DNA from: a virus
DNA length: 64,000 nt
Direction: 5' to 3' (one strand)
Virus record (IMG/VR): IMGVR_UViG_3300021226_000189
Every line of letters begins with the position of its first letter. Positions within the stretch are counted from its first letter, which is position 1. Shown here piece by piece: positions 1 to 64,000 of the stretch. The notes below the pieces were generated by a model. That model made no database searches. It worked only from the letters and a program-made list of their open reading frames with translations, and was not told the origin of the DNA. The position numbers were made by a program, and so were the translations under genes.

Positions 1-165
1 TTTTAATTTATTAGCGTAGACTTCATCTTGTTGTTCGAGAGCAGCTTCAACAGCAAGATCAATTTTAGCTTCTAAAGCTTCTTGAATAGCTACAACTGAC
101 TCGTCGGTAAGACCAAGACTTTTTTGAACATCTTCAGAGAAAAGTTTCTGTTTGTTTTTCTTCAT
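1..165 (-). CDS. gp22: Prohead core scaffold protein (T4 gp22-like), N-terminal part; runs off the window edge
   Basis: Manual translation MKKNKQKLFSEDVQKSLGLTDESVVAIQEALEAKIDLAVEAALEQQDEVYANKLK. Helical and acidic, TAAATA at 171-176, downstream of gp21 as in T4-like head operons. Confidence 0.7.
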   Translation of the reverse strand, partial: MKKNKQKLFSEDVQKSLGLTDESVVAIQEALEAKIDLAVEAALEQQDEVYANKLK

Positions 166-202
166 AATATTATTTAGAGATTTGATATATTTTTTTTATG
201 AT

Positions 203-736
203 TTAGAACAAAGGTTTTTCAATTTCTTGGGAAATTTTTTGTTGAAGCTTCTGATTAATAACATCTTTAAGATGTTTGTGAGCTTCGGCGTGATTTTCAG
301 CCATGATAGCTTCGACAAATTTGAGAATTGAAACGGACTCTTTGACACAATTATTGACCATCTTATCGCCTTTCTTTTTCATACCCTTTTTCTCGTAGCC
401 TTTCCAACAAGCTTTTTTCTCTTCATCTTCTTCTACAGGTTTTTTACGTTCGTAAGAACCTTTACCTTTTTTCGGTTTTTCAACTTTAGTTGGTGGGGCG
501 AAATGCCTACGTTCTTTCACTTTAGGTCCTTCAAAAACAGCTTTACCACCTCCCTGTTTCATTTTTTTAGTCACGGATTGTTCGTCTTCTTCTTCGGTCT
601 TGAGAAATTTTTTAATTTCTTTTTTCGGCATTTCTTTGGCTACTTTTTTAGCTTCACCAGAAACACCTTTCTGACCTTTCTTGGCTCCCATTACTGCACC
701 GAAGAATTTTTTTTGTTTTTCTGTTTTAGATGGCAT
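203..736 (-). CDS. Prohead core / internal head protein (gp67/68-like C-terminus) with DUF3008-like, ArfA-like and CWKGY basic modules
   Basis: Lies between gp21 and gp22. C-terminus FVEAIMAENHAEAHKHLKDVINQKL resembles T4-like prohead core proteins. Lys-rich blocks are separated by acidic linkers. Confidence 0.55.
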   Translation of the reverse strand: MPSKTEKQKKFFGAVMGAKKGQKGVSGEAKKVAKEMPKKEIKKFLKTEEEDEQSVTKKMKQGGGKAVFEGPKVKERRHFAPPTKVEKPKKGKGSYERKKPVEEDEEKKACWKGYEKKGMKKKGDKMVNNCVKESVSILKFVEAIMAENHAEAHKHLKDVINQKLQQKISQEIEKPLF

Positions 737-744
737 ATTATTAT

Positions 745-1410
745 TTAGATACTATTGATAAATTTTATGATTTGTTGACGAAGATAAGATTCAACATCAT
801 GTTTCGGAAGAGTTTTAATCGTCTTTTCAAAATTCTCATAAACTTCTTCGAATGAACCGTCTTGTTCTACGACATAAGTTTTACTTTCTAAAATACCATT
901 GACAAAAGCTTTTGGATAAGATGGATCGGCAACAGCGTCGATAGCCACTAAATGCATATTTTGAACCAAATTATAATCACGGTTTTCCATCAATTGACCA
1001 AGCGCACGGGTGGACATACCAACCTTAACACCATCATTAATGAGCGCACGGAGGATCTGCCCAGTAGGAGTTGATAAAACTTTAGCTTTCCCTACGAAAT
1101 AATCATCGACTTCATGTAATTCTGTGACCAAGTGACACGCTCTTTCGAGATTCACATCAGCACTTGTGGGGTGATTCAATTCGCCCATCGCTCTACCTGG
1201 AAGCACCATCTCATTAATGTATCTTTGAACTTCTGATCTGGTATCATCAAGTCGATACATTCTTTTATTTTTATTAACAGTATTACATCCGATAAAAGGA
1301 CCTTTAACATAAAGGTTGGATGAACTGTTTCGATTAGATTGCTCTTCAATAACTTCAAAGTTATCAAACACGTCAGGATTCTCTGCGATTAATTTAAGTT
1401 TCAACGCCAT
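745..1410 (-). CDS. gp21: Prohead protease (T4 gp21)
   Basis: Motifs LYVKGPFIG, NKNKRMY, GELNHP (catalytic His), STRALG (catalytic Ser), DAVADPS. Confidence 0.95.
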   Translation of the reverse strand: MALKLKLIAENPDVFDNFEVIEEQSNRNSSSNLYVKGPFIGCNTVNKNKRMYRLDDTRSEVQRYINEMVLPGRAMGELNHPTSADVNLERACHLVTELHEVDDYFVGKAKVLSTPTGQILRALINDGVKVGMSTRALGQLMENRDYNLVQNMHLVAIDAVADPSYPKAFVNGILESKTYVVEQDGSFEEVYENFEKTIKTLPKHDVESYLRQQIIKFINSI

Positions 1411-1443
1411 GATATTATTTATGTTTAATGGATAGTATTTCTA

Positions 1444-1908
1444 TCAATTTAATTCTTTTTCCGTGATAATTATGAATTCCATTTCATATTTCTTTGCGAA
1501 TTCTTTAGCAAATTTCCATTTATCACAATTATTTCTCCAAGCCACTTGTTCGTATAGTAAATTAGATTTTTTCTTACCTTTCGTAGCTTTTGGTTCTTGG
1601 GTTTGTTTCCATGGTTTAACTTCTATGAGATATTTTTTAATTTTGTCACCTTCTTTTATTTTTACATAAGCATCAATAAAATATTTTCTATTTTTCTTTT
1701 GAACGGTGTCAAAATATGGAATCGAAACTTCCTCACTATTCCATTCGAGAACATTAGGATTATTATCAGCCCATCGAAACAATTTTAATTCTAAACCAGA
1801 ACGATATATAATATTATCCAATTTACCAATATACTTTTGAGGATTTTTGGGAGAATAAAATCCTTGATAAAATTTACTATTACGTTTTGATAAACCTAGA
1901 TTGCCCAT
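1444..1908 (-). CDS. gp4: Head completion protein (T4 gp4, TnsA-like nuclease fold)
   Basis: Motifs YQGFYSPKNPQKYIG, IYRSGLE, WNSEE, YFIDAY, LIEVKP, FIIITEKEL. Confidence 0.9.
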   Translation of the reverse strand: MGNLGLSKRNSKFYQGFYSPKNPQKYIGKLDNIIYRSGLELKLFRWADNNPNVLEWNSEEVSIPYFDTVQKKNRKYFIDAYVKIKEGDKIKKYLIEVKPWKQTQEPKATKGKKKSNLLYEQVAWRNNCDKWKFAKEFAKKYEMEFIIITEKELN

Positions 1909-2282
1909 TAAGCTATATCATCATCAGGTTCTTCAACAATCACTTCAGGCTCAGGCTCTACTACAACCGATGGATCAGAATAGCTAAATGTTCGAGCATC
2001 GCTGTCATATGAATAACCTTCTGGCATAGTTACATATACTCGGTCAGCTAGACCTGCTGCACTTGCTCGATCATTCAAAACAATTCCTAGCATGGTATTG
2101 CTATGAAATCTTTCAAGAGCAAGATCAACATCTTCATTGAGACTATCAACGATCAATTGTGGTTCACGATTCCAAAAATCACGATATGCTTCATTCATTG
2201 TTAGCATAAGGTGACGTACTGCTTTGAGTACTTTAAGTGAGTACTCTCTATTTTGTTCTTTATAGGTTAGTGGTTCTATCAT
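1908..2282 (-). CDS. Hypothetical protein downstream of the fibre genes (possible fibre assembly factor)
   Basis: ORF track gives 1908..2327. ATG at 2282 (MIEPLTY) removes the overlap with the upstream gene. Confidence 0.5.
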   Translation of the reverse strand: MIEPLTYKEQNREYSLKVLKAVRHLMLTMNEAYRDFWNREPQLIVDSLNEDVDLALERFHSNTMLGIVLNDRASAAGLADRVYVTMPEGYSYDSDARTFSYSDPSVVVEPEPEVIVEEPDDDIA

Positions 2283-2293
2283 AAGGTTATATA

Positions 2294-3700
2294 TTATCGT
2301 TGAATTTCTTGGCGAATTGCGACCCAATCAACATAACACGTTTTAGACACAGCTTCCAATGTTAGAATGCCAACATAAGGCGTTGTTGAGCTCCATCCAA
2401 GTGCAGAATATGCGGTGTGTGTAAATACTTGATTTACCAATGTTGTCCATGTAGAGCTATTCCACGGGGAGCTAGAAAAATAAACCTCAGTTTGAGTTGT
2501 TGAGAGTGGCCTGAAAAATAATCTATAACGTGTTCCGGATGCAAAATTCCCAGTTGAAAAAGTTAGTCCAGACACCAAAACTATAGCAGATTGACCGTTC
2601 CTTAAAAGTTCGATAGATCCATTTGAAAAATTAACTCTTAAATCTAAATTTGTCCCACCACCAGCAAATGACATATAATAGATAGCCTGACTTGTGCTAT
2701 CAACACAAAAGCAGGACTGAATACTCATTCCATAGGGTGACGCTGTTTGGCCGTTGTATGTGGATAAGCGTAATAAGTTCACAGCATTGATTGTATTTGC
2801 TGTTGTATTACTAATTACTCCCCATGCTCTATAGCTTGCAGAATCACTTGAAGCAGTATATACAGAGTTTGTAGCTCCAGTACCAGCAGTTCGTTCAAAT
2901 GTCCACCCATGAGTTCCGATAGTTGCAGTAGCGCCAAGATTTCCAAATGTAGGGAAGTCTTCAAAGATCTCAGCAAATGGGACTAATCCATCTTTATATA
3001 CAAAGCGGTTGCTCATGCTATTTAGCAATGCTTCTCTTGCTCCAGCTCCATAAGTGTAATTTGTGGCATTTAATGTAAGTGATGTAGCAATAGTTGGACT
3101 TGTGATAGTAGGCGATGTTCCAAATACTAAACTACCACTACCAGTTTCATCGCTAACAGCAGCAGCAAGAGTCGCACTCGTAAAGCTCGCAGGATGACTG
3201 CTAAACACGTCACCCCAGCTTGTGCCATTGTAAAAGCTCAACTCAAATGCATCAGAAGAATAAACTACTAAACCAGCAGCAGGTGATGCTATAGCATTTC
3301 GTTGAGCGATTGTCATTACTGGAGGTAAAAACCCTAGAGTTGTGCTATTAATTTGAAAAATAGCACTAGCATTACGTGTTGTTCCTCCGATTGTTACACC
3401 ACCACCACTTGGTTGTAAATCAACATTGCTCGTAGTTCTTGTGGCATTTGACGTTCCTTGAATAGTAATACTACCATTTGAAGATGTACTACCGTTAACT
3501 GTAGCAATTGTTGGTGTAGTTAGTGTAGGTGATGTAGCAAACACCAAACTTCCACTACCAGTTTCATCTGCAATAGTAGTAGCTAAATTTGCACTCGTTG
3601 CACTGCTTAGAAATGTCTGCATTGAACTCGTCACATTCAGCTTTGCTGGTGCGATAGTGTTGTTAGCAATTACATTGTTTTTTACTTGTGTGACTGGCAT
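2294..3700 (-). CDS. Fibre / virion structural protein A
   Basis: T/S/G-rich, two DETGSGSLVF(A/G)TSPT repeats, beta-rich C-terminal domain, TAAATA at 3706-3711. Confidence 0.75.
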   Translation of the reverse strand: MPVTQVKNNVIANNTIAPAKLNVTSSMQTFLSSATSANLATTIADETGSGSLVFATSPTLTTPTIATVNGSTSSNGSITIQGTSNATRTTSNVDLQPSGGGVTIGGTTRNASAIFQINSTTLGFLPPVMTIAQRNAIASPAAGLVVYSSDAFELSFYNGTSWGDVFSSHPASFTSATLAAAVSDETGSGSLVFGTSPTITSPTIATSLTLNATNYTYGAGAREALLNSMSNRFVYKDGLVPFAEIFEDFPTFGNLGATATIGTHGWTFERTAGTGATNSVYTASSDSASYRAWGVISNTTANTINAVNLLRLSTYNGQTASPYGMSIQSCFCVDSTSQAIYYMSFAGGGTNLDLRVNFSNGSIELLRNGQSAIVLVSGLTFSTGNFASGTRYRLFFRPLSTTQTEVYFSSSPWNSSTWTTLVNQVFTHTAYSALGWSSTTPYVGILTLEAVSKTCYVDWVAIRQEIQR

Positions 3701-3742
3701 AAAATTATTTAAGTTGGTATAATTTGTTGTAGTAGGGACATA

Positions 3743-5029
3743 TTAGTCTAAGATTGTGTTTTCCATGTACGCTCCCTTTAAAAGTGTCACTGTGCTCGTT
3801 GAAGTATTGGTTGCATTGTTAATAAATAATCTCAATACACCGCTCGTTGAAGGCTTTATGATTCCTATGTATTCGGCTGTCTGAGTTGATGTTCCAGTTG
3901 AATTAAATACACCAAAACTCTGATATGGAGAAGATTGCAATACAAAACTTTCTGTTTCAAACCCGGGCCTTTTGTAAAGCATTGATGAATCTGCCGCCGT
4001 TAAATTAAATGTTCCTAGTAATTGCCCACCGTGAGTAGATCCCGTGGTTCCAGTTATCTTAAACAAGCAATACAATCTATTTATTTTTCCTCCGACAACT
4101 GGTATTTCAAATCCTGTTGGGTTGAGTGATGCGCTACCAGTAGTAGTTGCATCAGATGTCAATACTGCACGCCAAAATGAATTTTCAACTAAAACTTGTC
4201 CTGTTCTTGTAACACCGTTATTTGAAACTGATGTTGTTCCTGTGATTGTTGGACTAGTCAAAGTCGCGTCATTGATCGTTGGCGTAGTTAAAGTAACACT
4301 AGTAGCAATCTTAGCACTCGTTACACTACCATCACTAGGCACAACCTGTCCCGCCACTAAAGCATTACTGGGACTAATCACAACAGCTTTAGCACCACTA
4401 GCAAGCGGATCTGTAAAAGTAATAGTTCCATTATTAACACTATAGTCAACAACAGGTTCTTGTAATACACCATCAATAGCAACAATCAATGCACTTGGGT
4501 TAATAAGATTTGTTGCTCCACTAATTGAGAAAGCACTTAATACACCATTACCTGTTAAAGTCGTACGAACAGGATCAACAACCGTTGCCGCCGATAGCCC
4601 ATTAATTGTTACTGATCCTGTGACAGCGAGTGTACCAGTAACATTAGCACCTTGAAAAGTTGGATTTGTATTAAACACCAAAGTACCACTACCAGTTTCA
4701 TCAGTTATTGCAGCTAATAAATTTGCTGAAGTTGGCGTTGCTAAAAAGGTTGCTACGTTTGTACCTAAACCTGAGACACCTGTTGATATTGGCAAACCAA
4801 CACAGTTTGTTAGTGTGCCGCTTGTTGGTGTGCCTAAAGCTGGGGTTGTAAAAGATGGTGATGTACTAAAAACAAGATTGCCAGATCCAGTTGTTCCAGC
4901 TACGGCTGATGCTAAATTTGCAGAGGTTGCATTGCCAAGAAATGTCTTCATACTCGATGCGACATTTAATTTAGCTGGAGCAATTGTATTGTCCAAAACT
5001 ACATCATTTGATATTTGGGTAATTGCCAT
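3743..5029 (-). CDS. Fibre / virion structural protein B
   Basis: N-terminus paralogous to protein A. Contains DETGSGTLVF repeat and a 92-aa VDPVRTT...SAKIA module. TAAATA at 5036-5041. Confidence 0.75.
   Translation of the reverse strand: MAITQISNDVVLDNTIAPAKLNVASSMKTFLGNATSANLASAVAGTTGSGNLVFSTSPSFTTPALGTPTSGTLTNCVGLPISTGVSGLGTNVATFLATPTSANLLAAITDETGSGTLVFNTNPTFQGANVTGTLAVTGSVTINGLSAATVVDPVRTTLTGNGVLSAFSISGATNLINPSALIVAIDGVLQEPVVDYSVNNGTITFTDPLASGAKAVVISPSNALVAGQVVPSDGSVTSAKIATSVTLTTPTINDATLTSPTITGTTSVSNNGVTRTGQVLVENSFWRAVLTSDATTTGSASLNPTGFEIPVVGGKINRLYCLFKITGTTGSTHGGQLLGTFNLTAADSSMLYKRPGFETESFVLQSSPYQSFGVFNSTGTSTQTAEYIGIIKPSTSGVLRLFINNATNTSTSTVTLLKGAYMENTILD
4304..4579 (-). repeat. 276-bp duplicated fibre module, copy 1 (copy 2 at 5846-6121)
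   Basis: Both copies translate to VDPVRTTLTGNGVLS...LINPSALIVAIDGVLQEP...VVPSDGSVTSAKIA. Confidence 0.95.
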
Positions 5030-5047
5030 TATTAGTATTTATTTTGT

Positions 5048-8000
5048 TTAACGTTGAAATGTTGAATTCTCAAAAGAAACCCAATCAAACCATAGAGATC
5101 TAATTGCAGCAGTTCTACTTATTACGCGAGCATGAAAGCTATGTCTTAAAGCACTCCAATAATTTGGTGAATTTACTATTTCAGAAACAACTGTTATCCA
5201 ATTATTATTATTCCAATCTGCTTCTTGTATTACAAGATTAACGTTATTAGAATTAATACAAGTGAAATCAACAATATATCTTTTACCACTATTAAAATTT
5301 CCAGATTGAGGGGTATATTGTGTACTAAGAGTAGTATATGTACCACTATCGACAGTAGAACCATTTGCTCGAACGAATGTAAAGGCATTATTATCTTGTC
5401 CAGATCTATATGATAATCCAAAAACACCACTTGCTGCCCATCCTAATCCAATAATAATATCACTACTAATTGTATTATCTATCGCAAAACAAGCTCTAAA
5501 CCTACTACCTATAATAGACATTCCTCCAGCAGCCCTATGCCATAATGATCTCACATCTCCATTTGCCCCGGCAGTAGAAATCCTTTGAATGCCATAACAG
5601 AGAGGTGCCGCAGAACTATCATCAAGTAAACCAGTCCCGTTACCGCCAACACTTAATCCAGCAACCGAACCATCAAAATCGTTAAAGTATGCGACAACTG
5701 GGCGAGTACTAGCATTTCGAGAATTAACTTGTGCAACAAATTGTTCATTATTGAGCGAAAATGCTGTATTATTAATAGTACTACTTAAAGTACCATTATT
5801 AATGATTGGATTAGTTAAAACTGGCTCGCTAATACTAACACCACCTGCAATCTTAGCACTTGTTACACTACCATCACTTGGTACAACTTGACCTGCAATT
5901 AGTGAATTGCTCGGGCTAATAACAACTGCTTTTCTACCATTTGGTAATGGACTTGTAAAAGTGATTGTACCGTTATTAACAAGATAGTCAACACTTGGTT
6001 CCTGCAACACACCATCAATAGCAACAATCAACGCACTAGGATTAATTAAATTTGCTGCACCGTTAATTGCAAAGCTGCTTAACACTCCATTACCTGTTAA
6101 TGTTGTGCGAACAGGGTCAACTGGAGTCGCGACTGGCAATCCATTTGTAAAGATATTACCAGCGGAAATATTCTGCGAACTTACACTACCATTGATAGTA
6201 ACATTACCAGTTACATTAAAACCTGATAGTTCGTATTGCTTGATATCTACAACAGTAATGTTTGCAGAAAGAGCGTCGAGTTGAGTTGTATAGATGCGAT
6301 CTGCTGATAAAGCACTTAGTGTTAGTGTATTGGAATTTTCCCAGACACCCGCAGCACCATTATACTTCAAGACATCATTAGCAGATACGCTCGTGATTCT
6401 AACATTATGAAGTTCATCTATCTCATACCCATTATCAACCTTGACGAAAATTTTACCTTGGTTTGAATGAGCATAAACAACAAAGCCAACTACAACGGTA
6501 TGATTTGGTGCTTGTGGTTTAACCTTTGTTAATACACCCGGTGTTGTAGGTGATAGATAAAGTACATCACCATCCAGCCATGTCTCACCTTGAAGTGATC
6601 CAGTTGTGTTGATACCTCTAACTAACCCACTTGTTGTAACAAATCCTTCTTGATTGAGTGTAATATTCTCTGTTACAAGACCGATAGTATCAACGCTATT
6701 CGGGTCATTATTTGCTTGTGCTAATACAATAGCGAGACGTTGACCTTGAGCACCACCTTCCGCTGTAGAACGAATACGCACAACACGATACTGGGATTCA
6801 AGAAGATTAGCACCTGTTTTATTAACAACACGCGCTACTGTCTCTTGACCGATTTGGAGAGTTACATTGCCACCTTTGAGACCAAGATCGAGAGTTCCAT
6901 CTTGATCATTCCATGTTAGCTGACCTACTCCTGCTGTTAACCCTGCACCTGTATTGAAACCAATTCTATTCGCTGAAAGCAATCCAGTTACAGATACATC
7001 ACCTGTAACAGTTCCGCCAGAAAGTGGTAGATAATTAAGAGGGGGTAAACCGATATATTCATTAGCAGAAATAGTTCCCTTAACGATGAGATCACCATTT
7101 ATTGTCCCACCATCCTGATATTGCGTAGCGTTAGTTCCACCACCAGAAGCATAAACAGCTACATATTTTCTTAAATCTGTTTTATAATTTTCGAATTTGT
7201 CATGGATTTTTTTATTCCATTCTTTTTCGATGGAGTCCCAATCTTTAACGATTGGTTCGCCTTTTTTAGATTCCAAGATATACTCTACAGGTTTTTCATT
7301 TTTAATTTTACGAATTTCAGTGAGTAAATTTTCCCTACTTTCTTGTATCAAATTTTGAAAATAGCTACGAGCCTCATCAGTAATATCCAATGTTTCTTCT
7401 TTTATTAAAGATAATTTTTCATCGAAATACTGTGTTATTTCCTGCTCCGTGTCGGCGATTTTCTTTTCAAATTCTTCAGAAATTTTTTCAAATTCTCCAG
7501 AAATCTCTACGATTTTTTTATCAACATTCCCGACACGAGAAAGTGCTTTCTGAACTCCTTTATTCAAAGAATTATTGAGTTCGATATTAGCATCACGAAT
7601 CGCATCAATTTCCTTGTTGACATCTTCCAACAAGGAAGCGTCAGCTTTTTTATTCAGCTTATTATTTAAGTTTTTATCAATTTCTGAAACTTTCTCTACA
7701 ATCTCAAGAGCGATATCATTGAGTTCTTTATCCACTCTAGGGTTGATATTAGTTTCATATAATTCTTTGACTAATTTTTTTACTGATTTATCAATCAGTT
7801 TGGAAGAATTTTCGAAATTATTTTCAAGAGATTCTTTTAGATTATCAGCAATATCTTGAATTTTTAAATCTACGCTTTCACGGATTTCTTCAAATTTGTA
7901 ATCATTATCCGATATTAATTCTTTTCTAATTTTATTAGAAATGTTAGTAAATTCATTTACAAGTTTTTCTCTTGCAGATTCCAAATACTCTTTGAGAGCT

Positions 8001-8497
8001 TTTTCCTTCTTATTACTCTCATTTTTAATTTCCCGTATTTTTTTTAATTTATTATTTTCGAGAATTTTCAGAGAATTTTCAGTCGCTTCTCTTTTTATTT
8101 TATTGATTTCTTTGATGATCTGTTCTTTTTTATCATCTATAATTTCAACATTAGAACATTCTTCGATGATATTTTGAATCACTTCATCTTCCTGCTCATC
8201 CGCATTTTCAATTTTAGATTCAAAAATTTCGACTGGTTCGCTTTCAGAGTTGAAATAAATTTCTTGTTTTCCTTTCAGAAGTAAGAAAGGATACTGCGCT
8301 TTCGCGTCTCCATCTTCCACCAGAATAGAAACAATCGGATTTCCATTTTCTTCGGAAATCTTTTCAACTACATATTTATTTTCGTTTATCTGCACCTCAA
8401 AAACACCGAAAAAGACTTCTGAAAAATCTTTAACTTGTAAGATGTTTAGAGGAGAGTTAGACGAGGTGATTTTCACCTCTTCGCTAAACAGTCTCAT
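5048..8497 (-). CDS. Large structural protein: long E/K coiled-coil followed by fibre modules
   Basis: aa ~90-445 are E/K/I/L heptad-rich, then ASGGG linker and G/T-rich fibre repeats, with a second copy of the 92-aa module. TAAATA at 8504-8509. Confidence 0.75.
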   Translation of the reverse strand: MRLFSEEVKITSSNSPLNILQVKDFSEVFFGVFEVQINENKYVVEKISEENGNPIVSILVEDGDAKAQYPFLLLKGKQEIYFNSESEPVEIFESKIENADEQEDEVIQNIIEECSNVEIIDDKKEQIIKEINKIKREATENSLKILENNKLKKIREIKNESNKKEKALKEYLESAREKLVNEFTNISNKIRKELISDNDYKFEEIRESVDLKIQDIADNLKESLENNFENSSKLIDKSVKKLVKELYETNINPRVDKELNDIALEIVEKVSEIDKNLNNKLNKKADASLLEDVNKEIDAIRDANIELNNSLNKGVQKALSRVGNVDKKIVEISGEFEKISEEFEKKIADTEQEITQYFDEKLSLIKEETLDITDEARSYFQNLIQESRENLLTEIRKIKNEKPVEYILESKKGEPIVKDWDSIEKEWNKKIHDKFENYKTDLRKYVAVYASGGGTNATQYQDGGTINGDLIVKGTISANEYIGLPPLNYLPLSGGTVTGDVSVTGLLSANRIGFNTGAGLTAGVGQLTWNDQDGTLDLGLKGGNVTLQIGQETVARVVNKTGANLLESQYRVVRIRSTAEGGAQGQRLAIVLAQANNDPNSVDTIGLVTENITLNQEGFVTTSGLVRGINTTGSLQGETWLDGDVLYLSPTTPGVLTKVKPQAPNHTVVVGFVVYAHSNQGKIFVKVDNGYEIDELHNVRITSVSANDVLKYNGAAGVWENSNTLTLSALSADRIYTTQLDALSANITVVDIKQYELSGFNVTGNVTINGSVSSQNISAGNIFTNGLPVATPVDPVRTTLTGNGVLSSFAINGAANLINPSALIVAIDGVLQEPSVDYLVNNGTITFTSPLPNGRKAVVISPSNSLIAGQVVPSDGSVTSAKIAGGVSISEPVLTNPIINNGTLSSTINNTAFSLNNEQFVAQVNSRNASTRPVVAYFNDFDGSVAGLSVGGNGTGLLDDSSAAPLCYGIQRISTAGANGDVRSLWHRAAGGMSIIGSRFRACFAIDNTISSDIIIGLGWAASGVFGLSYRSGQDNNAFTFVRANGSTVDSGTYTTLSTQYTPQSGNFNSGKRYIVDFTCINSNNVNLVIQEADWNNNNWITVVSEIVNSPNYWSALRHSFHARVISRTAAIRSLWFDWVSFENSTFQR
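5846..6121 (-). repeat. 276-bp duplicated fibre module, copy 2
   Basis: Same length as and near-identical translation to 4304-4579. Confidence 0.95.
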
Positions 8498-8540
8498 CTT
8501 TATTATTTAGTGGGATAGTTAATATGTCAATTAGCAATGA

Positions 8541-9683
8541 TTAAAAAACAGACATAAGTGGCATATCGTAATCACCGTAACCACCATCGAATAACAATTC
8601 TTCTAGTTCTTTTTTCTCAGTTATACCTTCTTGTAGAACCGTAGAACCATCCATGCTTCCACCACCTGGTAGAGTGACTCCTGTGATTTTCGTTAAAACT
8701 CTACCCCACATTATTTTACAAATCGCGGTCGAGTATTCCAAGACCCATTTTTCTTTTATCAAATCTCTCAAAGGTCTTTCAACGTAACACGTTAACAAAC
8801 CATAGAAACGAGTATTTCTCGGTTGAGGGATCAAACGTAAATACTGAGTTCTTGGATCGAAATAAATATCCCTTCTCGTGGCAAATACTTTTTCTCGGGT
8901 GTCGATCCAATCTTTCACGGTATGCCAAGAAAGGATATCGAATCCATAGTTACCCAAACTATAAGCATGAAAGCTCTGTTGTGCCATGGTTTGTTCAACA
9001 GAAAATAAGGTATTGACACCAGTTGTCGAACCCTCTTCGAAAGAAATAACATCAACCACTTTGCGATAATCCATAACATCATAATCAAACATATTATTGA
9101 TAGTTTTCACATCATCTTGTGGTTCACATTGGATGGTGAAAGGTTTTTGATACGATTCTTTGAATAAAGATGTCAGTGTTTGGTCAAATGAAGTAATTAA
9201 ATCGTATGTAGCTTTATCAATAATTTGCATACTTTGAATACCCTCTTCAGGGATAACAGCACTTAAAGATGATGACGAATTGAAATATGTTTTAGGAATC
9301 GTTGAAAGTGATACAAATAATGAGTCAGGAAATTTAATTTCTGAATCTGGTTGTGGTCCTGTTCTTTTATTTTGAAGTTTTTCAGATGGAGTGTAACCAG
9401 AATTAGCGACAGTAAAAAGAGTATCCAGACGCACACCTTTATTTTTATCGTATATATCACTATTAAAAATCAAATATTCTTTCGTATAACCAGCATATTT
9501 TGTATAGAAATCAATAGCCATTGAAATAGCTTCATGTAATTGATCATAATGTAATTCCACGTTGATCATTGGATGACCCAATGTTCTCAAAATCCTTTCA
9601 CCTAAACGCTGATAGCACTCAATTTTAGAATTGAGATTTGTTGACATGAAAGCTGAAATTGGTTCGATTTGGCAAAGACTCAT
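8541..9683 (-). CDS. gp13: Neck protein (T4 gp13-like)
   Basis: Motifs RTLGHPMINVELHYDQLHEAI and WVLEYSTAICKIMWG...GVTLPGGGSMDG. Confidence 0.85.
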   Translation of the reverse strand: MSLCQIEPISAFMSTNLNSKIECYQRLGERILRTLGHPMINVELHYDQLHEAISMAIDFYTKYAGYTKEYLIFNSDIYDKNKGVRLDTLFTVANSGYTPSEKLQNKRTGPQPDSEIKFPDSLFVSLSTIPKTYFNSSSSLSAVIPEEGIQSMQIIDKATYDLITSFDQTLTSLFKESYQKPFTIQCEPQDDVKTINNMFDYDVMDYRKVVDVISFEEGSTTGVNTLFSVEQTMAQQSFHAYSLGNYGFDILSWHTVKDWIDTREKVFATRRDIYFDPRTQYLRLIPQPRNTRFYGLLTCYVERPLRDLIKEKWVLEYSTAICKIMWGRVLTKITGVTLPGGGSMDGSTVLQEGITEKKELEELLFDGGYGDYDMPLMSVF

Positions 9684-9688
9684 AATAC

Positions 9689-9705
9689 TATTTAATCGCT
9701 AAATA
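9689..9705. promoter_or_regulatory. Back-to-back divergent late promoters (TAAATA on each strand)
   Basis: tattta at 9689-9694 precedes gp13 (-); taaata at 9700-9705 precedes the ATG at 9711 (+). Confidence 0.75.
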
Positions 9706-9710
9706 ATAAT

Positions 9711-10007
9711 ATGTCATTTGAGTCTAATAACGGCACAGTCTATTACAAATTATCTTGCGGTGTTCCCACTGTTTCAGATTGGAATCCCAATAGTAATAAC
9801 GGTTCTAGATATTATTATCTTTCCGCAAATGATTTCATCCTTTGGGGGCAAAGCACTATATTTATTCAACCATCAGCCAATAATGGGACTCAATATTATT
9901 TCCCTGTTTGTGAAAAACCAACTGATACTGGGTGGTCTGCTTTGTCAAATAATGGAACTAAATTTTATTATAACTCTGCATTAAATTGTGTTAGCTTCTG
10001 TGAATAA
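9711..10007 (+). CDS. Small late protein with four NNG(T/S)x(Y/F)Y repeats
   Basis: Repeats SNNGTVYY, SNNGSRYY, ANNGTQYY, SNNGTKFY. Late promoter 5 nt upstream. Confidence 0.7.
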   Translation: MSFESNNGTVYYKLSCGVPTVSDWNPNSNNGSRYYYLSANDFILWGQSTIFIQPSANNGTQYYFPVCEKPTDTGWSALSNNGTKFYYNSALNCVSFCE

Positions 10008-10015
10008 ATAATACT

Positions 10016-10690
10016 ATGAATTTATGGGATTTTATCACACAAAATGCGCAAGCCCTTACTCTAGTTTTTAGCGTTTTAGGTAGCGTTCTATTGTCTATAA
10101 AACGTGTTAGAACGTGGTTGACCGACAAATATAAAAAACATCAGGAATACAACAAATCAAAACACTTGATACCCAGCACTTTACAAGAAATTAAAGAGTG
10201 TGTAATGAATTTAGATGATAGAGTGAAGCGAGTCGAATATGAGATTTCCCCAAATGGTGGTGGTTCCATGAAAGATTCGCTGAATATAGTAAAAGCTGAA
10301 ATTGAAGCTTTGTTTTGGTTGAACCCTAAACCATCCTTTAGAACAACGTCTAAAGGTTTGAATATTCAAGTTAATGAATCTTATTGTCATTTATGTGGAA
10401 CTTCCTCAGAAGAACTACTTAAACAAAATTGGAAAAATTTCATTGAAGATGGAGAACAATTGGACGATTTTATGAGAAGATGGGAATACTCATCAGATAC
10501 AATGTCGCAATATTCTGGAAAATTAAAATTCAAAAATTCTAGAGATGAAAGTTTGGGTGAGTGGGTAATAAAAGTTAGACCATTAGGACCGATAAAAGGT
10601 GGACAGGACTACCTGTGGCATGGATCTATTTTACCATCCGATCAAAAAGCAAGAGATTGTGCTAAAAGCTACAATATTCCCTTAAATTAA
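10016..10690 (+). CDS. Membrane protein with N-terminal TM helix, coiled coil and PAS-like domain (holin-like candidate)
   Basis: Hydrophobic ALTLVFSVLGSVLLSI, PNGGGSMKD motif, PAS signature VNESYCHLCGTSSEELLKQNW. TAAATA at 10005-10010. Confidence 0.6.
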   Translation: MNLWDFITQNAQALTLVFSVLGSVLLSIKRVRTWLTDKYKKHQEYNKSKHLIPSTLQEIKECVMNLDDRVKRVEYEISPNGGGSMKDSLNIVKAEIEALFWLNPKPSFRTTSKGLNIQVNESYCHLCGTSSEELLKQNWKNFIEDGEQLDDFMRRWEYSSDTMSQYSGKLKFKNSRDESLGEWVIKVRPLGPIKGGQDYLWHGSILPSDQKARDCAKSYNIPLN

Positions 10691-11100
10691 GAATATTTTT
10701 TAACTAAATATTCAGCATATCTCTGGATTTCATCTTCATCCAAATAACAGTCAAACGGACCATCATCTTTTAATAATTTGATTAATTTTTTTCGAGTGAT
10801 TTCGTAAGGTTTGAGATAATCAATTCCAAAATCATAAGCTATTTGTTTATTACTTCGCAAACCTTTAGTGTCAAAATATCTACCTGATGGATGTTCAACT
10901 GCTACGTGTGTGTATTCGATTTTATCACCATCTAAGGGATACCCTTCTGGATTTGATAATATAAAAATTTTCCACCCTGTTAAATCGTGTAATTTAAGAG
11001 CTAGAGAAGCACAATTACCTTGTAAATAATCATCGTGGGTGTTATCATCATACACACTTTCATACAATAAAGCTAAATTTTTATAATCTAGATTTTTCAT
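10687..11100 (-). CDS. Hypothetical protein with Cys-His-Asp (transglutaminase/papain-like) motif order
   Basis: Likely start ATG at 11100 (MKNLDYKNLALLYE). Motifs GNCASLA, THVAV, FDTKG. Confidence 0.55.
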   Translation of the reverse strand: MKNLDYKNLALLYESVYDDNTHDDYLQGNCASLALKLHDLTGWKIFILSNPEGYPLDGDKIEYTHVAVEHPSGRYFDTKGLRSNKQIAYDFGIDYLKPYEITRKKLIKLLKDDGPFDCYLDEDEIQRYAEYLVKKYS

Positions 11101-11101
11101 A

Positions 11102-12946
11102 TTAAACTTCTGCTTCAGGAGTTTCTGGTGCTTCTGCTGGTGGAGCTTCTTCACCAGCACCTAAATCTGCTTCCTCACCACCACCGATTGTTGCGCCTGC
11201 ACCACCGAAGTCTGGAGGCATACCGCCACCACCGCCACCACCTAAGCCACCCATATCACCACCTAAGCCACCCATATCACCACCTAAGCCACCCATATCA
11301 CCTTCAGCTTGTTGTGCTGCGAGTTCTTTCCAGTTAGGTCCATTGGCTTTAATTTGTTCAATTTCGAACAAGAATTCTGCTTCATTTCTCAAGAAATGAC
11401 GATTTGCTAAAATATCTGAATCTTTCCATTCCAAATATTTTTTCATTGCGAAAGTAGTGGATACGAATTCATTGGAAACAATATTATTAAATGTTTCGAT
11501 TTTGAGATTGAGTTTTTGACTCTCTCTCATGTCGTAGAAATTCGTCGGAACATTGAATTCTATTCGAATATTATCTTCAAAAAGATCATATTCTTCAAAC
11601 ATTCCTTTGAATTTGAGATGCGTGATGAATGCTCGTTTGATACCTTGTGCAAATCTTTGTTGCTGACGAATGATCATTTTCGCGAACTTGAGTTCTTCGC
11701 GAAGCATTTCCGTTCCATCATTATAACCCGTCTCATCATTCAGACGAGAAGTGGGAGTTTTCAAAGAACGATAAAGTTTCTTAATAAACCAATCTAGAAC
11801 ATCGAGATTACCATCCGATGGTTGACCACCGAAAGTTTCCACGGTAGTTGCTTCTTGACCATGTCTTTTAGCGAACCAGAAAGAATCCAAAGTGGATTGG
11901 GGAGCATATTTTTTAACAATATCACCTTGGTCGATATCGAAAGTTTTTGTAGACCAATATTGACTTTGTAATTTTCTCAGATACGCTTCCGCTTGTGGAA
12001 CTGGTAATCTACCAACATCCACGTTGAAAAGAAATCGGAGAGGAGCGTGAACCATTCTGTGAATGACCACAGAATCTTCAATCATCGAAAGCTGTCTATA
12101 AGCTCTACGGCAATTCTCGATGAAAGGAATAATGAAATCTTTGGTTTCATTGTATTGTCCGCTGTTTACATAGAGAACTTGATTCTTTTCAAATGGGATA
12201 TATTCGTAGCGTTCGACTTTTTTGTTATCAACACTAGAAAAAATAGGCTTTTTGTAAATAAAAGCTTTGACCAACATTGTTTGAATATTGTCATAGACAG
12301 GATCAAATTGATCAGCAGGGAGATTTTTAATAGCAACAACACCTTGTCTGATGTAGTCTTCTTTCAGAATCAATTCGAAAAACAGTTCACCTTCGATAAG
12401 AAATTGTCGAAAATAATGCCATCCGTTGTCATCTAATTCCATCATGGAGACAAATTTGGAAAATTCTTTTTGTAAATCTTCTTTTTTTTCCGATTCCAAA
12501 TCTGTATTACGGAAAGATAGAGTCACAATTTCACCATTTTCATCAACATTGATCGTCTCATCACAAATTTCATCTAAAGCGTCTGCCACTTCAGAGAATG
12601 ATGCGATCATGCGATAGTCTCTGAGACGACCTGGTTTTTCCTCCGAAGCTTGAGAATACATCAAATCCGTGAAGGATTTGTCTTGATAGATAGCAGAAAA
12701 CGCTGTATTATTCCAGTCGTTATTAAGTGCTACAGAGTTCTTTGCAATCGCTTCTGGTCTACGAAGACCAATTTTTTGGAAATATTTATATTTGGTGTTC
12801 TTCGCTTCGTCAGGAGTTTGTTCAATAAAGTTCCCACGATTCTTCAAATAGGATTGCATATTCCTATCAAAAGTGGAGCCTTTACCATCGCTCCCTTGAT
12901 ATTGTTTGTTTGAAGATGGTGTTGTTGAACTGCCGATACCCGCCAT
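11102..12946 (-). CDS. gp20: Portal vertex protein (T4 gp20)
   Basis: Motifs EVADALDEICDE, RQFLIEGELFF, LSMIEDSVVIHRMVHAP, FNVDVGRLP, LREELKFAK. TAAATA at 12953-12958. Confidence 0.95.
   Translation of the reverse strand: MAGIGSSTTPSSNKQYQGSDGKGSTFDRNMQSYLKNRGNFIEQTPDEAKNTKYKYFQKIGLRRPEAIAKNSVALNNDWNNTAFSAIYQDKSFTDLMYSQASEEKPGRLRDYRMIASFSEVADALDEICDETINVDENGEIVTLSFRNTDLESEKKEDLQKEFSKFVSMMELDDNGWHYFRQFLIEGELFFELILKEDYIRQGVVAIKNLPADQFDPVYDNIQTMLVKAFIYKKPIFSSVDNKKVERYEYIPFEKNQVLYVNSGQYNETKDFIIPFIENCRRAYRQLSMIEDSVVIHRMVHAPLRFLFNVDVGRLPVPQAEAYLRKLQSQYWSTKTFDIDQGDIVKKYAPQSTLDSFWFAKRHGQEATTVETFGGQPSDGNLDVLDWFIKKLYRSLKTPTSRLNDETGYNDGTEMLREELKFAKMIIRQQQRFAQGIKRAFITHLKFKGMFEEYDLFEDNIRIEFNVPTNFYDMRESQKLNLKIETFNNIVSNEFVSTTFAMKKYLEWKDSDILANRHFLRNEAEFLFEIEQIKANGPNWKELAAQQAEGDMGGLGGDMGGLGGDMGGLGGGGGGGMPPDFGGAGATIGGGEEADLGAGEEAPPAEAPETPEAEV
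11238..11300. repeat. Three perfect 21-bp tandem repeats encoding DMGGLGG in the portal C-terminal tail
   Basis: ccacctaagccacccatatca at 11238, 11259 and 11280. Confidence 0.95.
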
Positions 12947-13022
12947 ACTTATTATTTAAGGAGATTTGTCAATTATTCAATTAAATATCGTTCGGATAAT
13001 ATTATTTATCTCAAAATGTTTT

Positions 13023-14963
13023 TTATGGTTTAGTGAATCCCGATAAATCAATTTCTGTTAATTGATAACCGCCACCAAGAGTTGTCATCATTTCATTCAA
13101 CTTAACTTTTTGATTTCCTATGGAAGTTCCAGAACCAGCACCACCGAAAGTCCAAACAGTGAGAATAACGGGTTCATTGTTGATAATAATGATTGCTGGA
13201 TTACCAGAATCTCCCGCTATTTTAGCTTCATAAAATTCCAATCTCTTGGAATCTATTGGAGCAGAAAATCCTGAATATGTATTTTCCGATGTCCAGTCTG
13301 TGACTAGAGCTTTTTCCTCTTGGTCTAAAGTCAATGCTGGTATTCTAGGGGAGAATGATGTGATGTATTCAGCCCAATTATTTGGTAAAACTTTCGCAAA
13401 TGATATTTCAGAAGGAACATCCGAATCCAATAATCCAACAGTCAAATCTGGATAATATGGTGTGTAATCAGGATGAGTAATTTTACTAATCATCGTTCTG
13501 GTGATTACATTATTATTAACATCGACAAATCTTATTTGAGCATTGGTAGGAATTTGATAATGAGCAGCAAAAATAATGTGTCTAGGACTAATAAGAGTCC
13601 CAGCATAATTATTAACACCAGAGCTATTCCATGGGCTTATACATGTCAGAACTTTCGGCAAATCAGCACACCAAGCACTAAGATTTCTAGTGTAAATACC
13701 TGATGTGTGATTTCTGACTGTATATAAACTCAAAGCAGATGTTGGACTTTTATTTACAAGTCTGGTATCGACACCTGAAATAACTTGTTCATTCAAATAT
13801 ATTGGAGTTGGTAGAGGTGGTGGTGTCGTGCTTACTGGTGGTGTCGTGCTTACAATTGGTGTGAAATTTTGATTATCAATTACTGACAAATTGATACTTT
13901 CAGTCCAAGCAACTTTGTTTGCCGTTATGAACTTAAATTCACCGCTCAAATTTTCAAAATAATTGAATGGGAAAGTTATAGTTGCAATATTATCGCTAAA
14001 GATTGTCACTAAATCATTCGGTATTCTATAAGCAAAAATCGCAGGAGATTTAGAAGTTTCGACTTTTTCTAAAATAAGTTTTGAAATATTACCACCACTG
14101 AGATACCAAGAATTGTCGTAATTGAATCTTTTTCCGTAAAAAGTGAATGTTTTTTCATTTAGATTTTCAAGACTAATAGCTGTATGTGGATTACCGTTAA
14201 CGAAATAATTAGTGAATTCTGGATAAGCACTAATTGAAACGGTTTCACTTTGAACACCATCTAATTTTATTTTATCATAATCATTTACATCACAGAAACG
14301 ATTCGATACGGGAAGAGCATGGAAATTTGATTCTATGACATAAATTGGTTTTTGTGTCTGTTCGTGATCCTTGAACAACCATCCTTTGACAGTGAATGAA
14401 GTAGATGCAGAAATTCTCCATTTCACATCTGGCGATAAGTCTTTAGGATTGTCGTAAGAAATATCACCCGACCATTGTATTTCGCTTCTGATTTCGTCGA
14501 TAAAAGGCATATCAAATTTCTCTGGAATTTTCCAAGAAACGATGATATATGGGTTACAATTAACTACAAAATTCTGAATAATTTGATCCAGATCCTCCTT
14601 AAAATAACAGATGATATTTACATCCAGAGTAAGATTGACAGGAATTGGTGTTGGGATTTTGGATAATCTATTCGTAGCATCTAATTGCTTTCTATATAAA
14701 AATTGATCTTTGTTTTGAATTCTCGATGAATCACGGGATAAGCCAGTTTGCTCGATAGTGACAACGGGCAAAGTCAAAGACTTCGCCTTATCACTCAAGT
14801 CGAATAGAACACGATGTTTTGGTCCATTCACATAACGAACTTCAATTTTTTCCTTTGCTTGTCTTGTTTTTGTATCATAACGATACACGAAAGCATCATC
14901 AAATGCTGCTACAAACAGATTGAGGAGGTTGGAATTTTCGAAAAAGTAACTATAATCCTTCAC
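13023..14963 (-). CDS. gp15: Tail completion / sheath stabilizer (T4 gp15-like) fused to a C-terminal trypsin-like serine protease
   Basis: N-terminus: LFVAAFDD, EVRYVNGPK, LTLPVV, DQIIQNF, FTVKGWLF. Pro/Thr linker. C-terminus: GTLISPRHIIFAAHY, PDLTVGLL, AGDSGNP. Confidence 0.8.
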   Translation of the reverse strand: MKDYSYFFENSNLLNLFVAAFDDAFVYRYDTKTRQAKEKIEVRYVNGPKHRVLFDLSDKAKSLTLPVVTIEQTGLSRDSSRIQNKDQFLYRKQLDATNRLSKIPTPIPVNLTLDVNIICYFKEDLDQIIQNFVVNCNPYIIVSWKIPEKFDMPFIDEIRSEIQWSGDISYDNPKDLSPDVKWRISASTSFTVKGWLFKDHEQTQKPIYVIESNFHALPVSNRFCDVNDYDKIKLDGVQSETVSISAYPEFTNYFVNGNPHTAISLENLNEKTFTFYGKRFNYDNSWYLSGGNISKLILEKVETSKSPAIFAYRIPNDLVTIFSDNIATITFPFNYFENLSGEFKFITANKVAWTESINLSVIDNQNFTPIVSTTPPVSTTPPPLPTPIYLNEQVISGVDTRLVNKSPTSALSLYTVRNHTSGIYTRNLSAWCADLPKVLTCISPWNSSGVNNYAGTLISPRHIIFAAHYQIPTNAQIRFVDVNNNVITRTMISKITHPDYTPYYPDLTVGLLDSDVPSEISFAKVLPNNWAEYITSFSPRIPALTLDQEEKALVTDWTSENTYSGFSAPIDSKRLEFYEAKIAGDSGNPAIIIINNEPVILTVWTFGGAGSGTSIGNQKVKLNEMMTTLGGGYQLTEIDLSGFTKP

Positions 14964-14976
14964 TCATATTACTTAA

Positions 14977-16119
14977 TCAAAAATTTCCAAATCCAATTGC
15001 TCTTTCTTGCTTCTTCAGAGGTGAATCGAATTCTTCAACGTTGAAGATGTCACACAATGCCGTTTCTTCTTCAAAAGTATGATTGATACCGCAATGTTTT
15101 GCCAATCTATTGGCGAATTTTGCGGAGAGTTTGCCAAAATTATGTGATAAATGTAATCTACCCTTACGCAATAGAGCAGTATCAATTGATTTGATATCAG
15201 CATTCATAGTGGCAATGACTTTAATTTTCAACGCATCTTTCAAAAATCCGTCAGTCAAATTCAATAAATTCGTTGTAGCAGAGCTTCTCTCATTACACAA
15301 AATCTGTTCAGCATCTTCGACAATCAAAGTGCATCCTTGATTTTGTAACATGAAGGATACAAAACTCGGCTCTGCGATAATATTAACCATAGATGGTGGA
15401 ACATAAATAACATCATTTTCAAATTTTGTTATCATGTTTTTGATAAAGTTGGTCTTCCCACACCCAGGGGGTCCGTAAAATACCATCAGATTATTCGATT
15501 TCTCATCGGAAAATTTAATAATTTTTTCATATGGGAAATCATCACCATAATACAAAGAATACTCACCATCTTTAATTTCAATATTATTGAATGTGGTTTT
15601 TTGTTTATACAATCCTTGAGCATTCTGAGCAATCATGTAGAAATTCTTTTCCGAATCAGGGATAAATAAAACATTCATTTCCACCAACTCGTCTATGAAT
15701 TTGTGAATATTATCACGATTTTCAATCAAAGGGCAGAATGATATGGATATTACACCGCTTTCCAAACCAACGAAGCCATCTTCCTCATCATTCTCTTTAT
15801 CAACTTTATTCTCTGGTAGTCCAAAATTACAGCGAACCATCAAATATAAAGAATCATTGAAATAATAACCAGATTTAAAATCGTTGATTTTATATTGCTG
15901 TGTCACATCAAAATTCCATTTTCTGAAAAAATCTTGAATATCATTCAGTCTTCTAGCATCTATCAGGTAATCATCTAGGACAATAGTATTGAGGGAGATG
16001 TTCCCAAATTTCTGTTCAAATTCTTGGGGATAATCGGAAAAATTTTTAAACGATCCTACGGAATTTACCCAATAAGTTTTTTCTAGTGCTTTTTTAATTG
16101 TCTCTTTTAATTTGCTCAT
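14977..16119 (-). CDS. AAA+ ATPase
   Basis: Walker A GPPGCGKT, Walker B LIVEDAE, sensor TMN, second region of homology IDTALLRKGR. Confidence 0.9.
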   Translation of the reverse strand: MSKLKETIKKALEKTYWVNSVGSFKNFSDYPQEFEQKFGNISLNTIVLDDYLIDARRLNDIQDFFRKWNFDVTQQYKINDFKSGYYFNDSLYLMVRCNFGLPENKVDKENDEEDGFVGLESGVISISFCPLIENRDNIHKFIDELVEMNVLFIPDSEKNFYMIAQNAQGLYKQKTTFNNIEIKDGEYSLYYGDDFPYEKIIKFSDEKSNNLMVFYGPPGCGKTNFIKNMITKFENDVIYVPPSMVNIIAEPSFVSFMLQNQGCTLIVEDAEQILCNERSSATTNLLNLTDGFLKDALKIKVIATMNADIKSIDTALLRKGRLHLSHNFGKLSAKFANRLAKHCGINHTFEEETALCDIFNVEEFDSPLKKQERAIGFGNF

Positions 16120-16120
16120 A

Positions 16121-17746
16121 TTAATTAAATCTGTCTAGGAAGAACTTCGGAAGCTTCTTCTTGTTTCTATTAATAGCATCAAAAATGCTCCCGTCAAGTA
16201 TGTAAGTTTCACACCAGTCATCATGGGCGCGAACACTGCGACCGCAAGCCTGAAGCAGAGTCTTCAACATCGCATTCCCATACCATTCTTTATCAATTTT
16301 CATCAGCTTCTCCACCCGAACATCTTTTGTTGGTAGCCAAGGTGCTTTAAGAATAATCTGGAAACGAGATAAATCACCTTTCAAATCCACACCATAAGTC
16401 ATGGAAGGGGACACTAGAATCGTGGGTTCTTTGGATGCTTCATGAATTTCAAGAAGCTGCTCATTGTTCACTCCCGCTTCTCTACAGAGCAATCGAGGAG
16501 AATTAATATTTTCCCGAATGTAATCTGCGAGATATTGAGTGTGGGTATGGATAATACCTTTTTCATCAGCATGGTGTTCCATGATTCCTTTAATTTGTTT
16601 AATCAAAGTTGGAAGCATTGATTTCAAATTTTGAAAATTTAATTTCTGTTTCGCCATGATATGAATCGGAGATTTTTCAGGATCAAAATCCGTTCCAATG
16701 TGAATATATTCATAGTCCTTAATACCGAGAGAATCACAATAAGCATTCGGATCAATAATCGTAGCAGAGAGGATGACTACTTTTTCAGCATATTGAAAAA
16801 GATATTTCGAAAGAACATCGACTTTCAATGGGATGAATCGGATACCATTCTCCAATCTCTCCACAATATAATCACTATCATAGAAAGTATCAATCAACAA
16901 TTCCAAAGAATTTTGAAGATTTGTAAGCTTAGTATATTCCTGTTTCTTTTTATTGAAAGTGATGATGTCTTTTTTATTACTATTATCAGCGAACCAATTT
17001 TTATATTCTTCAACTGAATTCTTCACACTTTCTGCTACTTTACTCACCCATGCCAACACTTTAGTCTTATTCTTATCATCGTTTGGAAATGGCGTGACCA
17101 GCGTTTGAGTCTTCATAAGAAATGGAATGTCCACTTCACATGTGAATTGACCGACCAATTGCTCTTCTAATTCCGAGCCTTCGTCGCAAACAATAATTTG
17201 TCTTTTCTTGAGATGATTGGGTAGAGAGAAGAACATACTGTAATTCAAAGCAGAAAATTTTGAAGTGAGCATGTTATTACGAGAGTTGTAATAAGGACAA
17301 CGATTTGCTTTCCAACATTCATTTTTCTGGTTTGCGACATAGATGCAAGGTGCGACATCGACTGACAGTGTATCATCAACATCACATTGGTAATTACTCT
17401 TACCCTTCAAGACTCCCGTTTCATTGAAAGTATTTTGATATTGATCTTGAAGAGACTTGGTAATCGTTAAAGAGTAACAACCAAACGGTTCGAAATCGGC
17501 AACCAATTCCGCACCGTTTTCAGCAAAAACGCTGTAATTTTTAACGATTCGTTCAAATTCTACAGGCACATCTCTAGATACATTACCAAGAGTTTTAGCC
17601 AAGTGTGTCTTACCGACACCAGTATCAGCATGAACAATTACAAATTTTTTACCATTCTCAAATGCTTTTTCAATAGCATTAAGAGCTTTAGCTTGTTTAT
17701 CACGAGGGTTGAATCCCTCTGGAAAGTTTAGTATTAGATTACGCAT
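16121..17746 (-). CDS. DinG/YoaA-family superfamily 2 helicase
   Basis: Q motif PRDKQ, ADTGVGKT, Cys cluster (C..PC..EC...CPYY), DEGSE, QACGRSVR..DD. Confidence 0.85.
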   Translation of the reverse strand: MRNLILNFPEGFNPRDKQAKALNAIEKAFENGKKFVIVHADTGVGKTHLAKTLGNVSRDVPVEFERIVKNYSVFAENGAELVADFEPFGCYSLTITKSLQDQYQNTFNETGVLKGKSNYQCDVDDTLSVDVAPCIYVANQKNECWKANRCPYYNSRNNMLTSKFSALNYSMFFSLPNHLKKRQIIVCDEGSELEEQLVGQFTCEVDIPFLMKTQTLVTPFPNDDKNKTKVLAWVSKVAESVKNSVEEYKNWFADNSNKKDIITFNKKKQEYTKLTNLQNSLELLIDTFYDSDYIVERLENGIRFIPLKVDVLSKYLFQYAEKVVILSATIIDPNAYCDSLGIKDYEYIHIGTDFDPEKSPIHIMAKQKLNFQNLKSMLPTLIKQIKGIMEHHADEKGIIHTHTQYLADYIRENINSPRLLCREAGVNNEQLLEIHEASKEPTILVSPSMTYGVDLKGDLSRFQIILKAPWLPTKDVRVEKLMKIDKEWYGNAMLKTLLQACGRSVRAHDDWCETYILDGSIFDAINRNKKKLPKFFLDRFN

Positions 17747-17792
17747 TTTTTAAGATTCCAAATTCAATATCAAAAAAATATTTGATATGGAA

Positions 17793-17820
17793 ATCTTACC
17801 ACGTAATTTTAGGATGTCAA
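17793..17820 (-). promoter_or_regulatory. sigma70-like early promoter TTGACA-N16-TAAGAT with extended TGn
   Basis: -35 at 17820-17815 and -10 at 17798-17793, upstream of the DinG helicase. Confidence 0.7.
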
Positions 17821-18138
17821 TACATAAAGGTAATTATCAAAAAATTTGGATGAATCTGACTTATTAATCGCTTTCATTTTCCAATATACTTCCTCGGTTC
17901 TTGGACAGAACGCACTCAAAGAATAATCGAAAATATATCCATTTTGAGTTTTTTTAATATCATATGGGTATGATATCTCCCATTCTTTTATTTGAGATTC
18001 TTCATCAATTTTGAATCGAATAAAATTTTGTTTGGTATTAAACATCTGGATTTTTCCAGATTTTATATTTTTATTATTCAAAACAAATTTCACATCGGTG
18101 AATATGATTCTTTTTAAAAATTTTTCTATTTTATCCAT
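17809..18138 (-). CDS. Hypothetical protein
   Basis: 109-aa ORF in the co-oriented run. Confidence 0.6.
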   Translation of the reverse strand: MDKIEKFLKRIIFTDVKFVLNNKNIKSGKIQMFNTKQNFIRFKIDEESQIKEWEISYPYDIKKTQNGYIFDYSLSAFCPRTEEVYWKMKAINKSDSSKFFDNYLYVLTS

Positions 18139-18542
18139 GTTTCCAATGTTAAATCTAAATCCATATAGCGCATTTTTTCTTGGGGGCTAAGAGTCATAAT
18201 ATTTTCGTTGAAATATTCCCAAAAATTATCATCTGCTGGTATTTTCTGCATCAGATAACATTCATCCATATTCACGTTTCTATAATCCTGCATCATGATA
18301 TCCCAAGTAACAACAAGATTATGTTTGCGCTCATCAACTTTTTTCGGGACAAAAGACCCGCTATAATTGAGAACCCTTAGACCATTCTCTGAGCGTAAAA
18401 TATCCATGCTATTAGTGCATAACATTTGTCTCAGAAGAGGTCTTCCAAATGCGCGTTCAGGTCTTCTACGAACTATTAGAATGTCACATACGTGACGATT
18501 CAACATTCGTTGCAACCCCAATTTAGTTATCTTTTGAAGCAT
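18126..18542 (-). CDS. Hypothetical protein, Sm/SH3-like (WYL_2-like) fold candidate
   Basis: RQMLCTNS ... VVTWDIMMQDYRNVN pattern. Confidence 0.5.
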   Translation of the reverse strand: MLQKITKLGLQRMLNRHVCDILIVRRRPERAFGRPLLRQMLCTNSMDILRSENGLRVLNYSGSFVPKKVDERKHNLVVTWDIMMQDYRNVNMDECYLMQKIPADDNFWEYFNENIMTLSPQEKMRYMDLDLTLETWIK

Positions 18543-18942
18543 TTACTTCACAAACGCCAAACATGCGCTGCTCATTCAAGAACAATCCGTTCTTCACTTT
18601 TCCATGCCCAGTAACTTCCAAGTTGGTAATCGGAATCCCCATATTATTCGGGAATACCACGATATCACCAACTTCAGTATATCGAACATTCGGTCCTTTC
18701 AAGATAACTTTACCTTTTCGCCATGCGTTATGGACTTGGGCTACTGGGATAGCAATCCCACCACGTAAAATATAGTCACCAGTTTCTTCACCTGAAACAA
18801 GATCACAATATTCGAGAAGCATCACATCGTCGAACAATTTAGACAACTTATAATCATCCAAGCCGAAGTCACTAGGGAGCGAGCTATCAGCCAAGTCGAT
18901 ATGTGATTTTTGAGGAGCTAATACATCAATAGATACAGACAT
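18523..18942 (-). CDS. GroES/Cpn10-like co-chaperonin
   Basis: GGIAIP mobile loop, KGKVILKGPNV...EVGDIVVFP. TAAATA at 18948-18953. Confidence 0.8.
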   Translation of the reverse strand: MSVSIDVLAPQKSHIDLADSSLPSDFGLDDYKLSKLFDDVMLLEYCDLVSGEETGDYILRGGIAIPVAQVHNAWRKGKVILKGPNVRYTEVGDIVVFPNNMGIPITNLEVTGHGKVKNGLFLNEQRMFGVCEVNASKDN

Positions 18943-18963
18943 GTAAATATTTACTATGATATT

Positions 18964-19725
18964 TTAATTGTCAATAATCAATTCAGCATCTCCCACATGT
19001 TTAATATTGAAAGGTCTTTCTATCTCTTTATAATACTTGACCATTTCTATCATCATTCTATATTTTTTAAAATCTGGTTCTATCCAATATTCTTTTTTAA
19101 GAAGATCCAATTTGACTAATTGATTGTAAGCTACTTTTTCAATGTGTTCCATTTTTTGCCCAGATGATAGGTGATAATTAACACCACTGAAATTGTAAAT
19201 AAAATCTATTTCATTATTATCTTCTAATAATAAATTATTGGTGGATGATATTTTATTATGGAGAACACTATCATCACTACCATCTGAAAGACTTGGATAT
19301 CCTCCAACATTAGTCCACGTTTCTTTCAAAAAAGAAATACAGTTAGGTGGTGAATTATCGATTACAAATTTATTATTATATGTGACGTAAGCTATTCTAT
19401 TTCTATAAGCTTGAACACCGTTACCAATTTTAAAAATATTATTAGATATCCTATTTGGTAAAAAAAGATCGTCATCATCGAAAGGAAAAATTACATCAGA
19501 GTCGTTTTTAGCGACAATTCCAATATTTCTTTTTTCACCCACTGTTATTCTTTTACAAACATTTATGGTGGTGACATTATTATGCTTACATCTTAAAGTA
19601 ATATTAGGATCATCGTTTATAATCACCAGATGTTTATCTGCATGATTTTGGATCAAAAATGATGCCAACATTCGACCCAAATATGGTATTCTACCGTAAG
19701 TAGGGCAAACGACTAAAGCTTTCAT
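18964..19725 (-). CDS. Glycosyltransferase family 2
   Basis: VVCPTYGR, LVIINDD, FDDDDLFLPNRI. Confidence 0.85.
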   Translation of the reverse strand: MKALVVCPTYGRIPYLGRMLASFLIQNHADKHLVIINDDPNITLRCKHNNVTTINVCKRITVGEKRNIGIVAKNDSDVIFPFDDDDLFLPNRISNNIFKIGNGVQAYRNRIAYVTYNNKFVIDNSPPNCISFLKETWTNVGGYPSLSDGSDDSVLHNKISSTNNLLLEDNNEIDFIYNFSGVNYHLSSGQKMEHIEKVAYNQLVKLDLLKKEYWIEPDFKKYRMMIEMVKYYKEIERPFNIKHVGDAELIIDN

Positions 19726-19982
19726 ACTTTTTTCTTTTTGGAAAGATAATCTATTTTTTTACGTTTCAATTTTGGTATAACATTCTCAAAAAATCTGAAT
19801 CTTTCTTCATCTGTCTCGAATATTTGAGAATATTTGTTCAATGTTTCATTGGTATACTTCAGCAGATTTTTATCGTAAAAACTTAAATATCTGCTAACCA
19901 TAAAAGGTGAAAATTCTTCCAATAATTCATTGGTCATTTCACTTTTTTTATCGAAAAGTAGGTGATTGATAGCGTTATACAT
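19722..19982 (-). CDS. gp62: Clamp loader small subunit (T4 gp62-like)
   Basis: FSPFMVSRYLSFYD ... FFENVIPK pattern, 86 aa. Confidence 0.6.
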   Translation of the reverse strand: MYNAINHLLFDKKSEMTNELLEEFSPFMVSRYLSFYDKNLLKYTNETLNKYSQIFETDEERFRFFENVIPKLKRKKIDYLSKKKKV

Positions 19983-20745
19983 TATTAATATAGTGGATGT
20001 TCATATCTTCCCTGTAGATATCTTTGTAATAATTATGCGGTAGATCAGCAAACCACACGGAGGGAAAATAACATTCCTTATTCCCAATCAAAGATGCCCA
20101 CCAAGAAAAAGTGGAATTACTCCCAACGATAATATCACACTTACTCATTCTTGTCAACTCTTCAATATCTGTTTTCAATTTTATGATTTGAAAATCATAA
20201 CCATCAAATTCTTGTTGAACTTTTTGTTTACTATCGGTGAACACTTTAATATCACAACCTTTGTATTTTTCAAAAAAATATCTAAAATAATCAGTGTTGC
20301 ATACATGTAATCTTTTAGAAAAATTTAGATAGTCTCCTCTTCTTATATGTATACCAATCTCTGTGTTGCCTTCTTTCTTATCAGAAGTCTCGACTAATGG
20401 TAAATTCAAAAGTGAAATAAATTCATCTTTATCATTTTCAAAATATTTTAATGTTTGAAAATATCCATTCAGAGCAACACTTTCTTCAAAATATGGTATA
20501 GGATCATATCCAAAATTTTTCTCCGAATACATTTCTGAATTATAATCAGTGAAACCGTATTTGAAATTTTTGAATAAAGTATCCCTATAAAATAACGAAT
20601 TATTACCTTGTGTAGCGTGCCAATTTGAAGGATTTAATACTAAATCTTTATCATACTTTTTAGCATAGGAATATCCAGCAGCTACTTGAAATATCTGATT
20701 AGCAACACCACCCATTAAATCTATGTAACATTTACTCATACCCAA
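19975..20745 (-). CDS. Alpha-1,2-fucosyltransferase-like (GT11)
   Basis: GGVANQIFQ, LNGYFQ, HIRRGDY, NSTFSWWAS. Confidence 0.9.
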   Translation of the reverse strand: MGMSKCYIDLMGGVANQIFQVAAGYSYAKKYDKDLVLNPSNWHATQGNNSLFYRDTLFKNFKYGFTDYNSEMYSEKNFGYDPIPYFEESVALNGYFQTLKYFENDKDEFISLLNLPLVETSDKKEGNTEIGIHIRRGDYLNFSKRLHVCNTDYFRYFFEKYKGCDIKVFTDSKQKVQQEFDGYDFQIIKLKTDIEELTRMSKCDIIVGSNSTFSWWASLIGNKECYFPSVWFADLPHNYYKDIYREDMNIHYINNV

Positions 20746-21515
20746 GAACCGTTCAAATATTGATAAAGATTATTAACATGACCACGGTATAATGCGAGCC
20801 ACACTCCAACATTTCCACTATGAGTAACAACTGAACCAGTTTGACTCATGAATAATAAACTAGCCAAAAAATCGCAAGAAAATTCGAACTTTTCTTTACT
20901 GAACATAGGAATAACATGTTGCATTGCCACACTCATATTTCTTTTAATTAAAGGAATTTTATTATTTATAAAAGTGTTTGGATATTTTTTGGTAAAGAAA
21001 TCAGCAAATTCTATCTCATCCGTTTGAAGATAAAAAAGTGGATTTTCATATTTTTGAACGATATTTTCCAATGGTTTGATAAAAGTGCTGTAGGGTGCTA
21101 CCATAGTCTCAGTAACCTTGTCATTACCTCTATAACAAACGCTGATAATATTTTCAGGATTTTGACCCACGTCTTTTTTCAATTGTTCCAGTCTATCTAA
21201 TATCAAATTTGAAGGACTGAAGTAAGAATTTACCAAAGGCGTTAAAGCTGTGAAATCTAATTTTCTATATGGTGTGAATTGAGTCAACCAATCGAAATTA
21301 ATAATTTTACTATCAACTATTGGTTTCTCCTTTTCAGAGAAAATTATAGAAGATAGGTCTTGATTTTGAAATTCTTTATACCAATAAAATTGTTCTGACC
21401 TGTCTACTATAGGGAAATGAGAACGATTATTATAATAGTTACAAATGTCTTGTAATGCGACAGAGCAACAAGAAAAAAAACCAGAATTATGTGTTATTTT
21501 CAAATCAGAAATCAT
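20736..21515 (-). CDS. NodZ/FUT8-like (GT23-like) fucosyltransferase
   Basis: SGFFS, VCYRGNDK (HxRxxDK-like), YLQTDE, SGNVG. Confidence 0.6.
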   Translation of the reverse strand: MISDLKITHNSGFFSCCSVALQDICNYYNNRSHFPIVDRSEQFYWYKEFQNQDLSSIIFSEKEKPIVDSKIINFDWLTQFTPYRKLDFTALTPLVNSYFSPSNLILDRLEQLKKDVGQNPENIISVCYRGNDKVTETMVAPYSTFIKPLENIVQKYENPLFYLQTDEIEFADFFTKKYPNTFINNKIPLIKRNMSVAMQHVIPMFSKEKFEFSCDFLASLLFMSQTGSVVTHSGNVGVWLALYRGHVNNLYQYLNGSWV

Positions 21516-22272
21516 TAATTAATACCATTTTATGATGATAAATATCAGTTGCTTCTCTACCATCAGCAAACCACTTAGATGGAAAATATGCTTCGGTATT
21601 TCCAATCAAAGATGCCCACCAAGAAAAAGTAGAATTACTCCCCACGATAATATCACACTTTGACATTAAAGCAAGTTCTTTAATATCAGATTGCGATTTC
21701 ATTATAGTGAATTCTTTACCTTTAAATTCCTCCAAAACAATTTCAGGTGAATCTGTGAATCCCCAAATTTTAGCACCCTTTACAACTTCGGGTGTGAAGA
21801 TATCAAACATTTTATTAAAATATTCAGTTTTACATACGTGATGTATCGGTGCATGATTGAGATAATCACCTCTTCTTATATGAAAAGCGATATTGACAAC
21901 ACCTAAATGTGTGGGGATATCAACTTCTGGTAAATTTAATAATGATATAAATTCATCTTTATATTCCTCGAAATATTTCAAAGATTGGAAGTATCCGTTC
22001 AATGACACTGTTCCTTCATAAAAGGGTAATTCATCATAATTAAATCGTTTTTCGTGGATGCCGATCACATCTCTAGTGAGACACTTACCATATTCAAAAT
22101 TCTTGAAAATCGTATCCTTATACACTAAAGGATTGGTTCCTTGACCAGCAAACCAATTATAAGGATTGATGATCAATTTCTTACCATGTTTTTTGGCATA
22201 AGCATAACCAGCAGCTATTTGGAATAACTGATTACCGACACCGCCAATAACATTCACGTAACAATTAGACAT
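21505..22272 (-). CDS. Alpha-1,2-fucosyltransferase-like (GT11)
   Basis: GGVGNQLFQ, LNGYFQS, HIRRGDY, NSTFSWWAS. Confidence 0.9.
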   Translation of the reverse strand: MSNCYVNVIGGVGNQLFQIAAGYAYAKKHGKKLIINPYNWFAGQGTNPLVYKDTIFKNFEYGKCLTRDVIGIHEKRFNYDELPFYEGTVSLNGYFQSLKYFEEYKDEFISLLNLPEVDIPTHLGVVNIAFHIRRGDYLNHAPIHHVCKTEYFNKMFDIFTPEVVKGAKIWGFTDSPEIVLEEFKGKEFTIMKSQSDIKELALMSKCDIIVGSNSTFSWWASLIGNTEAYFPSKWFADGREATDIYHHKMVLINDF

Positions 22273-22274
22273 AT

Positions 22275-22871
22275 TTAAAATTGAAACAATATAATTTTGT
22301 TATCGTAGTATGTTCCAAAATCAAAATATGAAAATTCTGCCTTTGGAGTTTTTTTCAATATGTTGAGTAATCCGTTTGGATCATAACCAACATCTTCTAT
22401 TATAATAACACCTCCCTTTTCTATTTTATCAGAATATAATTCCAACAATTTAACATGAGAATCTGGAGAATGAGGGCCATCATCGATAAGAATCGTTATA
22501 TTTTCAAATTTATTCGCTATTTCCTCGGTATATGCGTCTCCTACTATATACTCAACATTTTTTCCAGAAATCCATTCATTATTTATTGGTACAGAATGTT
22601 CATTTTTATCATATAGATTATCTAAACCATATATTTTACTATCTTCTGAAAAGTATTCTCTCCATAATTTTAAAGATGCTCCACTTCTAACCCCAATTTC
22701 GACTATAGTGTTATTATTGTCTCTAAATTTTTTAAAGAAATCTTCATAAAATTTATCTATATAAGATTTTGGATGACCTTTATCTGTCCCGTAATTGGGA
22801 TTAACTCTCATATTTTCTTCATCGAAAATATTCAGTTTATATTCATTTAAAATTTGTTTCAATGTTTTCAT
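22275..22871 (-). CDS. Class I SAM-dependent methyltransferase (likely sugar O-methyltransferase)
   Basis: GTDK..KSY, IVEIGVRSGASL, IDDGPH, GGVIIIED. Confidence 0.85.
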   Translation of the reverse strand: MKTLKQILNEYKLNIFDEENMRVNPNYGTDKGHPKSYIDKFYEDFFKKFRDNNNTIVEIGVRSGASLKLWREYFSEDSKIYGLDNLYDKNEHSVPINNEWISGKNVEYIVGDAYTEEIANKFENITILIDDGPHSPDSHVKLLELYSDKIEKGGVIIIEDVGYDPNGLLNILKKTPKAEFSYFDFGTYYDNKIILFQF

Positions 22872-23683
22872 AGTAATTTATTTATAATTTCATATATATT
22901 ATTCTCCGTATGGAATCCCATATCATTTATTTTCGATGTATCTAAATACATCGACTCAACTTGTACAATTTTATGGAAATCTGATGCTTCCATACTTCCT
23001 ATTTCGCTAGAAGAATTTATTGCTCGATGTGCATAATCTATAATATCTCTGAATAAGATTGGTTTCCCACTCGATAAATTATATGTTTCACCACTTTTTC
23101 CTTCAGACATTAAAAATTCAATACCAGAAACAACATCATCTATATGGATATAATCTCTATAAAAATAACCATTGTTATAGAGATTAATCGGGTTGTTTTC
23201 CTTCATCTCATTTATCAAATATTGAAGAGCGTTTTTCTTTTTTGAAATTTTAGAATCAGTATTTCCAACCACATTACCTAATCTTATTATTTTATAATTA
23301 ATATTGAATGTTTTACAGTAAGAATGGATTAACAATTCAGCCGCATATTTAGTTATCGAATAAAATCCTCTTGGATTGCAAATCGAATCCTCTCTAGCTG
23401 GAAGGGTGGTGTCCCCATATACAAACCAAGAACTTATAAAGGTAAATTCCATACCTTTTATTTTTCTACATTCATCCAATACGTTCATAAGATGAATGAG
23501 ATTTGTATTTATATCTAACTTAGAATCTGTTAAAACGTTGTAATTATCAACGGTGCTTATCAAGTATAAAACTTTATCACTAAGAGGAGTGAAAGAGTTT
23601 CTATCTATGATTACGACATCGGACTTCTTTTTATCACAAAAAGCCTGTCCTATAAAACCACTACCACCAAATACAGATATCAT
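22868..23683 (-). CDS. NAD-dependent epimerase/dehydratase (extended SDR)
   Basis: GGSGFIG, SSWFVYG, YSITK (YxxxK), RDYIHIDD. Confidence 0.9.
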   Translation of the reverse strand: MISVFGGSGFIGQAFCDKKKSDVVIIDRNSFTPLSDKVLYLISTVDNYNVLTDSKLDINTNLIHLMNVLDECRKIKGMEFTFISSWFVYGDTTLPAREDSICNPRGFYSITKYAAELLIHSYCKTFNINYKIIRLGNVVGNTDSKISKKKNALQYLINEMKENNPINLYNNGYFYRDYIHIDDVVSGIEFLMSEGKSGETYNLSSGKPILFRDIIDYAHRAINSSSEIGSMEASDFHKIVQVESMYLDTSKINDMGFHTENNIYEIINKLL

Positions 23684-24966
23684 TGGAATTTTGAAATTAC
23701 GTCTTCAATATAATCAAATACTGGCTGCGTGTAATGCGGTGCAGCCCCAACAAAAAATACAGAATTCAACACTTTGTTAGCTTCGGGATATTTTTTATAG
23801 TCATCCAAGTTTTTATACCCAGGATGTAAGAGAATATTTCCAGCAAAATAATTTCTCGTTTGAATTTTATTATCTTCTAAATGCTTAACGATTCTATGCT
23901 TAACGCCAATATCTTCACAGATAAATGGTGTGCCGAACCAACAAGGATCTGCTTTTTCTAAAACTTTCGGGCTTCTAATATTAGAGATATGTTTATTGAA
24001 AATTTCTGATATTTTACGATTAGAATTTCTTCTATTGGATTCCATTTCATCCAATTTTTCAAGCTGAACCAAACCGATAGCACCTTGTAAATCTAAAGGT
24101 TTTAAATTATACCCCATTTCAGAAAAAACATATTTATGATCTATAACACCGTCAAAATTCTCCAACCAATTATCAAATCTATTACCACATGTTCCACAAG
24201 GAAGCAAATTTGCAGCCCCCACACAGTAACAATCTCTACCCCACCAACTCAAACTAACAAACAATTTTTTAAGTTCGATATCGTTTGAACATACCATACC
24301 ACCCTCTCCAGTTGAGATATGGTGAGCAGGATAAAAAGAATTAGAATACGCTACGTAGTATTCATTGAGATATTTTCCATCCCACTTACTCCCCAAACTA
24401 TCGCAATTATCACCTACCAAAAGAATTCCATGTTTTTCACTGATAGCAATCAATCTATCCATATCAGGAGGATTTCCCAATACTGGAGAGACAAAAATAG
24501 CTTTTGTTTTATTTGTTATTTTGGATTCGATTTGTTCTAAATCGAAGTTTAAAGTATCCCATTCAATATCAACAAATACAGGAGTTAATTTATTTTGATA
24601 GATAACAGAAACGGTAGTAGCGAACCCAACAGGAGATACAATCACTTCATCTCCGTCTTGCCAATTAAATCTTCGTTTTAATGCTGAAATTAAAACAAGA
24701 TTCGCGGAACTTCCAGAGTTCACCATATGTCCATATTTGGTATTAAACCTTTTAGAAAATTGACTTTCAAATTTATGAACCTTTTCTCCAGCAGTGATCC
24801 ACTTACCATTTAAAAATGAATCTAATGCTGCTTCAGTCTCTCGATTATCCCAGTATGGACCAGAATAATAAATCGGTGTTTTACCAGCTTTAAATTCTTT
24901 AGCATTGTAGATATAAGGCGATACATGATTGCCTACCAGTGTTTTGATATCTTCTTTTAAGATCAT
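23680..24966 (-). CDS. rfbH: CDP-4-keto-6-deoxyglucose 3-dehydratase-like (RfbH/DdhC, DegT/DnrJ family)
   Basis: VNSGSSANL, DNCDSLG, SFYPAHHISTGEGG (His at the usual Schiff-base Lys position), GRDCYC...CGNRF Fe-S motif. Confidence 0.8.
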   Translation of the reverse strand: MILKEDIKTLVGNHVSPYIYNAKEFKAGKTPIYYSGPYWDNRETEAALDSFLNGKWITAGEKVHKFESQFSKRFNTKYGHMVNSGSSANLVLISALKRRFNWQDGDEVIVSPVGFATTVSVIYQNKLTPVFVDIEWDTLNFDLEQIESKITNKTKAIFVSPVLGNPPDMDRLIAISEKHGILLVGDNCDSLGSKWDGKYLNEYYVAYSNSFYPAHHISTGEGGMVCSNDIELKKLFVSLSWWGRDCYCVGAANLLPCGTCGNRFDNWLENFDGVIDHKYVFSEMGYNLKPLDLQGAIGLVQLEKLDEMESNRRNSNRKISEIFNKHISNIRSPKVLEKADPCWFGTPFICEDIGVKHRIVKHLEDNKIQTRNYFAGNILLHPGYKNLDDYKKYPEANKVLNSVFFVGAAPHYTQPVFDYIEDVISKFQ

Positions 24967-25046
24967 AATTATTTTATGGTTGAATTAAAAATATAGGGGT
25001 TCGAATCTCTCGATTACATAATGAGCGTCTTCCACATTTTCCAAGA

Positions 25047-25074
25047 ATTCTAATACCTTCTTGTAAAAAGTCAA
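25047..25074 (-). promoter_or_regulatory. sigma70-like promoter TTGACT-N16-TAGAAT
   Basis: Intergenic, upstream of rfbH. Confidence 0.65.
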
Positions 25075-25118
25075 GGGTCTTAATTTTATTTGATTCTTGG
25101 AAATTCCAAAATTCCATA

Positions 25119-25763
25119 TTAATCAAATAATCCTTTTTTCCCATGGAAAGCAAATGGTTTAATTCCTATGGTTTCTGGTAATTGGGTTTCATGTGAAAAA
25201 TATTTAGCAACATCAATATCCGCAAATTTCATCCCATGCTCTTTGTATACGTGACGATAATTGACGCATATAAACCCATCTTCATTACTAAATCCATGGA
25301 AAGATTTCCATTCCAATTTTAATTCTGAAGCTAGATCTGTCAATTTTTTACTTCTTAAAGAAACACTATTGCCGACTCGTATTAATTCACCATTTATATC
25401 TCTGTAAGAAAAATTATCATTGGGAAGCGGCCATGGTGCGCCAATGTAATCGTATTTTAAAAATTCATCTCTCCACATTTCAGGATTAATTATAAACCCA
25501 TCATCATGAATCAAAATTAAAAATTCTGTATCAACGTGTTTCCCTAATTTATAAATTATATCATGATTCCACTCGTCTATATTTGACATTTTTTCAGTGA
25601 ATTCGTGAGTGATTTGATCAGGAAGATTTTCGGGTGTAACGTCAGAAACAATTTTAACAGCCCCAAAATTTATACCACGCATACTATACTGCAAAGCTTT
25701 TATAGTCTGTGGAATTTTCACAGATGTCATCGCAATTAATGTAACATTTGGAAGATCGATCAT
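25119..25763 (-). CDS. DUF5672-like putative glycosyltransferase
   Basis: LIHDDGF, YDYIGAPW, VGNSVSLRS, EDGFIC, PFAFHG. Confidence 0.75.
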   Translation of the reverse strand: MIDLPNVTLIAMTSVKIPQTIKALQYSMRGINFGAVKIVSDVTPENLPDQITHEFTEKMSNIDEWNHDIIYKLGKHVDTEFLILIHDDGFIINPEMWRDEFLKYDYIGAPWPLPNDNFSYRDINGELIRVGNSVSLRSKKLTDLASELKLEWKSFHGFSNEDGFICVNYRHVYKEHGMKFADIDVAKYFSHETQLPETIGIKPFAFHGKKGLFD

Positions 25764-25766
25764 ATT

Positions 25767-26633
25767 TTATTGTTTAATCATGTGGTGATATTTTTCAATA
25801 TTATTCAACAAATATTTTGGATAAGATTCATCTACTGGAACTAATTCAAGTTTACTTCTTGAAAACGGATCGATATTATTCTCAATATTGAAATTAATTT
25901 TGTCGAGAATATCTTGATTGTTGAGTTCTTGGTGGGAATAAGCCTTTATTTTATTTTTAACGTGATTTTGATCACCCATAAAACTAAAGTGCCACCCTCC
26001 ATTTGATAACTCACAATTTTTTTGCGCTCGTAGTTCATTGAATGAATAGTGTTTAATATTTTTAAATCTACTGATCCGAGAACCTTTCCAATTGTATTCT
26101 TTCAATAAATTTATATAGTAATAATAAGTGGTTTGTTGGAGGGTAAAGAACGGCTCCATATCAATAAACTTATCAACTTTTGATAAAATTTCAGGGTTTG
26201 GGATTTCATCACAATCAGACAATATGATTATATCATCATCTGAACAATCCACTAATCCCCTTCTCACAGATTCTTTTTGAAAGAAATCCCGCCCATAATG
26301 GGGATGTATTTCGGGGATAAATAATTTCGTGTCATTTATAAATTTGTATATATCTTTCAGACATTCCTCATCGAATGATTTGGGAGTATCTATGGTTGGT
26401 AGATTCGTGAAATCTGTTGGAATATCGTTAATTTTAATATGAATTATTTTATGGAGAAATTTGGAAAATCTCTCTTTATTATCTTCGAAAATATAAGATT
26501 TCGGAAGACCACTATGGGTAACATCCGCTTCACACAACACGAAATAATCGACATATTCATCTAGTATATTGAAGCGGAGTTCTAATAAATCTAATTCATT
26601 AAAAAATATAAAACAGTCGTAAATTTTTCTCAT
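25767..26633 (-). CDS. Beta-1,4-GlcNAc transferase-like (GT17)
   Basis: IYDCFIFFNELDLLELR, SDCDEIP, GGWHFSF. Confidence 0.9.
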   Translation of the reverse strand: MRKIYDCFIFFNELDLLELRFNILDEYVDYFVLCEADVTHSGLPKSYIFEDNKERFSKFLHKIIHIKINDIPTDFTNLPTIDTPKSFDEECLKDIYKFINDTKLFIPEIHPHYGRDFFQKESVRRGLVDCSDDDIIILSDCDEIPNPEILSKVDKFIDMEPFFTLQQTTYYYYINLLKEYNWKGSRISRFKNIKHYSFNELRAQKNCELSNGGWHFSFMGDQNHVKNKIKAYSHQELNNQDILDKINFNIENNIDPFSRSKLELVPVDESYPKYLLNNIEKYHHMIKQ

Positions 26634-27541
26634 AATATATTGTGTTGTTTGTAAAATTGTTGCGCTTCTTCTTTACACTCATCGTAATTGAACATATTCC
26701 CATCACGATCAATATATTTGAAAAATCTAGAATATACATCCCCTGTCGCCCAATATCCATTGCTCACATTGTGTCTAGCCCAATATTTTGGAGCTATGAT
26801 TTCTTTACATTTTGTATTCAACCAAGCTGCCCACCATCCAAAAGACGAATTGGATATGATCAGCCACTTAGCTTGATTCACTACATAAAAATCAAATCCA
26901 ACATCAACATGAATAGTTGGAATATCAAACGGCATGAATGTTTTACTAAGATTCACATCATCAGTAATAACCAAGAATTTCATATTTGAATTGTTTTTCA
27001 ACATATGATTTATTGAATCCCTCCAATATTCTTTCCTCAATAAAACATTATATAATCCTGTATATTCACCACCTCTAAAATTAATCACACATAAATCGTC
27101 ATTTAAGGAAATACCCATCTCTGATAATTGATCATCATATTTTTTCTTATAGTCATCATTAATAGAAAACCATTCTAATACGTCAGATCTCCTATCTATA
27201 ATATAATCCTCTGATTGAAATAATCCACCAAATGCACCATTATCACCCAACATTATGGTATTATCTTCAATATGGTAAAGACGTTTATCCAAGACGGTAA
27301 CATTAACTTGATCAACGTGATAGATACTTATCCACCTTTCATGAAACTCTTTGGTTATACCTTCAACTGGTTTACCAAAATCAACATTCATAAATTTCAT
27401 CTGGTTATCCCCGTTGAAATAATCATGAGTAGGGGAAGACGTAATCCCCCACTCGTAACCTTTATATTCAGCTATAATTCTACACACAGCATATTGCCAC
27501 ATATGATTCCCTAAATTCCCCGTCAAATTTGTTGTGATCAT
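26630..27541 (-). CDS. Alpha-1,2-fucosyltransferase-like (GT11)
   Basis: GNLGNHMWQYA, FQSEDY, NFRGGEY, SNSSFGWWAAWL. Confidence 0.85.
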   Translation of the reverse strand: MITTNLTGNLGNHMWQYAVCRIIAEYKGYEWGITSSPTHDYFNGDNQMKFMNVDFGKPVEGITKEFHERWISIYHVDQVNVTVLDKRLYHIEDNTIMLGDNGAFGGLFQSEDYIIDRRSDVLEWFSINDDYKKKYDDQLSEMGISLNDDLCVINFRGGEYTGLYNVLLRKEYWRDSINHMLKNNSNMKFLVITDDVNLSKTFMPFDIPTIHVDVGFDFYVVNQAKWLIISNSSFGWWAAWLNTKCKEIIAPKYWARHNVSNGYWATGDVYSRFFKYIDRDGNMFNYDECKEEAQQFYKQHNIL

Positions 27542-28243
27542 TTATTTTTCGTATTTGGATTTAATATAAAAATGTTCATTGTCAATCATGTGGCTGGTGG
27601 TTGCTTGGGTTGTTTGTCCAGACCAAGTTCTCACCACTCCCAACGGAATATTACTCTGTAAAATAGTCGGTTGTCCATATTTCATAATCATTCTATGATA
27701 GAATTCTGTGTCCATCATATATGAAAGTTTCTCATCGAAGAAATTATCATCGTTGATAAAATATATTACACTCGGTGGTCCTAATGTATTAATACCATTA
27801 ATGAAATTATCGTTACTATATGGAGTTCTCTGATTATAATATGCATTGGTATCACCGTTCAAATGTGTGTATTCATGAGCATACCAAGTATCTTCTAAGT
27901 TATTCAGAACATGTTTTAATGATTTTGAATTATAAAAAAAATCATCTTGGAACAATGGTTTGATGTATTTACCAGAGCTATTTTTAATACAGTTATTTAA
28001 ATTTGCCGACATCGATCCACGCCCATGAGAATTTTTAAAATATTTGATATTTAAATCTTTAAAATTATCACAACACTTTTCAATTTCATTATCAAGAGAA
28101 TGGTCAGAAACGATAATTTCGACATTCGATAGATCACATTCCTGCGCTCTTATAATTGATAAAGATTCACTCAAATACTTCACCCCAACACCACTCATTT
28201 CGTAGCAAGGAACACATAATGATAATAGTGGTTTATCTATCAT
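27542..28243 (-). CDS. Glycosyltransferase family 2
   Basis: SLCVPCYE, EIIVSDHS, LFQDD, MDTEFY. Confidence 0.85.
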   Translation of the reverse strand: MIDKPLLSLCVPCYEMSGVGVKYLSESLSIIRAQECDLSNVEIIVSDHSLDNEIEKCCDNFKDLNIKYFKNSHGRGSMSANLNNCIKNSSGKYIKPLFQDDFFYNSKSLKHVLNNLEDTWYAHEYTHLNGDTNAYYNQRTPYSNDNFINGINTLGPPSVIYFINDDNFFDEKLSYMMDTEFYHRMIMKYGQPTILQSNIPLGVVRTWSGQTTQATTSHMIDNEHFYIKSKYEK

Positions 28244-28244
28244 A

Positions 28245-28862
28245 TCACTTCAACCATGTGTAATCACATTTACATTCATCCACATCACTATAATCATCAC
28301 CCTGCCACACTACAGACTTTTCACCGTTTTTCAAAACATAAGATGGAAATGCTCTATGGAAAGCTGCGTAGTAAACATCTACGGGTGCATTTGCTTCAGC
28401 AATCAGGTGTAGTATTTTAGGTATAATATCACATTTGATGGCATATGCATGTGTTGTTAAAGATGACACCATTCTAAATACATTATTTTTAACATGTGTT
28501 AAACCATTCAAATGATTACCACCCAAGTATAAAAATTTCCAATCATCAGGAACATCTATCAAGTTATTCTCAAAAAAAGAATTCAAGCCCTCATCGAATG
28601 ATACGTCATCTTCAAATACTAATATTTTCTCATACCCTTCTTTAAGAGCTTTATTTAAAATATTCCAATGACTAGATAAGCAAGCTAGAGGTCCATTAGC
28701 TATTTTAGATTCATTTTTGATATTATTTTTATCAATAGCAGAAAATCTATCGACAATTATACCATCTCTTTCAAAGAGATTGGAACATTTTTCCCATCTA
28801 TCTGGTCGTCTATCCAGATTTATACAATAAATTTTATCGAAATATTCGTTCAATTTTTTCAT
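28245..28862 (-). CDS. Glycosyltransferase family 25
   Basis: YCINLDRRPDRW, CLSSH, LVFEDD, THAYAI. Confidence 0.9.
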   Translation of the reverse strand: MKKLNEYFDKIYCINLDRRPDRWEKCSNLFERDGIIVDRFSAIDKNNIKNESKIANGPLACLSSHWNILNKALKEGYEKILVFEDDVSFDEGLNSFFENNLIDVPDDWKFLYLGGNHLNGLTHVKNNVFRMVSSLTTHAYAIKCDIIPKILHLIAEANAPVDVYYAAFHRAFPSYVLKNGEKSVVWQGDDYSDVDECKCDYTWLK

Positions 28863-29548
28863 AAATTAGCAACATCTTTATTATATTGTTCAATGACTTG
28901 TAACCCCAAATTAAAAAGATGGATATTATCATGAGTTCCTCCGATATCAATATCGGTATCTCCATTGCTGGGGTTATATTTCTGAACTCTCCAAGACATG
29001 CCTTCGTAATGTTTGAAGTATTTATTTTCCATTTTAGCGTTTGCAACTGTTAATTCTGCTTTGATAACATCTTCAAACATTGTAGATCCGATATCATAAA
29101 TTCTTTCAGATTTTATTTCTTTAGTTCTATAATGATCGTAGAATCTAATATTATTCGTTTTCAACTGTTCTAAATCTATAAAGCAAAACCAAGGATTCAC
29201 TCTCGGATATAATGATTTTCCGCCACGATCACCAACAACTTCTCCCATTAGAGCAAATCCATCTTCTTTAAAGGTTTCATATGGTTTTGTTATATCTTGT
29301 AAGAACAAGACATCGGAATCGACGAGTAACATGTATCTAGTTTCCACAAGATCGAAAGCAGCATTGACAGCATTTCCATGTGAGGTGTTCAACATTTTAA
29401 TATTTTGAACTCCCATCATAGATGATTTTCCAGTATCTATCACCATTATTTTAGGCAATACTGTGCAATTTTTTTCTATAGATTTTTTAAGATTCGCGAT
29501 AAGGTCTGGAGTATCGCAATTACACGTTACAATCGTCAAATCATCCAT
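28859..29548 (-). CDS. GT-A fold glycosyltransferase
   Basis: HGNAVN, LLVDSDV (DxD), YDIGS, HYEGMSW. Confidence 0.7.
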   Translation of the reverse strand: MDDLTIVTCNCDTPDLIANLKKSIEKNCTVLPKIMVIDTGKSSMMGVQNIKMLNTSHGNAVNAAFDLVETRYMLLVDSDVLFLQDITKPYETFKEDGFALMGEVVGDRGGKSLYPRVNPWFCFIDLEQLKTNNIRFYDHYRTKEIKSERIYDIGSTMFEDVIKAELTVANAKMENKYFKHYEGMSWRVQKYNPSNGDTDIDIGGTHDNIHLFNLGLQVIEQYNKDVANL

Positions 29549-30384
29549 TTTTTCTTAATTTCTTTTAAAGATTTTCCGAATTCATCCATTTCAGCTAAAG
29601 GTGTCTGTGCTGGCAAATGTCCGTGTTTTTCGAAAAACACTTTATCAGCATTTTCGACATTTTTCACAAACGATGGACTGGAACAAATGGAAGATGTTTC
29701 CATTGACCACCCATCATCACCAATATATTCCCAAGAATTTTCAATATCAGCAAACCACCAAAAAGGAGGATGATATCCTTTTTTAATAATCTCATATGTG
29801 TGGTCAACGTGTTCACAAGCATTATAATATCTATCATCCATCAGACCGACATCACTTAAACATTTCCTAGAATAATATGAAAATGAACCAACGCAGTGTT
29901 GGTAAAACGATATTCCAATATCATCATACTTCACGGTTATTTTTGGATTAGGGGTGATATTACCCATATCATCTCTCACTTTATTAGCAAATCCATGTTG
30001 TGAAAAATTGAAGTGTTGGATACCACTTTTCTTAGAGGCGTTAATATATGCTCGAAATACATCAGGTTTTTTGATAAACATATCATCTTCAATCAAGAAG
30101 ATATGCTCACACCCAACGTCAATTAAAAATGATAATGCTCTATTTTTAGAAGCACCCACTCCTATATTTTTTTGGAGTGTTTCTATACGTGTTTGTTTGT
30201 TTCGCCAAACAAAAGATCCTTCGACATATCCACCGTCACCGTAAGATCGTTCATTTTTTGTGTCCTCGAAAACATACAAGACATCAATGTGAGCATCACA
30301 TTGCCGAAGCGATTCTTCTAATTTTTTATACATGTCGGGTCTTCCGCATGTGATGATACCAACTCCTATTTTATCAATCCTCAT
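29536..30384 (-). CDS. Glycosyltransferase family 2
   Basis: GIITCGRP, NIGVGASKN, FLIEDD, GLMDDRY...EH. Confidence 0.85.
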   Translation of the reverse strand: MRIDKIGVGIITCGRPDMYKKLEESLRQCDAHIDVLYVFEDTKNERSYGDGGYVEGSFVWRNKQTRIETLQKNIGVGASKNRALSFLIDVGCEHIFLIEDDMFIKKPDVFRAYINASKKSGIQHFNFSQHGFANKVRDDMGNITPNPKITVKYDDIGISFYQHCVGSFSYYSRKCLSDVGLMDDRYYNACEHVDHTYEIIKKGYHPPFWWFADIENSWEYIGDDGWSMETSSICSSPSFVKNVENADKVFFEKHGHLPAQTPLAEMDEFGKSLKEIKKKWMI

Positions 30385-31118
30385 ACTTTAAAATTCTTAA
30401 TTTGTTTAGTCAAATTCTTAAATTCGTTATCTTTTTCTTTCCACTGACCTTGTTCTTTCAACATTTGTTCCATCATCTCTAAATTTTTAGGATCGAGAAC
30501 ACTGCTTTCCGTTTCAATTAAATCACCTTTTGTATTGATAAATTCACCAACCCAAGCAATTCTATCATCAAGATTTGGGATATTTTCAATGGGAATGATT
30601 GCAGGGCAGTCCTCTGAAATAAAGAAAGGTGTATCCTCTAAGTGATCAGAATACTGTTCGTAAAGTCCTGTGAAGATATCATCAATTTCTTTAACATATT
30701 CTAGATTTGTGTCTCTCAATCCATCAGCAACTACTTTAATAGAGGGGTCGTATTTAATCCAGAAAATAATATCAAGATTCTTCAAAGAACGACGAACTAC
30801 ATCAACAGTAATACCAAGAACATCTTCCGATACCAAATCTCTTTCAGTGGCATGGAGAGTGTATACCAAGTTGTCTAAAGGGCAACGATCATACACCACA
30901 TATTTTTCATTTTTATTTATCTCCAAAGATTGTGTCATCCAATCTAAAATAAGTAATTGTGTCTCCGCTGTGGTATTTGACGAATGCTTTAGATCATTCT
31001 CCTTGATAATATCTCTATATGTTTTAAGTGGGGTTTTATACATCGGCCATTTTTGTAAAAATGACTTAATCAATGTCGATTTTCCAGTATTATGCGCTCC
31101 AGCAAATGCGATTTTCAT
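30381..31118 (-). CDS. P-loop nucleotide kinase (dNMP kinase / AAA_28-like)
   Basis: GAHNTGKST, VVYDRCPLD. Confidence 0.75.
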   Translation of the reverse strand: MKIAFAGAHNTGKSTLIKSFLQKWPMYKTPLKTYRDIIKENDLKHSSNTTAETQLLILDWMTQSLEINKNEKYVVYDRCPLDNLVYTLHATERDLVSEDVLGITVDVVRRSLKNLDIIFWIKYDPSIKVVADGLRDTNLEYVKEIDDIFTGLYEQYSDHLEDTPFFISEDCPAIIPIENIPNLDDRIAWVGEFINTKGDLIETESSVLDPKNLEMMEQMLKEQGQWKEKDNEFKNLTKQIKNFKV

Positions 31119-31125
31119 ATCAATA

Positions 31126-31153
31126 AATTTACCAAGAGATTGATAAAAATCAA
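31126..31153 (-). promoter_or_regulatory. sigma70-like promoter TTGATT-N16-TAAATT with TGn
   Basis: Upstream of the kinase-glycosyltransferase operon. Confidence 0.55.
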
Positions 31154-31180
31154 GTGTCTTTCTGTTAAATAATAATACAT

Positions 31181-31918
31181 ATGTCAGTTAAAAAGACACC
31201 TCGCAAGAGGAAAGAACGGGATGTGACAGAAGAATTTACTGAACACATCAAAAAGGGATTTGATTTAGCAAATTTGTATTTGAAAAACAATTACCCAATG
31301 ACTGATAATCAACAGACATTTTATTATATGTCTCAAAGTCCGAGAAATAATATGGTGTTTGTGAATGGACCAGCGGGGAGCGCGAAAACGCATTTAGCGG
31401 TATTTTCTGCGTTGGAGCTTCTGAAAAATGGACATGTTGATAAAATAATCTACATTCGTTCTGTGGTGGAAAGTTCTTCTCGTTCTATCGGATACTTGAA
31501 AGGGGATGAGAATGAAAAGTTCTTACCTTATATCATGCCGATGCTTGATAAATTAAATGAAATTTTATCTAAGCCTGATATTACTCATTTGATGGAAAAT
31601 GAATACATTAAAGCAATACCAGTAAACTTTGTTAGGGGTCTTACATTTCATCGCTGTGCCGTGATCATTGATGAAGCTCAGAACATGACAAGAGGAGAGT
31701 TGACTACCATTCTAACTAGATTCGGTAAACACTCACGATACTTCGTATTGGGAGATGCTGCACAAGCAGATATCAAAGACTCTGGTTTCACTTCCGTGTA
31801 TGAAGCATTTGACACTGATTACTCAAGAAAAAATGAGATTCAATGTGTCAAATTTGATACGGGAGATATTGTGAGATCACAAATACTGAAGCACATCACG
31901 CAAGTCTTGAAAGTCTAA
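31181..31918 (+). CDS. phoH: PhoH-family ATPase
   Basis: GPAGSAKT, RGLTF, IIDEAQN, LTRFG, GDAAQ. TAAATA at 31166-31171. Confidence 0.95.
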   Translation: MSVKKTPRKRKERDVTEEFTEHIKKGFDLANLYLKNNYPMTDNQQTFYYMSQSPRNNMVFVNGPAGSAKTHLAVFSALELLKNGHVDKIIYIRSVVESSSRSIGYLKGDENEKFLPYIMPMLDKLNEILSKPDITHLMENEYIKAIPVNFVRGLTFHRCAVIIDEAQNMTRGELTTILTRFGKHSRYFVLGDAAQADIKDSGFTSVYEAFDTDYSRKNEIQCVKFDTGDIVRSQILKHITQVLKV

Positions 31919-31930
31919 ATTGACTGAACT

Positions 31931-32014
31931 TTATTGTGGGGTATCTTGAATTTTTTCATCATCTACAACGATCTTGAAAAATTCATCTTCATGTACTAAA
32001 ATTTCTACTTCCAT
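31931..32014 (-). CDS. Possible 27-aa acidic mini-protein
   Basis: MEVEILVHEDEFFKIVVDDEKIQDTPQ, with TAAATA at 32020-32025. Too short to be certain. Confidence 0.3.
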   Translation of the reverse strand: MEVEILVHEDEFFKIVVDDEKIQDTPQ

Positions 32015-32052
32015 GAGTCTATTTATGCTAAAGACATAAGTGTCAAGTTTTA

Positions 32053-32574
32053 TTATCTAACTGGTCTGGTATTTTTATTTTTTTTAACTGGTCTGGTATT
32101 TTTATCATTTAACGGTCTAGCACTATTATCCCAATACTCATTACCCATGAAATGATTGGATACTGGTTTAATGATCCATTTGAATTCATCTTTATCTTTA
32201 TTAAACAAAATCACTGCTTGTGGTCTGGCATATTTTCTACCAGGAACGGTTTCCCCCGTTTGTTGATTTATACCTTTTTGAGCTACCTGTAAAACATAAT
32301 GCTGCCCATCAGGAAAGTTTTTACCTTTTTTAATTTTTCCCTGTTCGGTAGGAACTGGAACGTAACCCTGTTCTTCCATCCAGTCTAACATACGTTCCTC
32401 TAGAGTTTGATATGCCTTTCTAATTCTTCTATAAGCTTCTCTACCACCTTGTTTGATATTGGAAATATTTTTCGCAGTCTGTGGCATAATAACACTACCA
32501 ACTTCCTTCAAACCTTGTCCGAAAGCTGACCAAAATCCTTCTTCAAGTAATTCTTTTTGTTTAATTTTATACAT
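32053..32574 (-). CDS. Hypothetical late / internal-protein-like
   Basis: Leader MYKIKQKELLEE. C-terminal 21-bp duplication (32058-32078 and 32085-32105) encodes KNTRPV twice. Confidence 0.65.
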   Translation of the reverse strand: MYKIKQKELLEEGFWSAFGQGLKEVGSVIMPQTAKNISNIKQGGREAYRRIRKAYQTLEERMLDWMEEQGYVPVPTEQGKIKKGKNFPDGQHYVLQVAQKGINQQTGETVPGRKYARPQAVILFNKDKDEFKWIIKPVSNHFMGNEYWDNSARPLNDKNTRPVKKNKNTRPVR

Positions 32575-33025
32575 CTACTGTTATATTTTGGTTTGCTACA
32601 TTATTCAATGCTACATCAATCAGAGCATCCAATTCGTCTTTGATAAAATCTTTTCCAATTAAAACTTTATGATCGTTGGTGGATCTATTTCCGATTGAAA
32701 AAGGAATACTGGTAAATTTTTTACCACCGATAATACAGTCAAATAAACAAACTGGTCTATCAACGGTGTTGCCCTCTCCGATATTTATTCTTATGGTATC
32801 TTCAACAGGTTTCTCTAATCTCATGGCATTGACAGTTGTAAATCTTACTATTTGATTTTTTGTTTTTTTATCTTCACCCCACTCAACATCTTCACCGTGT
32901 AACACATTGTGTGCGCCATTACCAGAATCTAATTTAGCTGGTATAGTTCCGATTCCTTCGATTTTAATGTCTTCGACTAAACCCAAGACATTTTTTTCCA
33001 CAAAAAATTGTTTGAAACTTCTCAT
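32567..33025 (-). CDS. Retropepsin-like / RimK-associated putative protease
   Basis: IPAKLDSG, RPVC, FSIGNRS, VLIGKDF. Leader MRSFKQFFVE. Confidence 0.8.
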   Translation of the reverse strand: MRSFKQFFVEKNVLGLVEDIKIEGIGTIPAKLDSGNGAHNVLHGEDVEWGEDKKTKNQIVRFTTVNAMRLEKPVEDTIRINIGEGNTVDRPVCLFDCIIGGKKFTSIPFSIGNRSTNDHKVLIGKDFIKDELDALIDVALNNVANQNITVDV

Positions 33026-33030
33026 TCATT

Positions 33031-33492
33031 TTAGAATCGGTTGAAATCATCAGCTTGTTCAAAGCCAGTATTTGCAAAATCAGCTTTAGCATCGAGACGA
33101 TGCCAGACATCAGAAACATAAGTAGAAGAAATAGTAATAGCAGAGACCATCCAATCTTCAAATTCCGCAGAATCTTTCATATCATAGAGTCTTTTAGCAT
33201 ATTCGGCAAGCTTTTTCAATTCGGAAACCAAAACTTCATTCACTTCATGGGTTTCTACTGGACCGACTGGATCAATTTCCATGACCATTCCTTGGGCTTT
33301 TCCACCACCTAAATCATCCGACATGTCATCATCAAATTCCATCCCATCATCTTCAAATTCGTCGTCACCGAATTCATCATCGGAAAAGTCATCTTCCATG
33401 TCCATATCAAGATCGTCATCAAATCCTTCGTTGATGGTTTTACCACGGAAAGACTTCCAAATCATTTCATTTTCTTCTCCTTTGAATTTCAT
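33031..33492 (-). CDS. Acidic hypothetical late protein
   Basis: D/E/M-rich N-terminal half, TAAATA at 33498-33503. Confidence 0.7.
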   Translation of the reverse strand: MKFKGEENEMIWKSFRGKTINEGFDDDLDMDMEDDFSDDEFGDDEFEDDGMEFDDDMSDDLGGGKAQGMVMEIDPVGPVETHEVNEVLVSELKKLAEYAKRLYDMKDSAEFEDWMVSAITISSTYVSDVWHRLDAKADFANTGFEQADDFNRF

Positions 33493-33500
33493 AATATTAT

Positions 33501-33905
33501 TTAGCTAATTGAATCTAAATTATCTCTCAATTCTTGTCCTTCTTGTGCAGGTCGAATTATAGGAAGTATTTGAGTTTGATAAATATCCTTCGCAGTTTTG
33601 CCCGAACTTTGAATTGTTTTGACAGTATCTGGTTTTTTCAACAAATCTAAGAAATTTTCTAAAACAATTCTGTCATTACCTGATGGTCTAGGCTCCATTA
33701 AAGCTGCTAATACCACATCTTCGATATAACGAATTTCTGCTTGAGAACTCAATGGAATTGTTTCTGGTTCTTCCGCTGGCATTGGAGGTGCTTCTTGCCC
33801 CATATCTGCACTCGGATCACCTTCCATACCCATCTCAGGATTTTGTTCATCCTGTTCAACGATGCGGCGGTAATGCTCAATTAATCTTAAAGTTTTCGAT
33901 TTCAT
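33501..33905 (-). CDS. Hypothetical late protein
   Basis: Leader MKSKTLRLIEHYRRIVE, Pro/Glu-rich linker. Confidence 0.7.
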   Translation of the reverse strand: MKSKTLRLIEHYRRIVEQDEQNPEMGMEGDPSADMGQEAPPMPAEEPETIPLSSQAEIRYIEDVVLAALMEPRPSGNDRIVLENFLDLLKKPDTVKTIQSSGKTAKDIYQTQILPIIRPAQEGQELRDNLDSIS

Positions 33906-33906
33906 A

Positions 33907-34314
33907 TTATCTTACTGCGCTAACTCTCAATGTTTGTGATGCTTTATCAATCGCTTTCAAAGTCTCTTCGTTACGTTTTTTCAAATAGTTATTCAATTTC
34001 GGAATCACTTTTTTATCACCCTCCTCTTTAGTCTTCTTCAACTGTCTTTTAGTCGTCATGAAGGGTTTTTTGTAAATCGGTGCTTGGTCGTAACTATCAA
34101 TCGTATCGTCGGCAATTTTATCTGGATTGATCTGATAATTTTTTACGGCTTCCAAAACTACGTTACCCTTTTGAGTGTGTAGAATTATTTTATTTCCTTT
34201 AGAAGTAAAAGGAATTTTCTTTTCATGTAGAAACATTTTCGCCTCCAAAGCTGCATCCATTTTAGACTCATTTGCTGGATCATGTTCTTCAAGGATTTCT
34301 AAAAATTTGCTCAT
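33907..34314 (-). CDS. Hypothetical late protein
   Basis: Leader MSKFLEILEE, TAAATA at 34320-34325. Confidence 0.7.
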   Translation of the reverse strand: MSKFLEILEEHDPANESKMDAALEAKMFLHEKKIPFTSKGNKIILHTQKGNVVLEAVKNYQINPDKIADDTIDSYDQAPIYKKPFMTTKRQLKKTKEEGDKKVIPKLNNYLKKRNEETLKAIDKASQTLRVSAVR

Positions 34315-34318
34315 AGAA

Positions 34319-34819
34319 TTATTTAATCAAAATAGTCATCTTATTGGTAACTTCTTGAAAATATTGCTCATTGAGAAATGTGAGACCCTCTTTTTCCAAA
34401 TATTTGGAAATCTTTCGGAATGATGGTGTTTGTTTATTCTGAAACGCTGATTCAAATTCCGAGATCACTTCAGCGTTCCAAATTTTCAAAAGATATTCCA
34501 ATTTCTCAAAATCATAATTCTTCTCGATGATATTAATTTTGAATATTCTACGAACTTTTTTCAAAAGTTGATTACGAAACTTATCCTTTGTTAAAGTATT
34601 TGAAAAAAATACAAAATCTATTCTGGTGTATTTCAAAAATTCAGTGAATGTTTTGATAAATTCGTGAGTATACAATTTCTGATTATTTCTTTTAGAAAAA
34701 TCAAAAGTTGCCGTTAATCCTAAATTTTCCAACAGTATTGCAAAATTTTCATTGGTTTCTTTGAAAACCTCATCAATGTCAATGATCTGTTTGTTATTTC
34801 TGAAATAAATTCTACTCAC
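34319..34819 (-). CDS. Hypothetical protein
   Basis: 166-aa ORF coupled to the upstream gene by an ATGA-type overlap. Confidence 0.6.
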   Translation of the reverse strand: MSRIYFRNNKQIIDIDEVFKETNENFAILLENLGLTATFDFSKRNNQKLYTHEFIKTFTEFLKYTRIDFVFFSNTLTKDKFRNQLLKKVRRIFKINIIEKNYDFEKLEYLLKIWNAEVISEFESAFQNKQTPSFRKISKYLEKEGLTFLNEQYFQEVTNKMTILIK

Positions 34820-35280
34820 AACCCAAGTGTAGCAGGATCTCTTTCGATGTCAACGTAATTTTTGGGGATGACTCCTAAGCGGACATTTAGAATGCCATTG
34901 TAATATCGTTGATCCATCAAAGCATTGCATTTGATTTGCCATATCAATTCTGCATAAGTCATATGGAATTTTGAGTAGCAGACCTCTATCACTTCTTTTG
35001 AGAAATGCTCAATCCCATATTTTTCAATGTCAGAAAGCAATTCTTTAGAAGAACCCCAATATTTCTCAACATCGTTATCAACATAAGAAATTCTATTGCG
35101 CGTTTTACCTTTCAATGGTTTGCGTTTTAACTTTTTGAGTAATTTCTTTTGTCCAATGTAGTATTTCTTTTTTGAATCTGGATGGTTATTGCGAATCAGA
35201 TACACGAATCCCACAACACCTTCCGTATCGGTTGGGAAATTTTTCCATGTGCTTGGGGCTTGACTTTCTGTTTTTTGCAT
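34816..35280 (-). CDS. GIY-YIG-like nuclease
   Basis: GFVYLI...YYIGQK...YWGSS...FSKEVI...E...YYN. Confidence 0.75.
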   Translation of the reverse strand: MQKTESQAPSTWKNFPTDTEGVVGFVYLIRNNHPDSKKKYYIGQKKLLKKLKRKPLKGKTRNRISYVDNDVEKYWGSSKELLSDIEKYGIEHFSKEVIEVCYSKFHMTYAELIWQIKCNALMDQRYYNGILNVRLGVIPKNYVDIERDPATLGL

Positions 35281-35700
35281 TTATATTTAATTATAATTGA
35301 TTTTGATTTATTATTATTTATTGTACATTAATCATAATCAATATCTAATGATAAGCTCATAGGTATTGTTTCGTTTTAATTTTTATATGTTATTATTTTT
35401 AACATTATTAATTATAACAATATCTAATTAAAAGATAATGATAAGCTAATCAATCAGATGATTTTTTTTTCTTTTATTTCTTTCTTTAGTTATCTTTAAT
35501 CAAAGTTAATATATAATCTATATCTAATGATAAGATAATTAATTATAATAATAAAATAGCTATTGACAAATGAATATGTCGTGCATAATTAATGGGAGGG
35601 GGGTGGGAATAGATGTACAATATATTAATCAAATATAGTTAAATTTAATCGCGGGAAAATTTTTGAAACATCCGTTTGACATCTAAAAAATCTGTGTTAC
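35281..35700. other. AT-rich intergenic region at the strand switch; putative replication origin
   Basis: TAATGATAAG at 35346, 35436 and 35525; T-rich tract 35461-35490; G-run 35594-35607. Confidence 0.5.
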
Positions 35701-35703
35701 TTT
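35676..35703 (+). promoter_or_regulatory. sigma70-like early promoter TTGACA-N16-TACTTT with TGn
   Basis: 6 nt upstream of the methyltransferase ATG. Confidence 0.7.
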
Positions 35704-35709
35704 CGAAAC

Positions 35710-36636
35710 ATGGAACTGAATTACATCAAAAATATCGACGCAATGGCTGGATTGGAGGAATTACCCGACAAATCAATCCATTGTTGCGCCACCTCTCCAC
35801 CGTATTACAATCTTCGCCAATACACAGAAGATGAAAACGAATTTGGATTGGCAGAGACACCCGAAGATTTTGTCAATGGTTTATGTGATTATTATGATGA
35901 AGTCTACCGTGTTTTGCGAGATGATGGTGTGGTATTTGTCAATTTGGGTGATACCTATCTCGGAAGTGGTAAAGGTGTGTGGAAAGGTAGAGAAGAGGCT
36001 CAAAAGGAGTCTTTCCAATTCAAAGAAAAACCTAAAGAAAAATTGGGTGGCTGGAGAAAACCGAAACAATTGGCACTAATTCCTTTCCGTTTTGCCATTG
36101 AGATGCAGAACAGAGGTTGGATTTTGCGAAATAATATCGTTTGGCATAAGGGAAACGCACTGCCTCAAAGTGTGACAGATCGTTTTGTTGTTGATTTTGA
36201 ATCGGTTTTCATGTTTGTGAAAAGCAAATCATATTATTTCAAACAACAAATTGAACCATTCGCCAATGCTTCCAATCCGAATGAAGTGTATACAGGTGAA
36301 GCTACGAAGGATTACGAGTCTCAGAAGGCTCAGAACCCAAGTGATACCAAAAGACGCATTTTAGAGGGTATGCGTAAGCGAGGAGGACGATCCATGCGAG
36401 CAGTGTGGAAGATCAATACCAAACCCAACAAGTCCGTTCATACAGCGACATTTCCTGAAGAATTGGTGGAACGTATGTTGAAAAGTGGTTGTCCTGAAAA
36501 CGGTGTTGTATTAGACTTTTTCATGGGTTCAGGAACAACAGGTGTTGTCGCCAAAAAATTGGGCATGAATTACATCGGATTCGATTTGAATCCTGAATAT
36601 TGTGAAGTCGCAAGAAATAGAATCAATTCTTTTTAA
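35710..36636 (+). CDS. Orphan amino-DNA methyltransferase (N4C/N6A, beta class)
   Basis: TSPPY, IVWHKGN, HTATFPEEL, LDFFMGSGTT. Confidence 0.92.
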   Translation: MELNYIKNIDAMAGLEELPDKSIHCCATSPPYYNLRQYTEDENEFGLAETPEDFVNGLCDYYDEVYRVLRDDGVVFVNLGDTYLGSGKGVWKGREEAQKESFQFKEKPKEKLGGWRKPKQLALIPFRFAIEMQNRGWILRNNIVWHKGNALPQSVTDRFVVDFESVFMFVKSKSYYFKQQIEPFANASNPNEVYTGEATKDYESQKAQNPSDTKRRILEGMRKRGGRSMRAVWKINTKPNKSVHTATFPEELVERMLKSGCPENGVVLDFFMGSGTTGVVAKKLGMNYIGFDLNPEYCEVARNRINSF

Positions 36637-36856
36637 TTTTCTTCTTACGTCTCTTTTTCAATTTACCTTTTCTGGTGGTGATTCCCATCCCATAAGGATT
36701 TCTAGCGTCTCCAGGTGCAAACCAGTCGGTGTTTTCAATACCTGCGTGTCCTGCGACATCACCACCGTAAACATCACCAGCAGTCATATCCTCATTCAAC
36801 ATTTGTTGATAAATATTGGCGATTTCATTTTTATCGTTGACAAAGGGTTGATTCAT
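36623..36856 (-). CDS. Small late protein with a basic C-terminal tail
   Basis: TAAATA at 36862-36867, leader ending QMLNE, tail RKGKLKKRRKKKIKKN. Confidence 0.6.
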   Translation of the reverse strand: MNQPFVNDKNEIANIYQQMLNEDMTAGDVYGGDVAGHAGIENTDWFAPGDARNPYGMGITTRKGKLKKRRKKKIKKN

Positions 36857-36864
36857 GTTATTAT
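36837..36864 (+). promoter_or_regulatory. sigma70-like early promoter TTGACA-N16-TATTAT with TGn
   Basis: 7 nt upstream of the ATG at 36872. Confidence 0.7.
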
Positions 36865-36871
36865 TTAATCA

Positions 36872-37243
36872 ATGAACGAAGAAGTAGTTGTCGATGAAAA
36901 ATTTTTAGGAGAGGTTATCACCGATTTGGTGAAATCTTTTGACGATGATTTGTATTCTAAAACAAACAATGAGTTGAAAGAAGATTGGTATTGGAATTGG
37001 AACCCTGAACATTCGGTGAAATACAATACCTACAAATTCTTCGACATGCTTTCAATGTATCAGCGCATTTGCAGACGTTGGGAAGAAAAACATAATGGAA
37101 TTACCTGTGTTGTAGAAAGGGTTCGTGATAAATATCTCATGCCAAAAATTCCTGAATTTTTGGAAATTTTAGAAAACCATTTCGAAAGAAGTTCTTCCGA
37201 TTTTAGGGATTATCAAGAAAATTTAGACGAAATTGAAAAATGA
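36872..37243 (+). CDS. Hypothetical protein
   Basis: 123-aa ORF directly after a promoter. Confidence 0.65.
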   Translation: MNEEVVVDEKFLGEVITDLVKSFDDDLYSKTNNELKEDWYWNWNPEHSVKYNTYKFFDMLSMYQRICRRWEEKHNGITCVVERVRDKYLMPKIPEFLEILENHFERSSSDFRDYQENLDEIEK

Positions 37244-37593
37244 TCAAAGTGGTGAACAAATCAACCCATAAACCAACGACCAACGATATTTACATTGGTC
37301 GTGGTTCAATTGTGGGTAATCCTTTTCATTCCAAAGAATCCAACCACCCTCAAGCTCTATGTAAAGTGGAAACCACTGAAGAAGCTATTGAGGGGTATAA
37401 AAAACATTTCGATCATTCCTATTTCAATGATGCGACTTTTCATAAATTTGTCCGTGAATTGATTAACCGAGAGTTGGATGGTTTGGATACAAATCTTGTT
37501 TGTTACTGCGCTCCGAATAAATGTCATGGGGATATTATTAAAAAATTTGTCGAAGATGCGTCGAACCAAATCCGCTGGTCTTCTTTTATGTGA
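37240..37593 (+). CDS. DUF4326-family protein
   Basis: IYIGRGSIVGNPF, LVCYCAPNKCHGDII. Confidence 0.85.
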   Translation: MIKVVNKSTHKPTTNDIYIGRGSIVGNPFHSKESNHPQALCKVETTEEAIEGYKKHFDHSYFNDATFHKFVRELINRELDGLDTNLVCYCAPNKCHGDIIKKFVEDASNQIRWSSFM

Positions 37594-37997
37594 AAAATAT
37601 GAGCTACGAACTGATTAAAAAATATCAACAACAATACGAAGAATTTACTAAGATAGATGACTTCAATCTCGAAGATGTTACACGCAGAGTTCCTGCTGAG
37701 AAGCATTTTTGGGTGTGTCGTCTTATTGATGCAAAGATTGAGAAGGACAAGCTCTACAAGCAGAAAGCAGTGACCAAACACACACTTCAGAAGAAGCTCA
37801 TTGGCGAGTCTCCAGTAGCTCTCAACAAGCAAGTTTTTGATGATCTGGATAAGACCCCTTCATTAGAAGCGATTAATCAAAAAATTAAAGAACAAGAGTA
37901 TCTCATCGAATATCTGGAAAAATTAGTAAGTCAGATTACTTTCATTGGTAATGATATTAAAAATATAATTGAAATCAAGAAAATCCAAGAACAATAA
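37590..37997 (+). CDS. uvsY: Recombination mediator UvsY-like
   Basis: Helical 135 aa, IDDFNL...P..KHFW, C-terminal IKNIIE, just upstream of uvsW. Confidence 0.65.
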   Translation: MKNMSYELIKKYQQQYEEFTKIDDFNLEDVTRRVPAEKHFWVCRLIDAKIEKDKLYKQKAVTKHTLQKKLIGESPVALNKQVFDDLDKTPSLEAINQKIKEQEYLIEYLEKLVSQITFIGNDIKNIIEIKKIQEQ

Positions 37998-38212
37998 TGA
38001 TATTCAACATACATTCACACGAAGTAGATATTGCTAACTATAGAATTTGCATAGATACTAATAATACAACTACTCAAATTTCCAATGGGCAACGATTTGT
38101 TACAAATGTTATAATGGATGGTAATGATGATAATCTTAAATTGGCAACATCACTTAGATATTTGGCAGATATGTTGGAATTTCAATGGGAGACAATAGAA
38201 AAAGAGAATTAA
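37997..38212 (+). CDS. Hypothetical protein
   Basis: 71-aa ORF filling the operon gap. Confidence 0.5.
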   Translation: MIFNIHSHEVDIANYRICIDTNNTTTQISNGQRFVTNVIMDGNDDNLKLATSLRYLADMLEFQWETIEKEN

Positions 38213-38215
38213 ATT

Positions 38216-38539
38216 ATGGAAAATAAACCAGAAGATTTTAAAGTATATCACCATGCAATTCCTGTAAAAGAGAGTTCGTATTCGTTTACAAGCGTTGGCG
38301 TATTACCTGAACTTATCGGGAAACCTTGGAATGAAATAACGATGTGTTATGTTCTTTCGTTGGAACCCGCTGCAATTAGAGTATCGGATGGAATGGTTAC
38401 ATTAGATTCTCACACAGGACGAATTACTGTCATAGTAAATGATGAAAATAATATCCAAAAAATTTACAAAGAAGTGAGAATACCTGTTCCAGATGACATG
38501 TTTGCTTCTGATCTACAACAGGCATTAATGAGATTGTGA
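38216..38539 (+). CDS. Hypothetical protein resembling peptidase inhibitor I78 / potato-inhibitor fold
   Basis: LIGKP...IRV...MVTLDSHTGRITVIVNDENNIQKI. Confidence 0.45.
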   Translation: MENKPEDFKVYHHAIPVKESSYSFTSVGVLPELIGKPWNEITMCYVLSLEPAAIRVSDGMVTLDSHTGRITVIVNDENNIQKIYKEVRIPVPDDMFASDLQQALMRL

Positions 38540-39951
38540 TGATAACATTTGATTATAAAACAACAAAGCGACAAGCGCAATTGATTACGGATTCCGAAAC
38601 ACTCGGTATGATCCGTAATCATTTTTCTGTCAAAAATGAAGGAGCTTCTTTCGCTAAGAAAAGGGGACATAGATTTGTCAAAGATCGCAAGTATGCGATT
38701 ACTCCAACTGGTTTATTTGACTTTGGATTTTACGGGGAGATTCTGAAATATCTAAGAGATAATCAGATCACAGATATCACATTTACTGACGAATTCCGAG
38801 CCAGATTGAAATGTGGTATTGGGAAGTTTGAATTCAAAGATGAACTCAAATACGATGCTCGTTATTATCAAAAAGACTCCATTATAGCTGGTTTAGAGAA
38901 AGGATACGGTGTGTTCTTATTGGCGACAGGAGCAGGTAAATCATTGACTCAAGCATTGCTTATAGAAAATTACATAGAAAATGTTCCACGTGGAACATTC
39001 AAATGTTTTATTGTAGTTCCAGGTCTTTCTCTTGTAAATCAATTACAAAAAGATTTTGAGGATTATCAAGTAACATTTTCATATTCGGGTTGGACTGGTG
39101 ATAGTCCTCTCCAAGAAACTTCCGTTGTCATTTGTAACACCCAAAATTTGGCTTCAAAATTTGCCGATAATCCGTGGATACTTGATGTGGATTTATTAAT
39201 AGTAGACGAATGTCATGGTGTTAATAGTGATGCTAATTTATCTAAAATCATCAACAAAATCAAAACACCCAATAAGTTCGGTTTCACAGGGACATTATCT
39301 GACAAACCCCTAAATCAATGGAAAACACTTGGTGTGTTTGGTCCAGTAATTTACGAGAAGAAATCTAAAGAATTGAGAGATGAGAAATATCTATCGAACG
39401 TTGCTATTAATGTTTTGAAATTGAATCATCCAAAAACCCATAAATTGAATTACAAAGAAGAATTAAAATATTTATATGAAAACGAAAGGCGTAATAATTT
39501 CATTTCTAAATTGGTCGGCAAACTTAATGGTAACGTTCTTATTATGGTCAATCATTTGGAGCATGGCGATGCTTTACTATCTACTCTGTCTAATGGATTG
39601 GATAGACCTATATATTTTGTCAAAGGTGAAGTCGATGTTCAGGATAGGCAAAAAATAATTGACATGATGGAAAAGAGTGATAATATCGTTTGTATTGCAA
39701 TGTCATCTATTTTTTCCACGGGTATTAACATCAAAAATCTTCCAAATATTATGTTTGTTGGATTGGGTAAGAGTTTTATCCGTGTTGTCCAATCCATTGG
39801 TAGGGGACTTCGTTTACATGAAAGTAAAGATAAATTGAGGATATTTGATATCACTGATAATACCAAATACTCATCTTCCCATGCTTTACACAGACAAGAG
39901 ATTTACGATACAGAAGAAATTTATTGGAATGAAAGAATTATTGAAATATGA
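38536..39951 (+). CDS. uvsW: UvsW DNA helicase
   Basis: RYYQ, LATGAGKS, DECH, GFTGT, FSTGINI, QSIGRGLR. Confidence 0.95.
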   Translation: MMITFDYKTTKRQAQLITDSETLGMIRNHFSVKNEGASFAKKRGHRFVKDRKYAITPTGLFDFGFYGEILKYLRDNQITDITFTDEFRARLKCGIGKFEFKDELKYDARYYQKDSIIAGLEKGYGVFLLATGAGKSLTQALLIENYIENVPRGTFKCFIVVPGLSLVNQLQKDFEDYQVTFSYSGWTGDSPLQETSVVICNTQNLASKFADNPWILDVDLLIVDECHGVNSDANLSKIINKIKTPNKFGFTGTLSDKPLNQWKTLGVFGPVIYEKKSKELRDEKYLSNVAINVLKLNHPKTHKLNYKEELKYLYENERRNNFISKLVGKLNGNVLIMVNHLEHGDALLSTLSNGLDRPIYFVKGEVDVQDRQKIIDMMEKSDNIVCIAMSSIFSTGINIKNLPNIMFVGLGKSFIRVVQSIGRGLRLHESKDKLRIFDITDNTKYSSSHALHRQEIYDTEEIYWNERIIEI

Positions 39952-40385
39952 GTAATAAAAATGCGTATTATGTGAACTCCAGAGAGTTTCGAGAACAGTT
40001 GATGAATTATTATGAGTCTGATAAGATGACTAATGAACTCGCCACGAATATTGTTAAGATAGCAGAGGGTCTATCATATAACCATCGCTTTATTCGATAC
40101 TCTCGAAGTTGGAAAGAGGAAATGGTCGGTGATGCAATTGTGAAGATGTATCACGCTTTGGAGAAAAAGCTTTATAACATTGAATCAGAATTCAACCCCT
40201 TCTCATATTTTAATCGAATAGCATGGAACGCTTTCACGAATCGTATCAATAAGGAAAAGAGTCAACATGAGGGGTTGAACGAATACAAAGAGATAGTATA
40301 CATGGAGCATATGTCTGGTCCCGATTCAATGGGTCATGTGTATGTGAAACCAGTGATGGAAGGAGACGAATACGACGATGAATAA
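39948..40385 (+). CDS. gp55: Late sigma factor (T4 gp55)
   Basis: YVNSREF, IAEGLS, EEMVGDAI, NPFSYFNRIAWNAF. Confidence 0.9.
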   Translation: MSNKNAYYVNSREFREQLMNYYESDKMTNELATNIVKIAEGLSYNHRFIRYSRSWKEEMVGDAIVKMYHALEKKLYNIESEFNPFSYFNRIAWNAFTNRINKEKSQHEGLNEYKEIVYMEHMSGPDSMGHVYVKPVMEGDEYDDE

Positions 40386-41079
40386 ATTATTGAAATTGAT
40401 TGGATTCGAAAGAAGAGGTTATGATTCGGACACTTATCATTTTAAATGGGGGGAAATTTCATGGCATCCGAAAAAATGGGAATTATCTTTAAGATATTGT
40501 AATTTTGGGTGTTGTGAATCTCATGATCTTTTAATTATTAAACCTTTGTTTTGCTCTATTTACATTCATCTGTCGGATGAATATGATAGACCTTGGGATG
40601 ACAACGGATTTAGTTATGGATTTTATATTTATGATTGGAACTCTCTGAATTTGGGATGGGGTGAACACTCTAAATCTTGGGATTTCCCATACATAGCGAG
40701 AGAATGGAAAAGAACTGAAATATATGATACTGATGGTGTTCATTGGTTTACTGAAAAAAAAGGTGATAAGTCATGGGATGAAAAATATGAAATCCAAAAT
40801 AATATTAAAAAATCTTATCCTTATAAGTATGTTTTGAAAAACGGTCACATTCAGGAAAGAATAGCCAAAGTTCATGTATCAAACATGGTGTGGTCACGTA
40901 AATGGTTTCCTTTTTTAGAGGTTAATAGGAGATGTATTGATGTTGATTTTTCTGATGAAGTTGGAGAAAGAACTGGTGAATGGAAAGGTGGTTGTATTTC
41001 ATGTGGTTATGAATTGAGAGAAGGGGAAACACCCGAAGAATGTTTGAGAAGAATGGAAAAAGAAAGGAAATTTGAATAA
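40378..41079 (+). CDS. Hypothetical protein (Trp/Tyr-rich)
   Basis: 233-aa ORF overlapping its neighbours. Confidence 0.65.
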   Translation: MNKLLKLIGFERRGYDSDTYHFKWGEISWHPKKWELSLRYCNFGCCESHDLLIIKPLFCSIYIHLSDEYDRPWDDNGFSYGFYIYDWNSLNLGWGEHSKSWDFPYIAREWKRTEIYDTDGVHWFTEKKGDKSWDEKYEIQNNIKKSYPYKYVLKNGHIQERIAKVHVSNMVWSRKWFPFLEVNRRCIDVDFSDEVGERTGEWKGGCISCGYELREGETPEECLRRMEKERKFE

Positions 41080-42103
41080 TAATATGATTAAGAAAACAAA
41101 AGTAGCTATTTTTTCTGACCTACATTTAGGTCTTTATGGAAATTCAACGGAATGGCATGACATCGCTCTTAAATGGGCAGATTGGATCACTGCTGATTTG
41201 AAGAAGAAAAAGATTTTTGATATCTTTTTCCTTGGTGACTTTTTCCACAATCGTTCAGAGATTTCCGTTCAAACAATTCATGTTGCATCTGAATTGATTG
41301 CTAAATTCAAGAATTTTAATATGTTCATGGTTATTGGCAACCATGATGCGTATTACAAGAATCGTGCCGATGTTCATAGCTTGGGTTTCCTTAAAGGTCA
41401 CGATAACATTACAATCATCGACCAGAATTTGGAAGTGGATGCGTTCGGTAAAAAATTACTGTTTGTCCCATGGAATCACGAATTACCAGAAGGTAAATTT
41501 GACCACATTTTTGGACATTTTGAAATCCAAACATTTCAGATGAACAATTACAAGGTTTGTGATCACGGATTCCAAGTAATGGATTTCTTAGCATCCCGAA
41601 CCACTAATGTTTGGTCTGGTCACTTCCATACTAAGAGTATTAAGAAATACAATGAAGGAACGATTCGATACATTGGTAACACCTTCCACCATGACTTCAA
41701 TGATTGTGGGGACGATAAGGGTTATCACATTTTGGATTTGGAAGATGATTCTGTAGAATTTGTGAAAAATACGGTGTCTCCTGAATTCATTAAAATCCCT
41801 CTGACTAAAATAAAAGATTATTCCATGGAGGATGTGGAAGGAAATATCATCAAATTCATAATTGACAAAGACATTGAAGATGATAAGGTAGAGAAGTTCA
41901 AGATTTACTTGTCCAATTTTGCACCTTTCCGTCTAACCACGGAATACAACGTGGCGACCAAGACAATCGGAGATGTTGAACAAGTCGATTCCATTGATAT
42001 CGTGGGAATGTTTGATGAATTTTACGAACAATTGAATCTGGATGAAGAACAACTGAAACGAGTGAAGAAAATAAACGACGAACTTTATGAAAAATGTAAG
42101 TGA
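41072..42103 (+). CDS. gp47: Recombination endonuclease subunit (T4 gp47, Mre11/SbcD-like)
   Basis: SDLHLG, LGDFFH, IGNHD, GHFE, SGHFH. Confidence 0.95.
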   Translation: MNNNMIKKTKVAIFSDLHLGLYGNSTEWHDIALKWADWITADLKKKKIFDIFFLGDFFHNRSEISVQTIHVASELIAKFKNFNMFMVIGNHDAYYKNRADVHSLGFLKGHDNITIIDQNLEVDAFGKKLLFVPWNHELPEGKFDHIFGHFEIQTFQMNNYKVCDHGFQVMDFLASRTTNVWSGHFHTKSIKKYNEGTIRYIGNTFHHDFNDCGDDKGYHILDLEDDSVEFVKNTVSPEFIKIPLTKIKDYSMEDVEGNIIKFIIDKDIEDDKVEKFKIYLSNFAPFRLTTEYNVATKTIGDVEQVDSIDIVGMFDEFYEQLNLDEEQLKRVKKINDELYEKCK

Positions 42104-42311
42104 TAGAGAAAAATACCATGCACAGCATATTATCGATCATATTTTGTATAATTGTTCGTTGAGTTCGTTGAGTTCTTTGAAAGAACTTGGAATTATACAC
42201 GATCTTGATATTAAGATAATTGACACCGATGATAGTATGATTTGTAATATTTATGTAACACTCAATACCCCCCTTGACAATATTAAAATAAATTTTGAAA
42301 TAAATGCGTAA
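42087..42311 (+). CDS. Hypothetical protein
   Basis: 74-aa ORF between gp47 and gp46. Confidence 0.5.
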   Translation: MKNVSDREKYHAQHIIDHILYNCSLSSLSSLKELGIIHDLDIKIIDTDDSMICNIYVTLNTPLDNIKINFEINA

Positions 42312-43221
42312 GATTTTATATAAACAACTTAAAGGTCAAAATTTCCTCAGTGTGGGAAATGATCAGATTGTAATTGATTTCCAATCTGGTTTCAATCTGA
42401 TTACTGGTAAGAATATTGATAATCCAGACCGTGTGAACGGTATTGGAAAATCCTGTATCGCTGAATTGTTCTACTATGCTTTGTTTGGTAAAACCATTCG
42501 TGAAATAAAAAAGGAATTCATCATCAACAATGTCACTAAAGGAAAGGGTGCTATCGAGCTTACTTTTGATGTGGAGACTGACAATGATACGCAGACATAC
42601 ACAATCAAGCGACAACTCAAACCAAGCTCTGTGACGCTCCTGCGAGGTGAAGAAGATATCACCAAGGACTCCATCGCAAATACGGACAAATTCATATGTG
42701 ATCTGATCGGTTCCAATCCTGTCATTTGTCGTAGCTGTGATATTCTATCTCTTTCGGATAACATCCCATTCATGGCGAAGAAACCAGAGGAGAAGCGCAA
42801 ATTCATCAATGATATTTTCTCTTTGGAAGTCTTTGGTAAGATGAGCAACGAATTGAAGAATCTGATTCGTGAGAACAAATCTGAAATGAATATCTCTTCT
42901 GCCAAGTTGGAAGAAATCAACAACACTTTGGAAACTCTGAATAAACAACAGGAGGATTATCTGAAGAAAGTTCAAGAACGGGAAGCAATTCTCGAAGAAA
43001 AACGTAAAGAAATTCAGCAGAAAATTGATGAAACGTCTGAAAAGATTGCTAAAATATCCATTACGGATGTTTCAGCAATCCAAACAGAAAAGGACAAATA
43101 CGAAGCTGCTTGGGATAAGTTGGATGGAAAGATTGCAGATGTGAATAGTCAAATCTCTTCCAAAGAAACTTTGAGGAAGTTGAAAGTAAAAGAAATTGAA
43201 CAAATAAATAATGTGATATGA
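42304..43221 (+). CDS. gp46: Recombination ATPase gp46 (Rad50/SbcC-like), N-terminal half
   Basis: NFLSVGN, Walker A G.N......NGIGKS, LYYALFGK, then coiled coil. Stops before the CXXC hook. Confidence 0.9.
   Translation: MRKILYKQLKGQNFLSVGNDQIVIDFQSGFNLITGKNIDNPDRVNGIGKSCIAELFYYALFGKTIREIKKEFIINNVTKGKGAIELTFDVETDNDTQTYTIKRQLKPSSVTLLRGEEDITKDSIANTDKFICDLIGSNPVICRSCDILSLSDNIPFMAKKPEEKRKFINDIFSLEVFGKMSNELKNLIRENKSEMNISSAKLEEINNTLETLNKQQEDYLKKVQEREAILEEKRKEIQQKIDETSEKIAKISITDVSAIQTEKDKYEAAWDKLDGKIADVNSQISSKETLRKLKVKEIEQINNVI
43205..43210 (+). promoter_or_regulatory. Late promoter TAAATA for the inserted GNAT gene
   Basis: 7 nt upstream of the ATG at 43218, the same spacing as other late genes. 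Confidence 0.6.
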
Positions 43222-43688
43222 TAATTTTAAATGAAAATGAGATAATGTGGGAATCATACGCTGGTGGAATTGAATATCATATCAATTCTGACGAAGAATC
43301 CGATGAAATTAAAATAGAAGCTTTCTATAGAGGTGATAAGATTGGAGATGCTATTGCAAAAATATTATTCGGAGATTTTTATTATGAGTTTGATGATGTT
43401 ATGAGTGAGGATGACATTTATGAATTATTTCCAGATGATTCTTTAGCGAAAATAGAACATGTTGAGGTTAGTAAGCAATATCGAGGAAGTGGTGTAGCAA
43501 AGGAGATGATGAATCGTTTGTTAAGGGAATTGGAGCGACAAGGGTTTAAACAATTTTATCTTAATGCCTCACCAATGGGGATTGATAAAGGATTTAATAA
43601 ACCAGAATTGGTAAAATTTTATCAAAAATTTGGATTTAATACTTTATTAGACCAAGGAGTAAACACGTTAATGATTAAAAAATTATGA
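43218..43688 (+). CDS. GNAT-family acetyltransferase inserted within gp46
   Basis: Motif A IEHVEVSKQYRGSGVAKEMM; LNASP; LVKFYQKFGF. Confidence 0.85.
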   Translation: MIILNENEIMWESYAGGIEYHINSDEESDEIKIEAFYRGDKIGDAIAKILFGDFYYEFDDVMSEDDIYELFPDDSLAKIEHVEVSKQYRGSGVAKEMMNRLLRELERQGFKQFYLNASPMGIDKGFNKPELVKFYQKFGFNTLLDQGVNTLMIKKL

Positions 43689-44557
43689 TTAAATGTGATA
43701 AATGCCTCCAAGAAATACCTCATACCCATGTGGAACATCTGGAGAAGATGAAGGAACAATATCAATCCGAATTGGATGATATTGTTAAAGAAATTGAAGA
43801 TTTGAATCATGGTAAAAGTGATTTGATGGTCAAGAAATCTAAAATTCAAAATAAAATCGGGGAATTTCAAACCCAAATCAATGAAGCCAAAGTCACCAAG
43901 CAGAAATTGGAAGGTTTGGAAAACAGCCTAAAACAATACAAGGAGTCTTTGGACAATTTGAAGTTGGATGAATTACCCAAACCCAATTTTGAGGAGAGTA
44001 TCCGAAACACTTGGGAAAGACAAAATGTGGAAAACGATAATTTCCGAATGCTTAAACAGAAATCAGATGATTATGAAATCTGCAAGTTCGTTCTCGGGGA
44101 AGAAGGTGTCCGTAGCTTTGTGGTGAAGAGACTTCTTTCCATGATGAACGCAAGCATTCAGCAATACATCAACGATCTTGGTATGACAATTCGTTGTAAA
44201 TTTGATGAATACTTCGACGAGCAACTCTCCAATGATAAAGGTAAAGAGATTTCCTACTGGAACTTGAGCGGTGGCGAGCGTAGAACAGTTGATCTCGCGT
44301 GTGCGTGGGCATTCAAGGATTTGAAACGCAAGATTTCGGGAGTGTCGTCTAATGTTGAATGGATTGACGAAGTATTCGATTCGGCTTTTGATGAACGTGG
44401 TTTCGATCTTCTGGTAGAACTGATGAAACAAAGAATTGATAAAAATTCTTTATCTGTCTACGCAATCTCACACAGAAAAGAAATGGAAAAACATGTCACA
44501 GGAGAAATTATCTTCCTTGAGAAAGAAAATGGTGTAACTAGAAGAACGTCTAATTGA
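43685..44557 (+). CDS. gp46: Recombination ATPase gp46, C-terminal half
   Basis: Starts MIKCDKC (zinc hook). Signature LSGGE, Walker B WIDEVFD, H-loop AISH. Confidence 0.9.
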   Translation: MIKCDKCLQEIPHTHVEHLEKMKEQYQSELDDIVKEIEDLNHGKSDLMVKKSKIQNKIGEFQTQINEAKVTKQKLEGLENSLKQYKESLDNLKLDELPKPNFEESIRNTWERQNVENDNFRMLKQKSDDYEICKFVLGEEGVRSFVVKRLLSMMNASIQQYINDLGMTIRCKFDEYFDEQLSNDKGKEISYWNLSGGERRTVDLACAWAFKDLKRKISGVSSNVEWIDEVFDSAFDERGFDLLVELMKQRIDKNSLSVYAISHRKEMEKHVTGEIIFLEKENGVTRRTSN

Positions 44558-44586
44558 CAAACAAAAGCGAATGGGTAATTATTAAC

Positions 44587-45774
44587 ATGTTTAATAGTCA
44601 ACCATTCGCTTCTCCTTTCCCTACAAATCCATTTCAGGTTTCAAATAAACCAAAAGAAGAACCTAAAAAAGGTAATAATTACTTAAACTTTGTTGCTGAT
44701 CGACAAGGATGTGGACAATGGAGAGTGGGATGGCCTGAGTTGCATATCAATATGAATAATCTTGGGGAGTCAACATCTCTCACGAAGATGATTCTTGATA
44801 AAAATTGGTTTAGAGATGTTAAGACCGTTAAATTACAGAGACAAGCATCTACACCTCAAAAACAATACTTTGAATTTGTTAAAAGTATTCAACAGGAAAT
44901 GGGATTCAAGATCATTTATGAAGTAGATGATGTTGTTTTCCGCGAAGAAATTCCTGATTACAACTCAGGGAAAGAATCGTTTGATAATGATGAAATCCGT
45001 CAAAATTGTGTTGATATGATGCAAATGGCAGATGAAGTTACGGTTACATGTAAATTTATGCGAGATCTGTTTATCGAAAAAACAGGTCAACATAAAATAT
45101 CAGTGGTACCTAATTTTGCACCTGAATGGTGGATCGGGCATTATTATGATGCTTACAAAATCAAGCAAAATTATGATAAGAATCGTAAAAGACCTCGAAT
45201 TTTATATTCTGGTTCAGGTGCACATTTCGATATTAAAAATGGTGGGCAAGACGACTTTTCTCATGTCCTAAAATTCATTATTGATAATAGATATAAATAT
45301 CAATTTATTTTCATTGGTGCTTTTCCTCCTCAATTACACCCATATATTCAAAATAGAGAAATCGAATTCCATCCTTGGCAGACATTAACCAATTATCCAA
45401 AATTTATTTCTGGATTGAATGTCCAACTTACAATTGCCCCACTGATGGATAACAATTTCAACAAATCCAAATCAGATATCAAATACATTGAGGGTGCAAT
45501 TTTAGGTATTCCCTGTATGTGTCAGGATTTGGTGACTTACGAAGATGCTCCCGATTTTTTGAAATTTAAGGATTCAGAAGATTTGGCACTGAAAGTGGAG
45601 CATTTATTGAATTATAAAAATCGCGATAGGTATCATAATCTATCCAAAGAGTTGAGAAAACTTGGGGAAACGAGATTTCTCGAAAGACCAGAAAACATTG
45701 GAGCGTTTCTTGAAGCGATGAACACACCATTTAACGATCCATCTCGTAGATTTATGAAATATTGGAACGATTGA
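44587..45774 (+). CDS. GT-B fold glycosyltransferase-like protein
   Basis: GCGQWR, YEVDD, ADEVTV, IAPL..N.FNKSKSDIKYIE. ATG at 44587 follows TTGACA at 44554. Confidence 0.7.
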   Translation: MFNSQPFASPFPTNPFQVSNKPKEEPKKGNNYLNFVADRQGCGQWRVGWPELHINMNNLGESTSLTKMILDKNWFRDVKTVKLQRQASTPQKQYFEFVKSIQQEMGFKIIYEVDDVVFREEIPDYNSGKESFDNDEIRQNCVDMMQMADEVTVTCKFMRDLFIEKTGQHKISVVPNFAPEWWIGHYYDAYKIKQNYDKNRKRPRILYSGSGAHFDIKNGGQDDFSHVLKFIIDNRYKYQFIFIGAFPPQLHPYIQNREIEFHPWQTLTNYPKFISGLNVQLTIAPLMDNNFNKSKSDIKYIEGAILGIPCMCQDLVTYEDAPDFLKFKDSEDLALKVEHLLNYKNRDRYHNLSKELRKLGETRFLERPENIGAFLEAMNTPFNDPSRRFMKYWND

Positions 45775-45775
45775 C

Positions 45776-45803
45776 TTGACAATTGAACACATGATGCCAT
45801 AAT
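45776..45803 (+). promoter_or_regulatory. sigma70-like promoter TTGACA-N16-CATAAT with TGn
   Basis: Upstream of the zinc-ribbon gene and DNA polymerase. Confidence 0.65.
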
Positions 45804-46135
45804 TGGATATGGCGTTTTTACATTGCGAAAACTGTGGTTGGAGTCAGGATGATTTCTATTCGGAAGACGGTTATAATCCTGCGAAATATCTTTCTAGTTG
45901 GAATAACTATTTGTGTGGAAAGGATTCACATAGACTCGACGAATTATTTTCAGATGATTACCAATGGTTGAAAGATGAGGGATATGTTTCTACTAGAGAA
46001 GTCTTGGCAAGACAATATGAAAAATATGCCAAAAGAATTCGTAATATGAAATGGGTCACTTGGGAGCAGTGGCAGAAAGATAAAGATACTGCCGTCTGCC
46101 CTCAATGCGGTGAAAGAAATTTTGATATAGACTAA
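45803..46135 (+). CDS. Zinc-ribbon hypothetical protein
   Basis: CENC near the N-terminus and CPQC near the C-terminus. Confidence 0.65.
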   Translation: MDMAFLHCENCGWSQDDFYSEDGYNPAKYLSSWNNYLCGKDSHRLDELFSDDYQWLKDEGYVSTREVLARQYEKYAKRIRNMKWVTWEQWQKDKDTAVCPQCGERNFDID

Positions 46136-46136
46136 A

Positions 46137-48662
46137 ATGTATAGAAATTGTGTTTATAACAATCGTGAACGTAAGATTTTCTTATGGACATGGAACGAGA
46201 ATGGGGAACGTGTTAAAGAGGAACACGATTTCAAACCATACATTCTTTTAGAGGATAAGAATGGTAAAGAGAAGTCCATCTATGGAACTTCCCTCAAAAA
46301 AAGGGAATTTGCCTCCTCGTATGATCGAAATAACTTCGTAAAGGATAGTAATATCAAGAGAATTTATGAGAATCTTCCCCCATACCAACAATTCCTGATT
46401 GATAATTTTTGGTCTGTTTGTGAGGATGACAATTTCTCACAATATCCTCTGAAAGTCGCTTACTTGGATATTGAGTGTCCCCATCCTGATAAATTTCCCG
46501 AACCAGAAACCGCAGAAGCAGTGATAAATCTGATTACTGTATTTGATTCATTTTCCAAAATGTATCATGTTTTTGGTTTGAAGAATTACCACACGACGAG
46601 AGATGATGTGCGGTATTATTTTTGTAAATCAGAGGAAGATCTACTCAAATCGTTTATCAAATATTTTAGGAAAGAACAGTTCGATATCATTAGTGGATGG
46701 AACATATCAGCATTCGATATTCCTTATTTGGTAAATCGTATCACATTTCAATTAGGTAAAGAATGGGCAGATAAATTGTCACCGATTGAAAGAATTTATG
46801 AAAAGACCAATCCAAATGGTAAATTCGGTATGCCATCTAAAGAGTATGTGATCGAAGGTATTTCTATTTTGGATTATTACGTCATGTATATGAAATTCAG
46901 CTTGGAAAAGCAAGAGTCATATAAACTGGATAATATTGGAGAAGTTGAATTAGGTGTTAATAAAATTCAACACGAGGGTAATTTGTGGGAATTGGCTAAA
47001 AAAGATTGGTATACCTACACGGACTACAACATTCGAGACGTTGAAATCTGTGTTAAATTGGATGAGAAAAAGGGATATATCAATCTCCTTCGATTCCTAG
47101 CATACACAGGTCTGTGTGACTTGGAGAATGCTATCAAAACGGTTCCACCAATGAATGGTGCGATTGCCATACGTGCGCGTATGCGCGGAGAGTATATTCC
47201 TACGTTTATTCGTCCTGTGACGGACTACAAAGCACCTGGAGGTTACGTTGCAGAACCAAGAGTGGGATTCGCTGAGAATATCGTATCATTTGATGCCAAC
47301 TCTCTATATCCATCTGTGATGATTTCTCTCAATCTCTCACCTGAGACTAAAATTGGTAGAGTTGAGAAAGACGGTGATAAGGTGAAAATTCATCATGTTT
47401 CTGGTAGGATTTTTGAAATGACTAAAGAGAACTTTACCAAGTTTATTAAAGAGGAAAAGGCAGCTTTGACCAAAGCTGGATTCTTATTCTCTCAGAATAA
47501 GCGTGGTCTTGTTCCTGAGTTCTTGGATAACTTGTATTCCAAACGTAAGGAGATGAAAAACAAGATGTTGGAATCTCGTAAGAAAGGAGATAAAGAAGGG
47601 GAACAGAAATTTGATAGCATCCAATATGCTTATAAAATCCACCTCAATTCCTTGTATGGTTACATGCTTAACAAATACGCTCCTCTCGGAGACGAAGATA
47701 TTGGAACATCTGTAACTTTGACAGGTCAAGCAGTTATCAAAAAGAGTAACGATTTATTCATGGAATACCTATCGAAATATTTCGACAATAAAGAAGAAAT
47801 TGAAAAGTCATTGATATACAATGATACTGATAGCTTTTACACTTCTTTGAAGATATTTGAAAAAATTGGATATAAATTGAAAGATGGTGACAAAGTTTCT
47901 GATAAATTTTATGGATTATGCCAAGATGTGGAAGATTTTGTGAATAATGGAATCACTGAATGGGCAAAATCTAACCTCAGAAGTATCGATCCAAGATTTG
48001 TATTCAAAAGAGAAAGTATTTGCGATAAAGGTATTTTCATCGGTAAGAAATATTACGCACTTCACAAATTAGATGAAGAGGGTGTCGTCATGGATAAATT
48101 CAAATATATTGGTGTCGATGTTGTGAAAACGACAATGCCTAAGAAAGTAAAACCATATGTCAAGAAAGTCATTGAACATATGATCATGACTCAATCGTTA
48201 AAAGAAACGAATGATCTTTTCAATGAAGCATACGAAGAATTTAAGAAATTACCAATCACAGATATTGCTAAAATTTCTGGTATGAATAATTATGATGAAT
48301 ATTCAGCTAGATGTAACGGTATGAATACTGTAAAAGGTATGCCAAGTCACCTTAAAGCAGCGTATTATCATGATTTGATCACGGATCAAAATGGGTGGTC
48401 TTCTAAATATGATAAATTCAAATCAGGGGATAAAGTTCGTATGGTGTATGTGAAGAAGCCGAACAAATATAATTTGGAAATGATCGGATTCAAAGGAGAA
48501 TGGCCTTCTGAATTTGATAATATTTTCACTGTTGACTATGAGAAAATGTTTGGTAAGATATTCTACGCTGCAATTGAGAGATTCTACGAAGCAGTCGGAT
48601 GGAAACTTAGAAAACCATCAGAAAATCTGACCGTAGAACTTGAAGACTTATTTGGAGAATAA
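46137..48662 (+). CDS. gp43: Family B DNA polymerase (T4 gp43)
   Basis: Exonuclease DIEC, GWN...FDIPY; polymerase FDANSLYPS, KIHLNSLYG, YNDTDS, KKYY. Confidence 0.97.
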   Translation: MYRNCVYNNRERKIFLWTWNENGERVKEEHDFKPYILLEDKNGKEKSIYGTSLKKREFASSYDRNNFVKDSNIKRIYENLPPYQQFLIDNFWSVCEDDNFSQYPLKVAYLDIECPHPDKFPEPETAEAVINLITVFDSFSKMYHVFGLKNYHTTRDDVRYYFCKSEEDLLKSFIKYFRKEQFDIISGWNISAFDIPYLVNRITFQLGKEWADKLSPIERIYEKTNPNGKFGMPSKEYVIEGISILDYYVMYMKFSLEKQESYKLDNIGEVELGVNKIQHEGNLWELAKKDWYTYTDYNIRDVEICVKLDEKKGYINLLRFLAYTGLCDLENAIKTVPPMNGAIAIRARMRGEYIPTFIRPVTDYKAPGGYVAEPRVGFAENIVSFDANSLYPSVMISLNLSPETKIGRVEKDGDKVKIHHVSGRIFEMTKENFTKFIKEEKAALTKAGFLFSQNKRGLVPEFLDNLYSKRKEMKNKMLESRKKGDKEGEQKFDSIQYAYKIHLNSLYGYMLNKYAPLGDEDIGTSVTLTGQAVIKKSNDLFMEYLSKYFDNKEEIEKSLIYNDTDSFYTSLKIFEKIGYKLKDGDKVSDKFYGLCQDVEDFVNNGITEWAKSNLRSIDPRFVFKRESICDKGIFIGKKYYALHKLDEEGVVMDKFKYIGVDVVKTTMPKKVKPYVKKVIEHMIMTQSLKETNDLFNEAYEEFKKLPITDIAKISGMNNYDEYSARCNGMNTVKGMPSHLKAAYYHDLITDQNGWSSKYDKFKSGDKVRMVYVKKPNKYNLEMIGFKGEWPSEFDNIFTVDYEKMFGKIFYAAIERFYEAVGWKLRKPSENLTVELEDLFGE

Positions 48663-48666
48663 TATT

Positions 48667-48918
48667 ATGACAATACAAGAAGCATATAATAAAGGCTTAG
48701 ATGATGCAGAGAATCGAGTAATTGATAATCTCATCAATCTATTAAACAGTGATGAATATGATGAACCTTTCGCCAATCCTCGATTGGAAATCGTTCGTAA
48801 AGTAGTGAAGGAAAGATCCGATTATTACTTTAAGATGGCAGAAGGAAAACATGGTGTCGCATTGGGATTCCAGAAAAAAATTAAAAACAACAGTTTAGAG
48901 CTTGAAAAAGCAAAATAA
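48667..48918 (+). CDS. Hypothetical protein
   Basis: Likely start MTIQEAY after the gp43 stop. Confidence 0.55.
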   Translation: MTIQEAYNKGLDDAENRVIDNLINLLNSDEYDEPFANPRLEIVRKVVKERSDYYFKMAEGKHGVALGFQKKIKNNSLELEKAK

Positions 48919-48947
48919 CAGACTAAATCAAAATAACATGAAAGAAA

Positions 48948-49288
48948 AACACGTAGCAATCATTGATCAAATCGGACGTAACATTATCGGCAAACTCGTA
49001 GATGAAACGGAAACCACATTGACACTTAATAATCCAGTCATTCTATTCGTTCAACCAGAACAAACAGGACAGATTCAAGTTCAGAGCTTTCCAGTATTCT
49101 TCTTCGAATTTATCAACAAGGGATATCGTGACCATAACAATTGGACGTTTAACAAATCCAATATCGTAACGAGTGATGTAATTCTGGATGATCGTATCCT
49201 TCTTCAATACGAGAAGATTAATACCCCCCCAGTTGAGCAACCATCACCGACGAACAATCCTAAAGTGGTAAGTATCGACTCGCTCTAA
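48948..49288 (+). CDS. Hypothetical protein
   Basis: Likely start MKEKH within the ORF 48902..49288. Confidence 0.6.
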
Positions 49289-49289
49289 T

Positions 49290-50414
49290 ATGTCAGATAA
49301 ATTAGATAAAGATATTTTAGCGTCTCTGAACGCTTTGGATGATGTAGTCCCATACTCAGCGTATCTGAGTGACTCCACTCTTTCCAGTGTGAACGACTGG
49401 ATTGATACGGGGAGTATGGTTCTTAATGCTCTGATTTCTGGTTCTTTGTATGGTGGTGTCCCCAAAGGACGCATTACACAGTTAGCAGGACCATCACAGA
49501 GTTTCAAATCGGGTTTGGTGATGCAAATCTTGGCAAATGCTCAGAAAAAAGGTATGATCCCTGTTATCTTCGATACAGAAGGTGCGATTGATCCTGAGTC
49601 TGCTGCTAAATTTGGCTTGGATATTACCAAAGTTAAATATGTCGGTTGTGAATCCGTTGAACAGACGAGAAACGCTATTTACAAGTTCCTCAAGAATGTT
49701 CGGGAGAAGAAACAAAATGGTAAATTTATCATTGCTATCGACTCTTTGGCAAACTTGAACTCGGAAATGGAATTGTCTCGCATGGATAAGGATTCGATGT
49801 CTGCTGATATGGGAACATTTGCAAAGTCTGTTAAGAGTCTATTGAAGACATGTACTAACATGTCAACTCTTACCAAGACACCGATTATTATCACTAACCA
49901 TGTATATGACGATCCAAGTGCGATGTATCCATCTCTGGAGAAGAACATGCCAGGTGGTAAAGCAGCAGTGTATCTACCATCCGTTACAGTGCAACTCGCT
50001 AGAAAATTGGTGAAAGATGCTGATAATAAGCAAGTAACTGATAAATTGGCAGCTTCGCAGAAGAACTACTCTGGTGTTGTTATCCGCGCCTTGACAGTTA
50101 AGAATCGCTTTATCAAGCAATACCTTGAAGGTGAATTCTATTTGTCATTCAGTAAAGGTCTGGACAAGTATTATGGGCTACTTGATATCATGAAAGGCAT
50201 GGGAGTAGTTGATAATTCAGGTTCTTCTTACACCGATTGGACTGGGGAGAAACTTGGATACTACAAAGTCTGGAGTAAAGACGTTGACCTTTGGGAAAAT
50301 AAATTACTCCCAGAACTTGAGAAGCGCATCAAAGAGCATTGGGCTTATGGTTCATCTCCTGATGATGATAATCTGGTTGAATTGGAAGAAGTTGATAGTG
50401 ATACGGACGAATGA
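49290..50414 (+). CDS. uvsX: RecA-like recombinase UvsX
   Basis: WIDTGS...NALISG, GPSQSFKS, FDTEGA, IDSL, MPGG, KNRF. Confidence 0.95.
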   Translation: MSDKLDKDILASLNALDDVVPYSAYLSDSTLSSVNDWIDTGSMVLNALISGSLYGGVPKGRITQLAGPSQSFKSGLVMQILANAQKKGMIPVIFDTEGAIDPESAAKFGLDITKVKYVGCESVEQTRNAIYKFLKNVREKKQNGKFIIAIDSLANLNSEMELSRMDKDSMSADMGTFAKSVKSLLKTCTNMSTLTKTPIIITNHVYDDPSAMYPSLEKNMPGGKAAVYLPSVTVQLARKLVKDADNKQVTDKLAASQKNYSGVVIRALTVKNRFIKQYLEGEFYLSFSKGLDKYYGLLDIMKGMGVVDNSGSSYTDWTGEKLGYYKVWSKDVDLWENKLLPELEKRIKEHWAYGSSPDDDNLVELEEVDSDTDE

Positions 50415-51022
50415 TCGAAGATATCATTAAAACAGGTAAAAAATATCAAGTGATCTATGCTGATCCTCCTTGGTCATATTATAACGACATGTCGGTTACA
50501 CCCGAACATGTCGGTAAAAATGTGTTGATCAATCCCCCATACCCTGTTTTATCATCCAAGGATATTAAAAGTATTCCTGTTGCAGAGATAGCAGATGAAC
50601 ATTGTTTATTATTCCTTTGGACAACTGATTATCATTTAAAAAAAGCTATTGAAGTTATTGATTCTTGGGGTTTTGAATATAAAACAGTGGGATTTGCTTG
50701 GCAGAAACTTAATAAAAAAAATCAACCAGTCGTTTCAACTGGAGGAGCATACACCATGAAGAGTGGTATTGAGTTATGTCTATTGGCAACTAAAGGAAGA
50801 TGTCCAACATTAGTCAAAAAACGTAACGTTAGATCATTTTTAAGTTCACAAAGACAACATCACTCTAAAAAACCAGATGAAGTTAGAGAAAGAATTGATG
50901 ATATGTTAAAAGAAAATCTCAACAAAATTGAATTATTCGCTAGAGATAAATTTGATGGTTGGGATTGTTGGGGTAATGAAGTTTATGCAGATCGAAAAAG
51001 GAATACATTTGTTTCATGGTGA
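50411..51022 (+). CDS. MT-A70-family adenine methyltransferase
   Basis: IYADPPW, LFLWTT, HSKKPDE, IELFAR, WGNE. Confidence 0.92.
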   Translation: MIEDIIKTGKKYQVIYADPPWSYYNDMSVTPEHVGKNVLINPPYPVLSSKDIKSIPVAEIADEHCLLFLWTTDYHLKKAIEVIDSWGFEYKTVGFAWQKLNKKNQPVVSTGGAYTMKSGIELCLLATKGRCPTLVKKRNVRSFLSSQRQHHSKKPDEVRERIDDMLKENLNKIELFARDKFDGWDCWGNEVYADRKRNTFVSW

Positions 51023-51731
51023 TTGTCTGGAGGTATTGAAAAAAATTCCAGACAATTCAGTCGATTTAGTGTTATCTGATCCACCATACGAGCAAAATGC
51101 TAGGTTGGAGTGGGATAAAATTATAAATTTTGATAAATTATGGGTAGAATTGAATAGGATTATTAAAAATAAAACACCTATCGTTTTGATGGGCAACCAA
51201 CCATTTACAACCGATTTAATTAATTCAAAAAGAGATTGGTTCCGTTATGAATGGGTATGGGATAAACATATCCCAAGAGGAATGCATCAAGCCAAATATC
51301 AACCCATGAGAAAACATGAAAACATTATAGTGTTTTCGAGAGAATATCCCATGAATTATTATCCAATAATGGAAGAACGCGACAAACCAATTAGGAGAAA
51401 GAATTATAATAAGAATTCAAAGGGTATTGATGGTAATTATAAAGAAGATCAAACTAATAAATGGTTCACTTATACCCACAAAAATCCTAATACCATCATT
51501 ACAGATTGTTGGGAAAAAAATAAAGGTAAAATACACCCAACTCAAAAACCAGTATCTTTAATGAAATATCTAATTCAAACTTATACCAAAGAAAATGATA
51601 TAGTATTAGATTTTTGCTTTGGTTCTAACTCTACAGGAGTAGCCGCGAAAGAGTTGGGTAGACGATATATTGGGATTGAAAAGGAAGAAAAATACTTTAA
51701 TATTGGTAAAGATAGATTAATGACCATTTAA
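50985..51731 (+). CDS. Orphan amino-DNA methyltransferase (N6A/N4C, beta class)
   Basis: GDCLE, SDPPY, HPTQKP, VLDFCFGSNSTG. ATG at 50985 preferred. Confidence 0.92.
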   Translation: MQIEKGIHLFHGDCLEVLKKIPDNSVDLVLSDPPYEQNARLEWDKIINFDKLWVELNRIIKNKTPIVLMGNQPFTTDLINSKRDWFRYEWVWDKHIPRGMHQAKYQPMRKHENIIVFSREYPMNYYPIMEERDKPIRRKNYNKNSKGIDGNYKEDQTNKWFTYTHKNPNTIITDCWEKNKGKIHPTQKPVSLMKYLIQTYTKENDIVLDFCFGSNSTGVAAKELGRRYIGIEKEEKYFNIGKDRLMTI

Positions 51732-53411
51732 CCATAACCAATGCGCGTAATTTTTCGGTTTTTTGAAACCACGATCTTTAAACTCACCTTTATTATTGGT
51801 GAGTTTATCTTTTTGAATTTGTTCAGAAAAATAATTCATTATGTAACTTTCGTTTATACCACTTTTCAATGCTGCAATTTCTTCCTCTAAGCGATCAATT
51901 TCATCATAATCAGGATCATCGGAATTCTTCAATTCTTTCAATTGTTTTACGAGTTCTTTTATTTCATTTGAAGAATTATCAGTTTTTTGATTATTTTTTT
52001 CAGCTTTTTTATTTTTATCGAATTGTGCTTTCATCATTGATCCACTCTTTTTACTGAATATTTCCGCTCTACGAGCAATTTCTTTTCTTGAAAGTCTATA
52101 CCATGTTTTAAATATCTCTTTCTTTTCAGGAGTATCCAACACTTCATCTAAAACCGCATCTTCATATCCATCGTACAAATTTGATTCGTTTTCCATATTT
52201 TCAGATACATCATCTTTAGCCTTTTTAATAATATAATCACCAAAAGCTTTTATATCATTACCATATGACGCTGTTTTATCGGAAAATGCTTCCTTGGTGG
52301 TTCCTTCTTTATTAGAAGCGAAGGCTACCAATTCATCCATAATGTCATCAGATAATTGTTTATTTGTAGCTAATATTTGTTCTACTTTATCATGTGGTTT
52401 GGTTTTACCAGAACGCAGCATTTTAATACGCTTCAATTCGTCCAAGATATTTTCAGCAAACTCTTTTTCTGGCGAATGTTTAGCAGATAATGATATTTCA
52501 CCTTTTTTAAGAGAAGCGTTTAGTTTTCTTATTTGAGCTAAAAGAGGAGCAGCTTGACTGTAGATATTATCTCGATCTTCTCTAGAAAAACCAGTTCGTT
52601 CTTTGAGCCTTTCATTTGCAATTAAAGCAGCATGGGATGTTTTAGGAATTCTTCTACCCATACTGGATTTTTTCTCGACTTTCTTTTCGTTTCCGCTCAA
52701 TAATTCTTTAATTTGAAATTCGTCAAGCCATTCAACTCCATCCAGACTGAATCCTCTTGGTTTACTCTTGATGTATTGGGAATCTTCAGGTGAAATTTCT
52801 GTTCTATTTTTTAGAAATAAATTCAATCTCTGTTTAGCCACATCATTCTGATTTTTATAAAACTTTTCCCCTTTTTTCAGAATATATTCAATTTCTTCTG
52901 GTGTATAAACTTCGTCATCACTGATTATCGATTTTTTAGTTCCTTGATCCGATGGTGCATCTAAGTATTCGAGGATATTATTTTTATCTAAAAATTTATT
53001 TTTTATTTCAGGTGATAAGATTTCATCTTCATGTTTTTTAACAATTGTGAAAAGGGCATATTCTTTTTCTTTTTGTGTTGACCAAGACCATTTACCCATA
53101 TCCATCCACTTATTGAATCCGTCTGTAAAAGATTCTCTTCTTTGACCAGGTGCAACTTTACAAACTTTTTTAGTGTATTCTGAAAAATTAGACTCATATT
53201 TGAATATATCTAATAAATTCATCATCAAATATTCGATTGTTTTTTCTCTTAAATGACCAGGTGACGTTACACCACCATCTTTTTTTATTTTTCCACTGAC
53301 TTCTTTATAAAATTCGCTAAATTTAGGAAAATATGTTTTCCAAACGCTGGTTCTCTCTTCATTTATTAGATGAACTTTTTCTACCAAATAATCAAATCCG
53401 TAATTTCTCAT
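51717..53411 (-). CDS. Large helical hypothetical late protein
   Basis: TAAATA at 53417-53422, leader MRNYGFDYLVE..LINEE, K/E-rich. Confidence 0.7.
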   Translation of the reverse strand: MRNYGFDYLVEKVHLINEERTSVWKTYFPKFSEFYKEVSGKIKKDGGVTSPGHLREKTIEYLMMNLLDIFKYESNFSEYTKKVCKVAPGQRRESFTDGFNKWMDMGKWSWSTQKEKEYALFTIVKKHEDEILSPEIKNKFLDKNNILEYLDAPSDQGTKKSIISDDEVYTPEEIEYILKKGEKFYKNQNDVAKQRLNLFLKNRTEISPEDSQYIKSKPRGFSLDGVEWLDEFQIKELLSGNEKKVEKKSSMGRRIPKTSHAALIANERLKERTGFSREDRDNIYSQAAPLLAQIRKLNASLKKGEISLSAKHSPEKEFAENILDELKRIKMLRSGKTKPHDKVEQILATNKQLSDDIMDELVAFASNKEGTTKEAFSDKTASYGNDIKAFGDYIIKKAKDDVSENMENESNLYDGYEDAVLDEVLDTPEKKEIFKTWYRLSRKEIARRAEIFSKKSGSMMKAQFDKNKKAEKNNQKTDNSSNEIKELVKQLKELKNSDDPDYDEIDRLEEEIAALKSGINESYIMNYFSEQIQKDKLTNNKGEFKDRGFKKPKNYAHWLWLNGH

Positions 53412-53416
53412 ACTCT

Positions 53417-53439
53417 TATTTAGTGGAAATAACTAAATA
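53417..53439. promoter_or_regulatory. Back-to-back divergent late promoters
   Basis: tattta at 53417-53422 and taaata at 53434-53439. Confidence 0.7.
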
Positions 53440-53444
53440 AAATA

Positions 53445-53558
53445 ATGATTCCCTTTTCTCAATTCTTTCTAATCAAAGAAGCTTTCGATACTGTATCAGA
53501 ATTTATGTTAAATCCTGAGCATTCCGATAAAACATACTCCTATCATAATATTAAATAA
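53445..53558 (+). CDS. 37-aa ORF consisting mostly of an internal-protein-type leader
   Basis: MIPFSQFFLIKEAFDTVSEFMLNPEHSDKTYSYHNIK, 5 nt after TAAATA. Confidence 0.5.
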   Translation: MIPFSQFFLIKEAFDTVSEFMLNPEHSDKTYSYHNIK

Positions 53559-53564
53559 AATTAT

Positions 53565-55301
53565 ATGGAATTTGATAAAGAATATCGTAGATTAATAATG
53601 GAGTTCTCCGAAGGAGCAATTCGTAAGATCGTGCAAAAATTCCAAAACGATGCTTCAGAACAGGAAATCCGTAGGGAAGTTCAGGATTTTGAGAAATATA
53701 AACAATCTTTACAAAAGAAAGACCCATTCCAATACAAATCATGGATAGAGTTCACAGAGGCTATCCATGCTGCCAAGGGTAAATCAGAATTTAAGAAAAA
53801 GAAAGCACCTACTAAAGATGTAGTCGCTAATCAAGAGGATATTATCGCTGATGATGAGAACGTGACAATCTATCGTGGAGATTCTCAGGATAAATGTGTA
53901 ATGTATGGAAAAGGATACACATTCTGTATTTCTAGACCAGGTGCTGGAAATTTATATTCGATGTATAGATTAAACGATAATTCCACTTTCTATTTCATAT
54001 TTTTTAAGAAAAAATCAAAGTCTGAAAAAGATCACATTATGGTCTTAGATCATACTAGCAGTGGATATCAATGGACTTTTGCCGATAATGACACTCAACC
54101 AGTTGAGGGTGGTTGGGATGCAATAGTTAGTGAATATCCAGAATTAAAGAAATATAAAAAAATATTGGTTAATAAAGAATTAGATGATGTTGAAAAGGGA
54201 TTTTTAGAGAGAAAGAGAGAATTTAAACGACAATTACCTGCTTACACTAACGACCCGAATGTAGATTTGGAAAAGGCTGTGGTTTTGTGGAATAATTTTT
54301 CCCATAAAGAAAAAGCAGCAGTTTTAACGAGTTATTATCGAGATACTTTACATGATGTAATTTGGAAACAACTGGATAGTAGTCTTAGGAATGAGTATAT
54401 AAACATGATACCTGATTTATCCCCCTATCAAATGGATAATTTAACTCCGAAAGAAGTTGCTAGGTATAAAAAATTGAGAGATACGTTATTCGATGATGAA
54501 TATCCCGATCAATATCCAGAATTTGAAGCAAATAAACTTGATGATATCGAAAATGTCTTAAAACATCCGTATTTTGCTATGACATATGCGATGTCTTGGA
54601 ATAATGATTGGGATAGTATTCCTGATGAAGTGTTTGAATTGTTGGCGGACTACCCTGATTTTTCTTTGGAATATGCTGAATGGGTTGCTAAGGAAGTTCC
54701 TAATACGTTCATACCAGCAGATATCTATGAATCAATAATGGATTCTGGTGTGTTTGAAGACATGTCCGATGAATTGAGAGAATATTTTAGAAAAAATTGG
54801 GGAAAAGATACTTTCTCAGAATCCTTCCAATTTGATAAAGAATATCAAAAATTGATGGAAGCATACCAGAAAGATTTGACAAAATTCCACCGATTCTTTC
54901 AAGAATTGGCTCGATATCAATCAAATCATTACGGGACGTACAACTCTTCCGTTTTAAGAGATGAATATCTTAAATTACCTGAAGATTTTCGTAAAATGAT
55001 GAGATTACCCAAATCTCAATATAAAAATTGCTTTAGAGGTGATGACGGTAAGACTCAAAAAGCAGTAAGTTCTTTTGTATGTAATCCTAATGTTGAAAAA
55101 GCGAGGAGAAATGCTTCTTTTTATGGTGTTAATGTTTTTTCTTTATTAAAAGATGTCTATTCTTTATCTGATACGATGGTGGTTGATTTTAAAAGGTTGG
55201 CTAAATATTTTGGTAAAAAAATTGCTTATAAAATAATGGATGAATACGGCATTGGTGATGATGAGAATGAGGTATTAGTGTTCGATATTGTTTTTAAATA
55301 G
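53565..55301 (+). CDS. Two-module late protein; C-terminal module is ADP-ribosyltransferase-like
   Basis: TAAATA at 53552-53557. Leader EFDKEY repeated internally at 54831. Module 2 has CFRG / VSSF / DENEVLV. Confidence 0.65.
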   Translation: MEFDKEYRRLIMEFSEGAIRKIVQKFQNDASEQEIRREVQDFEKYKQSLQKKDPFQYKSWIEFTEAIHAAKGKSEFKKKKAPTKDVVANQEDIIADDENVTIYRGDSQDKCVMYGKGYTFCISRPGAGNLYSMYRLNDNSTFYFIFFKKKSKSEKDHIMVLDHTSSGYQWTFADNDTQPVEGGWDAIVSEYPELKKYKKILVNKELDDVEKGFLERKREFKRQLPAYTNDPNVDLEKAVVLWNNFSHKEKAAVLTSYYRDTLHDVIWKQLDSSLRNEYINMIPDLSPYQMDNLTPKEVARYKKLRDTLFDDEYPDQYPEFEANKLDDIENVLKHPYFAMTYAMSWNNDWDSIPDEVFELLADYPDFSLEYAEWVAKEVPNTFIPADIYESIMDSGVFEDMSDELREYFRKNWGKDTFSESFQFDKEYQKLMEAYQKDLTKFHRFFQELARYQSNHYGTYNSSVLRDEYLKLPEDFRKMMRLPKSQYKNCFRGDDGKTQKAVSSFVCNPNVEKARRNASFYGVNVFSLLKDVYSLSDTMVVDFKRLAKYFGKKIAYKIMDEYGIGDDENEVLVFDIVFK

Positions 55302-55391
55302 TGGACAGAATTTGATAAAGAATATCAAAGGCTTCTTAAAGATTTGACATTACCTAAAGATGTGTTAAGGTATTCCCATGCCAAATCCTAA
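55295..55391 (+). pseudogene. Decayed third copy of the promoter plus EFDKEY leader, with no start codon or cargo
   Basis: TAAATA-GTGG-ACA-GAATTTGATAAAGAATATC versus TAAATA-AAATTAT-ATG-GAATTTGATAAAGAATATC at 53552. Confidence 0.55.
55344..55371 (+). promoter_or_regulatory. sigma70-like promoter TTGACA-N16-TAAGGT with TGn
   Basis: 6 nt upstream of the ATG at 55378. Confidence 0.65.
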
Positions 55392-56061
55392 TGTTTCTTC
55401 TAATATCGCCATTTTCACGGCAACCAAACGCAATGATTGGCAATTTCCCTTGACTAAAACTGCGATAGAATTCGATCTGGATGATTTCATGCACACCAGA
55501 TTGAATAACACTCAAGGACTTCCCAAGGTCTATAATGAATGTCTTGACCTAGCGATCAAAGAGAAATTTGATTACGTAATGTTCATTCACGATGATGTTC
55601 ATCTGGAACATGACCCTCGCCCAAAGCTGGAGAAGCTATTCCAAGAATACGATATTGTCGGTGTGGCGGGATGTTCCAAGGCTGAAATCAAGTCTCCTGC
55701 ACTCTGGCATCTGATGGGTGGAGGATTTGGTGGTGGCAATCTACATGGCGCGGTGGCTCATGGTAACGCTGATAAGAAGCATATGACGAGCTTTGGTGTA
55801 TATCCCCATCGTGTGGTGATGATCGATGGTGTTTTCATGGCATTTAATCGAAAGGCGATTGAGACGGTGAGATTTGATGAGGATTGTCCATCAGGCTTTC
55901 ATTTTTACGATCTTTGCATGTGTGCTAGAGCTTTAGAAAAAGGCTTGAAAATCGGTGTTGGTGATGTTATGATTACTCACGAATCACCAGGACTGAGAGA
56001 ATTTACGGAGGACTGGAAATCTGGTGAGTCTTATTATCTCTCCAAATATGGAAACGCATGA
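55378..56061 (+). CDS. GT-A glycosyltransferase (GT2-like)
   Basis: YN..LD, FIHDDV, IVGVAG, IDGVFMA, FHFYD, HESPG. Confidence 0.8.
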   Translation: MPNPNVSSNIAIFTATKRNDWQFPLTKTAIEFDLDDFMHTRLNNTQGLPKVYNECLDLAIKEKFDYVMFIHDDVHLEHDPRPKLEKLFQEYDIVGVAGCSKAEIKSPALWHLMGGGFGGGNLHGAVAHGNADKKHMTSFGVYPHRVVMIDGVFMAFNRKAIETVRFDEDCPSGFHFYDLCMCARALEKGLKIGVGDVMITHESPGLREFTEDWKSGESYYLSKYGNA

Positions 56062-57374
56062 GTGAAATTGATTTTGATTATTTTGAAAAGGTTCTGGTAA
56101 AGAATGCAATTACGAATGGAGCTTACTTAGCTTCCATCGCTGATTACGTTCAACCGAAGTATTTCACCGATAAGAATATTGCCAAGTATTTTGAGATTGT
56201 TGCGGATTTCTACGAGAAACGGCAATCTCTCCCCACATTTTCAGAGGTAAAGACCTATCTCACCACCGATGAACTCAAATCCAACTTCAAAAAGCTGATT
56301 GAGTCATTTAAGGAGATAGATTCCAACCACAATCAGGACGAATTATATGAGAATACTGAGAGATTCCTCAAAGAAAGAGGAATGTATCACTCCATTTTGG
56401 AATCCGCAGAGGCAATTTCCGAAGGAGAAGCTAATACTGCTGAGATCGTAGAGAAATTTGAGAAAATTGCTGGTATCAACCTCAATGTTGATAAGGGAAT
56501 TGAGCTTTACGGGGATATTGAGAAGGTCATTGACGACATTTTGAGCGATGAAGCTACCATTTCCTCCAAGTGGCCATGGTTGGATGAGGCTCTAGGAGGC
56601 GGATTTCAAGAAGCTGGTAAGGCTCTGTATGTGTTTGCTGGTCAATCCAACATTGGTAAGAGTATTTTCCTCGGCAATGCGGCTGCAAACATTGCATCAC
56701 AGGGTAAACATGTGCTTGTAGTGACTTTGGAAATGTCGGAAACGCTCTATGCAAAGAGAATCGCGTCCAATGTGACGAAGATTCCTATGAAGGAGTTCCG
56801 TAATTGTATTCCTACCCTCAGACATGCTCTAGAACAGGAACATAAGAACACTGATGGTCGCATTTACATCAAAGAATTCCCACCATCTACGATTACACCC
56901 AAGCAATTGGGAGCTTTCATTAAGAAAATGAAGGATTCTGGTATCAGAATTGATGCTGTTGTTCTTGATTATATCACTTTGATGACCGCTGCTGGTAGTA
57001 ACAGCTATGAAAAAGGTAAAAACATCTGCGAACAGGTTCGGGCGTTGTCTTATGTCTATAAATGCCCCATAATTAGCGCATGTCAGCTAAATCGATCTGC
57101 TGTAGGACAGAATAATCCTAATATGTCAGGTGTTGCTGAGTCTTTGGCGATTGTTATGACTGCTGACGTTATTACATCCATCTTCCAGAATGAAGAAGAT
57201 CAGGAATTGGGTGTGATTCGACTCGGTATGATGAAAAATCGCTTTGGAATGCGGGGAATGACGCAAGCCATGAGAATTGATTACTCCACGCTCACTGTTT
57301 ATCAATCGGAAGATGATGAAGAAGAGTTGATGAATGATGATGAACTTTCATTATTAGAGAAATTAAGTGATTGA
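56058..57374 (+). CDS. gp41: Replicative DnaB-like helicase (T4 gp41)
   Basis: GQSNIGKS, TLEMSE, YIKEFP, VLDYI, CQLNR, AESL, KNRFG. Confidence 0.95.
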   Translation: MSEIDFDYFEKVLVKNAITNGAYLASIADYVQPKYFTDKNIAKYFEIVADFYEKRQSLPTFSEVKTYLTTDELKSNFKKLIESFKEIDSNHNQDELYENTERFLKERGMYHSILESAEAISEGEANTAEIVEKFEKIAGINLNVDKGIELYGDIEKVIDDILSDEATISSKWPWLDEALGGGFQEAGKALYVFAGQSNIGKSIFLGNAAANIASQGKHVLVVTLEMSETLYAKRIASNVTKIPMKEFRNCIPTLRHALEQEHKNTDGRIYIKEFPPSTITPKQLGAFIKKMKDSGIRIDAVVLDYITLMTAAGSNSYEKGKNICEQVRALSYVYKCPIISACQLNRSAVGQNNPNMSGVAESLAIVMTADVITSIFQNEEDQELGVIRLGMMKNRFGMRGMTQAMRIDYSTLTVYQSEDDEEELMNDDELSLLEKLSD

Positions 57375-57398
57375 CATAATCGATTGATACTGTAGTGT
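57371..57398 (+). promoter_or_regulatory. sigma70-like promoter TTGACA-N16-TAGTGT
   Basis: Upstream of the YopX-family gene. Confidence 0.55.
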
Positions 57399-57408
57399 AA
57401 TACACAAT

Positions 57409-57738
57409 ATGAACACTAATGATGATTATAAATTTAGAATTTGGTTTTATGACCAGAAAAAATTTGAGTATGGTGGTTTTGAATATTTTAAAAAATGTTC
57501 ATTTCCTTTATATTGGTGTAAAATTCAACAATACACTGGACTAAAAGATTCCAAAGGGAAAGACATATACGAGGGTGATATTATAGAATATACAAATGGT
57601 GGTTTTAAATGGGTCAAAAATATATATTTCCATTCAGGATCATTTAATCTTAATGGTCATCCTTTAAGAAGTTATAACGAAACTCATATCAACATCATTG
57701 GTAACATATTCGAAAATCCAGAATTAAATGAAAATTAA
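57409..57738 (+). CDS. YopX-family protein
   Basis: [36 protein letters not shown]. Confidence 0.9.
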
Positions 57739-58090
57739 AGGTAAAATCGCATTACAAAACTTGGGATCGCCTAATAAAAATGGTAGAATCTATTCTGAAG
57801 ATCTTATAAAAGAAGCCATATTAAATTGTGATTATTTAAAAAATAAAAGGTTGTTTATAACTCGTAATGCCCCCCAATCTGTTGAAGTTGATTTAGCGGA
57901 TGTTGTGGGGGTGATTGATGACCTCTACATTAAAGACAATAATTTGATTGCGGATGTTTCTTTTATAGTAGAAGATAAAAATTTGGAATATTACGACATT
58001 AGACCAAATGGTATTGGTAATGTTGATGAAAATGGTGTTGTATCCAACTATGAATTTATATCGTTTTCGTTGACAAACGATCCTGCTTAA
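57728..58090 (+). CDS. Degenerate prohead-protease (gp21)-like protein
   Basis: [23 protein letters not shown]. The catalytic His and Ser motifs are replaced. Confidence 0.55.
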
Positions 58091-58132
58091 ATGAATACTC
58101 TTGACAAATTTATAGAAATTGGTAATTATAAC

Positions 58133-58987
58133 ATGCAGAAAATTTTCGCATGGGTTAATTCTGATTTGGATGGTATTGGTTCTACCGTCCTCTTGGGTAA
58201 TTTATTTAAAAATTTCGAGTATCGTCACTGCTTTTTTGGTAAATTTGAGGAGCAATACCTACCTTGGGTTAAAGAAAATGCAGAAGATTACGATAAAATC
58301 TTCGTAGTTGGTATGGTTCTTGATCAAAATCTGGTAAAAAAGATTGACGATCACCGTGTTGTGTTCATTTCAGACCGTCCTGATGACTTCAAAACATGGG
58401 ATTCCACCAAAATTCAGGAAGAATGCTCATCCTGCACCAAACTTTTATATAAAAAGTTCAAAGAAAAGGTGGAATTTACTAAGAATTTGAAAAAATTCTT
58501 TCTTTACGTGGATGATTACAACTCCTACAACCTAAAACACGAGGAAACCAAGTATTTGAATGCTCTTTATCGTAAATCGGGAGGAAATCGTTTCATTAAT
58601 TTTGTAAATCGCTTCTGGAACGGGTTCGACGGTTTCACCACTGCGGAAGTTAAGCTTGCGGAAGGATTTTTTAAAGAATTAGAGAAGGAATTAGAAGAAA
58701 TCACGCTATATTCAGGTGAATGGGAAAAATTCAAGGTCATTTCCACCATTTCCAAGTTCTCTGTGAACGAATTATCTCATTCCATCATGGAAAATTATCC
58801 AGCAGATGTGGTGATTGTGATGAATCCAGACACTCAATTCGTTTCCTTTAGAAAATACAAAGGTTCGGAGGTTGACATTGCTAAAATGGCTGCTAATCTG
58901 TGTGACGGTGGTGGTGGCGAATGGGCATCAGGAGGTAAAATCACCAAGGAATTTTTGAAATTTAGTGAAACACTTACGGAGATATAA
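58133..58987 (+). CDS. DHH/DHHA1-like phosphoesterase, degenerate
   Basis: SDLDGIGS, VDDYNSY, VSFRK, GGGGEWASGG. No DHH triad visible. ATG at 58133 follows TTGACA at 58101. Confidence 0.6.
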   Translation: MQKIFAWVNSDLDGIGSTVLLGNLFKNFEYRHCFFGKFEEQYLPWVKENAEDYDKIFVVGMVLDQNLVKKIDDHRVVFISDRPDDFKTWDSTKIQEECSSCTKLLYKKFKEKVEFTKNLKKFFLYVDDYNSYNLKHEETKYLNALYRKSGGNRFINFVNRFWNGFDGFTTAEVKLAEGFFKELEKELEEITLYSGEWEKFKVISTISKFSVNELSHSIMENYPADVVIVMNPDTQFVSFRKYKGSEVDIAKMAANLCDGGGGEWASGGKITKEFLKFSETLTEI

Positions 58988-59673
58988 TGAAATTATACGA
59001 AATCCAACATATCAATCAGGATCACAATCCCAATAAACAGATGGGAGAGGAATTAAGATTTGTTTCTCAAGTATCTAATATTTCTGAAAAATTTTATCCA
59101 GCAGAGAAACAACCCAAAGATTACGATCATGTGCGTAGATTGACACACATGTTATTTTTAGCGTGGAATGATAGTAACCCCTTGGAAGGAACTGTTTATC
59201 TTGGAGAATTTTATAATCCAGAATCGGAAGATGAAAAATTTTATAGATTTTTTGAGGAATTTAATAAATTTCCTATTAATGAGACACAGAAATCTATGTA
59301 TCACCGTATTAAAAAAGGGTGGCATACTATTGGTGGAAGAAGATGTGGTGCTACCACATTACTATTGACAATCGCAGCATATGAAGCAGCGATTAATGAT
59401 AAATTCGTGGTTTATTTAGCACATACTGAATATACAGCTACTCTATATAATATAGAATTTCACAATAAAATGTATCACACACAATTTGTATTCAACCTAA
59501 AAAAAGTTCAATTTAGAACATGTATGACTGACATGAATATTTTTAGAGGACATTCTAATGTGAGAGTCATATTTGATAATATAGGATATTGTAAATTTTT
59601 TAAATATGGTCAATATAAAAATATCACTAAACCAATCCGCGACTTTAAACAATTTTCAATTGATACATTTTAA
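58987..59673 (+). CDS. Hypothetical protein with a degenerate P-loop
   Basis: IGGRRCGATTLLL resembles a Walker A lacking the Lys. Confidence 0.5.
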   Translation: MKLYEIQHINQDHNPNKQMGEELRFVSQVSNISEKFYPAEKQPKDYDHVRRLTHMLFLAWNDSNPLEGTVYLGEFYNPESEDEKFYRFFEEFNKFPINETQKSMYHRIKKGWHTIGGRRCGATTLLLTIAAYEAAINDKFVVYLAHTEYTATLYNIEFHNKMYHTQFVFNLKKVQFRTCMTDMNIFRGHSNVRVIFDNIGYCKFFKYGQYKNITKPIRDFKQFSIDTF

Positions 59674-59675
59674 TT

Positions 59676-59960
59676 ATGAACTTTGATCCATCATCAGAAA
59701 TTGTGGGGGAGGAGACCACACATCTTTTTCTCTGTTATTGCACATTTATTAATCACCTTAAAGGTAAAAAATTATCCATTCAGAATGTTTTCGTTGCAAC
59801 TCTCCAAGAAGAAAAGTTGAAAACGATTTTGAAAACAATTTTATCTCTTGACTCTGATCAAGAACTTGTTAAAGTGTTTCTTGATTATGATCCGACTATT
59901 TCGCGTAGTAAGTTCATCACGAAATACATTAACTCGGAACAGAAAAAGAAAAGAAAATGA
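59676..59960 (+). CDS. Hypothetical protein
   Basis: 94-aa ORF in the operon. Confidence 0.6.
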   Translation: MNFDPSSEIVGEETTHLFLCYCTFINHLKGKKLSIQNVFVATLQEEKLKTILKTILSLDSDQELVKVFLDYDPTISRSKFITKYINSEQKKKRK

Positions 59961-60175
59961 CGAAACCAGAAGATATCATTACCTTTGGTAAATACAAAGG
60001 TAAATCATTCGAAGAAATTTCTGATATTGAACCATTGTATATTCTGTGGTTGGATGAAAATGTTGATAGTGTTAAGTTACCTAAAAAATGGGTTGAACTG
60101 GTCGAATGGGATGTGAGGGATCAAGAAGAAATACTATTAGATGCTTGGTGTGATTGGTATGCGAGATATGACTGA
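59957..60175 (+). CDS. DUF3820 / ExoX C-terminal-like small protein
   Basis: ITFGKYKGK......P.YILWL. Confidence 0.75.
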   Translation: MTKPEDIITFGKYKGKSFEEISDIEPLYILWLDENVDSVKLPKKWVELVEWDVRDQEEILLDAWCDWYARYD

Positions 60176-60797
60176 TTTTCAAAAAAGAATTTACAACTCC
60201 CACCTTGCGATTTCTCGTAAGATGCGCGATAAACCATTTCGGATTCGTAAGGATTTCTCTGATATGGATCAGACTAAAATTGATCAACTTGCCAGTCTGG
60301 AGAGATTTTTCAACAGCTATCAAAATGTAAAAATTGATGACTATTTTTCTGCTCCTTATGTGATTTTCGAGGATGATGACTACTTTGATTTGGATTTTTT
60401 CTTGACTTCCAAAGCAAAGAAAGTATACTCTCAATACATGAAGAAAATCGAGACGGATGATCCCGATTCGGAAACTTCTCTCAGACGATTAGTGGATAGT
60501 CTTAAATTTGTCAGAGACTTTTGTAAAGAAAAGGGCTTGACTTTGGAGAAATATCCGTTATATATTGAGAACGCTTTACCAAATATTATTGATCATTTGA
60601 AGAATCATCGTATAAATATGTATACGCTCCATGCTTTAGGTGTTTCAAAAATCGAGGTAGAGAGTCGTATTCTGGATTTTATTTTCTCAGACTTTTGGAT
60701 TACGTTTCAAAAAACGAAAAACAAATTTTATCTGTCGAAAAAAATGAAGGAATTATCAAAACAAGCATTGACTAAAATACAAAATCAACTACAATAA
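60165..60797 (+). CDS. Hypothetical protein (position as for the helicase loader gp59)
   Basis: Helical, immediately upstream of gp32. Identity rests on synteny only. Confidence 0.5.
   Translation, partial: DMTDFQKRIYNSHLAISRKMRDKPFRIRKDFSDMDQTKIDQLASLERFFNSYQNVKIDDYFSAPYVIFEDDDYFDLDFFLTSKAKKVYSQYMKKIETDDPDSETSLRRLVDSLKFVRDFCKEKGLTLEKYPLYIENALPNIIDHLKNHRINMYTLHALGVSKIEVESRILDFIFSDFWITFQKTKNKFYLSKKMKELSKQALTKIQNQLQ
60768..60795 (+). promoter_or_regulatory. sigma70-like promoter TTGACT-N16-TACAAT
   Basis: Upstream of gp32. Confidence 0.6.
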
Positions 60798-60809
60798 CTA
60801 AACAACAAT

Positions 60810-61727
60810 ATGGCAACAAAAACAAAAAGCAAATTCGGCGCAGCTATGTTCGATTCGATCAAAGCAGCATTAAACAAGAACAGTGAGTCATCTGGTGGAC
60901 AATTCTCAAATATCATGAGTTTTCCCGCTGGTTATACTTACACTCTTCGATTGATTCCAAACGTGGAAGACCCTGAAAAGACTCTCTTCCATCATTGGGT
61001 ACATGGTTGGAATAGTAAGGCGACTGGCTCTTACATGAGTTTCTTAGGTCTTCAAACATTTGGTGATCGTGATCCGATTTCTGAATTGCGTTGGAAGCTT
61101 TGGAAAGCATGGAAAGAAGTTAATCCAAAAGTGGAGAATAAAGAATATAAAGCTGAAATCACCCAAAAAGAACAATGGTTGGTGAATGTTTATGTGATTG
61201 ATGATCCAGCTAAACCTGAAAACAATGGCACTGTCAAGATTCTTCGTATGGGTCCTCAACTCAAGAAGATTATTGATGATGCTACTGAAGGTGAGCGTTC
61301 CGATGAACTTGGTTGGGATATCTTTGATCCTACTAAAGGACACGATTTCAAAATCGTAGTTGAAAAGAAAGGTGATTACACTACATTCGAGCGTTCTTTC
61401 ATCACCACTAAGTCCAAAACCGTTTTGGATGAGGAGGAAATTGATAAGATCTGTGAATCTCTTCATGATTTGGAAGCAATTTATTCTGTGAAAACTTATG
61501 ATGAACTTCAAGAAGTTCTCAATGAACACTTCTTCGTTGGTGAAGAAAAAGAAGAGCGCAAACCCTTGGCTAAAGCTAAAAAAGAGGTGGTTGTGACTGA
61601 AGATGAGGATGAAGATGATGACATTCCCATGTTTCACGAAAAACCCAAAGCGGTAGCGACAACTAAAAAGAAAGTAGTCGATGATGATGAAGATATTGAT
61701 GATCTTCTCGCTGGTTTAGACAACTAA
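60810..61727 (+). CDS. gp32: Single-stranded DNA-binding protein (T4 gp32)
   Basis: LRLIP, NVYVIDDP..PENNGTV, FDPTKGHDFKI, acidic tail DDIDDLLAGLD. Confidence 0.92.
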   Translation: MATKTKSKFGAAMFDSIKAALNKNSESSGGQFSNIMSFPAGYTYTLRLIPNVEDPEKTLFHHWVHGWNSKATGSYMSFLGLQTFGDRDPISELRWKLWKAWKEVNPKVENKEYKAEITQKEQWLVNVYVIDDPAKPENNGTVKILRMGPQLKKIIDDATEGERSDELGWDIFDPTKGHDFKIVVEKKGDYTTFERSFITTKSKTVLDEEEIDKICESLHDLEAIYSVKTYDELQEVLNEHFFVGEEKEERKPLAKAKKEVVVTEDEDEDDDIPMFHEKPKAVATTKKKVVDDDEDIDDLLAGLDN

Positions 61728-61737
61728 TCCTCAACCC

Positions 61738-61768
61738 ACCCTCTCCATCAATCAGTGGAGAGGGTTTC
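61738..61768 (+). terminator. Intrinsic terminator-like hairpin after gp32
   Basis: ACCCTCTCCA / 8-nt loop / TGGAGAGGGT (10-bp perfect stem); the T-tail is short. Confidence 0.7.
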
Positions 61769-61782
61769 CCCTTTAATAAATT

Positions 61783-62244
61783 ATGAGTAATATTCCCGAA
61801 GAAATCGAAGCAATGGCATTTTTGATTGGTCAATCCAAACAGATGGATGATCTGTGGGTTGATAGACCTGACACATTAGTGACAGATACCTCAACATTGA
61901 AAAGAGGTATGAGTGATTATATCCAACAACAGAGACGGATACAACAACCGCAAGTCGCGTTACCAACACATCCTCTCCAATATCCACAAGTTCCACAACC
62001 ACCCATTGTTCCAATTCCTAATTATGTCCCACCACAGGAATTACCCCAAGTCCAGCAAAAAGTGGATGACGGGCAATTGGAACTGAATTTCGAACCAACT
62101 AAAGTGGATGAAATTATTATTTTGTTGAAAGAAATTTCTACAAAATTGACAAAACAGAATAATATGCTAGAAAAGCATTATGCAAATAAATCTAAACAGA
62201 AAACCCTTTCAGAACCTGTTACTAAGCTTATCCCAAATAAGTGA
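61783..62244 (+). CDS. Hypothetical protein, P/Q-rich centre
   Basis: 153-aa ORF. Confidence 0.65.
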   Translation: MSNIPEEIEAMAFLIGQSKQMDDLWVDRPDTLVTDTSTLKRGMSDYIQQQRRIQQPQVALPTHPLQYPQVPQPPIVPIPNYVPPQELPQVQQKVDDGQLELNFEPTKVDEIIILLKEISTKLTKQNNMLEKHYANKSKQKTLSEPVTKLIPNK

Positions 62245-62887
62245 TACATGCGTTTTGGAAATGAAAGATGATGGCATACATGGAATTTCCTCTAGTGAGG
62301 ACAACTCCATGTATGCTCATGCTTATCTCAAAGGTGATTTTGAGGAACAAAATCTAAATTTACCGTCTCTAAAGAAACTTTCCAAAGCACTTGATATGGT
62401 ATCGTCTGATACTATCAAGTTAAAATTGAATGGTAATCATTTGGAGTATAAAGATAAGCAAATCAAATTCAAATATCATCTACATGAAGATGGTGTTATC
62501 ACTAGACCTAAGTTGTCCTTGGAAAAGATTCGTAATTTTGAATACGGTATCGAATTCGAATTGGATTTTGATTTCCTTTCCAATATTCTCCAGAAATCTT
62601 CTATCACTAATACTAAAAAATTGTATATTTCCACAGAAGATGATCATCTGGTGTGGAAAGTTGGGGATGAAACTGTCCCTAATAGCGATTGTTTGAGCAT
62701 CGTGGGAGATGATGTTGATTTTGAATTAAATTCTTTCATTTTGAAGATTGATAATTTGAAATTATTATCTAAAGTATCGAAGACTGGTAATCTATTTAAG
62801 ATCAACTCTAAGTTAGGTGTTGGTTGTATCATCACGAAGAGTGGTGATTTTGAAATGGAATATATTTTTAGCTCATTGAAGAATTAA
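62180..62887 (+). CDS. gp45: Sliding clamp (T4 gp45 / PCNA-like)
   Basis: Approximately 235 aa with alternating alpha/beta clamp pattern (LNLPSLKKLSKAL, FILKIDNLKLL), near gp32. Confidence 0.7.
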   Translation: MQINLNRKPFQNLLLSLSQISDTCVLEMKDDGIHGISSSEDNSMYAHAYLKGDFEEQNLNLPSLKKLSKALDMVSSDTIKLKLNGNHLEYKDKQIKFKYHLHEDGVITRPKLSLEKIRNFEYGIEFELDFDFLSNILQKSSITNTKKLYISTEDDHLVWKVGDETVPNSDCLSIVGDDVDFELNSFILKIDNLKLLSKVSKTGNLFKINSKLGVGCIITKSGDFEMEYIFSSLKN

Positions 62888-62889
62888 TC

Positions 62890-63096
62890 ATGGACGAAGA
62901 TACAAAATTACAGATAGAAGATGCGAGAGCGACTATTCAAGCTCTCGATCATCAGCAACAGGAAATCTACAATAGTATCAAACATTTAGTCGATCCCGAT
63001 ATCGAGGATTATCTGTGGGACTATTGTTTTAATTGTGAATTCGGTAAAAAAACAGAATTCACCACAAGAATAAAAGAAATTATTTATGGCGATTAA
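62890..63096 (+). CDS. Hypothetical protein
   Basis: 68-aa ORF. Confidence 0.55.
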   Translation: MDEDTKLQIEDARATIQALDHQQQEIYNSIKHLVDPDIEDYLWDYCFNCEFGKKTEFTTRIKEIIYGD

Positions 63097-63340
63097 CGAA
63101 ATTACAGGGAAAGTTATTAAAACATCACCACAGAATTCAGCATATTCTGATGGATGGGATAAAGTATTTGCTAAAAAATCAGCACACGAGTGGCTCAAAA
63201 CCATGCCAGATGTCCGAATGATGGACCCTGATGGCTGGAGACAGAATGATGGTGTCGATATGGATACACCTATCAAATGGTCTGATTTTCAAAAACGTTT
63301 GAATATGTCAACAATTCTTTTTAAGAATCTCAATGTATAA
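63086..63340 (+). CDS. Hypothetical protein
   Basis: 84-aa ORF with NEITGKVIKT...YSDGWDKVF and MMDPDGW. Confidence 0.6.
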   Translation: MAINEITGKVIKTSPQNSAYSDGWDKVFAKKSAHEWLKTMPDVRMMDPDGWRQNDGVDMDTPIKWSDFQKRLNMSTILFKNLNV

Positions 63341-63731
63341 CTTATTCTTAGATGATGTTCGTAGACCCAAAGAAGCATTTCTTTATGGGGAAGGTAAAAT
63401 GTTATGTGAATACTCTGGTGTTCCCAATGGTTGTTGGGAGATCGTGAGGAATTATGATGATTTCGTGAAAATTCTCAACGAAAAAGGACTACCGAGAGCA
63501 ATTTCTTTTGATTGTGATTTGGCGAAAGAACATGTGCAACATTACATGTCAGAAAGTTTAATAACAGGTGTGTATGAGTGGGAAAATTTTCAAAATAAAT
63601 GTGGTATCCACTGTGCAAAATATTTGAAATCTATATTGTCCGATAAAGATGATGTTAGAATATTCATTCACTCTGCTAATGAGTTAGGCAGGGGGATAAT
63701 TAAAAATATACTATCGCAATGGATATTTTAA
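63333..63731 (+). CDS. Cyclic-phosphate-processing receiver-like domain protein
   Basis: LFLDDVRRP, VRNYDDF, ISFDCDL, G..CAKYL, HSAN. Confidence 0.7.
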   Translation: MYNLFLDDVRRPKEAFLYGEGKMLCEYSGVPNGCWEIVRNYDDFVKILNEKGLPRAISFDCDLAKEHVQHYMSESLITGVYEWENFQNKCGIHCAKYLKSILSDKDDVRIFIHSANELGRGIIKNILSQWIF

Positions 63732-64000
63732 TAATGGGGGACTAGTATCCATCCTTTATGAATACCCGATTTTGTTGGTTTATTATTCTTTCCTGCTCTT
63801 CTCAATACATTTGGATTAAAATTTTTATTTCGACAAAATTCGTTTATATCATGTGTTGAATACTCTTCACCAGTTAGAACATTTCTAATGATTCGTTTAG
63901 TGTTTTCAAATGCTTTTATATTATCTGTAAATTTCTTATATTTTCTATCCAATCTAATTGATTCGGTGGAATCTTTATACACCCATTTTAAAAAATTAAA
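63728..64000 (-). CDS. C-terminal fragment, probably a homing-endonuclease DNA-binding module; runs off the window edge
   Basis: Frame is open to position 64000. INEFCRNKNF...KSGIHKGW resembles NUMOD-type tails. Confidence 0.45.
   Translation of the reverse strand, partial: FNFLKWVYKDSTESIRLDRKYKKFTDNIKAFENTKRIIRNVLTGEEYSTHDINEFCRNKNFNPNVLRRAGKNNKPTKSGIHKGWILVPHY

What the first reader, a model, noticed from the sequence alone, without database searches (positions are those of the whole stretch)
203..55400. Dispersed system of late promoter + gp21-cleavable leader + effector cassettes (candidate packaged, injected enzyme arsenal)
Seen: about 11 otherwise unrelated ORFs start with short leaders ending in [I/L/F]-x-E: MKNLDYKNLALLYE (11100), MYKIKQKELLEE (32574), MRSFKQFFVE (33025), MKFKGEENEMIWKSFRGKTINE (33492), MKSKTLRLIEHYRRIVE (33905), MSKFLEILEE (34314), MNQPFVNDKNEIANIYQQMLNE (36856), MIILNENEIMWE (43218, a looser MWE match), MRNYGFDYLVE (53411), MIPFSQFFLIKE (53445), MEFDKEYRRLIME (53565). 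Most are directly preceded by TAAATA or lie in TAAATA-driven operons, and several sit as islands among early genes, some on the opposite strand. Established: T4 internal proteins and Alt carry N-terminal capsid-targeting leaders (MKTYQEFIAE) removed by gp21 after Glu. Inference: this phage uses portable promoter-leader units to load diverse cargo (GNAT, ART-like, Cys hydrolase, retropepsin, basic peptide) into the head for delivery to the host.
Basis: partly seen in the sequence, partly recalled or inferred. Interest (0 to 1): 0.85.

Follow-up and report, generated by a model that had tools for sequence, protein, structure and literature searches.

The report
Head-loading leader tags on phage proteins
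An uncultured T4-like phage puts short N-terminal tags, each ending in the cutting site of its own head-maturation protease, on a varied set of late proteins (a small aspartic protease, an ADP-ribosyltransferase-like module and others), most likely to load them into the capsid as phage T4 does with its internal proteins; the principle is known, the lineage and the cargo are new.

Summary
A stricter form is real. Two hydrophobic residues, x, then Glu at residue 9-14 marks 21-33% of late-promoter genes but 4-11% of other genes in the window and two of three related IMG/VR genomes.

The window encodes a gp21-type prohead protease. That protease, the scaffold and probably the capsid protein carry the same site.

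Relatives give the strongest evidence. One cargo (53565-55301) appears behind about 45 different leaders, always joined at the Glu. The leader of the retropepsin-like protein is fixed at positions 4, 7, 8 and 10, the positions that matter in T4's capsid targeting sequence. Leader remnants, duplications and a repeat-flanked ART-like insert show shuffling.

Verdict: a T4-type capsid-targeting/propeptide system with enzyme cargo, convincing for about 8 of the 11 ORFs and weaker for the GNAT and 10687-11100. Packaging, cleavage and injection are inferred, not shown. This scan has already reported similar tag systems on other phage DNA and elsewhere in this genome.

The parts
745..1410 (-). gp21-family prohead (head maturation) protease. 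Its own N-terminus is a 10-residue stretch ending L-I-A-E.
   Evidence: phrog_207 at 5e-53. T4 gp21 structure 5JBL at E=6e-19, with His (ELNHP) and Ser (MSTR) in place. Late promoter 5 nt upstream.
1..165 (-). Start of the gp22-like scaffold gene, which runs off the window. Its residue-11 site is L-F-S-E.
   Evidence: Translation. Full 294-aa orthologues in relatives have 4.4-5.4 [LIFM]xE sites per 100 aa against a genome mean of 1.84 (97th-99th percentile).
203..736 (-). Lys-rich 177-aa protein between protease and scaffold. It has no leader of the type described and is possibly a core or internal protein.
   Evidence: Translation. Only unknown-function PHROGs. The N-terminal third is absent in G002 and G003.
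10687..11100 (-). 137-aa ORF after the portal gene, with a 14-residue leader ending L-L-Y-E. Weak candidate.
   Evidence: N-terminus confirmed. No family hit. Absent from G001-G003. Its leader resembles the '..L-I-Y-E' leaders of late genes in G002 and G003.
32053..32574 (-). 173-aa cargo C, with a 12-residue leader ending L-L-E-E, followed by GFW.
   Evidence: The first 20 alignment columns are the best conserved part among 4 orthologues (0.45 against 0.20 or less). A near-identical leader type heads homologues of cargo H (P0066, P0074).
32567..33025 (-). 152-aa retropepsin-like aspartic protease (cargo A) with a 10-residue T4-CTS-like leader (M-R-S-F-K-Q-F-F-V-E).
   Evidence: PF05618 at 1.8e-7 and 31.6 bits (cutoff 27), with the domain starting at residue 13. 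D-S-G motif present. 114/120 homologues keep the 10-residue leader. Entropy is lowest at positions 4, 7, 8 and 10.
33031..33492 (-). 153-aa acidic protein (cargo E) with possible sites at residue 13 (Glu in relatives, Lys here) and residue 22 (I-N-E).
   Evidence: Late promoter 5 nt upstream. Orthologue alignment.
33501..33905 (-). 134-aa protein (cargo D) with conserved L-I-E at residue 10 and I-V-E at residue 17, followed by an acidic Pro-rich linker.
   Evidence: The first 20 columns are 0.70 conserved against 0.25-0.40 elsewhere.
33907..34314 (-). 135-aa protein (cargo B) with a 10-residue leader (M-S-K-F-L-E-I-L-E-E) that fits the T4 template.
   Evidence: Template hit. Late promoter. The leader block is 0.60 conserved against 0.20 or less elsewhere. 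The leader is tandemly duplicated in G002.
36623..36856 (-). 77-aa late gene with a 22-residue leader ending M-L-N-E, lying among plus-strand early genes.
   Evidence: Promoter and N-terminus confirmed. Conserved with its promoter in G001, G002 and G003.
43218..43688 (+). GNAT acetyltransferase inserted in the gp46-like gene. Its 12-residue N-terminus ends I-M-W-E. Weak candidate.
   Evidence: Pfam GNAT families above cutoff. Absent from relatives; G001 has an unsplit 596-aa gene. The N-terminus resembles the leader of cargo E only weakly (E=0.65).
51717..53411 (-). 564-aa protein F with a conserved 20-residue N-terminus (sites Y-L-V-E at 11 and I-N-E at 18), a conserved C-terminal ~20 residues and a hypervariable middle.
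   Evidence: Late promoter. Windowed conservation is 0.70 at the start against 0.15 or less in the middle. Termini of 43 homologues.
53445..53558 (+). 37-codon remnant: late promoter, 12-residue leader and the first ~17 residues of a cargo that is a full 243-aa gene in G003.
   Evidence: Sequence. G003 147910-148641. The stop codon overlaps the next cassette's TAAATA.
53565..55301 (+). 578-aa protein H. It consists of a 13-residue leader, a conserved ~420-aa module (invariant Cys121, His157, Asp162), a leader-like tail (res 422-433) and an ART-like module (res 434-578).
   Evidence: 94 homologues, 75 of them with the junction Glu followed by F-S-E-G-A behind diverse leaders. Glu13 is at least 90% conserved. 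In the AF2 model the leader helix has pLDDT 52 and the core is above 90.
54864..55298 (+). ADP-ribosyltransferase-like module (R-S-ExE type) fused to H.
   Evidence: Near-invariant Arg58-Gly59, Ser70, Glu134 and Glu136 in 28 sequences. AF2 pLDDT 94. The top ~20 VIA-align rows are all ARTs, at Z 4.0-4.6. Foldseek found nothing significant.
54829..55329 (+). 21-nt direct repeats (54829-54849 and 55309-55329) bracketing the 480-nt ART insert. The first 18 nt also occur at 53569.
   Evidence: the repeat finder family D1. Translation after the stop codon.
22275..22871 (-). Status open.
   Evidence: phrog_21658 at 8e-18. TAAATA 7 nt upstream. No homologue in relatives.

Best explanation
A subset of late genes of this uncultured T4-like phage encodes proteins with a short N-terminal propeptide of 10-18 residues, sometimes up to 22. 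The propeptide has an aromatic or hydrophobic residue near position 4 and ends in hydrophobic-hydrophobic-x-Glu.

By analogy with the T4 capsid targeting sequence, the proposed sequence of events is:
- The propeptide binds the scaffold core as the prohead assembles.
- The gp21-type protease (745-1410) cuts after the Glu.
- The mature protein stays in the head and leaves with the DNA.

The cargo includes a retropepsin-like protease, an ART-like module fused to a Cys/His/Asp module, acidic and unknown small proteins, and the large variable protein F. Leaders form several sequence families that are exchanged between cargoes by recombination.

Shown here: the motifs, their link with late promoters, the protease, the leader swaps and their conservation. 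Inferred: binding to the core, cleavage, presence in virions and injection.
For: - Protease: gp21 family with catalytic His and Ser.
- The same type of site is seen in proteins that T4 processes. The protease N-terminus ends L-I-A-E at residue 10 (T4 gp21 has L-I-E at 9, PMC9026906). The scaffold N-terminus ends L-F-S-E. The scaffold is at the 97th-99th percentile for [LIFM]xE density. In the capsid protein, F-Q-E is the last Glu before the conserved core.
- The tight motif goes with late promoters.
- In 84 distinct N-termini of the retropepsin-like family, positions 4, 7, 8 and 10 are the least variable of positions 2-10 (entropy 0.09, 0.62, 0, 0 against 1.2-2.5). These are the residues reported to govern targeting (4, 7) and processing (8, 10) of the T4 CTS (PMC9026906). 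The chance of that set coming out is 1 in 126.
- The Pfam domain starts only at residue 13.
- In 75/94 homologues of H, the same mature start follows about 45 different leaders of at least four families, all ending [LIM][LIMV]-x-E.
- The reverse also occurs: P0010 carries H's leader on the cargo of G003 147910.
- Stand-alone homologues of the ART module carry such leaders.
- The leader is the best conserved part of F, C, B and D.
- Signs of shuffling: a remnant leader at 53445, a duplicated leader in G002, and a repeat-flanked ART insert.
- The slot between F and 55378 holds a different leader-bearing gene in each of the four genomes.
Against: - There is no proteomic or biochemical evidence; the phage is uncultured.
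- The loose motif is at background in this Glu/Ile/Leu/Lys-rich proteome.
- The tight motif was defined after looking at the data, and orthologues in the three relatives are not independent samples.
- G001 shows no significant enrichment (p=0.07).
- The tail gp3-like protein (13023-14963) also starts with a motif match that belongs to its conserved domain, so the motif alone gives false positives.
- In some orthologues the Glu is replaced: Lys at residue 13 of cargo E in the window, and Lys at residue 11 of F in G001.
- The conserved L-L-E before F-S-E in the H family could be the start of the domain rather than a cut site.
- Several cargoes are acidic, unlike the basic T4 internal proteins.
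Confidence: 0.65

Rival explanations
1. The N-terminal motifs are chance products of an AT-rich, Glu/Lys/Ile/Leu/Phe-rich proteome, or are ordinary N-terminal helices of each fold. There is no common targeting function.
For: The loose pattern is at background and equal in early and late genes. The gp3-like tail protein and a glycosyltransferase (25767-26633) also match the tight motif. This reading is likely for a few listed ORFs (GNAT 43218, 10687-11100, methyltransferase 22275).
Against: The tight motif is 4-6 times more frequent in late-promoter genes in G002 and G003. About 45 leaders are swapped on one cargo, always at the Glu. The conserved positions equal the T4-critical positions. The leader is better conserved than the mature protein.
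Confidence: 0.12
2. The leaders are real sorting or recognition tags, but for something other than the head core.
For: The 32053-34314 cluster contains its own protease. F has conserved N- and C-termini with a variable middle, as attachment proteins can have. Nothing here shows a head location.
Against: The tags end in the gp21-type site that the protease, the scaffold and probably the capsid protein share. The retropepsin-like protein carries the tag itself. There is no radical-SAM gene in three related genomes. Tail, baseplate and fibre genes lack the tag.
Confidence: 0.15
3. The conserved 5' coding segments serve translation of near-leaderless late mRNAs (a downstream-box type signal), not the protein.
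For: TAAATA lies exactly 5 nt before most late start codons, so late mRNAs have almost no 5' untranslated region.
Against: Most late genes, including all tail and baseplate genes, lack the motif. Leader families differ in sequence and length but share an amino-acid rule ending in Glu.
Confidence: 0.03

Closest known systems
[quoted passage not shown]
   Same: A gp21-family protease is present. The leader is about 10 residues, with an aromatic residue at 4, hydrophobic residues at 7 and 8 and Glu at 10. The genes are late. Unrelated mature proteins sit behind the tag. An ART-type enzyme is among the cargo, as Alt is in T4.
   Different: The portal is 29% identical or less to any cultured phage. 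There are several leader families of 10-22 residues instead of one. Many more tagged genes are predicted: 8-13 late genes per related genome fit the tight motif. The cargo is largely enzyme-like or acidic rather than small and basic. One cargo is a fusion with an internal leader-like joint. Nothing has been verified experimentally.
Polymorphic internal-protein loci of T-even phages: diverse ORFs behind a conserved CTS (summarised in PMC3012670 and PMC9026906; the primary work, Repoila et al. 1994, is cited from my own knowledge)
   Same: There is a variable slot (53445-55301) holding a different tagged gene in each related genome. Remnants and repeats point to recombination at or near the leader.
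   Different: Here the leaders themselves are swapped on one cargo, and the DNA of the leaders is not one conserved cassette.
Propeptide-processed ejection and inner-body proteins of phiKZ, 201phi2-1 and SPN3US giant phages (PMC9026906, PMC7411985)
   Same: A gp21-related protease cuts after Glu in many head proteins, including enzymes that are delivered to the host.
   Different: Those propeptides are long and not a short portable tag, and the cleavage motifs differ.

Membership tests
T4-type CTS / internal-protein system | The phage encodes a gp21-family prohead serine protease | tested here: met
   phrog_207 at 5e-53. 5JBL at E=6e-19, with His and Ser conserved.
T4-type CTS / internal-protein system | An N-terminal leader of about 10 residues with key residues at 4 and 7 (targeting) and 8 and 10 (processing, Glu at P1) | tested here: met
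   32567-33025 and 33907-34314 fit the T4-derived template. In 84 homologue N-termini, positions 4, 7, 8 and 10 are the most conserved. Other leaders are longer and fit only the end rule h-h-x-E.
T4-type CTS / internal-protein system | The same tag on unrelated mature proteins; cargo exchangeable | tested here: met
   Leader swaps on the H family. P0010 is a chimera. Stand-alone ART homologues carry leaders. The slot is variable.
T4-type CTS / internal-protein system | Late expression | tested here: met
   TAAATA lies 5-7 nt before 7 of the 11 starts, and the rest are in the same-strand late blocks. This is promoter consensus only; no transcript data.
T4-type CTS / internal-protein system | Cleavage after the leader Glu by the prohead protease | not testable with these tools
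   Only indirect: the same site type occurs in the protease, the scaffold and the capsid protein.
T4-type CTS / internal-protein system | The mature protein is present inside the virion and ejected with the DNA | not testable with these tools
   Uncultured phage; no proteome available.
R-S-E clade mono-ADP-ribosyltransferases (module 54864-55298) | Arg, Ser-x-Ser/Thr and Glu-x-Glu motifs in order | tested here: met
   Near-invariant Arg58-Gly59, Ser70, Glu134 and Glu136.
R-S-E clade mono-ADP-ribosyltransferases (module 54864-55298) | ART fold | tested here: inconclusive
   The top ~20 VIA-align rows are ARTs (C3, Vis, iota, VIP2, ExoS, HopU1), but Z is only 4.0-4.6 over about 100 residues. Foldseek found nothing at E 0.001 or better. 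No Pfam hit.
PF05618 retropepsin-like protease (32567-33025) | Pfam score above the gathering cutoff, and an Asp-Ser/Thr-Gly motif | tested here: met
   31.6 bits against a cutoff of 27, residues 13-145. L-D-S-G-N-G in the alignment.
GNAT acetyltransferase (43218-43688) | Pfam GNAT score above cutoff | tested here: met
   PF13673 at 36.4 bits against 23.6, and PF00583 at 34.9 against 20.7.
Cysteine hydrolase (H residues ~88-202) | A recognised Cys-His(-Asp) hydrolase fold or family | tested here: inconclusive
   Cys121, His157 and Asp162 are invariant in 66 sequences. No Pfam hit, and no fold match for this part: the lists are filled by the helical region.

The most novel reading that the evidence does not exclude
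The lineage runs a capsid-delivered 'polymorphic effector' system. Several interchangeable leader families act as one head-loading code. Recombination at leader-like motifs builds fusion proteins such as H. Their internal leader-like joints (the L-M-E site at residue 433) are cut by the head protease, releasing separate enzymes, among them an ART and a Cys/His/Asp module, that are injected to act on the host.
Probability: 0.3. Interest if true: 0.75.

Novelty: new member of a known kind. Interest (0 to 1): 0.55.

Why it matters
If the tags work as in T4, the set of proteins these abundant uncultured phages carry into the cell can be read directly from sequence. That gives a list of candidate host-takeover or anti-defence effectors: a retropepsin-like protease, an ART-like module, a Cys/His/Asp module and protein F with its hypervariable middle.

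It would also show that the CTS rule (positions 4, 7, 8, 10) is kept across T4-like phages whose portal proteins are under 30% identical. In addition, it offers about 45 natural leader variants for the T4-based protein-packaging platforms already in use.

Tried and rejected
- Megablast of two 5-kb pieces against GenBank phages: no match.
- No whole genome is held for the window. An exact 38-mer was not found in IMG/VR. Relatives were reached through the portal protein instead.
- PHROGs and Pfam gave nothing for 8 of 10 candidate proteins, even at E up to 1.
- tblastn of the ART module and of the retropepsin-like protein against cultured phages: no match.
- Protein Atlas search for F: no usable hit.
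- Foldseek against the PDB for both models: nothing at E 0.001 or better.
- VIA-align for H 1-433 returned only generic helical matches, so the Cys/His/Asp core stays unassigned.
- The second 'leader' inside H was first taken as the ART module's own leader. Homologues show that a similar motif lies 12-19 residues from the natural C-terminus of the N-module. It is therefore the module's tail, and the ART insert sits between two copies of it.
- Radical-SAM-linked tag (RB43 type): no such gene in three relatives.
- No protein-complex prediction was run. An enzyme-substrate or tag-scaffold pair is unlikely to give a clear answer.


Full report
WHAT THE WINDOW IS

It is part of an uncultured T4-like myovirus with about 34% G+C.
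- The portal (11102-12946, phrog_213 at 3e-85) is at most 29% identical to that of any cultured phage.
- The window holds head, neck and fibre genes (1-18942, minus strand), a block of sugar-transferase genes, and T4-type replication genes on the plus strand.
- No whole genome is held.
- The portal found 59 related IMG/VR loci. I fetched three related genomes in full: G001 (197.7 kb, complete), G003 (207.5 kb, complete) and G002 (184 kb). Genes were called in a script.

THE OBSERVATION

- All eleven N-termini are as quoted.
- Seven have TAAATA 5 or 7 nt before the ATG. The other four follow late genes on the same strand.
- TAAATA with its end 3-9 nt upstream precedes 18/82 called starts but only 1.1% of all ATGs. 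In the four genomes the spacing is exactly 5 nt in 146 of about 210 cases.
[ILF]-x-E with Glu at residue 8-25 occurs in 25/82 proteins, at 0.279 of internal positions, and in 7/18 late against 18/64 other genes.
- Tightened to two hydrophobic residues, x, and Glu at residue 9-14, the window count is 13/82 against 0.058.
- That tight form separates late-promoter genes from the rest: window 6/18 vs 7/64, G002 13/56 vs 12/257, G003 13/54 vs 12/304, and G001 8/63 vs 16/262, which is not significant.
- The tightened pattern is post hoc, and orthologues are shared between genomes. These numbers therefore support the case but do not prove it.
- A template taken only from the T4 CTS gives 2 hits in the window against about 0.13 expected.

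THE MACHINERY

- 745-1410 is a gp21-family prohead protease (phrog_207 at 5e-53; T4 gp21 5JBL at 6e-19; catalytic His and Ser present).
- Its N-terminus ends L-I-A-E at residue 10. T4 gp21 has L-I-E at 9 (PMC9026906).
- The next genes are a Lys-rich protein (203-736) and the start of a gp22-like scaffold (1-165), whose residue 11 ends L-F-S-E.
- In relatives the 294-aa scaffold has 4.4-5.4 [LIFM]xE sites per 100 residues against a genome mean of 1.84. This fits a protein that is degraded by such a protease.
- The capsid protein of G001 matches T4 gp23 (1e-28). Its last Glu before the conserved core is in F-Q-E. This is a plausible counterpart of the T4 propeptide site, but the alignment there is not firm.

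COMPARATIVE TESTS OF THE LEADERS

1. Retropepsin-like protein 32567-33025.
- The PF05618 domain begins at residue 13.
- 114 of the 120 best homologues keep a 10-residue leader followed by Lys.
- In 84 distinct N-termini the entropy is 0.09, 0.62, 0 and 0 at positions 4, 7, 8 and 10, and 1.2-2.5 at positions 2, 3, 5, 6 and 9.
- PMC9026906 reports that in the T4 CTS residues 4 and 7 carry targeting and residues 8 and 10 carry processing.

2. Protein H, 53565-55301.
- It has 94 homologues.
- In 75 of them the same mature start (F-S-E-G-A...) follows a leader of 10-18 residues.
- There are about 45 different leaders of at least four families, all ending [LIM][LIMV]-x-E. Glu13 is at least 90% conserved.
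- One of these families is the type seen on cargo C in the window (32053-32574).
- P0010 joins H's leader to the cargo of the G003 gene 147910-148641.
- In the AF2 model (pLDDT 87) the leader is a separate low-confidence helix.

3. Conservation. In F, C, B and D the first 20 alignment columns are the best conserved part (0.70, 0.45, 0.60, 0.70).

4. Shuffling.
- The slot between F and 55378 holds a different leader-bearing gene in each genome.
- In the window that slot contains a 37-codon remnant (53445-53558) of the G003 gene. Its stop codon overlaps the next TAAATA.
- G002 has a tandemly duplicated leader on the orthologue of 33907.
- The 480-nt ART-like insert in H lies between 21-nt direct repeats. 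The repeated motif is the natural C-terminal tail of the N-module, as homologues show.

5. Accessory status. Leader-bearing late genes are more often accessory: 17/34 are not shared by all three genomes, against 42/139 for other late genes (p=0.04).

THE CARGO

- GNAT at 43218-43688 is confirmed.
- The retropepsin-like protease is confirmed.
- The C-terminal module of H has near-invariant Arg, Ser and Glu-x-Glu residues. Its confident model (pLDDT 94) has ADP-ribosyltransferases as its best structural neighbours, although only at Z 4.0-4.6. It is probably an ART.
- The N-module of H has an invariant Cys, His and Asp but no recognised fold.
- F has fixed termini and a hypervariable middle.
- The remaining cargoes have no known family.

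PER-ORF JUDGEMENT

- Well supported: 32567, 33907, 32053 and 53565, plus the remnant at 53445 as evidence of turnover.
- Moderately supported: 33501, 33031, 36856 and 51717.
- Weak: 43218 (an insert that splits gp46, absent from relatives) and 10687-11100 (absent from relatives).
- 203-736 has no leader.
- The gp3-like tail gene 13023-14963 matches the motif as part of its conserved domain. It is a false positive.

COMPARISON WITH WHAT IS KNOWN

- The CTS, its removal by gp21, and the idea that it lets T4-like phages load diverse proteins are established for T-even phages (PMC8442874, PMC9026906, PMC3012670).
- This is the same kind of system in a very distant lineage. It has several leader families, more enzyme-like cargo and a fusion protein.
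- Earlier notes of this scan report similar tags on other phage DNA and in another window of this genome.
- Cleavage, packaging and injection remain untested.

Noticed in passing
window-wide; e.g. 33493-33504, 34315-34326, 53412-53424: TAAATA ends exactly 5 nt before the start codon in 146 of about 210 late-type starts of the window plus three relatives. No Shine-Dalgarno sequence is visible, so late mRNAs would be almost leaderless.
   Followed up: partly
42304-44557: The gp46-like (Rad50/SbcC-type) gene is split into 305-aa and 290-aa halves by the GNAT gene. G001 has one 596-aa gene. G002 and G003 have other inserts at the same point.
   Followed up: partly
13023-14963: The gp3-like tail protein is 646 aa here but 344-359 aa in three relatives. 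It has an unexplained C-terminal extension of about 290 aa.
   Followed up: no
18964-31118: A run of about 14 minus-strand glycosyltransferase or sugar-modifying genes, only loosely conserved among relatives (24-57% identity, or absent), includes two paralogues that are 57% identical (19975-20739 and 21505-22272).
   Followed up: no
51717-53411: In the protein F family the first ~20 and last ~20 residues are nearly fixed in 43 homologues, while the middle is so variable that BLAST covers only 7-50% of it.
   Followed up: partly
34816-35280: A GIY-YIG-like gene (phrog_447 / homing endonuclease PHROGs) with its own late-type promoter heads the small-protein cluster. It is conserved in the relatives.
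   Followed up: no
53565-54863 homologues (P0047, P0052, P0069, P0087): Some homologues of the H N-module carry YD-repeat (PF05593) or leucine-rich-repeat (PF12799) regions. This family therefore accepts varied extra modules, reminiscent of polymorphic toxins.
   Followed up: no
2294-8497: Three fibre-like genes share N-terminal or internal segments (60-67% identity over 75-160 aa). They differ strongly from the relatives beyond the first ~500 residues of the long one.
   Followed up: no

Follow-up and report, generated by a model that had tools for sequence, protein, structure and literature searches.

The usual picture of Rad50 and SbcC is of a single polypeptide whose arm turns back on itself at the zinc hook. 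Head constructs of Rad50 made of two chains were reportedly engineered for crystallography by Hopfner et al. in 2000. Among viruses, Mimivirus-type Mre11–Rad50 fusion proteins have been described (PMC3175470). T4-type phages are known for their "genes in pieces," the cases at hand being Aeh1 nrdA, which is split by mobE, and the T4 topoisomerase genes 39/60, which are separated by mobA (PMC2988022); the same source, citing Petrov et al. 2006, gives gene 43 as split in Aeromonas phages 25 and 44RR. The hyperplastic regions of T4-type genomes are, in addition, subject to PeSL-mediated modular shuffling (PMC2839356, PMC4122927).

Here, we describe a gp46 gene that is encoded as two open reading frames with a GNAT acetyltransferase gene between them, in a 64,000-nucleotide stretch of DNA (the window) from an uncultured, freshwater, T4-like phage. 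The window has no DNA-level match among INPHARED phages, and the closest phage isolates share only about 30% identity with it in gp46 and gp43. The gp46 split is a further form of the T4-type "genes in pieces"; a literature search for a natural split of gp46, Rad50, or SbcC found no description of one. We consider it highly probable that this locus encodes a working two-chain Rad50 whose break at the apex is older than the GNAT gene, and that the break now serves as a recombining slot in which the GNAT is a passenger.

Two reading frames together match a Rad50/SbcC protein

Re-examination of the ORFs upheld the three-ORF layout of the first-pass annotation, which had placed a GNAT gene between an N-terminal half of gp46 and a C-terminal half beginning MIKCDKC, with ATGA joins on both sides (Table 1). 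The gp46N/GNAT and GNAT/gp46C junctions are both 4-nt ATGA overlaps, at 43218-43221 and 43685-43688. To the left, the gap between gp47 and gp46 is itself a variable slot among relatives (about 0 to 1.6 kb), and to the right, the glycosyltransferase-like gene lies downstream of gp46 in nearly all of them.

Table 1. Features of the gp46 locus, in window coordinates.
Feature	Position	Strand	Basis
gp47, Mre11/SbcD-type nuclease, gp46 partner	41072..42103	+	Metallophos 5.5e-07; phrog_100 SbcD-like 5.8e-64
74-aa ORF in the gp47-gp46 gap	42087..42311	+	without family match
gp46N, 305 aa, Rad50/SbcC P-loop lobe and ascending coiled-coil arm	42304..43221	+	AAA_23, phrog_77, NF003034
P-loop NGIGKS, gp46N residues 45-50	42436..42453	+	motif scan and alignment of N halves
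Derived N-half tail EQINNVI and stop, left arm of the slot	43198..43221	+	split/intact junction alignments
TAAATA, candidate gp55-type late-promoter core within gp46N codons	43205..43210	+	7 nt before GNAT ATG
9-bp word AATGTGATA	43210-43218 and 43692-43700	+	direct repeat either side of GNAT
GNAT acetyltransferase cargo, 156 aa	43218..43688	+	three GNAT Pfam families above thresholds
gp46C, 290 aa, zinc hook, descending arm, and lobe with signature, Walker B, and H-loop	43685..44557	+	phrog_77, NF003034
Zinc hook CDKC, gp46C residues 4-7	43694..43705	+	motif scan
ABC signature LSGGE, gp46C residues 194-198	44264..44278	+	motif scan; invariant in C-half alignment
Walker B WIDE, gp46C residues 226-229	44360..44371	+	motif scan; D228 and E229 invariant
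H-loop ISH, gp46C residues 261-263	44465..44473	+	motif scan; invariant in C-half alignment
Glycosyltransferase-like gene, right-hand syntenic anchor	44554..45774	+	phrog_7162 2.3e-20

The two halves match consecutive parts of the same protein families. gp46N matches AAA_23 (1.7e-14; 55.4 bits against a 27-bit cut-off), covers positions 293-605 of phrog_77 (SbcC), and aligns to positions 4-288 of the NCBIfam Rad50 profile NF003034, while gp46C covers phrog_77 positions 629-950 and matches NF003034 positions 437-521 with its residues 3-90. Among solved structures, gp46N matched PDB entries 3aux and 3qf7; the gp46C profile gave no match to solved structures by sequence. In the alignment of N halves, N45, G48, and K49 of the P-loop are invariant and G46 and S50 nearly so, and both hook cysteines are invariant in the split alleles as well as in 22 intact relatives, where they are C310 and C313. 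The halves of the window are colinear with the intact gp46 of a relative, L025, at 91-92% identity. We modeled this intact protein with AlphaFold using an alignment (pLDDT 85; a single-sequence fold with pLDDT 42 was discarded), and its top Foldseek match was the Mre11-Rad50 structure 3av0_B (E 2.5e-18, TMt 0.75), with further matches to 7zr1 and to E. coli SbcC (7yzp). In the model, an ascending helix (residues 175-300) and a descending helix (residues 319-470) flank the hook cysteines; an analysis of heptad periodicity gave no clear signal. By homology, gp46N and gp46C together are a member of the Rad50/SbcC/gp46 family, and by their predicted architecture, a two-chain variant of it.

The split is natural and both halves are under selection

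A split of this kind could be an artefact or a dead gene, meaning either a misassembly or a pseudogene whose function is supplied from elsewhere. All of the data are metagenomic, and one relative (L072) has an additional frame break near the N terminus, both of which lend this explanation some support. The N–GNAT–C order with its 4-nt overlaps recurs, however, in at least 19 JGI contigs, in 5 ENA contigs, and also in Logan contigs, and contigs from other studies bridge both junctions, among them a 1785-nt contig that spans 43039-44100 without a gap. Both halves are under strong purifying selection, with dN/dS of 0.04-0.10 for gp46N and 0.06-0.13 for gp46C at a dS of about 1, and their motifs are invariant. 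A relative of 207,489 bp, which has terminal repeats and a completeness rating of 100%, was searched for a second gp46 (SbcC match) and yielded the two halves only, and the same was true of SbcC matches in two genomes that are 87-89% complete and in the window. Against this evidence, we regard misassembly or loss of function as vanishingly unlikely. The claim that had been made from the window alone, of a naturally split and translationally coupled gp46, is thus borne out by independent assemblies, purifying selection, and the ATGA overlaps. As judged from sequence, gp46 is here a natural two-chain Rad50/SbcC and neither a misassembly nor a pseudogene.

Another way to reconcile the split with a single-chain protein would be for an intron, an intein, translational bypass, or frameshifting to restore a full-length gp46 at the RNA or protein level, and both introns and the gene 60 bypass are familiar from T4-family phages (general knowledge; PMC2988022). 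The locus does not look like any of these. Reading stops at 43219-43221 and restarts at a new ATG at 43685, likewise in every split allele, so that stop and start codons bound an insert that is itself the GNAT gene. The absence of an intron from the insert, as first proposed, agrees with the lack of any Rfam intron match at E<=1. Purifying selection acts on the insert, which is a conserved protein-coding gene. Inteins are in-frame and stop-free, unlike the insert, and the split alleles have evolved a stop and an ATG of their own. Moreover, the eight kinds of cargo differ in length and in frame relative to gp46C, and each would need a removal mechanism of its own. We therefore consider restoration extremely unlikely.

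All split alleles share one derived junction in the apex loop

The break lies within the flexible loop at the apex, three residues ahead of the zinc hook. In the L025 model, where the helices run up to residue 300 (ascending) and from residue 319 (descending), the break maps to D306|G307 and falls in residues 303-307, the sole low-confidence stretch of the apex. Every split allele has one and the same derived junction, a tail like EQIEKVI-stop followed by MIK-CDKC; in the window, the tail EQINNVI replaces the DKFSSVED of intact alleles, and N tail and C head together come to 10 residues in split alleles versus 11 in intact ones. An unbiased first scan of close relatives returned 14 split and 15 intact alleles, with intact alleles up to 92% identical to the split halves (L025). 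From contig L100, in which a ribonucleotide reductase directly follows the hook, only the junction was used because the contig is probably chimeric.

Among distant relatives, several apparent independent splits were rejected. A class of ORFs of ∼445 aa consisted of 5′-truncated ORFs at contig ends. P0059 lies on low-coverage scaffolds with N-gaps, P0115 begins at a contig edge, P0161 is interrupted by a scaffold N-run, and P0017 is part of a gene of the intact type. In Pantoea phage Phynn, the match covers two features, which proved to be an intact gp46 and a small upstream ORF, with no split.

The break is a slot for unrelated cargos and is probably exchanged by recombination

In place of the GNAT gene, other split alleles carry c72, c78, c102, c108, c206, or c93+c71 (named by their lengths in amino acids) or a 42-nt spacer, and the derived junction of the GNAT allele recurs around at least seven other ORF cargos. 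No family was assigned to any non-GNAT cargo by Pfam, PHROG, or NCBIfam, and Pfam and PHROG scans of the eight cargo ORFs found no nuclease family. When cargos were compared with one another, none was related to another, and c206 in particular had no detectable relationship to the GNAT. Two cargos have relatives outside of the slot: a homolog of c102 (80%) lies directly upstream of the intact gp46 in L034, and c108 has a 65% paralog 7 kb away on the same contig. Some contigs have duplicated arms around an extra cargo.

These alleles bear on whether the GNAT cassette inserted into an intact gp46 and thereby split it, by a route marked by the 9-bp repeat, as the first-pass annotation had it. In the window, the GNAT gene sits exactly at the break, is joined by ATGA overlaps, and has AATGTGATA on both sides. 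The repeat is indeed present, and comparison with uninterrupted gp46 genes, which had been proposed as a way to define the target site, did place the break. As an insertion mark, the repeat found no support: its full 9 bp are kept only in the window and in a relative that is 98% identical, and no more than 6-7 nt of it remain in other GNAT alleles. We therefore reject a target-site duplication and attribute the repeat to a coincidence of codons. The identical derived junction around at least seven other ORF cargos and around an empty spacer removes the GNAT cassette as the cause of the split, and GNAT identity is uncoupled from the identity of the flanks. A GNAT insertion as the origin of the break is, on these grounds, very unlikely.

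How then does the GNAT move? Split alleles do not form one clade in trees of either the N body (AU p 0.015) or the C body (p 1e-5), an incongruence to which short alignments and saturation (dS about 1 or more) could contribute partly. Identity profiles along split alleles are mosaic. Compared with the window, L076 is 96-100% identical over the N tail and GNAT, 79-86% upstream, and 59-90% downstream; L084 has a GNAT of 72% identity between halves of 55% (N) and 60% (C); and L105 combines a GNAT of 54% identity with an N half of about 89%. Taken together, the lack of monophyly and the mosaic identity indicate that junction and cargo move by homologous recombination. What was initially called an unknown insertion route would thus most simply be homologous recombination through the conserved gp46 flanks.

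The GNAT gene is probably a passenger and has a probable late promoter

The cargo of the window is a well-supported GNAT. It matches Acetyltransf_10 (36.4 bits; cut-off 23.6), Acetyltransf_7 (35.7; 27), and Acetyltransf_1 (34.9; 20.7), its acetyl-CoA motif A (R/Q-x-x-G-x-G/A) reads RGSGVA at residues 89-94, and its dN/dS is 0.07-0.14. The ESM Atlas model of the exact protein has a pTM of 0.80 and a TM of 0.89 to a viral (Uroviricota) GNAT cluster. The family is mainly viral, and relatives at 42-46% identity occur in unrelated clusters of small ORFs on other phage contigs.

We asked whether the GNAT could be functionally tied to the complex, acetylating gp46/gp47 or a protein that they meet, with its position ensuring co-expression. 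Such a tie is suggested by the tight translational coupling on both sides and by the best solved sequence relative, the protein N-alpha-acetyltransferase Naa50 (E 3.8e-6). Yet the likeness to Naa50 is limited to the generic acetyl-CoA-binding core, as are the matches to dopamine N-acetyltransferase and to RimI (far below cut-off). Phages with near-identical gp46 halves carry an unrelated cargo or none in the slot, and distant members of the GNAT family occur in unrelated contexts. In addition, the GNAT seemingly has its own late signal, whereas T4 gp46 is an early/middle function. Acetylation of the complex had been raised earlier, and nothing ties the GNAT to gp46 beyond its position; we consider a functional tie improbable. 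We conclude that the GNAT is a passenger and not the cause of the split, with position as its only demonstrated link to gp46.

The TAAATA in front of the GNAT, which had been singled out as a signal of its own, is probably real. It is present in six of six GNAT alleles (54-100% identity) and in the c206 allele and is missing from eight alleles with other or no cargo, although these alleles are related and hence not independent observations. TAAATA also ends 3-9 nt before the ATG in 19 of 81 genes, where 1.2 would be expected, and the genes so preceded include those for the portal, the prohead protease, an adaptor, and a tail-fibre-like protein. Retention in all GNAT alleles and enrichment before virion genes both point to TAAATA being a late promoter, which would probably lie inside the last codons of gp46N, and to the GNAT probably being expressed late. 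TAAATA could also act in translation initiation instead of as a promoter. The window showed no enrichment of the full T4 late consensus TATAAATA; the shorter TAAATA is enriched there, next to starts only. Sigma-70-like promoters and terminators between 41000 and 46200 were at the level of shuffled (chance) sequence.

Proposed assembly, origin, and significance

In the explanation that we favor, chain N would supply the P-loop lobe and the ascending helix, and chain C, with the hook three residues in, would supply the descending helix, signature motif, Walker B, and H-loop. Chains N and C would assemble like the halves of any Rad50, with the ATPase lobes complementing each other, the helices pairing antiparallel, and the zinc hook coming from chain C only; we infer this assembly, and ATPase/nuclease activity, from conservation and general knowledge of Rad50. 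The break would have arisen once, in the flexible apex loop, before the GNAT arrived, and the split allele would circulate beside intact gp46 in a freshwater T4-like clade, crossing between gp46 backgrounds by homologous recombination. The intercistronic gap would then behave like other inter-gene gaps of these genomes, with small accessory ORFs swapped in and out, each starting on an ATG that overlaps the gp46N stop. In the window, the occupant would be a phage-family GNAT that brought a late-promoter-like TAAATA into the last codons of gp46N.

Compatible with this explanation, the break could have been made by a free-standing homing endonuclease that later disappeared and gave way to other ORFs. 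T4-type phages have split genes that are documented to have arisen in this way (PMC2988022), and the last seven codons of the N tail are replaced rather than mutated. L001 has an endonuclease-like gene directly after gp46C (HTH repeats and DUF7487 at 1.3e-25, with weak TnsA-like similarity) together with a displaced remnant of an old gp46 3′-end, which indicates that elements of this kind do enter gp46 genes of the clade. No nuclease domain was present in any of the eight cargo types, however, and no endonuclease-bearing split allele was found in IMG/VR, in the metagenome scan, or in protein collections, so that we consider an endonuclease origin possible but doubtful.

We also put forward, tentatively, the idea that the break at the hook is an integron-like landing pad in an essential gene and that the split allele is kept by hitch-hiking with its cargo, without benefit to Rad50. 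The arms of such a pad are indispensable gp46 coding sequence and would therefore be conserved in co-infecting relatives, guaranteeing homologous exchange; cargo would be protected, since any imprecise deletion would destroy gp46. If so, the cargos would travel as cassettes from phage to phage within the population, some with a late promoter in the tail codons of gp46N, and the contigs with duplicated arms and an extra cargo would be exchange intermediates.

A conserved split that is polymorphic in the population would show that Rad50 can do without a covalent connection at the apex in vivo. Since identity between intact and split alleles reaches about 92%, they can be used as matched pairs to test the role of apex linkage in arm mechanics and in hook-head signaling. 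For phage genomics, the locus suggests that a new, stable accessory-gene slot can arise when an essential gene is split and can be exchanged by recombination, and that regulatory signals can overlay the coding tail of an upstream half. For annotation, such gp46 halves should not be labeled pseudogenes.

Comparison with known systems

With T4 gp46/gp47 and bacterial SbcCD, this locus shares the protein family, the synteny (gp55 ... gp47, small ORF, gp46 ... gp43), and the P-loop, CxxC hook, signature, Walker B, H-loop, and adjacent Mre11-type nuclease. T4 gp46 and SbcC are one chain folding back on itself, whereas here there are two polypeptides with the break three residues before the hook. 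Engineered Rad50 heads offer a precedent, since their N and C lobes, which keep short stubs of coiled coil, can reportedly make up an active ATPase although the two are not covalently joined at the apex; those are laboratory truncations that lack most of the arm and the hook, and full arms and the hook are encoded here. The Mimivirus-type fusion is also a natural viral rearrangement of Mre11/Rad50, in the opposite direction, fusion as against fission.

As in Aeh1 nrdA/mobE and T4 39/60, an essential T4-family enzyme is encoded as two ORFs around another gene while being contiguous in relatives, and start/stop overlaps suggest translational coupling. The interrupter in those systems is a homing endonuclease, whereas none of the eight cargos here has a nuclease domain; also unlike them, the slot is sometimes unoccupied, and within a set of closely related phages some carry the split allele while others carry the intact one. 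In the passage of PMC2988022 on gene 43 of Aeromonas phages 25 and 44RR, one split site holds either an untranslated spacer or a seg endonuclease, which parallels the 42-nt spacer versus cargos of this locus; that case concerns another enzyme with, in that passage, two known states, compared with at least nine states and recombinational exchange here. PeSL shuffling likewise swaps small accessory ORFs at fixed positions between related phages, by recombination in conserved flanks, and some of its modules have their own promoter. PeSL cassettes are bounded by an early promoter and stem-loop, whereas the flanks here are the coding ends of the essential gp46.

Results

A split gp46 with a GNAT gene at the break

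The first-pass annotation had described a gp46 split at its zinc hook, with a GNAT gene between the halves and ATGA overlaps, and this was confirmed: three ORFs lie head to tail, and both junctions are 4-nt ATGA overlaps. Pfam, PHROG and Rad50 NF003034 matches identified gp46N as the P-loop half of an SbcC/Rad50/gp46 ATPase and gp46C as the remaining half, whose residues 3–90 match the middle part of NF003034 (positions 437–521). A motif scan found MIKCDKC at the start of gp46C and LSGGE, WIDE and ISH further on. The surrounding gene order is T4-like, consisting of gp55 late sigma, an Acb3-like protein, gp47 (SbcD/Mre11), a 74-aa ORF, the split gp46, a glycosyltransferase-like gene and gp43 polymerase. 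The 233-aa Acb3-like protein matches Pfam PF25187 "CBASS inhibitor Acb3" (2.2e-41) and is a candidate anti-defence gene at the position that 47.1/alpha-gt has in T4. The phage is distant from every isolate: the window had no match to INPHARED phages at the DNA level, and its gp46 and gp43 are ∼30% identical to their best hits. The runs in which related sequence occurs belong to 15 studies and are aquatic, freshwater or riverine metagenomes.

Features of the split gp46 locus and of related loci (L-numbered contigs; coordinates without an L number are those of the window)
Feature	Location	Strand	Details
gp46N ORF	42304-43221	+	305 aa; AAA_23 1.7e-14; phrog_77 positions 293-605; Rad50 NF003034 positions 4-288
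GNAT ORF	43218-43688	+	156 aa; above 3 Pfam thresholds
gp46C ORF	43685-44557	+	290 aa; phrog_77 positions 629-950
Acb3-like protein	40378-41079	+	between gp55 and gp47
TAAATA at slot	43205-43210
Example TAAATA starts	12947-12965, 8498-8516, 1411-1429	-
Slot: 42-nt spacer	L002		no ORF
Slot: 72-aa ORF	L001 6915-7991		in-frame fusion to C half (coordinates of the fusion)
Slot: 78-aa ORF	L101
Slot: 102-aa ORF	many contigs
Slot: 108-aa ORF	L009, L011
Slot: 206-aa ORF	L104
Slot: 93 + 71 aa ORFs	L100
Slot: GNAT			156 or 195 aa
102-aa cargo homolog	L034 5715-6014		80% identity
108-aa cargo paralog	L088 9854-10186		65% identity
Endonuclease-like gene	L001 7991-9523		337 aa; coordinates include the 124-aa ORF and gp46 3′ remnant that follow
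Frame break near gp46N start	L072 4087-4216
Switch to ribonucleotide reductase	L100 1740-2009		2-kb contig

Misassembly was checked against independent JGI, ENA-submitter and Logan contigs, which carry the same layout and overlaps with GNAT identities from 98% down to 54%. A 1785-nt contig from another study spans 43039–44100 gaplessly, and further contigs bridge each junction. Among split alleles, pairwise dN/dS was 0.04–0.10 for the N half, 0.06–0.13 for the C half and 0.07–0.14 for the GNAT (dS ∼1 or above), and neither the catalytic motifs nor the two hook cysteines vary. We also looked for a second, intact gp46. In a 207,489-bp relative with terminal repeats (CheckV 100% complete), the two halves were the only SbcC matches, as they were in two 87–89% complete genomes and in the window. 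Because gp46 is essential in T4 (PMC5105663), a phage whose only gp46 is split must use both chains. One GNAT-bearing 195-kb contig (L072) has an additional frame break, with the gene called as 262 aa, which reflects a sequencing error or an allele that is really damaged.

The break lies at the hook apex

We mapped the break on an alignment-based AlphaFold model of the intact gp46 of L025, which is 92% and 91% identical to the window in the N and C halves, respectively (mean pLDDT 85). The best PDB matches of the model were Mre11-Rad50 structures (3av0_B, E 2.5e-18, TMt 0.75) and E. coli SbcC. It has an ascending helix to residue 300, a descending helix from 319 and the invariant hook cysteines C310 and C313, with low confidence at the apex only at 303–307. 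Because the N chain of split alleles stops at the D306 position and the C chain begins at G307, the break is predicted to fall in a flexible loop, three residues before the first hook cysteine. Total length is kept across the break (7 + 3 residues in split versus 11 in intact alleles), and the junction alignment shows that the seven N-tail residues of split alleles are a replacement, not a point mutation.

One junction holds many cargos

Close relatives (74–92% identity) comprised 15 intact alleles, reading ...EIDKFSSVEDGIQCDKC, and 14 split alleles. Every split allele shares one derived junction: a tail such as EQIEKVI, EQINNVI or DQINKAI, a stop, and then MIK-CDKC. The gap between the halves (the slot) holds different ORFs (cargos), each starting at an ATG that overlaps the N-half stop (ATATGA), and the right arm's conserved AAATT-ATG-A forms the end of several cargos. 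Family scans and comparisons of the non-GNAT cargos gave no family assignment and no nuclease domain, and these cargos are unrelated to one another. The same derived junction with other cargos, or with an empty 42-nt spacer, argues strongly against the GNAT as the cause of the split, and no GNAT lay within 6 kb of gp46 in any of 68 related IMG/VR loci retrieved with the N half as query. In L001, the 72-aa cargo ORF runs into the C half without a stop, and a 358-aa fusion of cargo, hook and C half is readable besides the normal MIK start. The L100 sequence becomes a ribonucleotide reductase N terminus directly after MIKCDKCLQEIPH, which is probably an assembly chimera.

The GNAT itself has a confident GNAT fold with motif A RGSGVA and belongs to a mainly viral cluster. 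With its best solved relatives, it shares only the generic acetyl-CoA core (Naa50, E 3.8e-6), and family members of 42–46% identity lie among small ORFs in unrelated phage contigs. Because the cargos are interchangeable, we consider it very improbable that the GNAT acts specifically on gp46/gp47.

A TAAATA motif precedes the GNAT

The TAAATA motif that the first-pass annotation had noticed ahead of the GNAT is kept in each of the six GNAT alleles as well as in the allele with the 206-aa cargo, invariant amid varying adjacent bases, and is missing from each of the eight alleles whose slot is empty or holds another cargo. Six of the seven alleles have 7 nt between the motif and the ATG, and L079 has 10 nt. 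Of 81 putative genes in the window, 19 have a TAAATA ending 3–9 nt ahead of their ATG (1.2 expected; mode 5 nt); among them are the genes for portal, prohead protease, a head-tail adaptor and a tail-fibre-like protein. In its full form, the T4 consensus TATAAATA was not enriched in the window. Since a gp55 homolog is present, TAAATA is best read as a late-promoter core, and the shortness of the spacer means that late transcripts may have little or no leader. The GNAT is probably expressed late from a signal overlaid on the last gp46N codons, with the alleles being related, so that their agreement is consistency and not proof. The 9-bp repeat AATGTGATA, also noted earlier, is present in the window and its 98% relative only, and in the other GNAT alleles the longest word common to both sites is 6–7 nt; the repeat is a product of the codons for N-V-I and K-C-D-K.

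The slot is probably exchanged by recombination

Despite their single junction, split alleles are not a clade (AU p 0.015 for the N-body tree and p 1e-5 for the C-body tree), and the two trees disagree with each other. In a sliding comparison with 13 relatives, the identity of the window alternates in blocks between 50% and 100%. L076 is 96–100% identical to the window over ∼43045 to 43630 (N tail and GNAT), against 79–86% upstream and 59–91% downstream, a pattern that indicates a recent exchange tract. In L084, GNAT identity is 72% with flanks of 55% and 60%, and in L105 it is 54% with a flank of ∼89%. In L034, a homolog of the 102-aa cargo sits directly upstream of an intact gp46, and weaker copies occur elsewhere; a paralog of the 108-aa cargo lies just past the DNA polymerase gene in the contig that carries this cargo itself. 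Such sequence relationships place the cargos in the phages' own small-gene pool. Adjoining gaps are as variable among relatives (gp47–gp46, ∼0 to 1.6 kb; gp46–glycosyltransferase gene, ∼0 to 2.2 kb). The simplest mechanism for filling the slot would be homologous recombination between co-infecting relatives, with conserved gp46 on each side serving as arms.

Two contigs of runs X5 and X6, from other samples, appear to carry a duplicated left or right arm with an extra insert (window 43095–43806). In one, the N tail is followed by 382 other bases, then by the last 70 nt of the N tail again and the GNAT; the other has the C half's first ∼115 nt twice with 249 bases between, and joins 43226 to 43685 without a GNAT. 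Both may represent tandem-cargo or exchange intermediates, which would fit unequal exchange, or assembly artefacts, metagenomic contigs being weak evidence. Separately, the gp46 3′ region (∼44275–44360, joined codons ∼531–560) falls into two allele classes, ∼83% versus ∼53% identical in nucleotides to the window, the divergent class including L001. A descending-arm block (43790–43850, C-half residues ∼36–55) is just 55–60% identical to every relative examined.

Discussion

Split-gene precedents in the T4 family are endonuclease-driven (PMC2988022). None of the cargos found is a nuclease. In L001, an endonuclease-like gene with HTH repeats, a DUF7487 match (1.3e-25) and a weak TnsA-like N-terminal match stands right after gp46C, followed by a 124-aa ORF and a displaced 37-codon gp46 3′-end remnant, 95% identical to the window; endonuclease-like elements thus do strike gp46 in these phages. 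The arrangement resembles a homing-type invasion in which the element carried in a divergent gp46 3′ end of its own.

An exhaustive C-half search of 1.84 billion representatives returned ∼4800 relatives, the best 150 nearly all ∼600-aa intact proteins. Each of the shorter gp46 candidates that we traced was an artefact, and we found no description in the literature of a natural Rad50/SbcC/gp46 split at the hook.

Of the first-pass interpretation, the working two-chain Rad50 stood, while the GNAT as splitter and the 9-bp repeat as a marker did not. We conclude that gp46 in the window is a working Rad50 made of two chains, with a cargo slot that is exchanged by recombination; we infer the assembly and activity of the chains. 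The window's own contribution is the GNAT cargo and the probable late signal embedded in gp46N. Set beside the "genes in pieces" of T4-type phages, a two-chain gp46 with a cargo slot is a new variant of that pattern.
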